Source: Lingula anatina (taxonomy: Eukaryota > Animalia > Brachiopoda). Taken from it: DNA of 64,000 nucleotides. Of this stretch, positions 1-64,000 are shown in pieces. The DNA lies in NCBI GenBank assembly GCA_051362555.1, contig CM120640.1, positions 744,001-808,000 of the forward strand, read 5' to 3'. Both the position numbers and the translations under genes were made by a program. Numbering within the stretch: position 1 is the stretch's first letter; every line of letters starts with the position of its first letter. A model generated the notes under the pieces. That model had not been told where the DNA came from. It saw only the letters and a program-made list of their open reading frames with translations, and did no database searches.

Positions 1-49
1 TGAAAATGCCAAAATGTGAAAAATTAAATTTTCACAAAAAACTGTTTAA

Positions 50-1070
50 GGTAGTAATTATTATATTTAAGTTGGTTGAGTTTTGTTTCACAAGCTCTTT
101 CTATTTTATTGTCTCTATGGAGGTATATGGGGACTTTACGACATTCGGTTTGAAGGCTTTAGCCACTTGTTATAGTTTATTGTTGCATTGTATTGGATTA
201 ATGTGGCAGTCCAAGGTTGTCCTAGGTGGTTTTCAAGTTTATGCACCGGGTTTTAATATCATTTAGCGATTTTACGACAACCGTTTACTATCCAATCAAG
301 GTGACAGCCGAGCGTGCGCAGACATATAGACGAGGCGTAAATGGGCAAAGGCACGTCCCCTAGGTGTCTAGTGGTGAAGAAGGCTGACGTCACGACTAAC
401 ATGGTGGCTGCTGTCAATGCATGGAGGGGGCTTCCGATTGAAAATGTTCAATAATAACGTTGAAAATGTATGAAAGACATAGTGACAGTTACATAGGCAG
501 TGAGTAGAGGGCTGAACCAGTGTAATTAACTAAATTTCTCAGCTTGTTAATGCAACTTAGTCATTATATAACGTTGGAATCTCTGGGGAGCACTAAAAGG
601 CTGATTTCTCCGCTTCAGTTTATGGCTTCAAGAGAACGATTTAGACCAATGACAAAATCAATTAGAACTCTCAACCGATAAAAACCGTTAGATCTAAGGT
701 TTGTCTGAAATTATATGTCTGGGATTTCATAACATCAGCTCCGTTTTCAACTTACGCGTGCTTTCGTTAGGCTAAGGGGTCTCGTTGAACTGGAAACCAG
801 GTTTATTTTGATATCTCTGCTAATTTAACACATATCGCTAATTTGAGACGCATTCTAGTTGATCCCAATGAGGGCTTACGAGTCAAGCTGTCTACACGTC
901 CATTTGTAGTGGAGCACACTTATTAAGCATAATATCTCATTACGTAACGATTACATAATAAAAATAAAGATATGAAATGAAGAGCTGTTGAAATAAGCTT
1001 TCTATTGATATGTAACATGTTGGTATATCTTGGGCGGTTTAGAAGATAGCTACCCCTGTTAATTACTAAC
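50..1070. mobile_element. Non-autonomous TIR DNA transposon inserted at TTAA (Kolobok-like)
   Basis: Interrupts the host motif aaactgtttaa|ctgc (intact at ~1444 and ~1803); imperfect TIR ggtagtaatta/taattactaac; flanks ttaa/ttta. Confidence 0.55.
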
Positions 1071-1396
1071 TTTACTGCAAGAAAAATTTACCAAACAGAC
1101 TGCATTGCCTACTGAAGCTGTATTTTAGTCCTATGTTTCTTTTCTGTAAGTTTGAGAACAGTAAGTGACATGGTTTTTCCTTAATGGTCATCATGGGAGC
1201 AGTGCCCAAAAAAGGGGTTTCTTTCTATTCTGATGCAATAATACATATTGGTTAACAGCATAATGACCATCAATTTTTAATAATAAAATATAAGTATCAT
1301 GGATATTCAGGAAATGTGACTAGCAAAGGTCTTTAGGACCATGGAACTTCAAAGTCACACCTTGAAAATGCCAATATGTGAAAAATTATATTTTCA

Positions 1397-1446
<50 letters not shown>

Positions 1447-2280
1447 GTTTAACTGCCAGAAAGAATTACCAAACAGACTGCATTGCCTACTAAAGCTGTA
1501 TTTTAGTCCCTTGTTTCTTTCCTGTAAGTTTGAATACAGTAAGGGACATGGTTTTCTTTAAATGGTCATCATGGGAGCAGTGCCCAAAATAGGGGGTTCT
1601 TCGAATTTTGATGTATCATAACATAATGTTTAACGGCATAATGACCATCGATTTTTAATAATAATAAAATATTAGTGTCATGGATATTCACAAAATGTAA
1701 CTAGCAAAAGTCTTCAGGCCCATAGAACTTCAAAGTCACACCTTGAAAATGCCAATATGTGAAAAATTAAATTTTCACAAAAAAAAAAAAAAAAAAAAAA
1801 AAACTGTTTAACTGCCAGAAAGAATTACCAAACAGACTACATTATCTACTGAAAATGTGACTAGCAAAAGTCTTCAGGCCTGTTCTGAAATGTTTTTTTT
1901 TCATTTTTAACAATTTTTAACATAGAACAAAATTAACAGTTTATTGCCATTTTTATATCATCAACTAAGAAAATTGATGAGATGGGAAAATATCAATAGA
2001 ACTGTGTTAAATATCCTATTTTCCTCCATACTGAGATTCTGAACATAGTGAATGATTGAATCTGACAAACTGCAATGATATGAGTTTATTTCCATTTTTG
2101 AAACTCTATTACACAATACACGATAACAAGTTTACCATCATTTTTTTTACATAATCAACTAACAATGTTGTAAAGATGCAGGAAATGTCAAACAAACACT
2201 TTTTTATGTCTTATTAGTTAAATAATGAGACTGTTAACTTGTTTAAGAATTGAATCTGAGGAAATGTGACAAAACAGCAT
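1071..2280 (-). repeat. Inverted copy of HINE-like family B body with ~380-bp internal tandem duplication and poly-A tracts
   Basis: Reverse complement of sequence at ~27700-28140, ~30060-30480 and ~42940-43620; block 1085-1450 repeated at 1465-1810. Confidence 0.7.
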
Positions 2281-5200
2281 TCATCATTATCATCATCATC
2301 ATCATCATCATTTAGAGCCTATAGTGTTCCACTGTTGGACAAAGGCCTCAGCATGCTTTTTCCATTGTTTCCTATCCTGAGCCTCAGATTTCCAGTTTGG
2401 CCAAGGTTTCTTCTTCCAAGACTTCCAGTAGTCATCTAATTCATCCCTCCATCGTTTCACCGGCCTTCCTCTTTTTCTTTGTCCATACCTTGGGGTCCAT
2501 TCTGTAAGCCTGATTGTCCACCTATTTTCCTTCATTCTTTTGACATGTCCTGCCCACCTTCATTTCATTTCTTTAACTGTGAGCAGTACGTCCTTAACTT
2601 TGGTCTGTTCATGTAACCATACACTCGTTTTCCGCTCTCTTGGACTGATGTTCAACATAATCCTTTCCATCTTTCTCTGAGCTACTTGTGTAGCTTGTGT
2701 TCCATGGAGGCATTCAGTGCCCAGGTCTCTGAACCATAGGTGATTGCCGGCAGAACACTTTCTTTTTCAGGCAGGTAGGAAGTTTGCTCTTGAAGATGTC
2801 ATTGTGCTTCCCATATGCTGCCCATCCTGCTTTTATCCTTCGTTGGATTTCTTTCTCCAGTGTTCGATCACTAAGGTTGAACTGTTGCCCAAGGTATATA
2901 TACTCTTCTACTGCTTCTATCTCTTTGGTGTTGACCTTCACTGTGCAAGGGGTGGTTAGTGGTCCAAACATCACCTTTGTTTTGCTGGTGTTCATCTTTA
3001 GCCCACTTTTTGCGCTTTCATCTGCTAATGCCTGTAGCATTTCTTCGAGGTCTTTTGCATCATCTGCTACTATTATGATGTCGTCTGCAAACCTAAGGTG
3101 ATTGAGCCTGGTATCGTCTATGTTTATGCCCTTGTCCTGCCAGTCTATATCCCTGAATATATGTTCCAATGCTGCTGTGAACAGTTTAGGAGAGATTGTA
3201 TCTCCTTGGCGTACACCTTTCTTGATCCTGATCTTATTGGTGGTCTTGTGTAGTTTGACTGTTACAGAGCTATCGATGTATGTCTCTGAGGACGTCTACG
3301 TATCCATCTTCGATCCCTAGATCTTGCAGGGATGCCAGTATATACTGGGTTTCTACTGAGTCGAAGGCTTTTTCATTGTCAACGAATGCTACACATAGTG
3401 GAATGTTATACTTGAGACATTTCTCTTTGAGCTGGTTGACAGTGTGCATATGATCAGTAGTGGTGTACTGGCCTCTGAAACCTGCTTGTTCCTTTGGCTG
3501 CGCTTTATCTAGTTTTCTTGTTAGCCTTTCAGTCAATATTTTGGTGTAAATCTTGTACAAATTAGAAAGTAAGCAGATGGGTCTGTAATTCTTGATGTCT
3601 TTCCTATTGCCCTTTTTGAACATTATGATCATGTTGGCGTTCTTCCATGGTACAGGAAATTCCTTCAGATATAAGCACTTTGTGAAGAGCCTGGCTAATT
3701 CCTGAGATAGGATATCTCCTCCTGCTTTTACCATTACTGCTTTGTTGTCGTCATTTCCTGTTGCCTTCCCGTTCTTCGTTTTCTGGACTGCTGACTCTAC
3801 TTCCCAAGCTGTTATGTCTGGTAGATCGCATGCTTTTGTTGAGATTTCTATTCCCTTGTTGCTGTCATACAACTCTCCATAGAATTCTTCTATTCGTTCT
3901 AATATCTGGTCTTGTGTGGTGAGCTCATTTTCATCTTTGTCTAGAAGAGTCAGCATTCTATCCCGCCCTAGTTGAAAGGATCTCTTTGCTCTTTTCATGC
4001 TCTTTCCATTTTCGATGGTCTCTGCTATCTTCTTCATGTTCTGCTTCCTGATGTCTTCCCTTGCCTTCTTCTTGATGGTCTTATCCAGTTCTGCATATTC
4101 GATGTTGTTTCTGATGTCCCTGTTGTTGTTTACCTCCATTTTCTTCATCATTCATCTTTTCTTCATGAGAATCCTCGTTTCTGTTGAGAGCTTTGAGTCC
4201 TTCATTTTACTGGCCGGTGCGACTTCTGATGCACATTCTAGGATGGTGGTCGTTATTCTATCGTTCATTTCATCTACTCCATCTTCACCTTCTAGCTCTA
4301 GTGCACTGAATCTGTTCCTTAGGAGGATTTGGAACTCGTCTTTCTTTATGACCAGTTGCTCGATACTAGGTCTCTTTGATGGATTTGACAGGCATTTCTG
4401 TCTGTCCTTCCTGACATTGATCCTAATCACTCCCATAACTGCTCTGTGGTCACTGCCCGCATCCAGTCTGTTTAGCACTTTCACATCCGTGAAAATGTTC
4501 GGTCTGTTTGTCAAGATGTAATCAATTTCGTTTCTTGTACATCCATCTGGGCTTTGCCATGTCCATCTTCTTGATATCTTCTTCTTGTAGACGGTATTCA
4601 TGATCTTCAACTTATTTGCTGTCGCCCAATCAATAAGTAAGTCTCCTCTTTCATTCCTCTCTCCGCTGCCAAATTTCCCTGTGGCACGCTCTTGTTTGTC
4701 TGACTTTATCCCGATCTTGGCGTTGAAATCACCCATGACTATGTGGTAGTAGCAGTCTGTTGTCAACTGACGTTGTACTTCTTCATACAGTTGTTCTACT
4801 TCTTCATCTGATCTGCTTGATGTTGGTGCATATACCTGAATGAGTTTCATTGAGAATCTCTGATTCACTTTGAGCTTGACTGTAGCCACCCTTGCGCTAA
4901 TTTGCTTTACCTCGATGATGTTCTTGCTTAGCGCCTTGTTTATCAGAAATCCAACTCCTTGTTTGTGTTTGTTGGTCGTTTCCTACTACTTGTTGGCCAT
5001 TTGAAGCATTTGTATGGTACAATATATGTCCGCTATTCAAGGTAATTAAGCGTTCTTCCGCTCGCCTAACTTCTGACAAGCCTATCACATGCCATTTAAC
5101 TCCCGTGTCCTGGAGTTCAGTTTCCAATTCTGCAAGTCTTTCATTGTTCTTCAGAGTTCTAATGTTGTTAGTAATGATGTTGAAATTTTTCACTGGTCTT

Positions 5201-5714
5201 CATGTTCAGTGATCCTTACTGACCCAGAGATTCTCAGCACCTCCTGCACTCTGCTGGACTGAACCAGAATCACCTCCTAAGTTCAGGGCGTTTGTGCGGC
5301 TGGGAACTGGAGGCCGTGTGTTTGTTGGTCGTTTCATGCTGGATTTTAGGCCTACTCATCCCACGCTGGCCATTGCGGGTTGGGAGAGGGTGTTGAAGTT
5401 GGCAAAACCATTCCTAGGCAAACTTGTGTGAACACACTAAAGAGCTTTGCCTGCCCTATGTTTGTATACGCTTTTCCTCCGCTAGCCTTATGATCCGGCT
5501 GGATTTTTGCTACTAAGGCAGTAGGTTTTTTTGTGTAGAGTTATCCTAACTCCTAGTCAGGTTGCTATTCAAAGCTTACGGGTCCTGACCCCCCGCATGA
5601 TACAGGTAGTACTGGTTTTACATGTTTACCAGAATGATAAGTCCCGGCTACAGGATTTGAACCCGGGACCCCTCACACCCGAATTAAGCATGCTCACCAC
5701 TAGGATATCACACC
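2281..5714 (-). mobile_element. Near full-length RTE-clade LINE (APE endonuclease + RT), disrupted by stops/frameshifts
   Basis: EN motifs GLSE, QVYAPT, GDFNAK, IDYI, SDH; RT motifs NYRPI, QAGFR, RQGD, LRFADD, YLG; C-terminal RKRGRP..RW; (TGA)n tail at 2281-2310. Confidence 0.93.
5642..5714 (-). other. tRNA(Pro)-like head with Pol III A/B boxes at the 5' end of the RTE
   Basis: Minus strand reads ggtgtgatatcctagtggtgagcatgcttaattcgggtgtgaggggtcccgggttcaaatcc; anticodon and T-arm resemble eukaryotic tRNA-Pro(CGG); acceptor stem does not pair. Confidence 0.7.
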
Positions 5715-7165
5715 GAAGTAGAGTCAGCAGTCCAGAAAATGAAGAACTGGAAGGCAGCAGGAAATGACAACATCAAAGCAGAAATGGTAAAAGCAGGAGG
5801 AGATATCCTGTAGCATGGAAGAACGCCAACATGATCATAATGTTCAAAAAGGGCAATAGGAAAGACATCAAGAATTACAGACCCATCTGCCAACTTTCTA
5901 ATTTGTACAAGATTTACAGCAAAATATTGACTGAAAGGCTAACAAGACAACTAGATGAAGCGCAGCCAAAGGAACAAGCAGGTTTCAGAGGCCAGTACAC
6001 CACTACTGATCATATGCACACTGTCAACCAGCTCAAAGAGAAATGTCTCGGGTATAACATTCCACTATGTGTAGCATTCGTTGATTATGAAAAAGCCTTC
6101 ACCTCAGTAGAAACCCAGTATATACTGGCATCCCTGCAAGATATAGGGATCGAAGATGGATACGTAGACGTCCTCAGAGACATATACACCGATAGCCCTG
6201 TAACAGTCAAACTACATAAGACCACCAATAAGATCAGGATCAAGAAAATTGTACGCCAAGGAGATACAATCTCTCCTAAACTGTTCACAGAAGCATTGGA
6301 ACGTATATTCAGGGATCTAGACTGGCAGGACAAGGGCATAAACATAGACGGTACCAGGCTCAATCACCTTAGGTTTGCAGACGACATCATAATAGTAGCA
6401 GATGATGCAAAAGACCTCGAAGAAATGCTACAGGCGTTAGCAGATGAAAGCGCAAAAGATGAACACCAGCAAGACAAAGGTGATGTTTGGACCACTAACC
6501 ACCCCTTGCACAGTGAAGGTCAACACCAAAGAGATAGAAGCAGTAGAAGAGTATAAATACCTTGGGCAACAGTTCAGCCTTACTGATCGAACACTGGAGA
6601 AAGAAATCAAACGAAGGATAAAAGCAGGATGGGCAGCATATGGGAAGCACAATGACATCTTCAAGAGCAACCTTCCTACCTGCCTGAAAAAGAAAGTGTT
6701 CAATGCTTGTGTGCTACCGGAAATCACCTATGGTTCAGAGACCTGGGCACTGAATGCCTCCATGGAACACAAGCTACAAGTAGCTCAGAGAAAGATGGAA
6801 AGGATTATGTTGAACATCAGTCCAAGAGAGCGGAAAACGAATGTATGGTTACATGAACAGACCAAAGTTAAGGACATACTGCTCACAGTTAAAGAAATGA
6901 AATGGAGGTGGGCAGGACATGTCAAAAGAATGAAGGACAATAGGTGGACATTCAGGCTTACAGAATGGACCCCAAGGTATGGACAAAGAAAAAGAGGAAG
7001 GCCGGTGAAACGATGGAGGGATGAATTAGATGACTACTGGAAGTCTTGGAAGAAGAAACCTTGGCCAAACTGGAAATCTGAGGCTTAGGATAGGAAACAA
7101 TGGAAAAAGCATACAGTGGAACACTATAGGCTCTAAATGATGATGATGATGATGAAATGATGATG
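5715..7165 (+). mobile_element. 5'-truncated RTE LINE, same family as 2281-5714
   Basis: RT ORFs 5831-6556 and 6444-7088 nearly identical to the minus copy; (TGA)n tail 7138-7165. Confidence 0.93.
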
Positions 7166-7822
7166 TCACTTACTGTTCTCAAACTTACAGGAAAAAAACA
7201 TGGGACTAAAATACAGCTTCAGTAGGCAATGCAGTCTGTTTGGTAATTCTTTCTGCAAGGTGTGACTTTGAAGTTCCACGTGCCTGAAGACCCATGCTAG
7301 TCACATTTTCTGAAATTCCACGATACGTATATTTTAATATAAAAAAATGACGGCCATTATGCTGTTAACCATTATGTAATATTGCATCGGAATAGAAGAA
7401 AACACAAATTTTGGTGCTGCTGCTATGATTACCATTATGGAAAAACCATGTTACTTATGATTGCTAAAAGTTCAAAAAAGAAATACAGGACTAAAATGCA
7501 GCCTGAGTTGGAAAAGCAGTCTAATTGGCTTCTTTTTCTGGAAGTTATACATTTTCAAAGTGTGAACTTGAACTGCCATGGGCCTGAAGCCTTATGCTTG
7601 TTACACATTTTACTTACATTGGTATTACCTGTTGAGCATAATTAAAATTTGATGTTGAATTTGCAGTTTAACATAATGTACATTTGCATCAGAATTGACA
7701 GTAGCCTATTTTGTGTATAGTTATTTCCTGCTTTTTATCTGTTCATTTGACAGCTTTGCTGCCTTGTTGTTATTTTCTGCTTTTGACAGCTGTACATTTG
7801 ACAGCTTTGCTGTCTTGTTTTG
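7166..7822 (+). repeat. Fragment of HINE-like family B body
   Basis: Reverse complement of 1085-1370; also matches ~30470-30630 and ~47420-47595. Confidence 0.65.
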
Positions 7823-8060
7823 ATCATGTGACTCGAATTTCGACCAAGCATAATGTATCAAACCTTTCCATCCATGTTTTCTAATGATGTGTTTTTTGTA
7901 TACCCTAAATAGAGTTGAGTATTTCTGTTCCTTGTTCCTCACCTGTTTGTCCGTGGCCGGATTCGTTCACATTTTCTATTGCCTCAATAAGTTTGCACTT
8001 TGCCCCTTTGCTATATGCCCATGTTGATAATAAATGCGTTTCTTATTTTAATTTGTAAAG

Positions 8061-8280
8061 GAAATCAAAGAAGAGATAGAACGAGAAAGTCGACAGGAAC
8101 ATCACAAGGAATTCGATTCCTTTATCTTGTTTCTATTAAGCCATGGTACCAAAGGTGCTGTTTACGGAACTGATGGCTATCCATTGAACTACGACACAAT
8201 CAAAGCTATTTTGAATAACCAGAACTGCCCTGGCCTAAGGGGTAAACCGAAGTTGATTTTTATTCAGGCTTGCCAGGGAA
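8061..8280 (+). CDS. Caspase exon, p20 catalytic region
   Basis: ag|EIKEEIERESRQEHHKEFDSFILFLLSHGTKGAVYGTDGYPLNYDTIKAILNNQNCPGLRGKPKLIFIQACQG|gtaagt; catalytic His (SHG) and Cys (QACQG); phase 0 to 1. Confidence 0.95.
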
Positions 8281-8771
8281 GTAAGTAACCGTATGAGTAA
8301 CACGTGTTTGAATGTCTGTGTTGTAAATAATAGATGGAGTAGATTAAGACCTTTGCAGGGGGCTGTTAAATCCAAATAAAATAAAGCAAGATTTTCGTTT
8401 TAATTCAAAAAAGTACTGGATATGAATGAAACAAGTCCATAGAGCTTGAACATGGGTACAATCTCAAAAATATGTAATAAAGTTTCTTTTGGGTCACTAC
8501 AAAAAGTTCATTGTGCATGTTTTATCATGATATATTTAAAGAGCATAAATAAATTCCATATAAACTTGTGAATTGCAATTTCAGTAGTTTATGATATTTG
8601 TTTCTCGAAAAAGAAAAGCATGAACTGATTCCCGTTTCTCAATTCGAAAATCAGTGTTCAGTTTGTCCCTCCATTTGTCAAGAGTGTTTTAACACTTTAT
8701 TAAAATAAAGATATCAACCCTGTGTCACCCTCTTAAAAAACAATGGCGCTTTTTCATCTGTATTTACCCAG

Positions 8772-8936
8772 AGAAAAAGGACAGTGGGGCAGTCCTAGGC
8801 GAGCAAGCAGTTCAACAACCGCAACAAGCACCACCTACAACTAACCCTGGCGATGATGTACCGGATGCGCCAGGTGACAATACGCAGCCTGATCCGACTA
8901 TGGCCGATATTCTCTTGGTCCAGGCGACAGCACCAG
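8772..8936 (+). CDS. Caspase exon, intersubunit linker and start of p10
   Basis: cag|KKKDSGAVLGEQAVQQPQQAPPTTNPGDDVPDAPGDNTQPDPTMADILLVQATAP|gt; phase 1 to 1, in frame with the previous exon. Confidence 0.92.
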
Positions 8937-11900
8937 GTACTTTGCGTAATTTTTAATATATTTTTCCCATTGGAGGATGACGCAGTAGGTAGAAATGGAC
9001 GCCAGAGTTTTTTATGTGTGGATTGACGTGTGGATTATTCGTTTGTTTATATGTTTGTTTTTTTGTTTTTTGTTTTTGTTTGTTTGTAAATTAACAAATA
9101 TCGCCATTCATAATTGTTTAATCGGCAGCATGCTAGCTGACCACTCTTTGTCCAACCAAAAGCTATTGTAAAATTAAAAGGTAGTAAGAAATCCAAAATA
9201 CAAGTAGGCTTTATTGTTGACACACTCAATTGTCCTAGTAGCCCAATAAAACAAAAGATATACAGTTTTCATTGTCGACGCAAGCCATTGTAAGTTACTC
9301 AGGAAGCCAAATATGCCCAAAATTTACTTGTATGGGATGACCGTGTGCGCGCTTTTGTTTTGGTGTGTAAACCATTTGAATCGGCTTTTTGCCTCCAAGG
9401 GCACTTGAGGGCTTAAATATAGGCTGTGTCCACTGCGTGCCTTAGCTTGTATACCCACTTAATAAAACAGTCCAATAATGCAATAAAGAGGAGGGGGTCT
9501 TACTATACCTGTAGCTCGCTATCTATTGTTAAACGTGACTGTTATTATCTCTCGAACAAGCTTAAACCATGCCTATACAATTACTGTCTCCGGCTGCCGT
9601 TCAGAAACGCCATGTCGAACATATTTTGCTACAGTGATGAACATGGTACACTAGCGACTTGTTTTAGATCACTCAAGAAAAAATGCATACGTGCGACACC
9701 ACAGGAAAAACAATCAAGTATGCATCTGATCCATTAATAGTAATTGCACAGTGCATGTTACTAGACCTTTGTCCTAACTCAGTAGTTAGGAATAGGATGT
9801 TTGGATAAAAAGCTTCTATTCAACTCGCTTAGACCTAGGGCGAGATGCTACTATCATCCGATGAAACACGTAACTGAACCCTCTACCTGAACCTGAAGTC
9901 CCTTTAGCTGAAACAAAAACTGCCCCTTGAACCTGTCCATTTTTTATCGTCAAATGATTTGTGATTTCATTGAACGTCTTTGATCGAAAGCTTTCAAGTG
10001 ACAATAACCGAACCTTGTGTTGATTATTTATTAAAGCGTAATTAAGTTTATTCATCATGATCTATTTTGTAAACAATACTTGCCAAGATTGTGCTTGGAT
10101 TGATCATCGTCACTATTTAGCTACTCGCCTATAATGCGTGCTGAACGACAGACAACTTAAAAATATTATCTGTGTAACTGTGCAAATGAACGCATGTAGT
10201 TAAAAATAACGAAGCTGGCATTTAATCCATCGAACACATTTATATTTGTCCTTTTAAAACCAGTGTAAGGTTAACGCCAAATCAAAGCAAGCCTTGCTGA
10301 CTGGTTTTGTTTAAACTGTGGTATATTAAGTAAAGCTAAGTAAAGCCTGTTTTTACTTCGCAGTGTTCATCCCAGCCATAAAACTGCATGAAGGATAACA
10401 AGACTCCGTAGCCCTGTGCTTCAGGTTTCCAGGAGTCCCGTATAACACAATAATATCGAAGAGTATGGTCTGAGAGTAATACATATATGAAGCCGTGTAT
10501 GAAAGATTTTACAAATTAGAAATTCAAGAATTTAAACATGCTAAGTACATGCACATCACTTAAGTCATTTCACAAAAATCGCATCTAATTGTTTAGATTA
10601 ACCTTTACTTTTATCGATCTAATCACGTTGTCTCAACCAACTAAAAGAAATATAGTGAACATAAGGAAAAGTAACACGTTTACATGCAGGCGAAGGAGTT
10701 ATACTTCAATATTAATCGCGAACAATATCAACAGCGACTCAAGACCGTTGCCTGTCTTTCACACTTTTACACAAACACACGAAGGTTTAATAAAGGGAGT
10801 CGCGGCGCGATATCTATCTCTTTCATTCGAACAAGCAAAGGGCTGACCCGAAGTAAGCTTTCATAACTAATGCCCTTTTTATTGTATATTGTAATTACTC
10901 TACTTGCTCGCCTCCATTGTCTTGTAAAAGTGACATAAAATGTGTTATATTCTCACACGAGTTGAAAGAACTTTGCATAACTCCTTTGCCTTGTTGCATA
11001 ATGTCTTTCTCAAGGTTATAATCAGTGTGAAGAGGGTGCCTTGCCTCATTTAAAAAGGGTGTTGTTCTTCACACTGGTTGTTGCTTAACTTATGCCAATC
11101 TATTATGTACCAATATATGGTTATAATAAATCGCCATGATTATGACATTAATGAACATTGTGTATCAAACGTTTTGATACGATTTAAATAAATGGACGAG
11201 GAGTATTACGGTATTAGGTAAACTTCGCCCTGCTATATAAATTAACAAATGTTGCAGATTGTAACAAAAAAACAAAAAAACTTTCTTATAGTGTTTTATG
11301 ACATATATGATTTACACATTTGATAGTGAAACACTGCTCGACTTTAACGAATCACCTGACGTAAACTGTCTACCCACGCTCGCCGAAAAAAACTGTTTCT
11401 TTTAATTTTGAAATGAATTGCTTTTAAGGCAAAGAAGTCCATTAAACCTTTTAAGACTCATTGTCATTGTACAGCATGTTGTCATCTATATTTAAAAAAG
11501 TTTTTTTTGTACTCCGCTTTCATGGGGGATACCTTAGGTTGAGGTTATAATTACGTCGCTCGCCTATGCTACTGGAATATATATTTAAAGACAAATTAAG
11601 CTTTGTAAAGTCCCTATTGTCACACACCATAGATACCTAATTTTGTCTTGAATGAAAAAATAGCCTCAAATTATCGTTTTGTGCTTAAACCTTTCATTAC
11701 TTGAACCAAGATCTGTACTATAGCTACCAAGACGTACATTCATCAAGTTGGGTCTGCTGGGGGAGGGGAGCATTTAAATGATAAACGAGGAAGTCTACCT
11801 GCAAAAGCAGCAGCAGTGGTTTAAATAATCGCTATCTAGACTCCTTTTTCTTTGACAGCAACATAAAAGTGTTTAGGGAGAAAGTCACACAAAGACCCGA

Positions 11901-14635
11901 CGTTGTTTTGTCTTCAGCATTTCCTCTTCCTTGTTTACTGCAATTACTATCGGCAATTAATGAAATCGAGAAAGCAATTAAGTGACGGGACATTGAATAT
12001 AGTCACTACGTGCATTTCGCTGAGTGTTTACAAGATCTAGCGACACATTTTATTGCCAGGCGTTCTAGTTTGAATAATCAGGGGGCGTTTATGCTGAATC
12101 GGGGAATGAAGAGATATGTCCCTAAATGGGGAGATTCTCGAGGAGACCAGTAGTGTTGAAAGGTCTGAATAATTTTGTCTGATAAATGTGGAAACTAGCT
12201 TAGATTATCATACATAGATCGTCAGTGTGTGCAACAACAAGTGACTCAAAAACGGCATAATGTAAGCAAAGAGGCGTGTGTTTGTTTATGGGGGGGGGGG
12301 GGGGGGGGGGCAGCTAGTGGTATTTTGTATGTGTAGTTGGATAAAATAAAATTGTCCAAAATAGCGTACGTACAGGTTTGAGAAGTTGAATATATATGAA
12401 AACATTTTCGACTGATAATAAAAATACATCAGGAAAAAAACGAAATAGAATGTTTAGAAAATTAAACAGTTACTCTGGCAGCTCTCCGTCATTGCTATGA
12501 ATCTGACATAGAATTTAGTCCAAAATATTAGTAAATTCAGATTATTAGCTAAAACGTAAATTGCCCTAATTTGTCAGATAATCAAAAATGCCGGTGATCC
12601 ACGCGGAGGGTACGCTTTCCTGAAGGTAGCGGCGACGAACGGCGACGATATTTTTCTGAACAGTGAACCTTTATTAGCTACGAAAAGCCCCCTTTTTAAC
12701 AGGCGCGTTTTATTAATTACTTCATATCACAAAGTGAATTTATACAGGCAAAATTTTATTCAAGGAAATAGTTTCACGAAATGAACGAGTGTAAAATATA
12801 AGTCGGCACAAATATAAGTCATACAATAATGAGTCATGTTATGGATCATGTTATGGACCATGTCGGATTATAATGGCATACCTTGATGCAAAACAGTCTA
12901 TCGTTTCTTCCACCGCGAGTCCCTTTATTTAATGTAATGTATTACTCATTACCCGTTTCATTTGACACTCTCTCTTTTTATCTCCCTTCCCCTTTCTCTT
13001 GTTAGAAGGAGGGTAAATAATTAAGCACTCAAAATCTGCATCACCAATCTTCAGAAAAAAATAAGTCAACAAACCAGTGGGCTGATCCACAACATCCGAC
13101 ACAGCAGAATAAATCAAATAACAGCTAGCACAAATTTATATGCAGATAGCTTTAGTGTCACTACATACATAATCAGCTGCACGCGCGAAGCTGTTGAACA
13201 AAAGGATAGTTCGCAACGGGAGACCGTTTGTTTACACAAGTAAAGGGGGCGTGGCTACCCAGGCGACCAGGGGATTAGGCTAGTTACTATATGCCGTCAA
13301 CAATCGTTTAGCGACCCTATCATTATACACTCTCTCTATTGTATTTTCCACCGCATTAATCGCAGTGTCATCTTCACATGGTCTACGGGGTAAATGTACA
13401 CATTCTTAATCCTAGTACGGTACTTTGTAGTGTACGCTGATATTCAGTCATGACGAAACTACTTCCTAAAGCTTACAAAACACAATAAAATGTTTCTATG
13501 AACTTTAATATACACATTCCACGCCATATGCAGCAGTGACAAGAGTGACCTTCATGCGGTACAAAACACTCTAAGCAAACTACAGGCCAATTTGTAAAAG
13601 GGGACACCTTCCGGACCTTCATACACACGGCAACTGACAAAACTGATTGACAAAAAGAAAAATTTCAAATTTTCAGCGAGAGATCGTTCGCAATCCGAGA
13701 GAGACCAGGAGGCAATTTTCATATTTGTTAAAGAGACTTCGTAAGCCAAAGGGCGAGACGAGAACGCAATTTTCGTATCGTCAGCGGGAGATCGTTCGCA
13801 ATCCGAGTGAAACGAGAAAGCTCATACTCGTTCAGTGGCTTTCGTTTGCGGAAGATCGTCAGCCGGGGCTCGTTCTCGATTGTTTTTAACCCTCCCTCCC
13901 CATTGGAATTTATAATTTTTTAAAATATTTTTCATTTCATTTGTACATTTCAAGGGACTTCATTAGCGGAAGATCGTCAGCGGGAGATCGTGAACGATCT
14001 GAGCGAGACCAGAAAGCAATAATGGTTATCTTTATTACAGCTCTTAATATTGCTCTTTTGTTCTGTTACTGAAGTCTCTACTGTTAACAATGCTATTGTG
14101 CGCCTCAGCAAAACTACCGATCGTTATCTCACACCGAATACTGCGGTAAAGAAACAACAGCCCGACAGTGCAACTCTTAATATATTCTCCTGTTAACTGA
14201 ATGAATGAATATGACGATGTTGTTTAGCCTCCTAAACTAACTGTACCGATCGTTATCTTGCACCTTGGGCCGCACCCGTAGTACTCAGGTAAAGGTACGC
14301 TAGGGCAACATTGCCGACTGTTAGATTTTTATAAGCGCGAAAATAGCCCGGTGGCCGATTTTAAGGCGTACAAAATTGCTTACTGGCCGAAATTCATGGT
14401 CCAGAAAAAACTCCAGACGGCCGATTTTAAGATCGTTCGAAATTCAAGAGCCGTTCGAAATTCATGGCACTTTACCGTAATTGCCAACTCTCCCTCTACT
14501 GATGCTGCTGAGTGACAGCTTTAATTGTCATCTCCCAAGTCCCAGCCGCTTATCTGATTATCTGCCCGACTGCACACAATCATTGTTCATCTATATGTGG
14601 CACGCTTTCATCGTATTCGTCCTTCAGATAGTATT

Positions 14636-15077
14636 TAAAGCCTAGGTCCCAACTACGTTTTCCACGCACAGTTTTTAGGTTCCTTGCGTCTGGCTAGGAC
14701 GTAGCAAGATCGCACGTAGCGGCTGTTGATCATGTCGAAAAGTTAAGCCTAGGTCCCAACTACGTTTTTGACGCACGGTTTTTTGGTTCCTTGCGTCCGG
14801 CAGGGACGTATGTAGACCACACGTAGCGGCTGTTGATCATGTCGAAAAGTTTCTATGTGCTGTTTGCGTCCTCCAAAAGTCGCACGATGGACGTGCTCCT
14901 CACGCACGAACTCCCACGTTTTCCCCATTTTTTGGCCGTAGACCACACATAGCAGCCCATATGTTCGGTTGGGGCCTAGGCTTTACTTGATTTCCTCCCT
15001 GCGATTTAGCTACGTCCTAGACGGACGCAAGGAACCTAAAAACCGTGCGTCCAAAACGTAATTGGGACCTAGGTTTA
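14636..15077. mobile_element. MITE with ~75-bp TIRs containing a second nested TIR pair (14744-14984)
   Basis: cctaggtcccaactacgtttt... / ...aaaacgtaattgggacctagg; inner gcctaggtcccaac / gttggggcctaggc. Confidence 0.75.
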
Positions 15078-16066
15078 AGATAGCATTTTCTTTTTTCACG
15101 ATGTCTTGGTTCTCAAGGCTCGGTTACAATTTAATGTCACTCCTAAAATTGTTTCAACAGGCGTTTTTGCTGCGCACATAGTTACAGTTTTTTGCTGTAA
15201 ATTGTGTTGTAGATTTTAAAATTCCCATGTGTTGTTGATTCTGAATGTTGAAAATAAAGGAACAATAACCCAAATAAGACGGCATGTTTTACGTTTTTCC
15301 TTGAGGTATCAATTGCAGCTCAAATTATTACATTGGAATGCTCACACTATTATAAATTTTGAACATATAATTGATTGCAGTTTAACCTGGCTTTGCCCTA
15401 ACCTTTAAACCTTTTAGATCACGAAGAACAACAGAGACCGGGTAATCTTTTTTTTCTTTACTTTTAATTATGAAGCGGCGCGGAGTATTCAATTGGAGAT
15501 TAAGACGACCACGATAATATCCATTGACTCGTACGTCAAATTATGGCTGTACCCACGCACCATTTTTCCATTATTTATTCCCACCATCCCTAATCAACGA
15601 TCTCATCTGGTTTCTGACGAATATCGTCATTACAATTTCGTTACAGGAAATATCCTAACGGCAACTGGATTTAACGCTTGTACATATTAGTTTGAAGACC
15701 TTCATTTGAATTAAGCTGTTTTCTTTGGTACCAATGTCTTACTAATGAGGACAACTTAAAAACAGGTCGAAAGCGAGCATATAAAAACTACTTTTGTATT
15801 AAGCCATTAAAATTCACCATAGTTAAGGGCTTTTCTTAATTGAAGGAACTTGCAGGCAACATAATTGTACCATCACAATAATTTATATGTGTCCACACAA
15901 TGATCAAAGACTACAGCATGGTTATATAATGTTTTCATTGAATATGATCGGCTATCATTACCAATAATTATGTTACAATTTTTTTGGTTGAAATTTGCTT
16001 GGTTTGGTGCATGTAAGCTCATTCTGTCACATACGTTACCGATACCGATACGGATGTTTCTTCTGT

Positions 16067-16103
<37 letters not shown>

Positions 16104-18289
16104 GAATTCATATCAGAATATTTTATCTATCGCAATAAGTGATATGTCTGGCATATATAGCATATATTCTGATATAACATTATTCATACAACTTATTTGA
16201 TCCAGATTTAGTTCACGTGTATCTTGATGGAATGATTTAAGCAAGCAGTTTTCTAAGAGCTTTATTTTAAATTGTAAATTTTTAAAGAACTTTATTTTAA
16301 ATTAATGTTTTTACATTCCCGTCCTTCTGCTGAAATGAACAGATTTCTTATTGTTTCATGAATAAAATAATTATAAAAATCCCTTCTCCATACAATGTTC
16401 TTCGTTTGATAATTATCCTTCTGATGAGCCGTAGGGCTTAAAGGTTTAATGAATTGAAATTGAATCCTTGTTGAACAGTGAACGAAAATAAAGGCAGTCT
16501 CAAGAAATATGTTAATGGAGAGATAGGAAGATGGTGATCTTATCGGGACTCTCAATTTACCTGTACGTTGCAGTAATTAAACTGTTAGCTTACATGGCAG
16601 CTCTGATTAAAAGTGTCACCTGAAAATCTTTTGTCCGACTTAAACTTTCAAGATGTGCCAAGTTTGATTTCAATCACGCTCCCTGTGGCAACTGCCGATA
16701 CGAAACCAGCACCTGACAACAGTGAAATTATCATCCCAAGAGGGAATCTAAAGCACAAAGATGTCTGCTTGCCAGCTGTCCAAAGTTGGTAAGATAATAG
16801 TACAGTTTAAAAATATACGAAACCCTACACCCTGGAACTGATCACAGTATTAAGGAATGTGCTTTTGTGCGACTACATGTAGCCCTATTTCTACAATTAT
16901 TATCATCATTGAATAATAAGACTTTGCCCACCACCAAATAACTGAAACATTACAGAAAGAAGGTTCCGTTAAGATGTTATGTCGTTGGTGTGATCTGTAA
17001 GTTTGATGTTCATTACATAGGATTGGACGTTGCTTTACCGGGTAAAAAAACCCACAATACTCTTAAAATTAGACTGCGCTAAATAGGGTATCGACTAGTT
17101 AGCAAACTAAAATCAAGGAGGGAGGGATGTGCTACAGAAACGGCATAATTACGGATTACTATTAGCACCTCTTTACTATCTAGAATTGTACACCATACTG
17201 ACTCTTGTCAAAGCCGACACAGGCTCTAAATATTGTAATACAATAGATGTAGCGTAACCCCCCCCCCCTCACCCCCACGGATAATGACTGGCCTGTAATT
17301 ATGCATTTAACAAAGGTAGTGTTACAGTGATATTCACACCTTAAGCCTCTGGCGATAGTCAAGCAAGCAGAACAAGATATAAAACCTCCTTCACTATAAA
17401 CTGAGTCACACAACAGTGGTCAAATTCCTGCTTAAATCAAGACGGTTACTCCAGCACACTTTCCCGCCATTTTGCATTAATTTGACACATGTAGTTGTAC
17501 GTGTAGTGTATAATATCAACGAAGTGCTGATTCAAGTGATTGGCTTAAAAAACCGGAAGCTAGAGGAAATGAACCAAGCGTTTACCTTGGCACAAATGGC
17601 CTTCGTTAAATTTGTAGGCAGTGAAACTTATTACGAGTTTTCGTGAAACTTATTACGAGTTTTCGCATTTATGTTACTCCGATTGAACAGTATAAGTCGG
17701 ACGTCGGTGAAAAAAAGGAAATTATTTTTGGTTTAAATTTTATTTATTTATTTATTTTTATTACATTTTAAAGTCGGCTCACTGACTCACTTAGTCAAAG
17801 TTATGCCTGGGTTGCATCACAGTTAGCGGGAAACTGGACCTGCAGTATTATAGACCACAATACCGTGACGTATCACCGACTCGTTGACAAAGGTATCATT
17901 TACAAGAAATCAGTAAATCAATGTGAATTACTCTTAAACATCCCATTCTTACCAGGGCAAAGGGTCGCGTCGCAGCGTAACAGAGGACGATTTAATAGCC
18001 CACAATTAAGCGGGATCATATATCACGCCTGTTTTCACACATGATTGTGTTGTCGTAAGGCGAGAAACACCCCGCCGTCACCCTGTTTGCATAAGCCCAC
18101 CCCTTCTTACTCATTGCTGCATGTGTGTAAGATGTACGTAAGATGTGAGTAAGATGTACGTAAGTCGGCATTGTCCTTTAGCCTACGGACTTTCACACAA
18201 TTCTTTTGTCCTCTTAAGGGGCGTACGTAAGATAACTTAATCGTTTTTGAAGTAAGCATATCCGTAATGTCATCTTCTCTGCACAAAAC

Positions 18290-19727
18290 TGTATAAAGCA
18301 TTTTTTGTCAATTTGGAAAAATTTAACATCTGATCCAGCCATTCTGTACTGTGTGACTGGGGCTACTTTGGAGTTTACTGAAACACTTTGTCAGTTTCAA
18401 GAGCCCAGATCTGTAAATTTTGATCAGGCAGAACGAGAGATAATTGATTCAGAAATTATCAAATTGTTACAAAAGGTGTAATTGTACCTTGTGAAGATGA
18501 GTCAGGGCAGTCTATTTCACCAATTTTTATTCGACACAAAAAGGATGGTTCACACAGAATGACTTTAAATTTATAAGAGCTAAACTCTTATATTGAATAT
18601 CATCATTTTAAAATGGACAGTGTTCAAACATGTTTAAGCCTTATAACTCAGATTGAGAATTGTTATATGGCATCATTAGACCTTACAGATGCCTACTATA
18701 TACAGTACCTGTCTCTAAACTACATCAGAAGTATTTGAAATTTAGATGTAATGGGAAATTGTACAAACATGTTTGTTTGCCTAATGGTTTGGCTTCAGCA
18801 CCCAGGATTTTTACAAAACTGTTTAAACCTGTGCTTTCACATTTGCACTGTAAGGGACATGTTTTTTTTTGCATATTTAGATGACCTTTACTTACAGGCT
18901 GATAATTACGAGAGTTGTGAGGATAATGTACAGACTACTGTTCAGTTATTGTCAGACCTTGGTTTTGTGGTTCATGAGGAAAAATCACAATTTTTCCTGT
19001 CCAAAAAATTCATCATCTTGGGTTTACCCTCAATTCACAAGACCTTACAGTGAGCCTTACCTCTGATAGACAAGGAAAATTATCTCATTATTAGGCCAGA
19101 TGATTAAAGATCCGTGCTGCACTATAAGGGAAGGGGCAAAACGTATTGGATCATTACAGCCTGTCACACCAGGAAGGATCACAGAGCACAAAAGCTGCTT
19201 CAGCGTGTAAAGCTTTTGCAGCTAAAGTACCTCTTGCAACAGTGATTAGGACAGCAGGATGGTCAAACAGTAGCACATTTGCTAAGCTTTATAACAGAAG
19301 CACAGGGGATACTTGTGATTTTGGTTCTTCTATTTTACATGACATTAGAAATTAATGTGTTCTTAATGACATTATGACAAGTTGTGTTATTGTGTTGTAG
19401 TCCTTTGTTTAGGACTAATAAAAGTTTAGAGATCTAAATTTGCTTATGTTCGTGTTCATGTCAGATGAGAGTTAAATTTTTTGATTAAACGAGACTTACC
19501 TGTAAGTTTGAATGGAATTAAACTCTCATCTGGATCATTTTAGGGATTATAAGCCCACCCTTGCCAACCAGTTTATGCTGTCTGTTTTGCCATGAACACT
19601 CACCTTCCAAGTTTGAGCTCTACTCATGCGCATGCAGTTCTCATATAATCCCTAAAATGATCCAGATGAGAGTTAAATTCCAATCAAACTTCAACTTACA
19701 GGTAAGTCTCGTTTAATCTTTAAATTT
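18290..19727 (+). mobile_element. Internally deleted, degenerate DIRS-like tyrosine-recombinase retrotransposon
   Basis: RT fragments CLPNGLASAPRIFTK and AYLDD; YR C-terminus VPLATVIRTAGWSNSSTFAKLYNR; inverted terminal blocks ~19480-19552 and ~19645-19720. Confidence 0.85.
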
Positions 19728-19841
19728 TGGGGTAAGAACTGAAACATCAGTTTCTTAAATTTCTCACGATCAGCGTTTCAGTGCCGATATAATGGCACCA
19801 TATAGTATTCCAAACGCTTCCAGTGATTTTTTCCTAAAAGT

Positions 19842-20062
19842 CTTAGACCCCATTTCCATAGATTAGATCGACCTACTTTAGATCGACCTAACTCCCTGGG
19901 GGTTCACGCTAAATAGCTGTCAGCCGGGCGGACACGAAAGTTAATTACCCCCTTAGAGCTTGTAGTAGGCGGGACGGACATTTAAGTCGGATTATCTGAA
20001 AGTAATCTAGTGAGACTCCCCGCGGGGATAGATCGATCTAAAATCTATGGGAACAGAGCCTT
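19842..20062. mobile_element. PIF/Harbinger-like MITE (TTA/TAA flanks)
   Basis: Imperfect TIR ccatttccatagatt / aatctatgggaacag; an inverted copy of the whole element lies at 40986-41202. Confidence 0.7.
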
Positions 20063-20302
20063 AGACTCCGTTCACATGGAAAGTCTAATTTTTAAAAATC
20101 TATTATCTATTCGCGGTATCTTGTAATCACGGTCCCTGTGCCCTGTATGTCCCGAGAATTAATTACAGCTTTGAAAGTAACTGGCTTGCGCCGCCAGTAA
20201 TTACGCTGCGGGATATTCAGGGCACAAGGGCTGTGATTACAAGATACCGCGAATAGAAAATAGATTTTTAGAAAATAGACTTGTCATGTGAACGGGGCCT
20301 TA
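20063..20302. mobile_element. Palindromic PIF/Harbinger-like MITE
   Basis: ~90-bp arms ccgttcacatg...tattcgcggtatcttgtaatcac / gtgattacaagataccgcgaata...catgtgaacgg; TTA flanks. Confidence 0.8.
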
Positions 20303-20321
20303 GTTCAGATCTTATCGTTGA

Positions 20322-20389
20322 TAAGGCCACACTTTTTTTATTTTTATGGATGACATCCTGCGTGCGCACCGATTTTCGTCCGTTCTCCG

Positions 20390-20421
<32 letters not shown>

Positions 20422-21253
20422 CCCCCCAACGAAGTCGGTTGTCACTGCGCATGCGTACTATCGCCACTTGGAAATATAGCCGCTTTGCCGTCAAATTCAT
20501 CTCTAGGATTACTTTCAAATTACAAGACAATGAATTATATAAAGTAATAAAGAGAAGGGGGCCGTCGTTTTGGATTGTTATCCATTGATATTGGGCATGG
20601 AGATATCCACTTTTTTACAATTATGCAAAAGGATGGTGGCGGCCAGCGATTTTCGCCCGGAAAATTTCAGTGACATTCTGTCCAAAGCAGCACATACCAG
20701 GTTTTTTTGTAGCGAAAAAAGGGTCGACAGAGCGTTGAGGTATTTGGTGGGCTGAAGGTCAGTCAGGCCAACCGACAGTTTGGCTGCTTCGTGTGAGTCG
20801 AAGTGGACCAATAGCATATCTATCAGGCCCGTAGCCAGCAATTTCAAAAAGGGGTTCTTTTTCTGAAAAAGTGGACCTATTTCCATAAAAACGTCATGTA
20901 CCTAGATCAAATTTTACCCAGAGTGAAACTTTTTCTAGCAAAAGGGGTGGTTCTTTCGACCCCCGACCCCCCCTCCCTCCCCCCGGCTACGGGCCTGTCT
21001 ATTCATGACTTTTTTACCTTTCTACAAAGTATTCACAATGCTTTAATATTTTGAGAGCATGGATAAAGACATATTGTTAGTTTGATACGTGTTTCTGTGG
21101 TAAATTTGTTTCCAGCTGTGTACTGACAGTATTCCTTTACATAAACAGCATTTTTTTTTTTTTTGGACTGCTTTTTTTTTTTTTCGCCCTCTCGCACCGA
21201 CTTTGGGGTCCCCAGAGGATGTCATCCATAAAAATAAAAAAAGTGTGGCCTAA
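20322..21253. mobile_element. PIF/Harbinger-like MITE
   Basis: TIR ggccacactttttttatttttatggatgacatcct / aggatgtcatccataaaaataaaaaaagtgtggcc; TAA on both sides. Confidence 0.85.
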
Positions 21254-21774
21254 AGTAAATTAATGCCTTTTAAATGAACAACTTAACGACTCTTGAACTC
21301 TGCATAAAATTGTATAAATGCACGTTTCCTTTCAGCGTGGATTATTAAGTATATTAGTCAGTCAATGATAGTGTTAATGAAATTTTCACATCCAACCCTC
21401 CTGACCGCTTCAAGAAAACCCCAACCCTGTCCGTTGTTCAGTCTCCCAGTCTGGACGGAAAACACGTGTAGAAAAGAACGTGTATTCCATTTTTGCGAGT
21501 AAAAAATATTTGGGGTGCTATAAACCTTCATTGTTGAGTAGTAATTTATTTTGGTTCAGGTAACTTCATATTCCTTACCAATAAGCCATGGTTTGAACAC
21601 TTAGACTGGAACTTTTTATTCTATCAATAAGGTAGCTAGGTTGGTCAGCTAATACTCGGCAAACACAGAACATTTCTTAAAACACTGCCCTGATTGACAA
21701 CCTAAGTATTGAGTATATACTTAGATTGTCATAGTTTTAACAAATCATTTAAAAAACCATTTCTCCCTTTTCAG

Positions 21775-21884
21775 ACTACGTATCTTGGCGAAACGAGAAA
21801 AGTGGGACGTGGTTTATTCAATCCATAGTCAAAATATTTACTCTTCATGCACACGAATGTGACATTTTGCATTTGATGCTGATT
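21775..21884 (+). CDS. Caspase exon, p10 substrate-binding region
   Basis: tttcag|DYVSWRNEKSGTWFIQSIVKIFTLHAHECDILHLMLI|gtaagt; phase 1 to 0. Confidence 0.95.
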
Positions 21885-22121
21885 GTAAGTATTGAAACAA
21901 CGTAACATGTAATGTTGAAGTGAAGGCATGCTAATTTTAACAAAATACCGTAAAATTAAAATGTATACTAGTAGCTGCCAGAAAAAGGTTTGCCATAAGC
22001 TTTGTCTTATTGGTCTAATGTTATCAAAAATTATTATGTACAATTGAAAAAAATAACAGAATGACTATTTGAATGTACTTTGACAATCCAAAGCTCTTTA
22101 TTTCATATTTTATTTAACTAG

Positions 22122-22245
22122 GTCAACCAAGAGATATCTCAGATGCAAACTAAAAAGGGCAATGTACAGGCTTCAGTTTTGGATTGCAGCTTACGAAAGA
22201 AATTTTTCTTCAACATAACTCAACGAAGAAGTCTATCTTCTCGAG
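22122..22245 (+). CDS. Caspase exon, end of p10 with open phase-1 donor
   Basis: tag|VNQEISQMQTKKGNVQASVLDCSLRKKFFFNITQRRSLSSR G|gtacat. The 3' boundary is inferred; unspliced read-through would stop at ~22310. Confidence 0.88.
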
Positions 22246-24080
22246 GTACATTTAGTAGATTTCTTAAGCTCCGATGGTGCTTTTGTCGTAAACTTAAAAT
22301 ATACTTCTAAGAAGTATAATACAAAAACATGCATTAATATTTTTATACTTTATAATTATTAAGTGCATTAGTCAGTCAATGATAGTGTTAATGAAATTTT
22401 CACATCCAACTCTCCTGACCGCTTCAAGAAAAATCCAACCCGGTCGTCGTTCAGTCTCCCAGTCTGGCCGGAAAACGTGTAGAAAAGAACGTGTTATTCC
22501 ATTTTTGCAAGTGAAAAATATTTGGGGTGCTATAAACCTTCATTGTTGAGTAGTAATTTATTTTGGTTCAGGTAACTTTACATTCCTTACCAATAAGCCA
22601 TGGTTTGAACATTTAGACTGGAACTTTTTATCCTATCAATAAGGTAGGTTGGTCAGCTAATACTCGGCAAACACAGAACATAATTAAAACACTGCCATAT
22701 GGTTTATATAATTGAGACCGTTATAATATATTTATGTTAACCTTTTAAAACGTTCTGTACCAGTATTTGGTGAGTAGGAGCAGTCAAATTGATGCATCCT
22801 GCCTTGTGAACTTGACCATCAAAAAGAGGAGATCGCCAGTGGCTACTGTTCTGCAAACAAACCATTTCCTTCAATGATGTCAAGAATAAATTACCTTTAT
22901 AAACGGCCGTAGAGACCTTTATATTGGTTCAAAGATGTGGATTGTTTCACATGGAGAAAGATTTATGCTATTTATATGTATGTTCTTACACAGATGTGCG
23001 TGTACATACAGGCCTTACCTCTGTCTGTCATCGCCAACATCGGCTCCGTCGCTGTGCACTTTCACTGTTATAACAAAAAGTGAAATAGCATTTTACAGCA
23101 CGAGAGTCTCATGATATCTGGAAGTGAAGTCAATGGAAAGTTTAGCAGATCTAGAAAACCGTCACTCAGGCGTGGATTTTGATATTTTACCAAAATTGTT
23201 ACAGATTTATGGCAAGTGTCAGGAAATGAAGACTGGTAATGGAGAATGCAATTTACCCCAAGATAATTCATTAAATATGAATTTTTGAGGGAAGTTCCTT
23301 ATTGGGTACCTTTTAATACAGATTACAGAATACACAGGAGCCTCCATAAATCCAAATACACAGGCTTATATCTCGGGCCTTACATGCATGTACATGTTCC
23401 TGACCAATCAGCACTTTCAGACTAGCCAAGGCAGGATATCGGAGGTACCAAGCTTAATAAAGAAATGTCACTAATCACTGAATCACGTTTCCACAATGTA
23501 ATTATTATTTGAAAGAAGATATTTGTGTAGTTTTTACCTTTGATAAATAAAGTTGGATTAGTATACAAATAAATAAGGATTCTAGAACAATTCCCCCCCC
23601 CCCCCCCCCCCCCGCGGACAATTCCCACCCGGACGATTCCCCCCAAGAAATATCTATTTATAAACAAATATAATGAAAAAATCATAAAGTTTAAAACATT
23701 TCATCCATTTTATTAATATTTTTAGTGTGATAATGAAACTTCATCATGAAACAAATTATTTTATAACAAATTCCTTTTTCATTTAGTACTAGTACAGAAA
23801 GTTTTATCAAACATCTAATCAAAGTATAACCATCTATCCTTCATATAAAGGTTGGGTAAACAGGTTAACAGATATTCTATGAATATTTTATTGTGGTGGG
23901 TAGTGGTCAAGCAATTAAAAGTGACAAATAATCAAAGGGATATCTGGATAAGCGAGAAAATCTGTTTACCCCACCTCTCCCTAGAGATGCACCTTGATTC
24001 AACACTAAATCAAGGGGGGGGGGGGGGGGGGGGCGTAATTAAGCAATTTTAATTTAACTTTTAAAAAAGTAACAGTTAAT

Positions 24081-26646
24081 TGTACCACCAGCGTTAGCGC
24101 TGGCGGTACACATGGTTTTAGTCCCGTCCAGATCTTTCCGCCGGACGGCTACCGTTACCGCTTCTCCTCCTAGACGGTAAGGGCCCCCGTACCCATCTCT
24201 TGGATTTAGGTCACCTATAATCTCAACTCGTTCCACGTAAAATTTGGGCTTTGTCGGTTTTGGGGTCTAGGTGTGGCACTCATTGCAATGCACCCTTGTC
24301 TAAAAATGGCAAAATTAAATGCTAATTATCTACCCTACGGAAGGAATTATGGGAAAAATTTCTACAGACGGCTTTCCAAAAGTCATATGTGTAGATTTCA
24401 AATATGCCCTTGGATTTGACCTTTGACCTTTATTTCAAGGTCAAACGGGCCAAAATTTTCAAAAAAATTAATTTTTTTACGAAAAAAAAAAATTATTTGC
24501 CCTGTTTTTCAGACACCACACAGACTTAACCAATAATATTATTGGAAAGTGTTACCCTTCAGGTCATCTTTCATCTCTGTGAATTTGGGGTCAATCGGTG
24601 CATTTTCACGGGAGTAGCGGCCATAAGATACCGAAACTGAAAACTGTCTCTAATTCGGGAACTGTTAATGCTAGAGACCCATTCTTTTTTGCATTTTGTA
24701 GAGTATGTAAAGCCCAACACTGGAGGTGGTCTCGGTTTTTTTTTTTGTATTCCATACGGTTTTCGAGTTACACTGTATCAAAAAGTACATATTGGTGGTG
24801 AAAGCAACATGTGCAGTACGGTAATGGATAATAAATTTTGAACTCCGGAAAAATAAAACATAAGGCTTGGCAAAGCAGACAACTTGTGGTCAAAAATGAC
24901 ATTATTTCATCAAATTTGAACATCTGGAACTTCAGAGCACCTCCCATTTCAAGAATTTTGACCAAAATGACCTTTTCTTTATTTTAATTAATTTTTTCTG
25001 TTGGAAATTTATGGCACATTATGGTAACTCCAAAATTATAACATTTAGTCCCTTATATCTCCAAAACTGGCAGAGATAGGTCCATAGTTACTATTGAAGT
25101 TGAATAGGAAGTCATATACTGGCAATCTAAATGTGACCTTAAAATTGACCTTTGACCTACTTTTCACCATGAACTGAACTTTGCAAATTTTGCTTCCCTT
25201 TTATCTCCAAAACTGGCAGAGATAGGTCCATAGTTACTATTGAACTTGAATAGGAAGTCACATACTGGCAATCTAAATGTGACCTTGAAATTGATCTTTG
25301 ACCAACTTTTCACCATGAACTGAACTTTGCAAATTTTGCTTGACTTTTATCTCCAAAGTTACGCTGTATCAAAAAGTACATATTGGTGGTGAAAGCAAAA
25401 TGTGCAGTACGGTAATGGATAGTGAATTTTGAACTCCGGAAAAATAAAACATAAGGCTTGGCAAAGCAGACAAGTTGTGGTCAAAAATGACATTATTTCA
25501 TCAAATTTGAACATCTGGAACTTCGGAGCACCTCCCATTTCAAGAATTTTGACCAAAATGACCTTTTCTTTATTTTAATTAATTTCTTCTGTAGGAAATT
25601 TATGGCATATTATGGTAACTCCAAAATTATAACATTAAGTCCCTTATATCTCCAAAACTGGCAAAAAGTTGCTATTGAACATGAATAGGAAGTCATATAC
25701 TGGCAATCTAAATGTGACCTTGAAATTGACCTTTGACCTACTTTTCACCATGAACTGAACTTTGCAAATTTTGCTTCCCTTTTATCTCCAAAACTGGCAG
25801 AGATAGGTCCATAGTTACTATTGAAGTTGAATAGGAAGTCATATACTGGCAATCTTACTGTGACCTTGAAATTGACCTTTGACCTACTTTTCACCATGAG
25901 CTGAACTTTGCAAATTTTGCTTCCCTTTTATCTCCAAAGTTACGCTGTATCAAAAAGTACATATTGGTGGTGAAAGCAATATGTGCAGTACAGTAATGTA
26001 TAATAAATTTTGAACTCCGGAAAAATAAAACATAAGGCTTGGCAAAGCAGACAAGTTGTGGTCAAAAATGACATTATTTCATCAAATTTGAACATCTGGA
26101 ACTTCGGAGCACCTCCCATTTCAAGAATTTTGACCAAAATGACCTTTTCTTTATTTCAATTAATTTCTTCTATAGGAAATTTATGGCACATTATGGTAAC
26201 TCCAAAATTATAACACTTAGTCCCTTATTTCTCCAAAACTGGCAGAGATAGGTCCATATTTACTATTGAAGTTGAATAGGAAGTCATATACTGACAATCT
26301 TACTGTGACCTTGAAATTGACCTTTGACCTACTTTTCACCATGAACTGAACTTTGCAAATTTTGCTTCCCTTTTATCTCCAAAACTGGCAGAGATAGGTC
26401 CATAGTTACTATTGAACTTGAATGACCTACCTTACGATGAACTTAACTTTGATTGTACCATTTTTAGGCATATATATTTTTTGCATATTTTGAAAATTCT
26501 TGTTGATTGCATTTTTACAGCTTGTCAAGCAGAAGACTGGTGGCTGTGACCCTTATTTTGTGTATGTGGGGGTCTATACGAATGCGCTTGCTCCAGCTGG
26601 TGGTACAATATTCGGAGGTGGTATCGCCTCTCTGATCCTCTAGTTT
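24081..26646 (+). mobile_element. Non-autonomous Helentron/HINE-like element (family A) with internal higher-order tandem array
   Basis: 5' hairpin tgtaccaccagcg-ttag-cgctggcggtaca; subterminal inverted match gctggtggtaca near 26596; 3' hairpin then ctagttt; ~585-bp units at 24768, 25358 and 25939, each with two 146-bp monomers. Confidence 0.75.
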
Positions 26647-29600
26647 ATCAAAGAGTCACCTGGATGAGTGAGATCATCTGTTTACCCCACCTTAACTAGA
26701 GATGTACTTTGATCAGATTTTTAATAAAATGTTCTGTACTTCTATCTCTAAAATTTTCTGTACTTGTACTATACCGGTACATGAAAATAAATTGTTTACT
26801 TTAATGAATATTATCTATCCTCGAGTTGCATCATCAAACTGAGAAATATTCATAAAATGGATGAAAAGACTTGAACTTTATACTCTTTACTCTATATTTT
26901 CCGTCCGGGGGGGGGGGGGGTTGTTGGGTCTGGTTGTTGATTCATGGTTTTGTTACATAACACCTGGGCTACATTAAAGAGGCCGTACTGCTGGGCAAGG
27001 AAGACCCCATATATTATGGGCAGGTGCTACCTTTAGGGTAATCTCTCATCTTTCTGAGTTTGGGGTCAATCGGTGCTTTTTCAATGAGGAAGCGGCAATC
27101 AGGTGCCAAAACTGAAAAAACTTTGGAATTCTGGAATTGTAAATGCTAGAGAACTCTTGTTTTGTACATTTTAAAGAGCTTGTCAACACTGTAGGTGGTG
27201 TATGTTTTTATGTACAGACACAGATGTGTCTGTACATATTGCCATCACCTGGCTCTGTCGTTGCCGCCGTCGCCGGCGCCGTGCACTTTCATTGTAAACA
27301 TGATAAGTTGAAGGCAGTTTTACTTTTTGGCTGTATATTTACAGAGCTGATGAATATTCATAAAACGCAGGTCAAGTTCGAAAATCAGCATGATCGGGCC
27401 ATTATTGTAGAAGTTATGCCGTTTTTTCACTTTTCAGCATATATGCAACACTGTAAACACATTTCAAGGAAAACCGATAAGCCTGTTATCATGAAACTCA
27501 CAGGAGTAATCGATCTTACTAAAACACGGGTCAAGTTCGAAAATCGGCATGATCGGGACACTATTTTAGTAGTTATGCTTTTTTTTTCACTTTTCAGCAT
27601 AAATGCAATATTGTAAACACAATATAAGAAAAACAGATAGGCCAATTGTCATGAAACTCACAGGAGTAATGAATCTTACTAAAACGCAGTTTGAGTTCGA
27701 AAATCACATTTTTCACATTTCCTCAGATTCAATTCTTAGGCATGTTAACAGTCTCATTATTGAACTAATAAGATATGTAAAGGTGTTTGTTTGACATTTC
27801 CTGCATCTTTACAACATTGTTAGTTGATTTTGTAAAAATGATGGTAAACTTGTTATTGTGTATTGTGTAATATAGTTGCAGTTGCCAGATTCAATCATTC
27901 ACTAGAACTCAGAATGGAAATTGGACATTTTACACTGCTCTATAGATATTTTTCCAATCTCATCAATTTTTTTAGTTGATCATATAAAAATGGCAGTTAA
28001 CTGTTAATTTGGTTTTATGTTAAAAATTGTTAAAACTGAAAAAAAAAAAAAAAAACATTTCAGAACAGTGCTGTCTTGTTTACATTTTTGCATTTTCAAG
28101 TTGTGACTTTGAAGTTTCATGGGCCTAAAGACCTTTGCTAGTCACATTTCAAGAATTTTGACCAAAATGACCTTTTCTTTATTTCAATTAATTTCTTCTA
28201 TAGGAAATTTATGGCACATTATGGTAACTCCAAAATTATAACATTTAGTCCCTTATTTCTCCAAAACTGGCAGAGATAGGTCCATATTTACTATTGAAGT
28301 TGAATAGGAAGTCATATACTGACAATCTTACTGTGACCTTGAAATTGACCTTTGACCTACTTTTCACCATGAACTGAACTTTGCAAATTTTGCTTCCCTT
28401 TTATCTCCAAAACTGGCAGAGATAGGTCCATAGTTACTATTGAACTTGAATAGGAAGTCATATATTGGCAATCTAAATGTGACCTTAAAATTGACCTTTG
28501 ACCTACTTTTCACCATGAACTGAACTTTGCAAATTTTGCTTCCCTTTTATCTCCAAAACTGGCAGAGATAGGTCCATAGTTACTATTGAAGTTGAATATG
28601 AAGTCATATACTGGCAATCTAAATGTGACCTTGAAATTGACCTTTGACCTACTTTTCACCATGAACTGAACTTTGCAAATTTTGCTTCCCTTTTATCTCC
28701 AAAACTGGCAGAGATAGGTCCATAGTTACTATTGAACTTGAATGACCTACCTTACGATGAACTTAACTTTGATTGTACCATTTTTAGGCATATATATTTT
28801 TTGCATATTTTGAAAATTCTTGTTGATTGCATTTTTACAGCTTGTCAAGCAGAAGACTGGTGGCTGTGACCCTTATTTTGTGTATGTGGGGGTCTATACG
28901 AATGCGCTTGCTCCAGCTGGTGGTACAATATTCGGAGGCGGTATCGCCTCTCTGATCCTCTAGTTTATCAAAGAGTCACCTGGATGAGTGAGATCATCTG
29001 TTTACCCCACCTTAACTAGAGATGTACTTTGATCAGATTTTTAATAAAATGTTCTGTACTTCTATCTCTAAAATTTTCTGTACTTGTACTATACCGGTAC
29101 ATGAAAATTAATTGTTTACTTTAATGAATATTATCTATCCTCGAGTTGCATCATCAAACTGAGAAATATTCATAAAATGGATGAAAAGACTTGAACTTTA
29201 TACTCTTTACTCTATATTTTCCGTCCGGGGGGGGGGGGGGGGGGGGGGGGGTTGTTGGGTCTGGTTGTTGATTCATGGTTTTGTTACATAACACCTGGGC
29301 TACATTAAAGAGGCCGTACTGCTGGGCAAGGAAGACCCCATATATTATGGGCAGGTGCTACCTTTAGGGTAATCTCTCATCTTTCTGAGTTTGGGGTCAA
29401 TCGGTGCTTTTTCAATGAGGAAGCGGCAATCAGGTGCCAAAACTGAAAAAACTCTGGAATTCTGGAATTGTAAATGCTAGAGAACTCTTGTTTTGTACAT
29501 TTTAAAGAGCTTGTCAACACTGTAGGTGGTGTATGTTTTTATGTACAGACACAGATGTGTCTGTACATATTGCCATCACCTGGCTCTGTCATTGCCGCCG

Positions 29601-30480
29601 TCGCCGGCGCCGTGCACTTTCATTGTAAACATGATAAGTTGAAGGCAGTTTTACTTTTTGGCTGTATATTTACAGAGCTGATGTATATTCATAAAACGCA
29701 GGTCAAGTTCGAAAATCAGCATGATCGGGCCATTATTGTAGAAGTTATGCCGTTTTTTCACTTTTCAGCATATATGCAACACTGTAAACACATTTCAAGG
29801 AAAACCGATAAGCCTGTTATCATGAAACTCACAGGAGTAATCGATCTTACTAAAACGCAGGTCAAGTTCCAAAATCGGCATGATCGGGCCACTGTTTTAG
29901 TAGTTATGTTTTTTTTCACTTCTCAGCATATATGCATCGCTGTAAACACAATATAAGAAAAACAGATAGACCAATTGTCATTTAACTCACAAGAGTGGTC
30001 AATCCTGCTAAAACACAGGTTGAGTTCTAAAAATCAGCATAATCGGGCCATTATTTTAGAAGTTATGCTGTTTTTTCACATTTCCTCAGATTCAATTCTT
30101 AGGCATGTTAACAGTTTCATTATTTAATTAATAAGATACGTAAAAGTGTTTGTTTGACATTTCCTGCATCTTTACAACATAGTTAGTTGATTTTGTAAAA
30201 ATGATGGTACAGTTGTTATTGTGTATTGTGTAATAAAGTTTCAAAAATGGAAATAAACTCATATCATTGCAGTTTGTCAGATTCAATCATTCACTATGTT
30301 CAGAATCTCAGAATGGAAGAAATTGGACATAACACTGCTCCATTGATATTTTTCCCATCTCATCAATTTTCTTAGTTGATCATATAAAAATGGCAGTAAA
30401 CTGTTAATTTTGTTTTATGTTAAAAATTGTTAAAAATGGAAAAAAAAACATTTCAGAACAGTGCTGTCTTTTACTTACAT
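26118..30480 (+). repeat. Tandem segmental duplication (~26118-28146 and ~28147-30480)
   Basis: Near-identical sequence at offset 2028, then 2320-2331 after two extra 146-bp monomers and a longer G tract. Confidence 0.9.
27205..28146 (+). mobile_element. HINE-like family B copy (duplicate at ~29536-30640)
   Basis: T-run, hairpin atgtacagacaca-ga-tgtgtctgtacat, gtc/gcc microsatellite, ~160-bp type monomers. Confidence 0.7.
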
Positions 30481-31329
30481 TGGTATTACCTTTTGAGCAT
30501 AAAAATTTGATGTTGAATTTGCAGTTAAGCATAATGTACAGGTACTTTGGCATCAGAATTGACAGTGGCCTATTTTGTGCATTGTTATTGTCTGCTTTTT
30601 GTCTGTACATTTGACAGCTTTGCTGCCTTGTTTTTTTTCCCAACACAGTTTATGAGTTGTGCTATATCAAAAAGTACAATATTTAGAATTAAGATTAAAA
30701 TGTGAAATAGGGTAATTTGCCATGAATTTTGAACGGCTCCTTAATTTCGGCCAGAAATTGAATAGCTGTAGGAAGTCATACACTGGCAAACTTACTGTGT
30801 CTTTATAACTGACACTTGGCCTACTTTTCACCATGAACTGAACTTTGCAACTTTTCCGTCCCTAATCTCCAAAACTGGCAGAGATACGCCCATAGTTACT
30901 ATTGAACTTGAATAGGAAATCATATTCGGGTAATCTGTGATCTTGAATTTGACATTTGACCTACTTTTCACCATGAATGACACTTCACAAATTTGGATTT
31001 GACATTTTACTTTTCCCCATGATTTTGTTTTAAATGGTTATTTGCAACATAAATATTGAGAACTCTTGTTTACTGCATTTTGTAGAGCTTGTCAAAAACT
31101 TTACTGGAGGTGGTGTCCCTTTTTTGTTTTCCATATGAATGCGCTTACTCCAGCTGGTGGTACAATACCCCTAGACGGTATCACTCCTTGTTTTAACTTG
31201 TCATACAGCTCTTTTTATCTAGCTATAGGGTATTCTTTCACTTTTGGTGTAATAATATTGAAACAGAACTTCCCCTTTTGACCTATAAAAGGCGAAGTTT
31301 TAAAATGATTGTATTTTGACGTGTTACGA

Positions 31330-31700
31330 GTTAGTGCCAAAAATTATAAAATGAAAATTGTATTTCATGACAAAAGGAAACTCTGGGAACCATATATTGA
31401 CACCAAAATCAATGGGAATGTCCTCGAACAAGTTTTAAGTACCTTGGATCCACAATTTCACAAGACATGTCTGGCAGCACTGAAATCACAAAAAGAATTG
31501 GGATGGCATCATATGCACTTGCCAAACTTAAAAAGATAAGAACAAACTCTAATTAACAAATTTGGGTTAAGAGAAGCTCTCCTCCTGTATAGATGCTTAT
31601 ATAAGCAGGGCATTAAGGAAAAAAAGGGGGGGCATAGGTAGGCTCCAAAGCAGCTGGCTTCATGGCATGTAATATTGGAGTGGTCTCGATCTTAACATCA
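31330..31700 (+). mobile_element. Degenerate LINE RT 3' fragment (RTE-like)
   Basis: KINGNVLEQV (frameshift) FKYLGSTISQDMSGSTEITKRIGMA. Confidence 0.65.
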
Positions 31701-31876
31701 ACTCTAAAATATCTGGTAGGACAGTGTTAGGAACTAGGTGCACCAACAGGCATACGACTTTAGTTGATCGTGATAATACCCATTTGTTCACTTCGATGGA
31801 TTTATATATTAAATTTGATATTGCATGCATTCATTCATTGATTGCCATTCATCCTTCCTACTGTGTTATTATTCAG

Positions 31877-32207
31877 CCAAACCCACTTTGATCTGGTCAG
31901 TTTTTACGCCATAGGATGTAAAGGAAACATACATCTATATAATAAGAGAGGAGAGGCCCATCTTTTGTCCCGATAATCTCGATTGCAGTGAATTCTCGTA
32001 CTATGTCACTGTGCATAAATGATCCATTAACTTCTCGACAGTGTCAAGAAAGTGTCAAATCCTGAAACCATTTTACAGCTTCTGACATCAATTTCCAACT
32101 GTAGTTCTTTAACAGAAAGCCATTGACTGGAGGCATCCCCTGTAAACAATAGCATCGCAAATGTGCCTAGTTTTGGTACCAAAGCCTAGAGGATGTATGT
32201 ACGACAG
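31877..32207 (+). pseudogene. Possible decayed FN3 pseudo-exon
   Basis: ttcag|AKPTLIWSVFTP*DVKETYIYI ... SLEDVCTT G|gt; FN3-exon-like ends, several stops. Confidence 0.4.
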
Positions 32208-32492
32208 GTGGCAAAGTTATGTACTGGCGTCAATGCAGCCTAGGCCCATTCCACTTTCGGTGATTATAATTCCCAATCAGGCCATCCTTTGCTATGACAA
32301 TCAATAAATCACAAATTAAGTCAAACATTCAAATCTTTAAAAAAAAATAAAAAAATTGAGTCACCTGAAACAACTGAAATGAAAAAAAAAACACAAATCC
32401 CATAAATTTGTTTCCCCTTAAAAGACATGTCCTGTAGGTATAAAACAATATAAATTATATAATGAATAAATTACAATGAAACGCATACATTA

Positions 32493-32763
32493 AATAACCC
32501 TTTAAGAGATTGTGAGAAAAGAGGGACGAGAAAAGATACACCTGCTTCTCTAAGTTGCCAGCTGTCATGAAAACAACCAGATGGGCATGTCGAACTTTTT
32601 CAGAAATTTTACTGTTCGAGCGGGAAGGTGTATAGCATGAAAAGTGAGCGGATGCTGAACACAGATAGACCTCTAAGATTTTGGTCCTGGTACATCTCAT
32701 CAAGCATATCAGCAACATCAAGTGGAAGGACAAGTGAATCTTATCATGTTGCATTTTTTACAG
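32493..32763 (+). pseudogene. Decayed FN3 pseudo-exon
   Basis: CEKRGTR..CQLS*KQPDGHVELF (conserved Trp changed to TGA at 32568), DFGPGTS in a shifted frame, SISATSSGRTSESYHVAFFTG; donor mutated to G|ga. Confidence 0.7.
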
Positions 32764-32956
32764 GAATAGAAATATCACTGGGGACGCTTTTGATGCAATT
32801 TTGTGGTATAAGTCGGGGTTAGAGAATTCTAATTGTGACACTTTTCCCTCAATATGGATCCGGCAGCTTTCATATTTTGCAAGACTTTCTTCAGTTACAA
32901 TTTTCCCAAATGTAATAATAGACCTGTAATGCTTCAAAACATTTTCTTTCTTCCAG

Positions 32957-33220
32957 CCCCAGATGTACTGGAAGATTTTGCAGTGGTATGCAGAGGTTCG
33001 AAACACATGGACATAAAATGGAACAGACCGCGCTGTGTATTTGATCATTTCATTGTCAAATGGCGGTCACAAGATGAGCCAAGGGCATGTGAAAGCACAA
33101 AGACAACAGAGACCCTTCACACCATTGATGGCTTGTGCCCTGGTAACCGATATGAAGTCAGTGTTGCTACAGTCAGTAATAGGATGGAAAGTGAACCTCG
33201 TTTCATTAACCTCCAAACAG
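32957..33220 (+). CDS. FN3 exon 1
   Basis: AG/GT, phase 1-1, 264 nt; IKWNRP...GLCPGNRYEVSV. Confidence 0.9.
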
Positions 33221-34318
33221 GTGAGATTTTAAATATATATAGTTTTCTTTGTCTGTTGGCTTCCATGAAGCTGCCAATTCATATTAAATTTCTTTCAGTA
33301 ACACGAATTTAATAAACTTTGTTCATACAAAACAAACTATGGTCTCCTACTATAAGGGTCCAGTTCATTTTATTACAGATAAGGAGAAAGTCATTATACA
33401 TTGTTTGGTATTTGTGTTCGCCATTTATAGCAGGAATTAAATAGTTTCCAGGACAAGTAAAATTATAGCTTGTATTGGAATGTCTTGAGGTATATAAATT
33501 GCTGCAAGTTAAAATGGAATATGACATCAAATTTGTTGTAGTTAAGTTAATTTACATCGTTATTAAGACAAAGAATTAGTGATTGTGCTTTACGAATTTA
33601 AGAAACTGGCATATCTATCAAAATCTATAAGTTAACAAGTAAAATCGAAAAAAAGCTTGACAAAAATAAAACAACTTTAACTGGTCAAATAACACTTTAC
33701 TACTGTGTTTGTTATTCAGTTAACTTACATTTTTCATTATTCAATTAAACTTACATGTTGAATCTTAACTTACTGTCTTCCAGTCTTTTGACCACTTCCA
33801 TACCAGAAAATTGAATATTAAAATTGTATTCAAAGTTAAACATGTATCTTGCTTAGCTGCTGATATAAATACTGGTAACAACATACAGTTTCTACTATTG
33901 GCAAGCAATTATGCTGTTCTCCCAGGTTTGCAATAATATATATATCTAAAGAAAAAAGGAAGACATGGGACCGAATCCAAAGCCTTGATCACATTGCCCC
34001 CATTCCATTCTTTCTGGCTATACCACCAAAAGGCGATTTAATCAGGTTGTGGTAATATTTTGATGATTGTTATTCCAATTACTTCTCAGTGCTGCACATT
34101 TTCCATGCTTTCTTTACAATTGAAAAATGTCATATTTATTTAGACACCACACATATGGTAGACACTTGTGTATGAAGTGCACATGCATTCACGCCATTAT
34201 CTTTGGAACAGTCAATTGGGATAATTCAAATTATGTACTGTAGTATGACACATTCATGCATTCATTATATAAATAAATATATTTGATCATTCACAATTTG
34301 TTCATTATAAAAAACAGT

Positions 34319-34341
34319 CATTCTTTGCTAGTGGTGCACTG

Positions 34342-34383
<42 letters not shown>

Positions 34384-36452
34384 TAACAAGAATGTAATTT
34401 AAATTTAGATAGCCGACCAAATTCTCATGACATCATTGTTTATGTCTCAATAACAAATCAAAGAAGCTGCATGAGCAAGGAGGATGCTGTTATAAAAGCA
34501 AAATAAGTGAAAAAGCAGAAAATATATCGAAATTACCCTCAAAAAGGCGTCAATTTTTGTGGAATTTCGAGCCTACCTCTATTTAGGAACAGTTTGTTTA
34601 GGATTTGAATGGATTATTGAAGCAGGAAATACACTTACTGCAAGAAGTTATAATACACAGAATGTGCAAATGGTTATTTAAATAAAAATTTATTTGAAGT
34701 CACTGAAAAATGATCACAAAATTACCGTAACTAACGTTACATGCCCTGTCCCAGCCCAATGAAAATTTCATCTAATCCTATCTTTCCGCATTAAAACTCT
34801 TCAATCGTCCAAAGTAGTCTGTCGGTTAGGTTGTGTCACGAAGTCCATGCTAATATCAGTTTTCTTAAGAATTTCACATTTCTTGCTAAACAAGGTCAAT
34901 TTTTCTTCACCGCGTCCCATGTGACATACGTTACACTGAAATTTCAGAGATCGATTTTTATCAGACGAATTTAAAATGCCACATGAAAATTATACATCGA
35001 TAGCGACCTGCTTCCATATTCACTAATTGATGACGTCTCACACACGAATGGCTTCTTTTGCACACTTAAAAACCAGCTCAAACTGGCGTGTGTCCCATTC
35101 TGATAACATGTAATGCAGTGACGCTGTCGAGATCTGATGCAGGGCACAGGTGTAATTCGCTCGATTTAACTGCCACAGGACTGTTTATAGGGATCTTCTT
35201 TGTATGAAGGTGAGAAATACTGAGTTTCGTTTAATTTTTCTTCAATTGTTTCAACATATATGTGTACCGATTGATTATTACCATTCGATAAGTAGGGTGA
35301 CTTCGTCTGAACTTTCGTTTTGCGTCTGTGACACATGGCGGACTAAAGTTCATATTGAACATGGTAACGCGGTGACACCGTTTTCATGTTCTCTTGTTCT
35401 CGAAAACTCAATCATCGAAATTGAATGACTTTTTTTTAGTTTTGTCTTAAATTGAGCTGCTACACTGTATTCAGTGCGTTTAAAATTTAACCATCTGTAA
35501 AAACAGCAATTATGGATTACCGCAACACTAACGTACAGAGACACAATGAAGCACCGAAAATGGGTGAAGAAAATGTGTCCCAGCAATGCGTGTTTGCCAC
35601 TCATAATGCACCGTACTTTGTTTGAATAAGCAATAAACTATTTGTAATCTGAGGTTACTCATTGTTCGTTATCAGGTTCTTTGGATGATTTTTTTTCAGA
35701 ATCCCAAGAATGGGTGCCTTGGTGAGCACAGAGCAGATATCACCAGTGGTCCATAGATGTCAGGAAAAATGTTATGTTACTGAACTTTGTGTTACACTGA
35801 ACTTCATTTTGTTAAATTTTGTATTTAACTGAACTTTATTGTGTTAAAATAATAGAAAATAATAATAATTCTGACAAAAAACTACAATCTGGAAAATTCT
35901 TTAGATCAACTTTTTTCAGTGTGTGTCCCATGTAACAGAGTTACAGTAAACAAAATATGTGCATTATTCCACTGTGTTTGTCAATTCCAATTTAAAAGCA
36001 TGTGAGAGTGATGTTCCCCTCATGATTGAAGTGTGTGTGGATAATAGCAAAAATATTGTTATTATTTACATGATTATAAAAAGTTTTTGTTCCCGCGTCA
36101 CTAACGTTATTGTGTCCCACATATTCACCATTTTTATTAATTATGAAATGTGGATTGAATTCTTCAAAACCAGTTTTAAAGCATTGAGACAACACCCCCT
36201 TATGATTTAAACTAAAACTGAAAACATTCCATTAGACTTTCATTAGTTTGTGCAAAATATATTAGATATTGGATATGGTGGGTAGAGCTGTTCAACTCTC
36301 CTGTGTGCCCTAAAAAGGGCATCTGCTGTTTCCCTTTTCATGAAATGATAAACTGTGATGGTGTAGCTATCACATTGCAAAATTATAGCTTTCCCGAGAA
36401 CGTTTGAAATTTGTGGCCAAATTCAACATTTTGTAACCACTAGCAAAGAATG
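34319..36452. mobile_element. Non-autonomous TIR DNA transposon
   Basis: 17-bp perfect TIR cattctttgctagtggt / accactagcaaagaatg; no transposase ORF; TSD not clear. Confidence 0.7.
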
Positions 36453-36671
36453 TCAGAAATATATATATATATTTGTTCATTCATTATATAAATGTATATA
36501 TTTGTTCATTTACAAAATGGCAATACAATTGCTAATTGGAGAATGGTAATGCACCAACTGCATTGTTGTGATTATATTATATTGTACAATGTCATGATAA
36601 TTTATGTACCAGTACAGAAATGAATTGAATTGAAATGAAATTTATGCAAACATTTTTACCCATTATACCAG

Positions 36672-36935
36672 ACCCAGCACCGATTGAGGATATAAATATT
36701 GAACCTGGGGTTGCCGCTATCAAGTTCAAGTGGAGTAAACCCGAAGGCAAAGTCGATGCTTATCAGCTGCAATTAGAGCCAACCAGTGATTTACAAGGGA
36801 TAAAAATATTTCCTTCTGTAGAAATAGAAGAGGTAGAAATTCCTGGGTTAACCCCTGGAACATTATACCTTGGCAGTCTATGTACCATGCGAAATGGCCA
36901 GCAGAGTAAACATTTTCATTTCCAGTGTTCAACAA
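36672..36935 (+). CDS. FN3 exon 2
   Basis: AG/GT, phase 1-1; FKWSKPEG...GLTPGTLY. Confidence 0.9.
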
Positions 36936-37177
36936 GTAAGTGCAAACTGTATCCATTGACATAGAGACGGTCAATCACTTATTCCGTGTACAATCCTAAA
37001 CTGGCTTTGCAACAACACTGGAAATAGTAAGGTGCACAAGGAAGTGGTTAGAACATTGTAGACAGAATATACACCACAGTTAATGTGGCATCACCGCATA
37101 GTATTTTTCTTTTATGTAACATAGACAAGCTGTTTTTATTATTGTTATTATTATTACTATCATTATTATTATTTCAG

Positions 37178-37441
37178 GACCATCAAAATGTGCTCCCCAG
37201 TGTAGCGAGAGAGGCACCAGGTCTCTGAAAATAAAATGGGAACCGACTGTAGGCAAGATTCAGTATTATGAGGTCCAAATAATCAGAAATCATGAATTTG
37301 TTCGAACTAAGAAAATACCTCGATACAACGACACAGAGACAATGTTTGATGACCTGCTTCCAGGGACTAAATATGAAGTGATAATTCGCACTGTTACTGA
37401 CAATGCAGACACCTCAAGTGACCCATTGGATGTTTATACAG
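37178..37441 (+). CDS. FN3 exon 3
   Basis: AG/GT, phase 1-1; IKWEPTVG...DLLPGTKYEV. Confidence 0.9.
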
Positions 37442-37585
37442 GTATTTTATATTTTAAGATGCTTGTGCTTCCCTTTAAAATACCTATACTAATCTCAATC
37501 ACAATGAATCTGGTTGTCATTAATGATTGTACGTACTTGAACAGACATTCATTGTAATTCCATTGCCTTTTGTATCATGAAACAG

Positions 37586-37843
37586 TTCCAGATGAAGTCA
37601 GTGAAATCAAGATAGAAACAAAGGAAAGACCGGTTACGCTTTCTTGGGAACCTCCATGCGGAAATTGGGAATGTTTTAGGGTTTCTCACTGGAAATACAC
37701 ACACTACTTGCAAATTGACCAATACACAGACAGATGTATGATTGATTTACCCGAACTTGAACCGGGAGAAAAGTATTATGTGGAAATCGCTACTCTGATC
37801 AACAGAACAGAAAGCAAAGTACGGACCGAAACTTTTGATACAG
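37586..37843 (+). CDS. FN3 exon 4
   Basis: AG/GT, phase 1-1; LSWEPPCG...ELEPGEKYYV. Confidence 0.9.
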
Positions 37844-38035
37844 GTACGTGCATTCCTTTAACTTTTTCAGTTGAAAGTGTCTAAGAGAGCTCGTAAAATT
37901 TAAAGTTACGATATATTAATGTTAGAATAACCTCATCCCTCCAACTATGCTTTTATGATTTTTGATGAATCCAACTCCATCACTGTCATTTGATACCCAA
38001 TTAGTCATGTAGTTGTATCGCTTTTCTTTGTCCAG

Positions 38036-38302
38036 CCCCTGCCATGGTTAGAAAAGAAAAGATACAAGTGACAGAAGGAATACAGACTTTTACCCTCAAA
38101 TGGGATCGTCCAGTTGGAAAAGTTGATGAGTATGACATTTTGGTCAAGCAGGAAGATGGCGAATCATTCAATCTTCAATTTAAATCACTCAAACCAAATG
38201 TGGTGATCAATAAAATCATCCCTGGGGTCAGCTACATAATTGAAATCAGATCTTGCAGTGTTAAAAATCAAAGTGAACCATGCTGTATCCATTTACAAAA
38301 AT
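38036..38302 (+). CDS. FN3 exon 5
   Basis: AG/GT, phase 1-1; LKWDRPVG...IIPGVSYII. Confidence 0.9.
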
Positions 38303-38717
38303 GTAAGTATACCAAAAGAAAAAAAAAAAATAAATAAATATAAATAGAATAAAATAAACACACTGAGTCACCACAAAGTAGCCTGTTATAGACTATAAAT
38401 TAGAATTTTTATATTGATTTTTTGTACATATATGTGAAATTTTCAAGTAATTAGTCTTTAGCCAGAGAAACATTAAACCTCCTGGGTTGATATATTGTCA
38501 AAGTATTATTTCCTAGTATTACATTATATGTTCCAAAATTTATGACAGATTTATCACTGTTTGATGCAGTAAAAAGTTTGATCTAACATTATAGAAATAA
38601 TTTTCTATGAGCGCAGTATGTATGATATCCAAATATATTATGGAGAAGGTTACTCGATGTTCTTCTTGGCTACCTGTTTATACTTGATGACATAATGTGT
38701 TACAAAATACATTTAAG

Positions 38718-38990
38718 CACCTGCGCCGCCCACGCTGCAGAGGGGTGGAGTTATTGCCACCAAGAACACGATTACATTGTCCTGGGACCTCCCACAAGGA
38801 AAGTATGAAGGCTATCAGATATTTTGCAAGTTGGATGGTGCTGACACCTGGTCATGTGATTATCTTAGTGCTGGGGTGACATGTTATGAAATAAATGATC
38901 TGCAACCAAGCACCCATTACACCGGTTGGATCCGTACCCTGACCAAAGGGGAATTAGAGAGTGAACATGTGAACTTCGACTGTTTTACAG
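38718..38990 (+). CDS. FN3 exon 6
   Basis: AG/GT, phase 1-1; LSWDLPQG...DLQPSTHY. Confidence 0.88.
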
Positions 38991-39095
38991 GTTTGTTCTG
39001 TAATTCTCAAGATTTGCATTTTATATACACAGCTGTAAGATTAACTATGTTGATAAATTAGCACCTGGTGTAAATATACCTATTTCGTTGTATAG

Positions 39096-39368
39096 AACCA
39101 GAACCTCCACAGCAGTTCTCTTGGCTCAGTGATCGTCGAGAAACAACAACATTGACATTGGCATGGGAGCCAAGTAGAGGCGATATTGAAGGATACACAC
39201 TGATCATCAGGGACACAGATGACAATGAGATCTCTCGTGAAGTAAAACCGAACATCACCAGATACATAGTAGAAGATTTGACTCCAGGCATGATGTACCA
39301 TTGTTTGATCTCCACTATATCACCAGCAGGTGTGAAGAGCAGCAACGTGGAATGCCGTACAAGCACAG
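39096..39368 (+). CDS. FN3 exon 7
   Basis: AG/GT, phase 1-1; LAWEPSRG...DLTPGMMY. Confidence 0.9.
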
Positions 39369-39574
39369 GTTCATATCAGCTATCAATTTTCATTCTAAAC
39401 AGGTTTGATCATACAAGTTTTTTATGCATTTAACCTCATCGTAAAGAAAAACTTTTGGTATGGTATTATTCGGTTAAACGTACCAGTGCATTTTATGAAA
39501 TATTCAAAGTGATGTTTTGAGTATTTTGCTTTAAAAGAAAAACTTTCATGTACGTTATTTCTTCTTGTCTTCAG

Positions 39575-39841
39575 TTCCACAAGCGCCGAAAGTCGGATTT
39601 ATCACAGTAAAACTTTATGAAGGTTCGTATGTGGTGTGTTGGGAAAGGCCAAGTGGTATATTCAAACACATGTCCTTTGAATATTTCCCAAACGACAGTG
39701 AGAAAGATCTGAAAGTGCTGACGTCAAAAGAGAGTCCGTCACCACCACTTTCCATCACCCCTGGAACTATATATGACCTGCACGCTTTCTCTGTAACAGA
39801 CCATGACAAAAGTGACCCGTGTGTATTGAAGTTTACAACAG
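39575..39841 (+). CDS. FN3 exon 8
   Basis: AG/GT, phase 1-1; VCWERPSG...ITPGTIYDL. Confidence 0.9.
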
Positions 39842-40119
39842 GTATGTTTTTATTTGCATCCACAGAATTGAACATTGCATATTTTATCACCAATGTTTTG
39901 CATCGATATCCATTTACATGTGACACAGTATTCAAAATGGCTTATGACATTCACCCAAGGTTTGACATAGCAAATTTTCTGCAGCAAAATACACTGTAGT
40001 GCATTTTGTAGAACATTGGTTTACCATAATCATTGAAATTTTCAGATACTTACATCAGCAGTATCTTTAGTTATTTTAGTGTATCAACCATCTATTATAT
40101 ATACACTTGACTTTTCCAG

Positions 40120-40392
40120 CACCTTCCAAACCTGTGCTATGGCATCAAATGGACATTAAAAGCACGTCAGTCTCCATTAGCTGGGATCCGGTTCAAGCAT
40201 TGTGTAGTTACGAAGTGTCTTGCGAGCAAGCTGGCAACAACACCATGAACCCACAAACAACAACAGAATGTAAATACCAAATAATGAATTTATTACCTGC
40301 CACAAAGTATGAAGTGAGGTTAGCAACCTGTGTAATGGACCATAAAGGGGAACTGCTAAAGAGTGATACAAGCGAATGCACAATATGGACCA
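40120..40392 (+). CDS. FN3 exon 9
   Basis: AG/GT, phase 1-1; ISWDPV...NLLPATKYEV. Confidence 0.9.
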
Positions 40393-40588
40393 GTAAGTCT
40401 GTTTCTGTAATGAATAAGACATACAATGATGTTTTACTAAATAGCAATCTACCTGTTTAACTGAAGAATACATATTCTATTGTGTCTTTCAGAAGGAAAG
40501 TTTTTTGTTATGTCATTATTTCACTGTGACAATCTATCGTGTCAGAATATATCATATCCTGTCATTGAGGCAAGTTATATCTCTTTAG

Positions 40589-40873
40589 ATCCGTCAGCGC
40601 CAAAAAACTTCAAACAGATATGGTCCCAAGTGAACAGGAAAAGGCATCCAACATTAGTTAAGCTGAAATGGGACATGCTACAAGAAGACATTGATCACTT
40701 TGAAATAATCTATGATGCCCAAGGGGTTGGGTGTAGTGTAGTGAATGTCGGGTGCAGCAGAAGGACTGCCGAAATAGTTGGATTAGAGCCTGGGACTGAA
40801 TACAACTGCAGCATTTCAGCTATTTTATGCAATAGACAAAAGAGTGAATGTGCCACATGTGTGGCTTTTACAG
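40589..40873 (+). CDS. FN3 exon 10
   Basis: AG/GT, phase 1-1; LKWDML...GLEPGTEYNC. Confidence 0.9.
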
Positions 40874-40985
40874 GTATCAATATTTGTAATATCTGGTTAA
40901 TATTATAGATTATTATACATCATGTAGAATTATATAGGCATCCCATTGGTCAGTCACCACAGGCTATTTCAAATAGTAAGACCAT

Positions 40986-41202
40986 AGGGCGCATTCCCAT
41001 AGATTTTACATCGATCTATCCCCTAGGAGAGTCTCACTAGATTACTGTCCAATAATCCGGCTTTAATGTCCGTCCTGCCTACTACAAGCTGTAAGGGGGT
41101 AATTAACTTTCATGCCTGCTCGGCTGACAGCTATTTAGCATGAACCCCCAGGGACTTAGGTCGTTTTAGTTGGATCGATCTAATCTGGGGAGTGGGGTCT
41201 TA
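40986..41202 (-). mobile_element. MITE, inverted copy of 19842-20062
   Basis: Reverse-complement similarity over the full length. Confidence 0.75.
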
Positions 41203-41751
41203 CACTATTACTGTGGACTTTTAGTTGACCTGAGGTCAAGGTAAATTCAAACCTTCTCACTAATTAGTTTCCACATATTGTTTAGAACAGTTACCTTGAA
41301 CAACTGGTTGCGACATTTCTTAACAGTGGGGCATTGGGGATGCATGGAATTTATAACATTTTGAAGGGAAGTAGATATTTACAGACGTAGATATGTAGGT
41401 GCAGTTTTTTAAAAGTGAAATTTGCCTTTCTTCATACCTTGGAGGACAACCAGTATAGTAAAACAAATAATGCAAATTCGCTCAGGGACTATGAAGAAAA
41501 TTGAGCAGTGATAAGCAAAAGACCCCTCATCGGGATCCCATACCTCTTATGCACAGGCCACTGTCCTTTATAGTCCCCTCAGGGCAGTGCGATTTTTCAG
41601 TTTTATCTTTCGTACATGTGGTTCAATAGTATCCTGAAAGTTCAGTTATTAGTAAACCTGTAGGTATGAAAGATAAAGGTACAGTACAATTTTAAGTATA
41701 AGTTCAAAAATAAATTCCTCTTTATCCATTCATAAGTTTCCTACTTTACAG

Positions 41752-42153
41752 CACCCGCAGTGCCTGGTACCATTGTTACAGGTACCATTGTAGCAAGTAC
41801 CAAAGGTTTGTACTTGCAATGGATGCCAGCTGCAGGAGCTGTCCATAATTATGCTATCATGTACAGAGTTGTCCAAGTAACCAGCACCGACAATCAAGGC
41901 AACGGCACCTCAGGACCGCAGGCAAAACACCTTCCCTGGATTAGTGACAGTGTTGAACTGGCATGGGAAGAAAATCTAGAAATTCTAGACAATGATGAGA
42001 AAAATGCATCCGATGCAAGATATAAACAAATTGAAACTGTGGAAAGCAAATGCAATTTAGAAAACCTTGTCCCTGGCACAAATTATGAAATCCAAATTTT
42101 TGCCAAAGCTCATGGTTATCCTAGTCTGCCACAACAGCTGACACAAACAACAA
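41752..42153 (+). CDS. FN3 exon 11, with ~45-aa internal insertion
   Basis: AG/GT, phase 1-1, 402 nt; LQWMPAAG...NLVPGTNYEI. Confidence 0.88.
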
Positions 42154-44025
42154 GTAAGCATTACTAATTACCTTTAGTATATTGTGTACATTGCATTAAA
42201 TGATGCTATTTGTGTATTTAAATTTATCTACAGTATATTTTGATAGGTTTGATGAAGAGGTTACTTTTTGGAGCATATCTTTTTATGTACAGACACAGAT
42301 GTGTCTGTACATATAGCCATCACCTGTGTCTGTCGCCGCCGTCGTCGCTGTCACCAGCGTCGCCGTGCACTTTTACTGATAATACGATAAGTGGTAAACT
42401 GTTTTTTGTTTCAGCTTGATGGGGCCATTTTTAAGGAAGTTTTGCTGTTTTTTCATTTTTTTTAGCATATATGCAGCACCGATAACACGATAGGTGGAAA
42501 ACCATTTTACCTTTTGGCTTGAAACTTACAAAACTGATGAATATTCATAATATGCAGGTCAAGTTTGAAAATCAGCATGATTGGGCAATTTTTATGGAAG
42601 TAATTCCTTTTTTTTTTTCAATTTTTTCAGCATTTTTATAACACCGATAACATGATAAGTGTAAAAATGTTTTTCCTTTTGGATTGAAAACTTACAGAAC
42701 TGATGAATATTCAAAATACGCAGGTCAAGTTCGAAAAAATTGGCTTGATTGGACTATTTTTACAAAAGTTATGCTGTTTTTTTCCTTTATTCAGCATACA
42801 TGCAACACTGATAACGCATTTTAAGGAAAACCAATCAGCCTTTTGATCAATCTGACCAGTATACAGATCAAGTTTGAAAATAAGCTTGATCAGTTAAGTT
42901 TTGATGAAGTTATTAGCCTTTTTGTACATAAGTGGTTTTTCTTCAGATTTAATTCTTAGGCATGTTAAGTCTCATTATGGAACTAATTAGATATGTAAAA
43001 GTGTTGTTTTGACATTTTCTGCTTCTTAACAATATTGTTAGTTGATTATATAAAAATGATGGTAAACCTTTTATCGTGCATTGTGTAATAAAGTATCAAA
43101 AATGGAAAGGAACCCATGATTGCAGTTCGTCAGATTCAATCATTCACTATGTTCAGAATCTCCGAATGGAGCAAATTGGACATTTAAAAATGTTCTGCTG
43201 ATATTTTTCCTATGTCAACAATTTTCCTACTTGATCATTTAAAAATGACAGTAAATTGATTATTTTGTTTTATGTAAAAAAGGTGTTGAAAATGGAAAGA
43301 AAATCATTTTAGTACAGTTATCTCTTGTTTACATTTTGGCATTTTGAAAGTGTGACTCTGAACTTCCATGGCCTTGGAGACCTTTCCATATCACATTTTC
43401 TGAATATCCACGATACTTTTATTTTTTTATAAAAAAATTGATGGTCATTATGCTGTTACGTATTATGTTATATTGCATGAAAGTTGAAGAAAACCCTATT
43501 TTGGACACTGCTGCCAGGATAGCGATTAAGGGAAAACCATGTTACTTATGATACTCAAACTTACTGAAAAGTTTCATAAGACTGAAGTGCAGCTTGTGTT
43601 GGAAAACCAGTGTGATTGTTTTCTGTTTTGGAAGCAATGCAGTTCTATAGATTGCTATATGGTGCGATAAATGTATATGGATAACAGGCAGTATGCTAAT
43701 TCAGGGTCATAAAATAATTTGCTTAATTAATTTTCAAGTTATTTCAGGGTTATAAAGTAATTTGCTTAATTAATTTTCAAGTGGCCATGAAATGAGATTA
43801 CATAAAACACACATTGAGATTTCATTGTAAAGTCCCATAGGTTTAGCTCTCTTAACTGTGTCACATAATTAGGAATCAATGATTATTATGCAGGTAAATC
43901 TTATTTAATATTGAAAATAATTTTACAAAAGAAAAATTTTGTTTAACACTTACATTAATGCTAAAGATGAATAACAATGCGTTACTATTCTCAAACTCAA
44001 TAGGGTTATTCATATCATGTTAGTA

Positions 44026-46087
44026 CGGTAATATGCCAAACAATTCGACCAAGATTAATTAATTAATTTCATGGAAATGTCAGTTTTGTCGAATTGATTA
44101 AAATACAGCAAATGGAAACCTTTGATATCGTCGGATTGTTAGGGGCATCTGCCAAAACGTCCATCTTTCCGGAAGTATTGCATTTTACCGGAAGTGATAC
44201 GCAAGAACAGCCGCAATTTTCGCCTAACATGTGTTTCAGGCATGTTTTATCCTCCTGAAATCTTATTTTGCTGTGTACAATATGTGCTAACATTACTTAA
44301 CATTAAAAAAGTCGACAATTAAAATTTTTGATTATATATTTCCCTCACCTACGATCACTTTCATGATGCGCTTCACCAGTGGGACGAGTATTTCCCCGGA
44401 GACAGGTGTTGTAAACAAAGGCCGGTCACTTATATTTGAAACCGGTAGCTTTAGTGGACTTAAACTAGTTATGTGATCTACGTACGACCTATTTGAATTT
44501 TAATATGACAACTGAAATCAACCGAATTGAAATTTTTTACCAGTCTGAGATCAGTTGTTTTCAACCCGCAAGACTTGCTCAGCGTCGAGGCGTAGACGTA
44601 CGTACTTCCGAAGAAAATTCAATCACCCGTATCAAAGAATACCAACTGGTACTCAAACAGAAATCAGTGTAACTTCAAATTACTATTAAGTATTTTATTT
44701 AAAAAGCATTTCATATAAAAACACATTGAGAAAAGGCAAAATACGGAGCATACCTGTGCCGATAGACATACAGTATTTTGCTGGCATTCTTCCGATTTTC
44801 TTACTTATATACTCTCGCTGTGCACAAACCACGGTGCATATTGAAAACCCCACTGATACAACCCGAACGTAAAAAAAGCATTTACTTGCCATAATTTTCA
44901 CAAAACAGGTGCATTTATAATTTGACGTGAGCACATGCAGAAATGAGAGACTGGTTTTATCTGGTGTGCTCCAGCATAGCGCAAACCACATGTTAATGAA
45001 GACGGTCCCATTTTGGGGGAGGGGGTCACAGGAATGGAGTTCGTCGTGGATTACGCTAAGTATTATCAACATTTCATGCATCTGGGGAAATAGAAAGTGA
45101 CTCACAGGTAACATAAATACCCAGTGCAACTCTCTATGAAGCTCCCATGACGTCATTTTTATTGTTGACAAATCAGTTATCCATGTAGGTGAACAGCGAC
45201 ACGTGTTCGTCAGATTTTGACAGCGCCTGGTATTTGGCGCCAAGAAGTCCGGGCGGTCGATCCCGCTGTTCTTTCGGTCGATTGTAGTAAATGTAAGATC
45301 TTGTGGTGTTGACTTCAAGAACGTTTCTCCATCTGCATATATATATTTCAATCGAACTTGAAAATAAATTGCTTATTCTTCCCAAACTTTTTATTGCTAG
45401 CAAACGCGATATATGGTCTATATGAAGGTGTTTACGACGTATTCTACGGGGGCGTCTCGATAGTCCGAAGGTTCATTAGTCCGAAGGTTCATTGGTCCGA
45501 AAAGTGGTAACATTTTTATCGATTTTTTAATCAAGGGTTCATTGGTCCGAAGGTTCTATAGTGAACATTCGGACCAATGAACCTTCGGACTATTGAACCT
45601 TCGGACTATCGCTACAGCCCCTATTCTACCCACTGTCGATATTTGGTTTCATCCAGAATAGACCTTTTTTTTAACCCCCCCCCCCCTCCCCAGTTACGGG
45701 CGTGATGAATCAGTCAGCGAGGGCAAGTCTGCTTAATAGCAAAATTTGTATGTCTATAAGCACTATTATTGTCATCGGGGACAAAGGAAAAGACAGGTGC
45801 GTCATGCTTCCAGATTAGATCTTCAATTAATTGTTTCTTCCTCATTGACGAGAGCTATTGAAAGGACAACAATTGACAAAGGGCCGAGGCATGCAGCATC
45901 TATTTCACTGGCTTGAAAATTTACCGAGTCTTGTCGACGATGTGGTCGAACAATCGGAACAAGAAAAAAATTCTGTCCCATGATTTTGACGTATGGACTA
46001 ATTGTTTGAACCCAGAAAAATTAATTTTATAAAATAATTTTTGTGGTCCGATTGACTGGGCCCGTCGAAATGCTTGGCACATTACCG
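44026..46087. mobile_element. Tc1/mariner-like non-autonomous element (TA TSD)
   Basis: ta|cggtaatatgccaaacaattcgac ... gtcgaaatgcttggcacattaccg|ta. Confidence 0.75.
45448..45621. mobile_element. Small MITE with 8-bp TSD and 15-bp subterminal repeats
   Basis: TSD tattctac on both sides; GG..CC ends; agtccgaaggttcat repeats and their inverses. Confidence 0.85.
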
Positions 46088-47002
46088 TAATTATACAGCT
46101 AGATTAGAAGTTTGAATAGCAGCTTTATTGGAATTTTTTGTTATGTTTTATTTTACATTTTCTTTTAATTATTTTTCAAACACTAGCATCTTCAAAAGTC
46201 ACTTTCAACTCCCATCCACCAGAAGTGCTGTGCATTTTCAGTTTTTCCACATTAGTGGTTGTGTTGGTTTTTATGTCTTTAAACCTTGTGTAATATTATT
46301 TGATGCACTGTCATCATTTTTCACATATTGGGATTTTCATTATGTGAATTTGAACTCTCACATATGGTCCTGAAACTGTAATCTTATTGACCGTGTTATT
46401 CTGTTGTACATTTTTTTGAAATTTTTATCTTTCACTTACATGGCATTTTCAGTGTGGGACTTATAACTCCCAAGGGCATGTAACAGTTCACTTTTATTGA
46501 TACTTCCTGTTGTGCAATATTTGCAACTTGACTTTGCAGTTAAAGGGATGATAACTGTTCTTTTTGGAACATAATTTTTTTTCTAAAAAGTGTTTTTTTT
46601 GTTATAATATCTTAAGAAATTATTACAAAGTATAGCCATCTATGGAGGTCACATGGTCTGATGACAAGTTCAGATATCAGAATAATAGCTATGACTGCCC
46701 TTTTTGTGGTAAAACAAAATATATTATATTTCTGTGAGTTGTTTACACTGTTTAATCTCAAGTTGGATGATTCATATCATGGTAATGCAGCTAGACTGAA
46801 TGGCAGCTTTAGTGGAATATTTTTGTAATTTTTTCTTTTTTAATTTTTCATTTTTCAAACTGGCATTTTCAAGATATGACTTATCACTCCCATCCACCAG
46901 GAGCCCTGTACTGTTACTTTATAACATTTTCTGTATTTTTTTAACTTACAAGAATGATTCTTAGGATTGACATACAGCCCAAATTAGAAAAACAGCTCTA
47001 TT

Positions 47003-47006
<4 letters not shown>

Positions 47007-47093
<87 letters not shown>
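47007..47093. repeat. (TA)n microsatellite plus poly-T
   Basis: Directly visible. Confidence 0.95.
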
Positions 47094-47802
47094 CTTTAGT
47101 TTAAGCAATTTTTTTTTTGTGAAATTTTCACTTTATCTCATTCTGGCATTTCCAAAGTATGAACTTTGACTCTTATCAGCCTGAAGCCGTAGGGGCCATT
47201 TCCAGACCCTATCACGCTAACTATGGATCGATCTATCTCCAAGGGAATTCTCCCTAAACTGCAATCAATGTAAGTGGCTTAGCTGTCTGTCACGCCTACT
47301 GAAACTGGCATGCCACAATCCTAAGCCGCTTAAGCTGAAAGCAATTTAGTGAGAAACCCCTTGGAGTTGGATTGATCCTGTTAGATTGATCTAGGTATGG
47401 AAACTCAGTCTAATGCTTGTTACACATTTTACATTCATCTTAATCCACTGTTATGCAGAATTAGAATTTGATGTTGGCCATGCAGTTACAGTAAGCATAA
47501 TACATCAGTGCATCAGAATTGACAGTATCCTATTTTCTGCATTTTTATTTTCTGGTTTTTGTCTGTACATTTGACAGCTTTGCTGCCTTGTTTAATCTTT
47601 ATTGTATGTACCCTGGCTGTAAATGCCAGGTAAATTCATACCTGGCATTTACAGGTACATCCAGTAGGAGAAATTACCATCAAGCAATGCTTACTGTTGC
47701 ATTTCAAATAAAAACTGTTTACATTATGTTGTAGAAAATCCCAAACGAAGACATGCCTGCCTATATAAATAATTATATCATGCAGATAATAATTTGGAAC
47801 AT

Positions 47803-50475
47803 CCCAGATAGCAAGCATACGTTGGGCCAACGTAGGGGAATCGTTGGTTTGTTGGCACATAGTTGGCGTTGGTAGTAATACGTTGGCCCAACGTTGGCCC
47901 AACCACATCATAATATGCACAACATAACTGCAATATGCTCACGTTGGCCCAACGTTGGGCCAACGTGTGTACATTTATTGCATACGTTGGCCTAACGTTG
48001 GGCCAACGTATCCAATTTTAATTAATACAGAAATATTTTAATTATAACAGAAACATTATTCATTTCTATTGAGTTGTTAATAAAAATGTTTCTGTTCACA
48101 ACTGAGAATCACATGTGCTTATCTATTGATCAGTAACATATAGTTTTTAGGATTAAATTTTTTTTTATGAAGAGTTTGTCAAATTCCTTGGGTTAAAAAA
48201 CAGTTTTCTGCTTTTATTTGTCTTCCAAGCTATATACTCTCATATGTAGTACATAGACTTCACCTATAAAAAAATAACTGAGTGAACAGATTTATATTTT
48301 TAAATAATGCTGTGAAACATATTTTTTATTATTGCTATTATTATTATTGTTATTGAAATCAGACAAATGATTGAAATCTTATTATAATGTACAATTGTAC
48401 AATATATAAATTTTAAACTTTATAGTTAGCATCAATTGACTTTTGATTAAAGTAAACTGGTAACTTTCACTGGACCAGATTCATTACAAGCCAGGTGTTT
48501 ATCTTAACTGTCAGATTGATATAAACAGTTTGCCTACTGCCTGCTCAAACAGGTCAAATAACTATACATAGCACAGTCTTAAGCGCGCGTGGTCAGTTGA
48601 GCCAATTCAAAAATCTAAGCCAGAAGGTCAGAAATGTTCTAAGGAAGAGGCAAGAATTACGACTGAAAGCATTGATTTCTGGATATAAAAAGAAGACATC
48701 TTTTAGGAAATTAGAAAATGAAGAGATAAAGAGACAGGATAAGAAGTGAGCATGTACTGGTAAGTGACTTTTTAATTGTGTATTTTCCCATTATTTACTG
48801 ATGCACCAGGATCCATACAGCCTTGAAAAATGTTCAAATTTAGTCCAGCACTTTGGACTAGTTTAAATGTAACTTTGAAAAGTACTTGAAAATGCTATTA
48901 GGCTTGAAAAAGGTTTGCATTTCAGCATTTTGTCTTTGTAAAAATATTATTAAAAACTTTGTAGTTTATTGACATGAATACAGACAATGATTCACAGATG
49001 GGGGTATTCTTTATGTTTTAATACATCATTACTTGTACTTTTATTTTTAACTTTTCACCATCAATGTGTTACAAAGACAAAGTTTAAATGAAATGAGTCC
49101 TTTTTCCTTCGGTATGTACACTTTAAAATAACTGTATTCATGTATAACTTGCCCTAATTAGTTAAAAATCATTGAAAATGATTTGAATTAGAGCCTTAAA
49201 AGTCCTTGGAAGCCAATTGTTCTTATGTGTCTGTATGAATCCTGGCCAGTAAATTATGTGATAGAGTTGTTGGAATGATTAAAAGATGTGGAATTCAGTG
49301 GTACATTACAGTTGTCTAAAAACTGAATTCATTGTCAAGTGTACACGTAAGAACTAATTTAAATAAATCACTATAAATTACTGCACACAAGACACACACA
49401 TTTATATTTAAGATATTGGCTGTTGTCTAACTTAGAAAAGGTAGGGACATTATCATATAATACACACCTACTAGTACTAGTTTGTATATGAAAACAGTGA
49501 TGGGGGAAGAGGTACAGTCATGTTATGTACCATACCAATTCTAGCATTATATTTCAAGTGTTTTTAATATTTGAATTTGTAGGTGCAGCACACTCTTCTG
49601 TGACTGGTTAGACAAATATATTGAGGATACATCCAACTAATTGTGCTTTGCCAAAGATCACACAGGTGCAGAACAGGAAAGAGAGAAAAACACAAAGATT
49701 GAACTCATATGACCACTGACTTGATTTTTAAAGAGACAATGTCTGAGATTTTGCCTGAAGGAAGAGACTGTGATTTTATAGACTTGACATGAAAAGCATC
49801 TTACCTGACATTAATTAGGGTTTCTGGTTTAAAATTTAATTTAATGAAAATATTTTTAAAAATTGAAATGAGTCAAAAAAGACTTTACTAGTAGAAAAAT
49901 GCCTTGACTCCAGGAATAAGTGAAAAGTCATAGGACTGTTGATATTTTTTCTTGATGTGAATCATGTAACAATTGATATAAGACACACTTATTAAAGTTT
50001 AAATACAATATTATAACATTTTATAAAAATTTTCTTTGTTGTCTTTTTGTATTATTTGTTGGGTTATTGTTGGACTGATGTTGGTTTTTAGTAGAACCAA
50101 CGTAAATGCACTGTTGGTTACAGGTTGGGAAATTGTTGGACCAATGTTGGTTATTAGTTGGCCCAATGTAGGGCCAACGCAGTTTGGTTGGGTAATTGTT
50201 GGACTGACGTTGGTTATTAGTAGAACCAACGTAAATACACTGTTGGTTACAGGTTGGGTAATTGTTGAACCAATGTTGGTTATTAATTGGCCCAATGTAG
50301 GGCCAACGCAGTTTGGTTGGGAATACGTTGGCAATGCGTTGGCATTAAAAAGACGTTCAGCCAACCGTTGGCCAAAGTGAGCACTTAGATGGAAACCCAA
50401 CGTTGGGCCAACGTTGCACGGTCAACCAAGGCAACGTTGGGCCAACGTTGGCCCAACGTATGCTTGCTATCTGGG
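47803..50475. mobile_element. Non-autonomous DNA transposon with palindromic subterminal repeats (CMC/EnSpm-like)
   Basis: TIR cccagatagcaagcatacgttgggccaacgt / acgttggcccaacgtatgcttgctatctggg; 'at' on both flanks; many gttggcccaac motifs. Confidence 0.85.
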
Positions 50476-50522
50476 ATTGTATTGGAATCAAAGTGATGTA
50501 TTTATGAATTTCTTTATTTCAG

Positions 50523-50786
50523 AGCCAGGTAAACCTGGGGAAGTTACAAAAGAAGAGACGGCTACTGCAGAATCAATATCTCTGTCTTGGGGTGCTAGTG
50601 AAGGCAATGTCAGTGGATATGAAATAGAATACGGAAGAAAAGACCGAAACACAAGACAACCACTGAGCTCAAGTACTCCAAATTGTATCATTGATAATAT
50701 ATCCCCTGGTATTCCTTATAGCTACAAAGTGTATGCTATAAGTAATGGATTGAGAAGCGATCCTTCTCAGTTTGTAGCAGCCACAG
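50523..50786 (+). CDS. FN3 exon 12
   Basis: AG/GT, phase 1-1; LSWGASEG...NISPGIPYSY. Confidence 0.9.
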
Positions 50787-50906
50787 GTAGATTTATCATT
50801 TCTTCGCACAAGTTTTCAAACACCAAACACACGAAATGCTGCAGTGATGGTTGAGTTACATCAACAGACCTGAACTATTGCACACATGAACTAGAACTAT
50901 ACTTAA

Positions 50907-52683
50907 AGGGATAACAACTGTTCATTATGGCCAAGAAATAAATTTCCCTGGGCTAAAGAACTATTTCCCCATACTTACCAATGGTAAATGAATCCATTCC
51001 CACATTCAAAATAAGTCCCTGTTTTTTTTCAAAAAAGTTTGGTTTTTATGTACAGACACAGATGTGTCTGTACATATAGCCATCACCTGCGTCTGTTGTC
51101 GCCGTCGTCGCTGTCGCCGTGCACTTTTACCGATAACACGATTTTGGCTTGAAACTTACGGAACTGATTAATATACCTAATACGCAGGACAAGTTCGAAA
51201 ATCAGCATGATCGGGCCATTTTTAGGGAAGTTTTGCTGTTTTTTCATTTTTTTCAGCATATATGCAGCACCGATTACACGATAGGTGGAAAACCATTTTA
51301 CCTTTTGGCTTGAAACTTACAGAACTGATGAATGTCTATAATAAGTTCAAAAATTGGCATGATCAGGGCATTTTTTATAAAAGTTTTGTTGTTTTTCCAC
51401 TTTTTTTCAGCATATATGCAACACCTATAACACATTTTAGGGAAAATCGATTGGCCAATTGTCTTGAAATTCACAGTAGTGATCAGTGATCAGTGTTATT
51501 GAAAATAAGCTTGATTAGTAAAGGTTTGATGAAGTTATACCTTTTTTTGTATATAAGTGTTTTTTCCTCAAATTTAATTCTCAGGCATGTTAACAGTCTC
51601 ATTTTTGAACTAATTAGATATGTTAAGTCGTTCTTTTGACATTTTCTGCATCTTAACAACATTGTTAGTTGATTATATAAAAATGATGGTAAACCTGATA
51701 TTGTGTATTGTGTAATAAGTGTCAAAAACGTTAAAAAAAAAAAAAAAAAACTCATATCTTTACAGTTTGTCAGATTCAACCATTCACTATGTTCAGAATC
51801 TCAGAATGGAGCAAGTTGGACATTAATAATTGTTCTATTGATATTTTTGCTTTGACAACATATTTTTTGATTGATCATATAAAAATGACAGTAAATTGAT
51901 TATTTTGCTTTATGTAAAAAAGGTGTTGAAAATGGAAATAAACTCTTTCAATACAGTTTTCTCTTGTTTACATTTTGGGATTTTCAGAGTATGACTCTGA
52001 ACTCTATCGGCTAGTCACATTTTCTGAACATCCATGATACTTTTATTTTATTTTTAAAAAATTTATGGTTATTATGCTGTTAAGCACTGTGTAATATTGC
52101 ATCAAAATTGAACAAAACCCTATTCTGGGCACTGCCTCAGTAGTGGCAGCGAAAGGAAAACCATGTCACTTGCTCTTCTCACACTTTCAGGAAAGAAACA
52201 TAGGACTGAAATATAGCTTCAGTTGAAAAATTGTACAGTTTTTTGTGAAAATTTTTATCTTTCACATGTTGCAATTTTCAATGTAGGACTTAGAGCTCCC
52301 TTGGGCATGAAGCCCAGTGGTAATCAAATTTTCTTAATGTCCATGTTTTTAGTAGTAGATATTTTAAAATTGGTGGTATTTAATTAGTTAATCATTATGT
52401 AATGTTGCATCAAAATTGACAAAAACCCTACTTTGTGCTCTGCCACCATTAATATTATGTAAAGTAAAGTGTTACTTTCTATTTTTTAAAATTAACTGTT
52501 AAGAGATTATTACAGAGTGTAGCCATCTATGGAGGTCACGTGATGTGATGGCAAGCAGAAATTCTAAATCAATTGTGTTAACCACCGTTTGGGGGTAAAA
52601 TAGAATTTATTGTATATATCTGTGAGTTATTTTCAATATATTTATTGTGAAATATGGAAATGGTAGAAACGGTTGTTATCCCT
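50907..52683. mobile_element. Kolobok-like MITE (TTAA TSD) with a nested HINE-like family B copy (~51043-52490)
   Basis: ttaa|agggataacaactgtt ... aacggttgttatccct|ttaa; a related short copy begins at ~46541. Confidence 0.75.
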
Positions 52684-52839
52684 TTAAGTTTTCGGTGTAT
52701 TTTTGATATTTCTGAATATTAAATGTAAATAGTAAGTACAATAAACTATAAACAATAAACATTTGTTTATGCCTATATTCTTTAAAAAAGTGAACTATTA
52801 TAAAATGGATATGTTGTTAGACATTTCTTTTAATTTCAG

Positions 52840-53136
52840 ATCTTCCATGTCCTGAAAATTTTCGACAGATCCAAAGCGAATTACCCACACGCTCAATACA
52901 TTTGCAGTGGGATGCACCACCATCTATCATGCCAGCTGCTTGGTCATATACGGTAAAGTATCGTCATTTTGGAACTTCCGAAGAATACCACAATGAGGAG
53001 AATGTTACAGTTGAAAGTCTGAAAGTTACTGGGTTAGTCCCTGGCAGAAAGTACGAATTCTCTCTGCAAGTAATTGGATGGAAAGATGCGGTCGGTTACT
53101 CTATTAGCAAAGAGGTGTTTTGCATTGGATCAACAG
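52840..53136 (+). CDS. FN3 exon 13
   Basis: AG/GT, phase 1-1; LQWDAPP...GLVPGRKYEF. Confidence 0.9.
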
Positions 53137-53459
53137 GTATGGAATTTTTTATATTTTTTCTTATTTATTGCAAATCTACCTATTTGGCAACAAATATTTG
53201 ACTACAGATTTATTTTGTGTTAAAGTGAAAATTAGCTTTTTGTCTAAAAGTGTTTACCAGTTTCCTCTTTTGTGAAAGTAGCATGCATATTTTCTATTCT
53301 AGTCGTACAGATTTTGTACAGCAGTGTTTTTGCTCCACTTGGGAGTCAGTAAATTTACTGGGAAAATGATCGAGTGGACCAAACATCTTGACAACATTTT
53401 TATATCGTCACTTCAATGGGCAGACACCATAAATACAAGTACATTTTCTTTCTTCATAG

Positions 53460-53705
53460 ATCCAGAGCCAGCCCACAGTCTAATGTGGGATTTGTCATCC
53501 AACACACTTATCTGGGAGAAACCAGACGGTGATATTGATGGATATGATATCAAAGTTGCAAAAGGAGAGAATATTAAATCATTCCACACAATGACCTGTA
53601 AATATAAAGTGCACACTATTGAAAAGGGAGAAACTTTTGTTTTCAGTGTTGTTGCAGTCAGCAATGGAAAAATAAGCAGGGATATTTCAAAAACAATTAC
53701 AATAG
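53460..53705 (+). CDS. FN3 exon 14
   Basis: AG/GT, phase 1-1; LIWEKPDG...IEKGETFVFSV. Confidence 0.9.
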
Positions 53706-54467
53706 GTAAGCATTTCACTGGAGAGATGTGTTCTTTTCTATCATTATCCAATTGTTCATGACATAAGGATATTCCAGATATTTGGAGTGCACTGTTAAGT
53801 CCCCAAACTTTGTCAGTCAGACTTCACGTAAGGTTAATGTCACGTTAGATAACGTGCCGGTTCTTGGGCCTTAGTGTTGTGCACCCAGCTGATCCAATAA
53901 AACGAACAAGATTCTCATTTGATGCAAGTAGAAATGTAATAGTATCTTTTGGAAATATACAGAGGTTTCTTCTACATAGTAACTGTCAGTCCAAAATGTA
54001 TATAATGATATTGCGAGAGCCAAAATACGATATGATATTACCTTAAAACAGGGCAGCCTTTATAGATCATTCAGGAATTTTAATAACCAGGAAGAAATAA
54101 CACTTGACTGAGGGCAGTCCCTTAAAATTTGTCTCAGGCTCTACCCCAACTCAGTCACTGTGTTTCCTGGAGCATCATTATCCACCCTAGCCTTCAAAGG
54201 CATTTCTAAATTGTATCTCGTGCCAAGTGCCCCGGTTATGATCATTCCCGAATGTTTATTGACTGCCCCCTTCTAATCTTATGTTTGGATATGAATATTA
54301 TTTTAATTTAATTATTCGTGTCAATTATAAAATACCCAAAGTGGTATTTTATACACTGTCCCTGTTTTAACACATTGAAGAAGCTTAAGATATAGCATTT
54401 AATTTACATATAGTACTGATTATATTCTTCTGTTATGACATTGAGACACTTTTTTTATAATTTCTAG

Positions 54468-54764
54468 CACCTGGCAATCCGGAATTTGTAAAAGAAAAAT
54501 TACTGGTGACAACAAATTCAATCACACTTTACTGGACTCCTCCGGGCGGAAAAGTAAAACACTACGCATTATATCATCAACCTTTAGATGAACGCATGGG
54601 AAGTTTGGCACGAATTTGGTATGGTGGTGTAAAAAAGGATATAGTAAAAGGTTGTTTTAAAATATTGGATAACCTTCTGCCAGGAATGAAGTACCGTATC
54701 AGAGTATGTGCTGAGGTTGATAGTGAAAGAGACCAGAAAGGTGATGTGATTGAAGTTGCAACAG
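54468..54764 (+). CDS. FN3 exon 15; the gene probably continues beyond the window
   Basis: AG/GT, phase 1-1; LYWTPPGG...NLLPGMKYRI; donor G|gtatgt. Confidence 0.9.
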
Positions 54765-55052
54765 GTATGTTACATTTGTTGACCTTGCTAATTACAATGA
54801 GCACATTTTTATGTACAGACACAGATGTGTCTGTACATATAGCCATCACCTGCGTCTGTTGTCGTCGTCGTCGCCGTGCACTTTTACCGATAACACGATA
54901 AGTGGAAAACTGTTTTTTCTTTTGGTTTGAAACTTACAGAACTGATGAATATTCATAATACGCAGGACAAGTTCGAAAATCAGCATGATCAGGTCACTTT
55001 TAGGGAATTTATGCTATTTTTTCACTTTTTTCAGCATATATGCAGCACCGAT

Positions 55053-58000
55053 TGTTGCATATTATAATGTAATTAACATATCTCCCATAATGCATTGTTC
55101 TCTCTCTACCAGTTAGCCAGCATGGCTGGATGTGTTATGTAATAAATGAGTTATTAAAAAATGTTAACTTGAGTTACATAACAACAGAAAAACTACGACA
55201 TGGTGTCAGAATCGGGATCTACATTGGATGTAGCATAATTTGGAGATCGGATGACCCACAAACTACAAGATAAAAACGGATTTAGAATCACTAAAAAAAA
55301 AAAAAAGGAAAAAAAAAATGGAGCACATGTATGGGATACAGCCGCCTCACATGGACTGGGAATCCATGGACTTACCGCGTACGTTCAAACTTTTCAAGGA
55401 AAAGTGTGAATTGATATTCCAAGGACCTTTAGATGCTGTGTCAGAGGAAAGACAAGTGAAATTTCTTCTCCTTTGGATCGGAGAAAAAGGCCGCGAAATT
55501 GTGAAAACTTTTAACATTGATGATCCAGACGTGTTGACCTCGTATTGGCAAAAATTGGAAGAATACACGAAGCCCAAGAGTAACTTTCGAATTCAGAGAT
55601 TTAAACTTAGAGCATGCAGACAAGAAGCAGGTGAGAGCATTGATTCTTTTGTCAGACGAATCAGACTCGTGGCAAATGAATGCAAATATACCGATGTTGA
55701 TCAACACATAATCGACACTCTCATTTTTGGCACTAACTCAGAGCGAATTCAGGCGAAATTATTACAAAGAGAGGACGATTTGACTCTAGATCAGGCTCTT
55801 GTCATTGCACGAACAGAGGAAGCAACTAAGAAACAGATTGAGGATCTTCACAGTACATCAGCAAAGGAAATTCACGCACTACGGCCAAGTGGAAACAGTC
55901 AAAGAGGGAGACCGCGTTACAGACAGCCACAACCTCGCACTCCTCACCAGCAAACTCAATCAAAGGTACCAAACAAGCAACGCTCACGACAGCCACTGCA
56001 AGAATGTGGTAAGTGTGGAACTGAACATGTTTTTCAACAGTGCCCAGCTAAAGGTACAATTTGTCTCAAATGTGGCAAGCCAGATCACTGGAAAAGGGTA
56101 TGTAGAACAAAAACAGTAACTGCATCGACCCATAGTAAAACTGTGCATTCAGTAGCAAATGAAAGTAACAGTAGCAGTGTATGCTTTGACTCTATATATG
56201 TAGATAGTATTCAGTCAAAACAGTCCCCAGTTAAGCCATTTGCTGACATTGAAGTTAAAGTTGGGAACTCTACTTCAACATTACGTTGCAAAATAGACAC
56301 TGGTGCTGAGGGAAATGTAATACCACTGTCTTCTTTCAAAAAACTTGCAATTAAGCAACCACTAAAGCCTACGAATGACACGATTACGGCATATGGTGGC
56401 AGTAAGTTACCAGTATGTGGAATAGCAACATTGACATTCACAAATGACAAGGTCATGGTGACCTCAGACAGCTATATTGTGGACTGTGAAGGACCAGTTA
56501 TACTAGGAATGGAAACCAGTCAGAAACTGGGACTTGTTACTCTGAACATAAATACAGTGACAAGACAGTCCATACTATCAGAGTATAAGGATATCTTTGA
56601 AGGTATCGGGAAATTGGACGGGGAATATCACATAAATATTGACCCCACTGTTTCTCCTGTTGTTCACCCACCACGGCGTGTACCTATTGCATTGCAGCCA
56701 GCACTCAAGGAGGAGTTGGACTCTCTCGTTGAGCAAGGGATCCTGTCACCTGTCACACAACCAACGAAATGGGTAAACTCGTGTGTATGTGTTACCAAAC
56801 CCAATGGAAAAATACGTATCTGCCTGGATCCAAAAGACTTAAATACGGCAATTAGACGTCCACACCACTACACACCAACACTGGATGACATCCTACCTCA
56901 ACTGAGTAGCGCGCGTTATTTCAGTATACTTGACCTTCGGAGTGGGTATTGGAATATCACGTTAGATGAAGAAAGTTCTCTTCTGACTACCTTCAATACG
57001 CCCTTCGGAAGATTTAGATACAACAGACTACCCTTTGGCCTCTCGCTATCTCAAGACGTCTTCCAGGCCAAGATTGAAGAAGTCTTCAAAGACATTCCAG
57101 GGTGTACCGGAATCGCCGACGACCTTATCATAGCAGGTTGGCAGGAAGACGGATCTGACCACGATGCGACTCTGCGCGTTGTATTAGATACAGCCAGAAG
57201 AAAGGGGATACGCTTTAATGAAGACAAGATGATTCTTAGAAAGGAGGAAATTCCATTCTTCGGTCATATTATAGGAAAAGACGGGCTAAAACCAGACCCA
57301 GCAAAGGTAGAAGCCATTAATGTAATGAATGAGCCGAGAAATGTATCGGAGCTACAAACATTCCTTGGGATGACCAATTATCTAAGCAGATACATTCCCC
57401 ACATGTCTCAACTTACAAGCAGTCTCAGGGACCTGTGCAAGAAGGAAAGTGTTTTTCAGTGGAATGCTGAACACAGTATTGCATTCAATGAGATTAAAGG
57501 AGAAATAGCAAATGCAACCAACCTACAATTCTACGACAGTAGCAAGTCACTTACACTCCAAGTTGACGCTTCATCTTATGGATTAGGAGCTGCCTTAATC
57601 CAGGATAAAGGCCCAGTTGCATATGCTAGCAAAGCACTCACAGAAACAGAGTCACGTTACTCAAATATTGAACGCGAGATGTTAGCAGTAGTGTTTGGTC
57701 TTGAAAAGTTTCACCATTATGTCTATGGTAGACATGTTAAAGTAGAGACTGACCATAAGCCTCTAGAAGCCATTTTCAAGAAGCACCTACACAACGCACC
57801 ACCGCGTCTGACCCGCATGTTGTTGAGAACACAGTGTTATGACACAGAGATTGTGTATGTCCCAGGCAAAAATATAGGACTAGCTGATGCCCTCTCTCGC
57901 ATGAAACCTTGTGATGGTGACAACATCAAAGGAATTGACATTACAGTACATGAATTACACTCGTACATGAACGCAAGTCCAACACGCATTGAGCAAATTC

Positions 58001-59696
58001 GTGAGGAAACTAGTAAGGAACCACAGCTAGCAGCTCTTCGTGAAATGATTTCTGTAGGATGGCCAGCTACACGCAGCGAGTGTCCAGAAATTCTTCACCC
58101 ATACTGGAACTACCGTGATGAGTTAGGCATCGCAGATGGAATCATAATGAAGGGGAATAGGATGATTATTCCTACAGTACTTCGCCCTGACCTACTTAAA
58201 CAGCTACATTATGCCCACCAGGGAGTGGAGAAATGTAAGCTACGTGCAAAATCATCAGTATTCTGGCCTGGCATGAATAATGATATTGAGCACACAGTCG
58301 GACTGTGTCCACCTTGCCAGAAACACCAAGCTGCCAACAGTAAGGAACCCTTATTGCCAGCAGATGTACCTCCCCGCGCATGGCACACATTAGCAGCAGA
58401 TTTGTTCTATTGGAGACAAACTGACTACTTATTAGTTGCTGACCAGTACAGCAAATATCCCTTAGTGCGGAAACTTCCAAGTACATCATCAGGCAGTGTA
58501 ATTGCACACTTAAAGAGCATATTCGAGGAACATGGCATCCCTGAGATTCTTAAAACTGACAATGGACCTCAGTTTTCATCAGAAGGATTCAAAAACTTCG
58601 CAAACACTTGGGGATTTACGCACATTACATCCTCACCTATGTATCCGCAGTCAAATGGATTCATAGAACGAATGGTACAGACTGTTAAAAGTCTATTTCA
58701 GAAAGCATGGGAATCGAATTCAGATCCCCACCTATCCATGTTATGTCTTCGCACAACACCCATTGATCACAACCTACCAGCGCCTTGTGAGTTATTGAAT
58801 AACCGGAAGTATAAAACAAATATTCCCGCTGGACAGTCACAGTTGAACTCCGACTACAATGTAGCATTACAGAAGAGACAGGAGGCAAGTAAAACACACT
58901 ATGATCAGCATGTCAAACCACTTGCACCTTTACATGAAGGAGAATTTGTTCGCATGTATGACACTCAGAATAATACATGGCAACCTGCCAAAGTTAAAAC
59001 TGTATCAGACAAACCCAGATCTTATTATGTGGAATCCAATGGTGGAAATTACCGACGCAACAGGAAACACATTCATAAGACAAAAGAACATTTTGATTTC
59101 AGAAACAATGAGATTGAGGAAACTGATGAACCTCTTGTTGACATTACAAACACAGAGACTGTTACAAAATGTGAAACACCTCAATCTCAACCCTTACGCA
59201 GATCAAGCAGGAACATTAAACCTCCAGAGAGACTGAACTTATGAATAAATTCAGTAATAGCGACTGTAACAAGTCAGTTGTGAAAGTGTCACAAATTGAC
59301 TGTAATTTGAATAAGCTTAATCATAATTGTTTCATTTATGAACTCTGGACTTGAGATTCTGTTGACTTTTGTGTTAAAACAAAAAACAAAAAAAAAAAAC
59401 ATTTACATGTGCCTATGAACTGTGAACATTGAAATGTCTTGGAGACAAAGACAACACGGACAGTGAACTGATTATGTTTATTAGCAACTTTAAAAAAAAA
59501 AAATTCCAGGATTTATTTTATTAAAAAAAAAAAAAAAAAAAGGGAGATGTTGCATATTATAATGTAATTAACATATCTCCCATAATGCATTGTTCTCTCT
59601 CTACCAGTTAGCCAGCATGGCTGGATGTGTTATGTAATAAATGAGTTATAAAAAAAATGTTAACTTGAGTTACATAACAACAGAAAAACTACGACA
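55053..59696 (+). mobile_element. Full-length Ty3/Gypsy LTR retrotransposon, Mag-like
   Basis: LTRs 55053-55200 and 59548-59696 (TG..CA); TSD ccgat; PBS tggtgtcagaa (tRNA-Leu type); PPT aaaagggaga. Confidence 0.97.
55318..59244 (+). CDS. Gag-Pol polyprotein (Gag zinc knuckles, protease, RT, RNase H, integrase), 1308 aa
   Basis: CGKC..H..C/CLKC..H..C, DTGA, LPFG, IADDL, VDAS, TDHKPL, HHCC motif, TDNGPQF, SNGFIER. Confidence 0.96.
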   Translation: MEHMYGIQPPHMDWESMDLPRTFKLFKEKCELIFQGPLDAVSEERQVKFLLLWIGEKGREIVKTFNIDDPDVLTSYWQKLEEYTKPKSNFRIQRFKLRACRQEAGESIDSFVRRIRLVANECKYTDVDQHIIDTLIFGTNSERIQAKLLQREDDLTLDQALVIARTEEATKKQIEDLHSTSAKEIHALRPSGNSQRGRPRYRQPQPRTPHQQTQSKVPNKQRSRQPLQECGKCGTEHVFQQCPAKGTICLKCGKPDHWKRVCRTKTVTASTHSKTVHSVANESNSSSVCFDSIYVDSIQSKQSPVKPFADIEVKVGNSTSTLRCKIDTGAEGNVIPLSSFKKLAIKQPLKPTNDTITAYGGSKLPVCGIATLTFTNDKVMVTSDSYIVDCEGPVILGMETSQKLGLVTLNINTVTRQSILSEYKDIFEGIGKLDGEYHINIDPTVSPVVHPPRRVPIALQPALKEELDSLVEQGILSPVTQPTKWVNSCVCVTKPNGKIRICLDPKDLNTAIRRPHHYTPTLDDILPQLSSARYFSILDLRSGYWNITLDEESSLLTTFNTPFGRFRYNRLPFGLSLSQDVFQAKIEEVFKDIPGCTGIADDLIIAGWQEDGSDHDATLRVVLDTARRKGIRFNEDKMILRKEEIPFFGHIIGKDGLKPDPAKVEAINVMNEPRNVSELQTFLGMTNYLSRYIPHMSQLTSSLRDLCKKESVFQWNAEHSIAFNEIKGEIANATNLQFYDSSKSLTLQVDASSYGLGAALIQDKGPVAYASKALTETESRYSNIEREMLAVVFGLEKFHHYVYGRHVKVETDHKPLEAIFKKHLHNAPPRLTRMLLRTQCYDTEIVYVPGKNIGLADALSRMKPCDGDNIKGIDITVHELHSYMNASPTRIEQIREETSKEPQLAALREMISVGWPATRSECPEILHPYWNYRDELGIADGIIMKGNRMIIPTVLRPDLLKQLHYAHQGVEKCKLRAKSSVFWPGMNNDIEHTVGLCPPCQKHQAANSKEPLLPADVPPRAWHTLAADLFYWRQTDYLLVADQYSKYPLVRKLPSTSSGSVIAHLKSIFEEHGIPEILKTDNGPQFSSEGFKNFANTWGFTHITSSPMYPQSNGFIERMVQTVKSLFQKAWESNSDPHLSMLCLRTTPIDHNLPAPCELLNNRKYKTNIPAGQSQLNSDYNVALQKRQEASKTHYDQHVKPLAPLHEGEFVRMYDTQNNTWQPAKVKTVSDKPRSYYVESNGGNYRRNRKHIHKTKEHFDFRNNEIEETDEPLVDITNTETVTKCETPQSQPLRRSSRNIKPPERLNL

Positions 59697-62175
59697 CCGA
59701 TAACATGATAAGTGGAAAAACATTTTACCTTTTGGCTTGAAACTTACAGAACTGATGAATATTCATAATACGCAGGTCAAGTTCAAAATCAGCTTGATTG
59801 GACCATTTATATGGAAGTTATGCTGTTTTTTCACTTTTTTCAGCATATATGCAGCACCGATAACACAATAAGTGGAAAACTGTTTTTTCTTTTGGCTTGA
59901 CACTTACAGAACTGATGAATATTCATAATACGCAGGTCAAGTTCGAAAATCAGCATGATCGGGTCACTTTTAGGAAATTTATGCTGTTTTTTCACTTTTT
60001 TCAGCATATTTTCACTTTTTTCAGCATATATGCAGCACCGATAACACAATAAGTGGAAAACCATTTTACCTTTTGGCTTGAAACTTACAGAACTGATGAA
60101 TATTCATAATACGCAGGACAAGTTTGAAAATCAGCTTGATCGGGTCACTTTTAGGGAATTTATGCTGTTTTTTCACTTTTTTCAGCATATATGCAGCACC
60201 GATAACATGATAAGTGGAAAAACATTTTACCTTTTGGCTTGAAACTTACAGAACTGATGAATATTCATAATACGCAGGTCAAGTTCGAAAATCAGCATGA
60301 TCGGGTCACTTTTAGGGAATTTATGCTGTTTTTTCGCTTTTTTCAGCATACATGCAGCACCGATAACACAATAAGTGGAAAACTGTTTTTTCTTTTGGCT
60401 TGACACTTACAGAACTGATGAATATTCATAATACGCAGGTCAAGTTCGAAAATCAGCATGATTGGACCATTTATATTTTATATTTTAACAAATTTAAAGT
60501 TATGCTGTTTTTTTTTTCCATTATTCAGCATATATGCAACACTGAAGCATTTTAAGGAAAGCTAATCAGCCTTTTGTCTTGAAACTCACAGGAGTGATCA
60601 GTCTGACTAGTATACAGATCAAGTTTGAAAATAAGCTTGATCATTTAAGTTTTGATGAAGTTATTAGCCTTTTTGTATATAAGTGTTTTTTCTTCAGATT
60701 TAATTCTTAGGCATGTTAACAGTCTCATTATGGAACTAATTAGATATGTAAAAGTGTTGTTTTGACATTTTCTGCTTCTTAACAATATTGTTAGTTGATT
60801 ATATAAAAATGACGGTACACCTGTTATTGTGCATTGTGTAATAAAGTATCAAAAATGGAAAGGAACTCATATCATTGCAGTTCTTCATATTCAATCGTTC
60901 ACTAAGTTAAGAATCTCAGAATGGAGCAAGTTGGACATTTAAATTTGTTCTATTAATATTTTACCTTTGACAACATATTTTTTAATTGATCATATAAAAA
61001 TGACAGTAAATTGATTATTTTGTTTTATTTCGGGATTTTCACAGTGTGACTCTGACCTCTATGGGCTAGACACATTTTCTGAATATCCATGATAGTTTTA
61101 TTTTATCATTAAAAAACTGATGGTTATTATGCTGTTAAGCATTGTGTAATATTGCATCAAAATTTAACAAAACCCTATTTTGGGCACTGCCTCCGTAGTG
61201 ACCGTGAAAGGAAAACCATGTCACTTGCTCTTTTCACACTTAAAGAAAAGAAACATAGGACTGAAATACAGCCTCAGTTGGAAAATCTGTCTCATTAGTT
61301 AATTTTCTGGAAGTTATAGTTTTTTTTTGTGAAAATTTTTATCTTTCACATACTGGAATTTTTAATGTGGGACTTGGAGCTCCCTTGGGCATGAAGCCCA
61401 GAGGTAATCAAATTTTCTTAATGTCCATGTTTTTAATAGTAGATAGTGGTATTTATACAGTTAATCATTATGTAATGTTGCATCAAAATTGACAAAAAAT
61501 CTACTTTGTGCACTGCCACCATAAACATTATGGAAAGAAAACTGTTACTTTCTATTTTTTCAACTAGTCTTACAAGAATGATTCTTAGAATTGACATACA
61601 GCTCATATTAGAAAACCAGCTCTATTAGATTATCATTTTTATTAAATTTATGCATTTTTTGTGAAATTTTCATTTTTCTCATTCTGGCACTTTCTAAGAA
61701 AAAACTTGAACTCTGATGGGCCTGAAGCCTTATGTTTTTACTTTCGTCGGTGTTACCTGTTGTGCATAATTAAAATTTGATGTTGACTGTGCAGTTAAAC
61801 ATAATGTATTATTGCATCAGAATTGGTAGTCTCCTATTTTGTGCATTATTGTTTTGTGCTTTTCTTAAGGTGTGAATTATGGGCCTGAAGACCTTTGAGA
61901 GGGTCAGTCTGTGAATTTCCCTTGGGTATCACTAGGCTAATTTCAGAGTTATAAAGTCATTTGCCTAATTAATAGGCCATTAAATGAGATTACATAAAGC
62001 ACACTTGCTGAAATTTCCCTGTAAACTCCCAAAGGTTAAGCTCTCTGCTAGATTAATAATAACGAAGCAGTGATAATTATGCAGGTAAATTTTGTTTAAT
62101 ATTGCAAATAAGTTTTTAATATATATATCAAACTCAAAGATTAAAAGTTTGAATAGCAGCTTCATTGGAATTATA

Positions 62176-62406
62176 TTTACCTCTGCCAAGGAGGTTATGT
62201 TTTCACCCCTGTTTGTCTGTCATCAACATAACTCAAAAAGTTATGGACCAATTTTGATGAAATTATCAGGAACTGTCTGAAGTGGGTCAAGGAGGACAAT
62301 GATTAGTTTTTAGTGGTGGTTGGGATCAGTAATCTATCAATAATTAATAATAATAAAAAATTGCTGCCTCGGCAGAGGTCTGCGCTCTCAGAGTGCTTTT
62401 CTAGTT
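62176..62406 (+). mobile_element. Short HINE/Helentron-type MITE
   Basis: acctctgccaagg ... cctcggcagaggt inverted pair, gtct microsatellite, 3' hairpin gcgctct-c-agagtgc then ctagttt. Confidence 0.75.
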
Positions 62407-62817
62407 TTATGTTTTCCTTTTTAATTTTTTCTCAAACACTGGCATTTGTGACTTTTAACTCCCGTCCGCCTGAGGCTCTGCACATTTTCTGTATTTCCAC
62501 ATAAGCAGTTGTACTGGTTTTTATGTCTTTAAACATTATGTAATATTATTTTATGCACTGTCATCATTTTTCAAATATTGGGACTTTCATCATGTGAATT
62601 TTAACTCTCATGGTCCTGAAACTGTTATCTTATTGAAGGGATGGATTGAGACCATCTTCTGGGTCTTCTGGAAGACAGTCAGGTTTTTAAGTTTATATTG
62701 ACCGATATCTATTTTTTTCTATTGGAAGACCATCAAAATGGAGGATGGATCAACATAGATACTTTGGAATACTGTCAGAAAATATCTCTGGGTCCGCTCC
62801 TGTTATTGACCATGTTA

Positions 62818-64000
62818 CCCCAGCTAGAAAAGTAGTCCCCTTTGCAGTCTGCTTGCAGTCTCCTTAACAGTCCCCCTATGGAGCCTGCTTTGCAGTCTCC
62901 CTAGCAGTCCCCGCTCCCACAGCAGTCTCCTTTGCAGGTATCGTTAAGTATGGAGGGAGTCCCCTTGGCAGTCTTAATTTGCATTTTTGGAATGCGCTGC
63001 AGTCTGCTTGGCAGCCCCTCTCGCAGTCTACTCTGCAGTCTCCTTAGCAGTTTGCTTAGCAAAATAAAATTTGGCAAAATCTTTTTATTTATTTATTTAT
63101 TTATTTTTTTTAAAGTCATATACATGTATATATTCAAATAATAATTACATTTATCAAAAGGAATCTAGAAATAATCTTTCTCCCAAGCATGTGTGTAAGT
63201 TCAAATCTAAATACAAAATTTCCCCTTGATCACAAAATGTATGTTATCTGATTCATTTATATCTAACATATTGGTTTATTTCTCTCCATACTATTTAGTT
63301 CAGTTTACTATTTTACATATATATTTTTCTACAAAGCCCATATTAGCAGAGGGCTGGGAATCCTACTGTACGTTATTTAATCATTCCAAAAACTCAGTCA
63401 CAGAATTCACTGGCCAGGATTCATACATCGATACAGACACATAAGAGCAATATTTCAAGTAATTTTTAAGGTTTTTTAACTAATGTGGGCAAGTTATACA
63501 CTAAAACAATTTTTAAAGTGTACATACCAAAGGAAAAAAAGGCTCATTTCATTTAAATTTTGTATTTTTAACACATTGCATGATAATGAAAAGTACAAAG
63601 ATCGATGTTTTAAAAGGTGTTATCCTCATCTGTGAATTATTGTCTATATTCATGTCAAAAACTGCAAAGTTTGAAATAATATTTTAATTGACAAAAGGAC
63701 CAAAATGGTTAAATGCAAACCTTTTTCTAGCCTAATAGCAATTTCAAGTACTTTTAAAAACCACAAACAGAATTCAAAGTGCTGGGCTAAAATTGAACAC
63801 TTCCCAAAGCTCTATGGATCCTGATGCATCAGTAAACTATACATGAAGGAAAATACAAAACCAAAAGGACTTGCATGCTCACTTCTTATCCTGTCTCTGT
63901 CCTTCTTCATTTTTCTTTCTACATGCATTTCCTAAAAATGTCTTCTAGCTTTTTCAATCCAGAAATCAATGTTTTCAGATTTCTTGCCTCTTCCTTAGAA
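62818..64000. mobile_element. One end of a second CCCAG-terminal DNA transposon, truncated by the window
   Basis: cccag start, subterminal gcagtctcc repeats; 63400-64000 is an inverted, diverged homolog of ~48635-49230. Confidence 0.55.

Follow-up and report, generated by a model that had tools for sequence, protein, structure and literature searches.

Caspases are activated by induced proximity and by cleavage of their linker. In the Arg-specific paracaspase MALT1, the caspase fold is followed C-terminally by one Ig domain. The locus described here is proposed to have a similar layout, with beta-sandwich domains directly after the caspase fold. The difference is that MALT1 has a single C-terminal Ig domain, whereas here a true caspase (QACQG, SWR) would be followed by at least 15 FN3 domains.

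Closer relatives are found in Lingula itself. Its caspase-RIG-I-like receptors are the CASc-RLRs (PMC8998645). Two of these, XP_013415815.1 and XP_013415812.1, fall in the same clade as the caspase studied here, and have their sensor at the C-terminal side, joined just past the FFPG end. Their sensor, a DExD/H helicase, has a ligand class that is known; here an FN3 rod would take its place. The original prediction had started from the premise that caspase domains come without C-terminal partners; given the caspase-RIG-I helicase proteins (PMC8998645), this fails in Lingula. The Roc-COR-caspases (XP_013407220.1 and XP_013401300.1 in Lingula) and the PARP-caspases are part of the same clade of grafted caspase domains, but have the extra domain N-terminal and the caspase last. 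Owenia also has a ROC caspase (PMC11463336). Domains after the caspase are not new in a clade that already has COR/Roc, PARP, CARD and RIG-I helicase grafts. Because such grafting has happened on either side before, this history was counted in favour of a fusion.

This clade comes from a quick tree, built without bootstrap from 76 full-domain matches plus the window, which is the whole 64-kb stretch of Lingula anatina DNA that was analysed; fragments (P0001, P0002 and P0005 among them) are not in the tree. The caspase clade has an SH-aLRT of 97 and holds COR, Roc-COR, PARP and caspase-RIG-I proteins. The window caspase clusters with P0157, the PARP-caspase XP_013395828.1, which has been placed in the caspase-Y group (PMC11463336). 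Judged by this grouping, the window caspase belongs with the caspase-Y group of Lingula. Casp.Y1 (XP_013403374.2, with a CARD) is not in the tree; by reading, it shares the FFNIT subfamily end with the window caspase. The COR-caspases XP_013381226.2 and XP_013405061.1 have the same FFNIT end, a domain identity of 64-66% to the window caspase and an SH-aLRT of 100. The models of Casp.Y1 and the COR-caspases differ in that they end or wander off after NITP and have no FN3; the N-terminus of the window copy lies outside the window.

Four caspase exons on the + strand splice in frame, as had been predicted, with AG/GT ends. Exon C1 (8061-8280, phase 0 to 1) encodes the latter half of p20, including SHG and QACQG (Pfam PF00656, E 4.6e-19), and is 77-81% identical to the Lingula protein models P0001-P0003. 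Exon C2 (8772-8936, phase 1-1) holds the inter-subunit linker with its DVPD-A site and the start of p10, with tblastn identities of 53-61% to P0001, P0003 and P0156. Exon C3 (21775-21884, phase 1 to 0) contributes p10 with the SWR arginine (PF00656, E 3.2e-6). Exon C4 (22122-22245) supplies the end of p10 plus 11 more codons, at 64-67% to P0003/P0156 in tblastn. The catalytic motifs, the linker and p10 had been described as intact, and they are, but the first half of p20 and any prodomain are missing from the window, and a tblastn of window positions 1-8060 found no match to either. The paralogues carry the first S1 arginine, which sits in the N-terminal half of their p20; the matching exon of the window copy lies upstream of the window. 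By its His-Gly and QACxG dyad, its p20/p10 organisation and its S1 arginine, this is, at the level of sequence motifs, a true caspase (peptidase C14A). These motifs rule out a MALT1-type paracaspase, and the nearest relatives are caspases.

The FN3 array follows in tandem, sharing both strand and reading phase with the caspase exons. Exons 1 to 7 lie at 32957-33220 (fn3 score 42.2 bits), 36672-36935 (30.6), 37178-37441 (45.7), 37586-37843 (28.5), 38036-38302 (30.9), 38718-38990 (37.8) and 39096-39368 (48.2), all on the + strand, as are the rest. Exon 8 (39575-39841) is divergent and has no Pfam match, but its W and P-G-x-x-Y columns align with those of the other 14. Then come exons 9 (40120-40392, 41.8 bits), 10 (40589-40873, 29.7 bits, with an alternative acceptor at 40598), 11 (41752-42153, 32.2 bits), 12 (50523-50786, 47.2 bits), 13 (52840-53136, 37.3 bits), 14 (53460-53705, 34.2 bits) and 15 (54468-54764, 36.1 bits). 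The predicted 15 phase-1 FN3 exons are indeed there: all 15 have lengths divisible by 3 and are phase 1-1, and 14 of them exceed the Pfam fn3 cut-off. A profile built from these exons found no further FN3 frames in the window. Exon 15 closes on a phase-1 donor, which means that the gene runs on past the window. The mean identity between repeats is 20%, and exon 7 as the sole query found no homologue among 46 candidates.

The best relative of the array is the 'fibronectin-like' Lingula protein XP_013395595.1 (P0162). It is collinear with FN3 exons 10, 11, 12, 14 and 15, at identities of 59%, 53%, 75%, 57% and 61% respectively (53-75% overall), and includes the loop insertion of about 45 residues in exon 11. 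Like the window array, it has no membrane helix. It differs in lacking FN3 exons 1-9 and 13 and a caspase, and in having five more FN3 domains after its match to exon 15. The P0162 model looks truncated at both ends.

The joint model of 4 caspase exons and 15 FN3 exons comes to 4,813 nt, or 1,604 codons with 0 stops, and all 19 exons are bounded by AG/GT. The gap between exon C4 and FN3 exon 1 is 10.7 kb. Since the gene's own introns reach 12.8 and 8.4 kb, this distance is comparable and was counted for the fusion. Of the predicted fusion, the in-phase exons and the stop-free model are observed, but the splice from 22245 to 32957 is something we infer. Overall, the caspase and at least 15 FN3 exons are somewhat favoured to be one gene, likely encoding one cytosolic protein, with a probability of about 0.57.

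Much depends on how the caspase ends. As the original prediction stated, the frame stays open past p10 up to a GAG|GTACAT candidate donor at 22245, in phase 1. With a score of 2.78, this donor outranks 9 of the 18 true donors in a leave-one-out comparison. The alternative is a read-through tail on the + strand at 22246-22310, ending in a TAA at 22308-22310. Up to NITPG, P0003 shares 571 of 594 positions with P0156; past that point the two are unrelated. The residue after NITP in three close paralogue models is G, G and D, and Casp.Y1 has NITP-D and then runs into another caspase copy (PMC11463336 supplement). That these three models part exactly after NITP, with this G/G/D change, points to a family phase-1 intron directly after NITP. 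The homologous donor is missing from the window copy. Read in a different frame, 22219-22260 resembles the P0156 tail, with 14 mismatches over 42 nt (control p 0.018 and 0.015) and with 22 nt in the window copy where P0156 has 30 nt. The window copy may have lost the family donor through an 8-nt deletion, after which a donor in the same phase, a few codons downstream, would be used instead. P0003 splices onto a last exon of 9 residues, so a phase-1 donor by itself does not name FN3 exon 1 as its partner.

Exons C3 and C4 are flanked by a direct repeat of 350 bp, with no strand assigned. Its first copy (21341-21689) is 92.9% alike to its second (22355-22696), which starts 44 nt past the read-through stop. 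A decayed second C3 was looked for beyond the repeat and not found. A possible 6-nt micro-exon on the + strand (22764-22769, phase 1-1), named in the original prediction, is unsupported; its donor score of -0.4 comes from a matrix that includes two mis-set donors.

RNA reads were taken from nine raw-read runs picked by species label, of which four had their reads compared with 21700-41000; the depth table was used. In these four runs, repeats at 23000-31000 filled the tables of joints, loose ends and differences. Everything listed, 15 of the 316 joints and 24 of the 1,982 loose ends, is in repeats, and no junction read from 22245 to 32957 was among them. In run X7, there is depth in each of the eight FN-exon bins as well as in the C3/C4 bin. 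At 22203, all six X7 reads bear the paralogue letter along with at least 3 other differences, so X7 does not support expression of C4 in the window copy.

The competing explanation with the most to be said for it is that there are two neighbouring genes. The caspase would end at the TAA at 22310, or in a short last exon as in the P0003 and P0156 models. A second gene, opening with a short first exon, would encode a cytosolic protein whose 5' part is the FN3 array and whose effector lies beyond 64000; this could be a GTPase, a Roc-COR or, in a tandem cluster, the next caspase copy. This is a serious possibility, if not the expected one. The closest paralogue models stop 12-17 residues past p10, and AATAAA is present at 22885 and further on. 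FN3 arrays fused to a GTPase are known (P0265, P0277), and the caspase subfamily occurs in tandem copies, with XP_013403374.2 running into a second caspase. CpG depletion is unlike in the two halves (observed/expected 23/29 in the caspase exons, 85/185 in the FN3 exons). No protein among the database matches joins both domains: FN3 was found in 0 of 161 caspase matches, many of which are fragments, and a caspase in 0 of 120 FN3 matches; two word-index homologue searches were limited to 2,000 residues. Supplementary File 2 of PMC11463336 has 24 Lingula caspases, and by reading not one of them shows an FN3 array. The original prediction had found neither a start exon nor a signal-peptide exon from 22246 to 32956, but this does not exclude a separate gene, as five ATG-to-phase-1-donor candidates are there. 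These include 32161-32194 and 32637-32733; there are also TATA-like words, and the open frame of FN3 exon 1 has in-frame upstream ATGs at 32854 and 32929. The density of such candidates, however, is at chance level: 0.47 per kb here, with 0-1.31 per kb in six comparison stretches. The 1.75 kb ahead of FN3 exon 1 are CpG-poor, with an observed/expected ratio of 0.44 and no CpG-rich stretch, and X7 depth is near zero over 31360-32647, though at low coverage. A donor as good as that at 22245 is reached in phase 1 by 2,476 of 58,687 random open frames (4.2%), and the P0003 last exon has no copy in the gap between caspase and FN3 (best 11 mismatches in 30 nt). These points argue for the fusion.

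It is improbable that both forms are made, or that the link is recent and incidental, with the 8-nt deletion having removed the old donor, mostly plain caspase being produced, and a minor share spliced to FN3 via a cryptic donor. The missing family donor, the frame-shifted likeness to the P0156 tail and the local duplication just beyond the stop would fit this, as would the X7 depth of about 1 on FN3 exon 1, versus 3-10 on FN3 exons 2-10. But the tail homology is modest (p about 0.02), and not one of the 15 FN3 exons is broken or out of phase, a state that requires a translated transcript. Less likely still is an array unrelated to the caspase, serving as ectodomain in an R3-type receptor phosphatase or belonging to a tenascin- or fibronectin-like matrix protein. 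The best non-Lingula matches are indeed PTPRH-like and tenascin proteins, there are weak matches to a Dep-1 FN3 profile, and the ESM Atlas neighbours of P0162 are generic FN3 clusters only (P0003 had no usable match there). Those best matches are just 25-35% identical, however. Judged by reading, neither the five first-exon candidates nor the upstream frame of FN3 exon 1 look like a signal peptide, and a signal-peptide exon was not found. Neither the window nor P0162, which both end short of the true C-terminus, has a membrane helix or PTP domain; the highest 19-residue hydropathy in the array is 1.56, versus 3.28 in a receptor phosphatase. Cys makes up 2.9% of the array, compared with 2.2% and 3.0% in two FN3-GTPase proteins and 0-0.5% in five extracellular FN3 arrays. 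N-glycosylation sequons number 11 versus 7.8 expected, but four of the five extracellular controls are likewise not significantly enriched, so these counts do not tell extracellular from cytosolic arrays. From the Cys content and the lack of a leader and of a membrane helix we infer a cytosolic location, as the original prediction did.

In the favoured single-gene reading, p10 exon C4 would be spliced from 22245 to 32957 onto FN3 exon 1, and a CARD or Roc-COR domain encoded upstream of the window may be at the N-terminus; the window itself gave no match to Roc or COR. The FN3 rod could bind a ligand or scaffold, bringing caspase domains together for self-activation. Cleavage at DVPD-A in the linker would leave p10 tethered to the rod, beside the dimer-forming strand. 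The protein may act in innate immunity or in cell death. The rod had been put forward as the driver of dimerisation, and it may contribute; it need not be the driver, since the closest paralogues carry an N-terminal COR or CARD, a region that in the window copy lies outside the window. More speculatively, the Casp.Y1/COR-caspase subfamily in brachiopods might consist of giant cytosolic receptors, with a CARD or Roc-COR domain, then the caspase, then 20 or more FN3 domains. It would have gone unnoticed because fragmented assemblies break it up into 'caspase-2-like' and 'fibronectin-like' models, and the highly diverged rod would be a variable recognition surface directly wired to a protease.

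No animal caspase-FN3 fusion was found in the literature searched; such genes could be described in Gerdol et al. 2018, on Lingula immunity, which lies outside that search. Should the two genes prove separate, this is an ordinary caspase paralogue adjoining an uncharacterised FN3 array. If the splice is real, the direct sensor-caspase fusions of brachiopods would gain a third type, beside those with a helicase and with a GTPase or PARP. It would put an FN3 scaffold on an animal caspase, a pairing absent from the homologue searches and from the part of the literature that was covered. The public 'caspase-2-like' and 'fibronectin-like' Lingula models would then be pieces of one gene type, and the locus would offer a test case for a caspase regulated from its C-terminal side.

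The four caspase exons C1 to C4 (8061-8280, 8772-8936, 21775-21884 and 22122-22245) and the fifteen FN3 exons FN1 to FN15 (32957 to 54764) are on the same strand of the window. All 19 have AG/GT ends, and joined they form 1,604 codons with zero stops, which bears out the exon positions of the original prediction, with small boundary corrections. Pfam Peptidase_C14 matches C1 and C3, and the expected SHG, QACQG, linker and p10 are found as the motifs SHG, QACQG, DVPD-A and SWR. The expected minimum of 15 FN3 exons is also there: 14 of the 15 found pass the Pfam fn3 cut-off. Their mutual identity is low (mean 20%, best 28%). The window contains neither the first half of p20 nor a prodomain, and FN15 closes on a phase-1 donor; both gene ends therefore lie outside it.

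What matters is whether the C4 donor at 22245 splices to the FN1 acceptor at 32957. We put the probability of a single caspase-FN3 gene at roughly 0.57. The donor outscores 9 of the 18 true donors. A phase-1 donor at least as good precedes the stop in 4.2% of random open frames (2,476/58,687). Three paralogue models are near-identical through NITP, the residues closing the p10 region, and unrelated beyond. The first then closes with 9 residues; the second runs on as G-K-Q, the residues expected if a G|GTAAG donor were read through; the third goes via D into a second caspase copy. This parting right after NITP, seen in protein models only, implies that the subfamily has a phase-1 intron directly after p10.

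The window has no GT at the family donor spot. Its tail aligns, in a different frame, with that of the read-through paralogue (controls p 0.018 and 0.015), and has 22 nt in place of the paralogue's 30. The simplest reading is that an 8-nt deletion took out the old donor and shifted a nearby GAG|GT into phase 1. Such retention of phase would be important if a long phase-1 array follows, but hardly so if a short tail does. Also on the side of a join, the gap between C4 and FN1 is intron-sized and mainly repeats, and the unique 1.75 kb ahead of FN1 is CpG-poor.

Homologous proteins argue against the join. FN3-profile matches number 0 among 161 caspase homologues (the best 150 of 3,550 matches, plus C1-search matches and cluster members), and caspase-profile matches 0 among 120 FN3 homologues (the best 120 of 178). 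Many of these homologues are fragments, and the C1 and FN3 searches covered proteins of up to 2,000 residues. The last caspase domain reaches the p10 end in 77 of 160 matches, all 77 running on for at most 34 residues; two caspase-RIG-I proteins are outside this count, but present in the FN3-profile comparison. No FN3 array is seen on reading the 24 Lingula caspases of PMC11463336 Supplementary File 2.

The caspase may end after read-through to its own stop, the TAA at 22310, which has polyadenylation words 3' of it; CpG depletion, greater in the FN3 exons than in the caspase exons, points the same way. The array may in turn begin with a separate short first exon. The claim that 22246-32956 holds no start exon proved too strong, given five first-exon candidates in the gap and two upstream ATGs in the FN1 frame, but the candidates occur at chance rate only. 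Because the subfamily occurs in tandem copies, there is a real risk that the caspase-FN3 model is an artefact spanning neighbouring genes, as XP_013403374.2 itself may be.

RNA reads from four runs (X1, X2, X4 and X7) were mapped to 21700-41000 and counted only if 90% alike; expressed repeats dominate. In X7 each of the eight FN-exon bins has reads, at a depth of about 1-10 fold if all are exonic, while X1, X4 and X2 have zero depth over most of these bins. As the 90% rule shuts out paralogues like P0162 (XP_013395595.1), the array region is transcribed. The junction-read check of the original prediction yielded this depth but no read joining 22245 to 32957: the 15 of 316 joints and 24 of 1,982 loose ends listed include none at caspase or FN3 exons. 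At 22203 the X7 reads carry the paralogue letter in 6/6, so this run gives no support for expression of the window's C4. The repeat block at 23600-31000 reaches a depth of about 1,300, mostly on one strand in three stranded-looking runs; these reads probably derive from copies elsewhere in the genome.

Other repeats surround the exons. A LINE-like element with frames for an endonuclease and a reverse transcriptase occurs twice in the intron upstream of C1 (2282-7165); the copies are inverted and, over 1.4 kb, 94% alike. At 18250-19720, the long caspase intron has disrupted pieces that resemble a reverse transcriptase and a recombinase and have inverted ends, presumably a DIRS-type remnant judging by motifs. 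A 350-bp direct repeat, present in the window only at 21341-21689 and 22355-22696, brackets both p10 exons; no decayed exon was found after the second copy. The intron after FN15 contains a young LTR retroelement (55053-59696) with LTRs 98.7% alike, a single open frame that spans 1,329 codons between stops and identical 5 bases on both flanks. From its domain order we take it to be Gypsy-type.

The top-ranked match to the 15-exon FN3 profile is Lingula P0162, collinear with FN10, 11, 12, 14 and 15 at 53-75% identity, with five further FN3 domains. It lacks a caspase, a membrane helix and a phosphatase domain. P0162 looks like a partial model, since it starts inside the FN10-like domain and stops just past a repeat. 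It also shares an acidic/polar loop insertion of ~45 residues in FN11 (41752-42153), which may serve as a flexible hinge or be a region of cleavage. The remaining matches are generic FN3 proteins (25-38% identity). Cysteine content is 2.9% in the window array versus only 0-0.5% in five extracellular FN3 arrays; P0162 is intermediate (1.4%). Two proteins joining Cys-rich FN3 arrays to an AIG1/septin-like GTPase by precomputed Pfam (P0265, P0277), used as composition controls only and inferred to be cytosolic, have 2.2% and 3.0%. N-glycosylation sequon counts are uninformative for location.

The closest proteins to the window caspase are all from Lingula anatina, with 77-81% identity over C1 and 64-66% over the domain. 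A quick-method tree built from the window and 76 full caspase domains places the window caspase sister to two COR-caspases (SH-aLRT 100), in an all-Lingula clade (SH-aLRT 97) that also includes Roc-COR-caspases, PARP-caspases and caspase-RIG-I helicases. One Lingula Roc-COR-caspase, P0020 (XP_013407220.1), has an N-terminal helical part (residues about 60-220) with zero Pfam matches at E 0.001, which we assume from its motif to resemble a Bcl-2 fold.

PMC11463336 places the PARP caspase within caspase-Y and reports a ROC caspase in Owenia, and the supplement lists a CARD-bearing member of the window's subfamily as Casp.Y1. Lingula RIG-I-like receptors with grafted caspase domains are described in PMC8998645. 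Given this span of COR, Roc-COR, PARP, CARD and RIG-I helicase partners, the caspase module has repeatedly been shuffled. The expectation that caspase extras are normally N-terminal is not binding in Lingula: the caspase-RIG-I helicases have a sensor domain after a caspase of this clade, so a C-terminal partner already has precedent.

In caspase activation, clustering brings about dimerisation through the last p10 strand, with cleavage of the linker after Asp. A single caspase-FN3 gene would encode an initiator-type caspase located in the cytosol, with a CARD or Roc-COR domain at its N-terminus and, at its C-terminus, a rod of perhaps 20 FN3 domains. The rod would begin about 11 residues past the last p10 strand and stay attached to p10 after cleavage, so its putative binding of a repetitive ligand or scaffold could cluster the enzyme, by analogy with the clustering through RNA binding proposed for caspase-RIG-I proteins. 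The protein may have an immune role, and the N-terminal domain may share in activation.

No animal caspase-FN3 fusion is described in the full-text literature searched, which did not cover Gerdol 2018, the main Lingula immunity paper. The terms looked up do not occur in PMC2575513; in PMC7159879 and PMC5336234 they lead to passages on bacterial FNIII proteins and R3 phosphatases, respectively, and 'fibronectin' and 'FN3' have zero occurrences in the PMC11463336 supplement. That this caspase clade is grafted onto sensors is known already; FN3, if the splice is true, would add a new partner.
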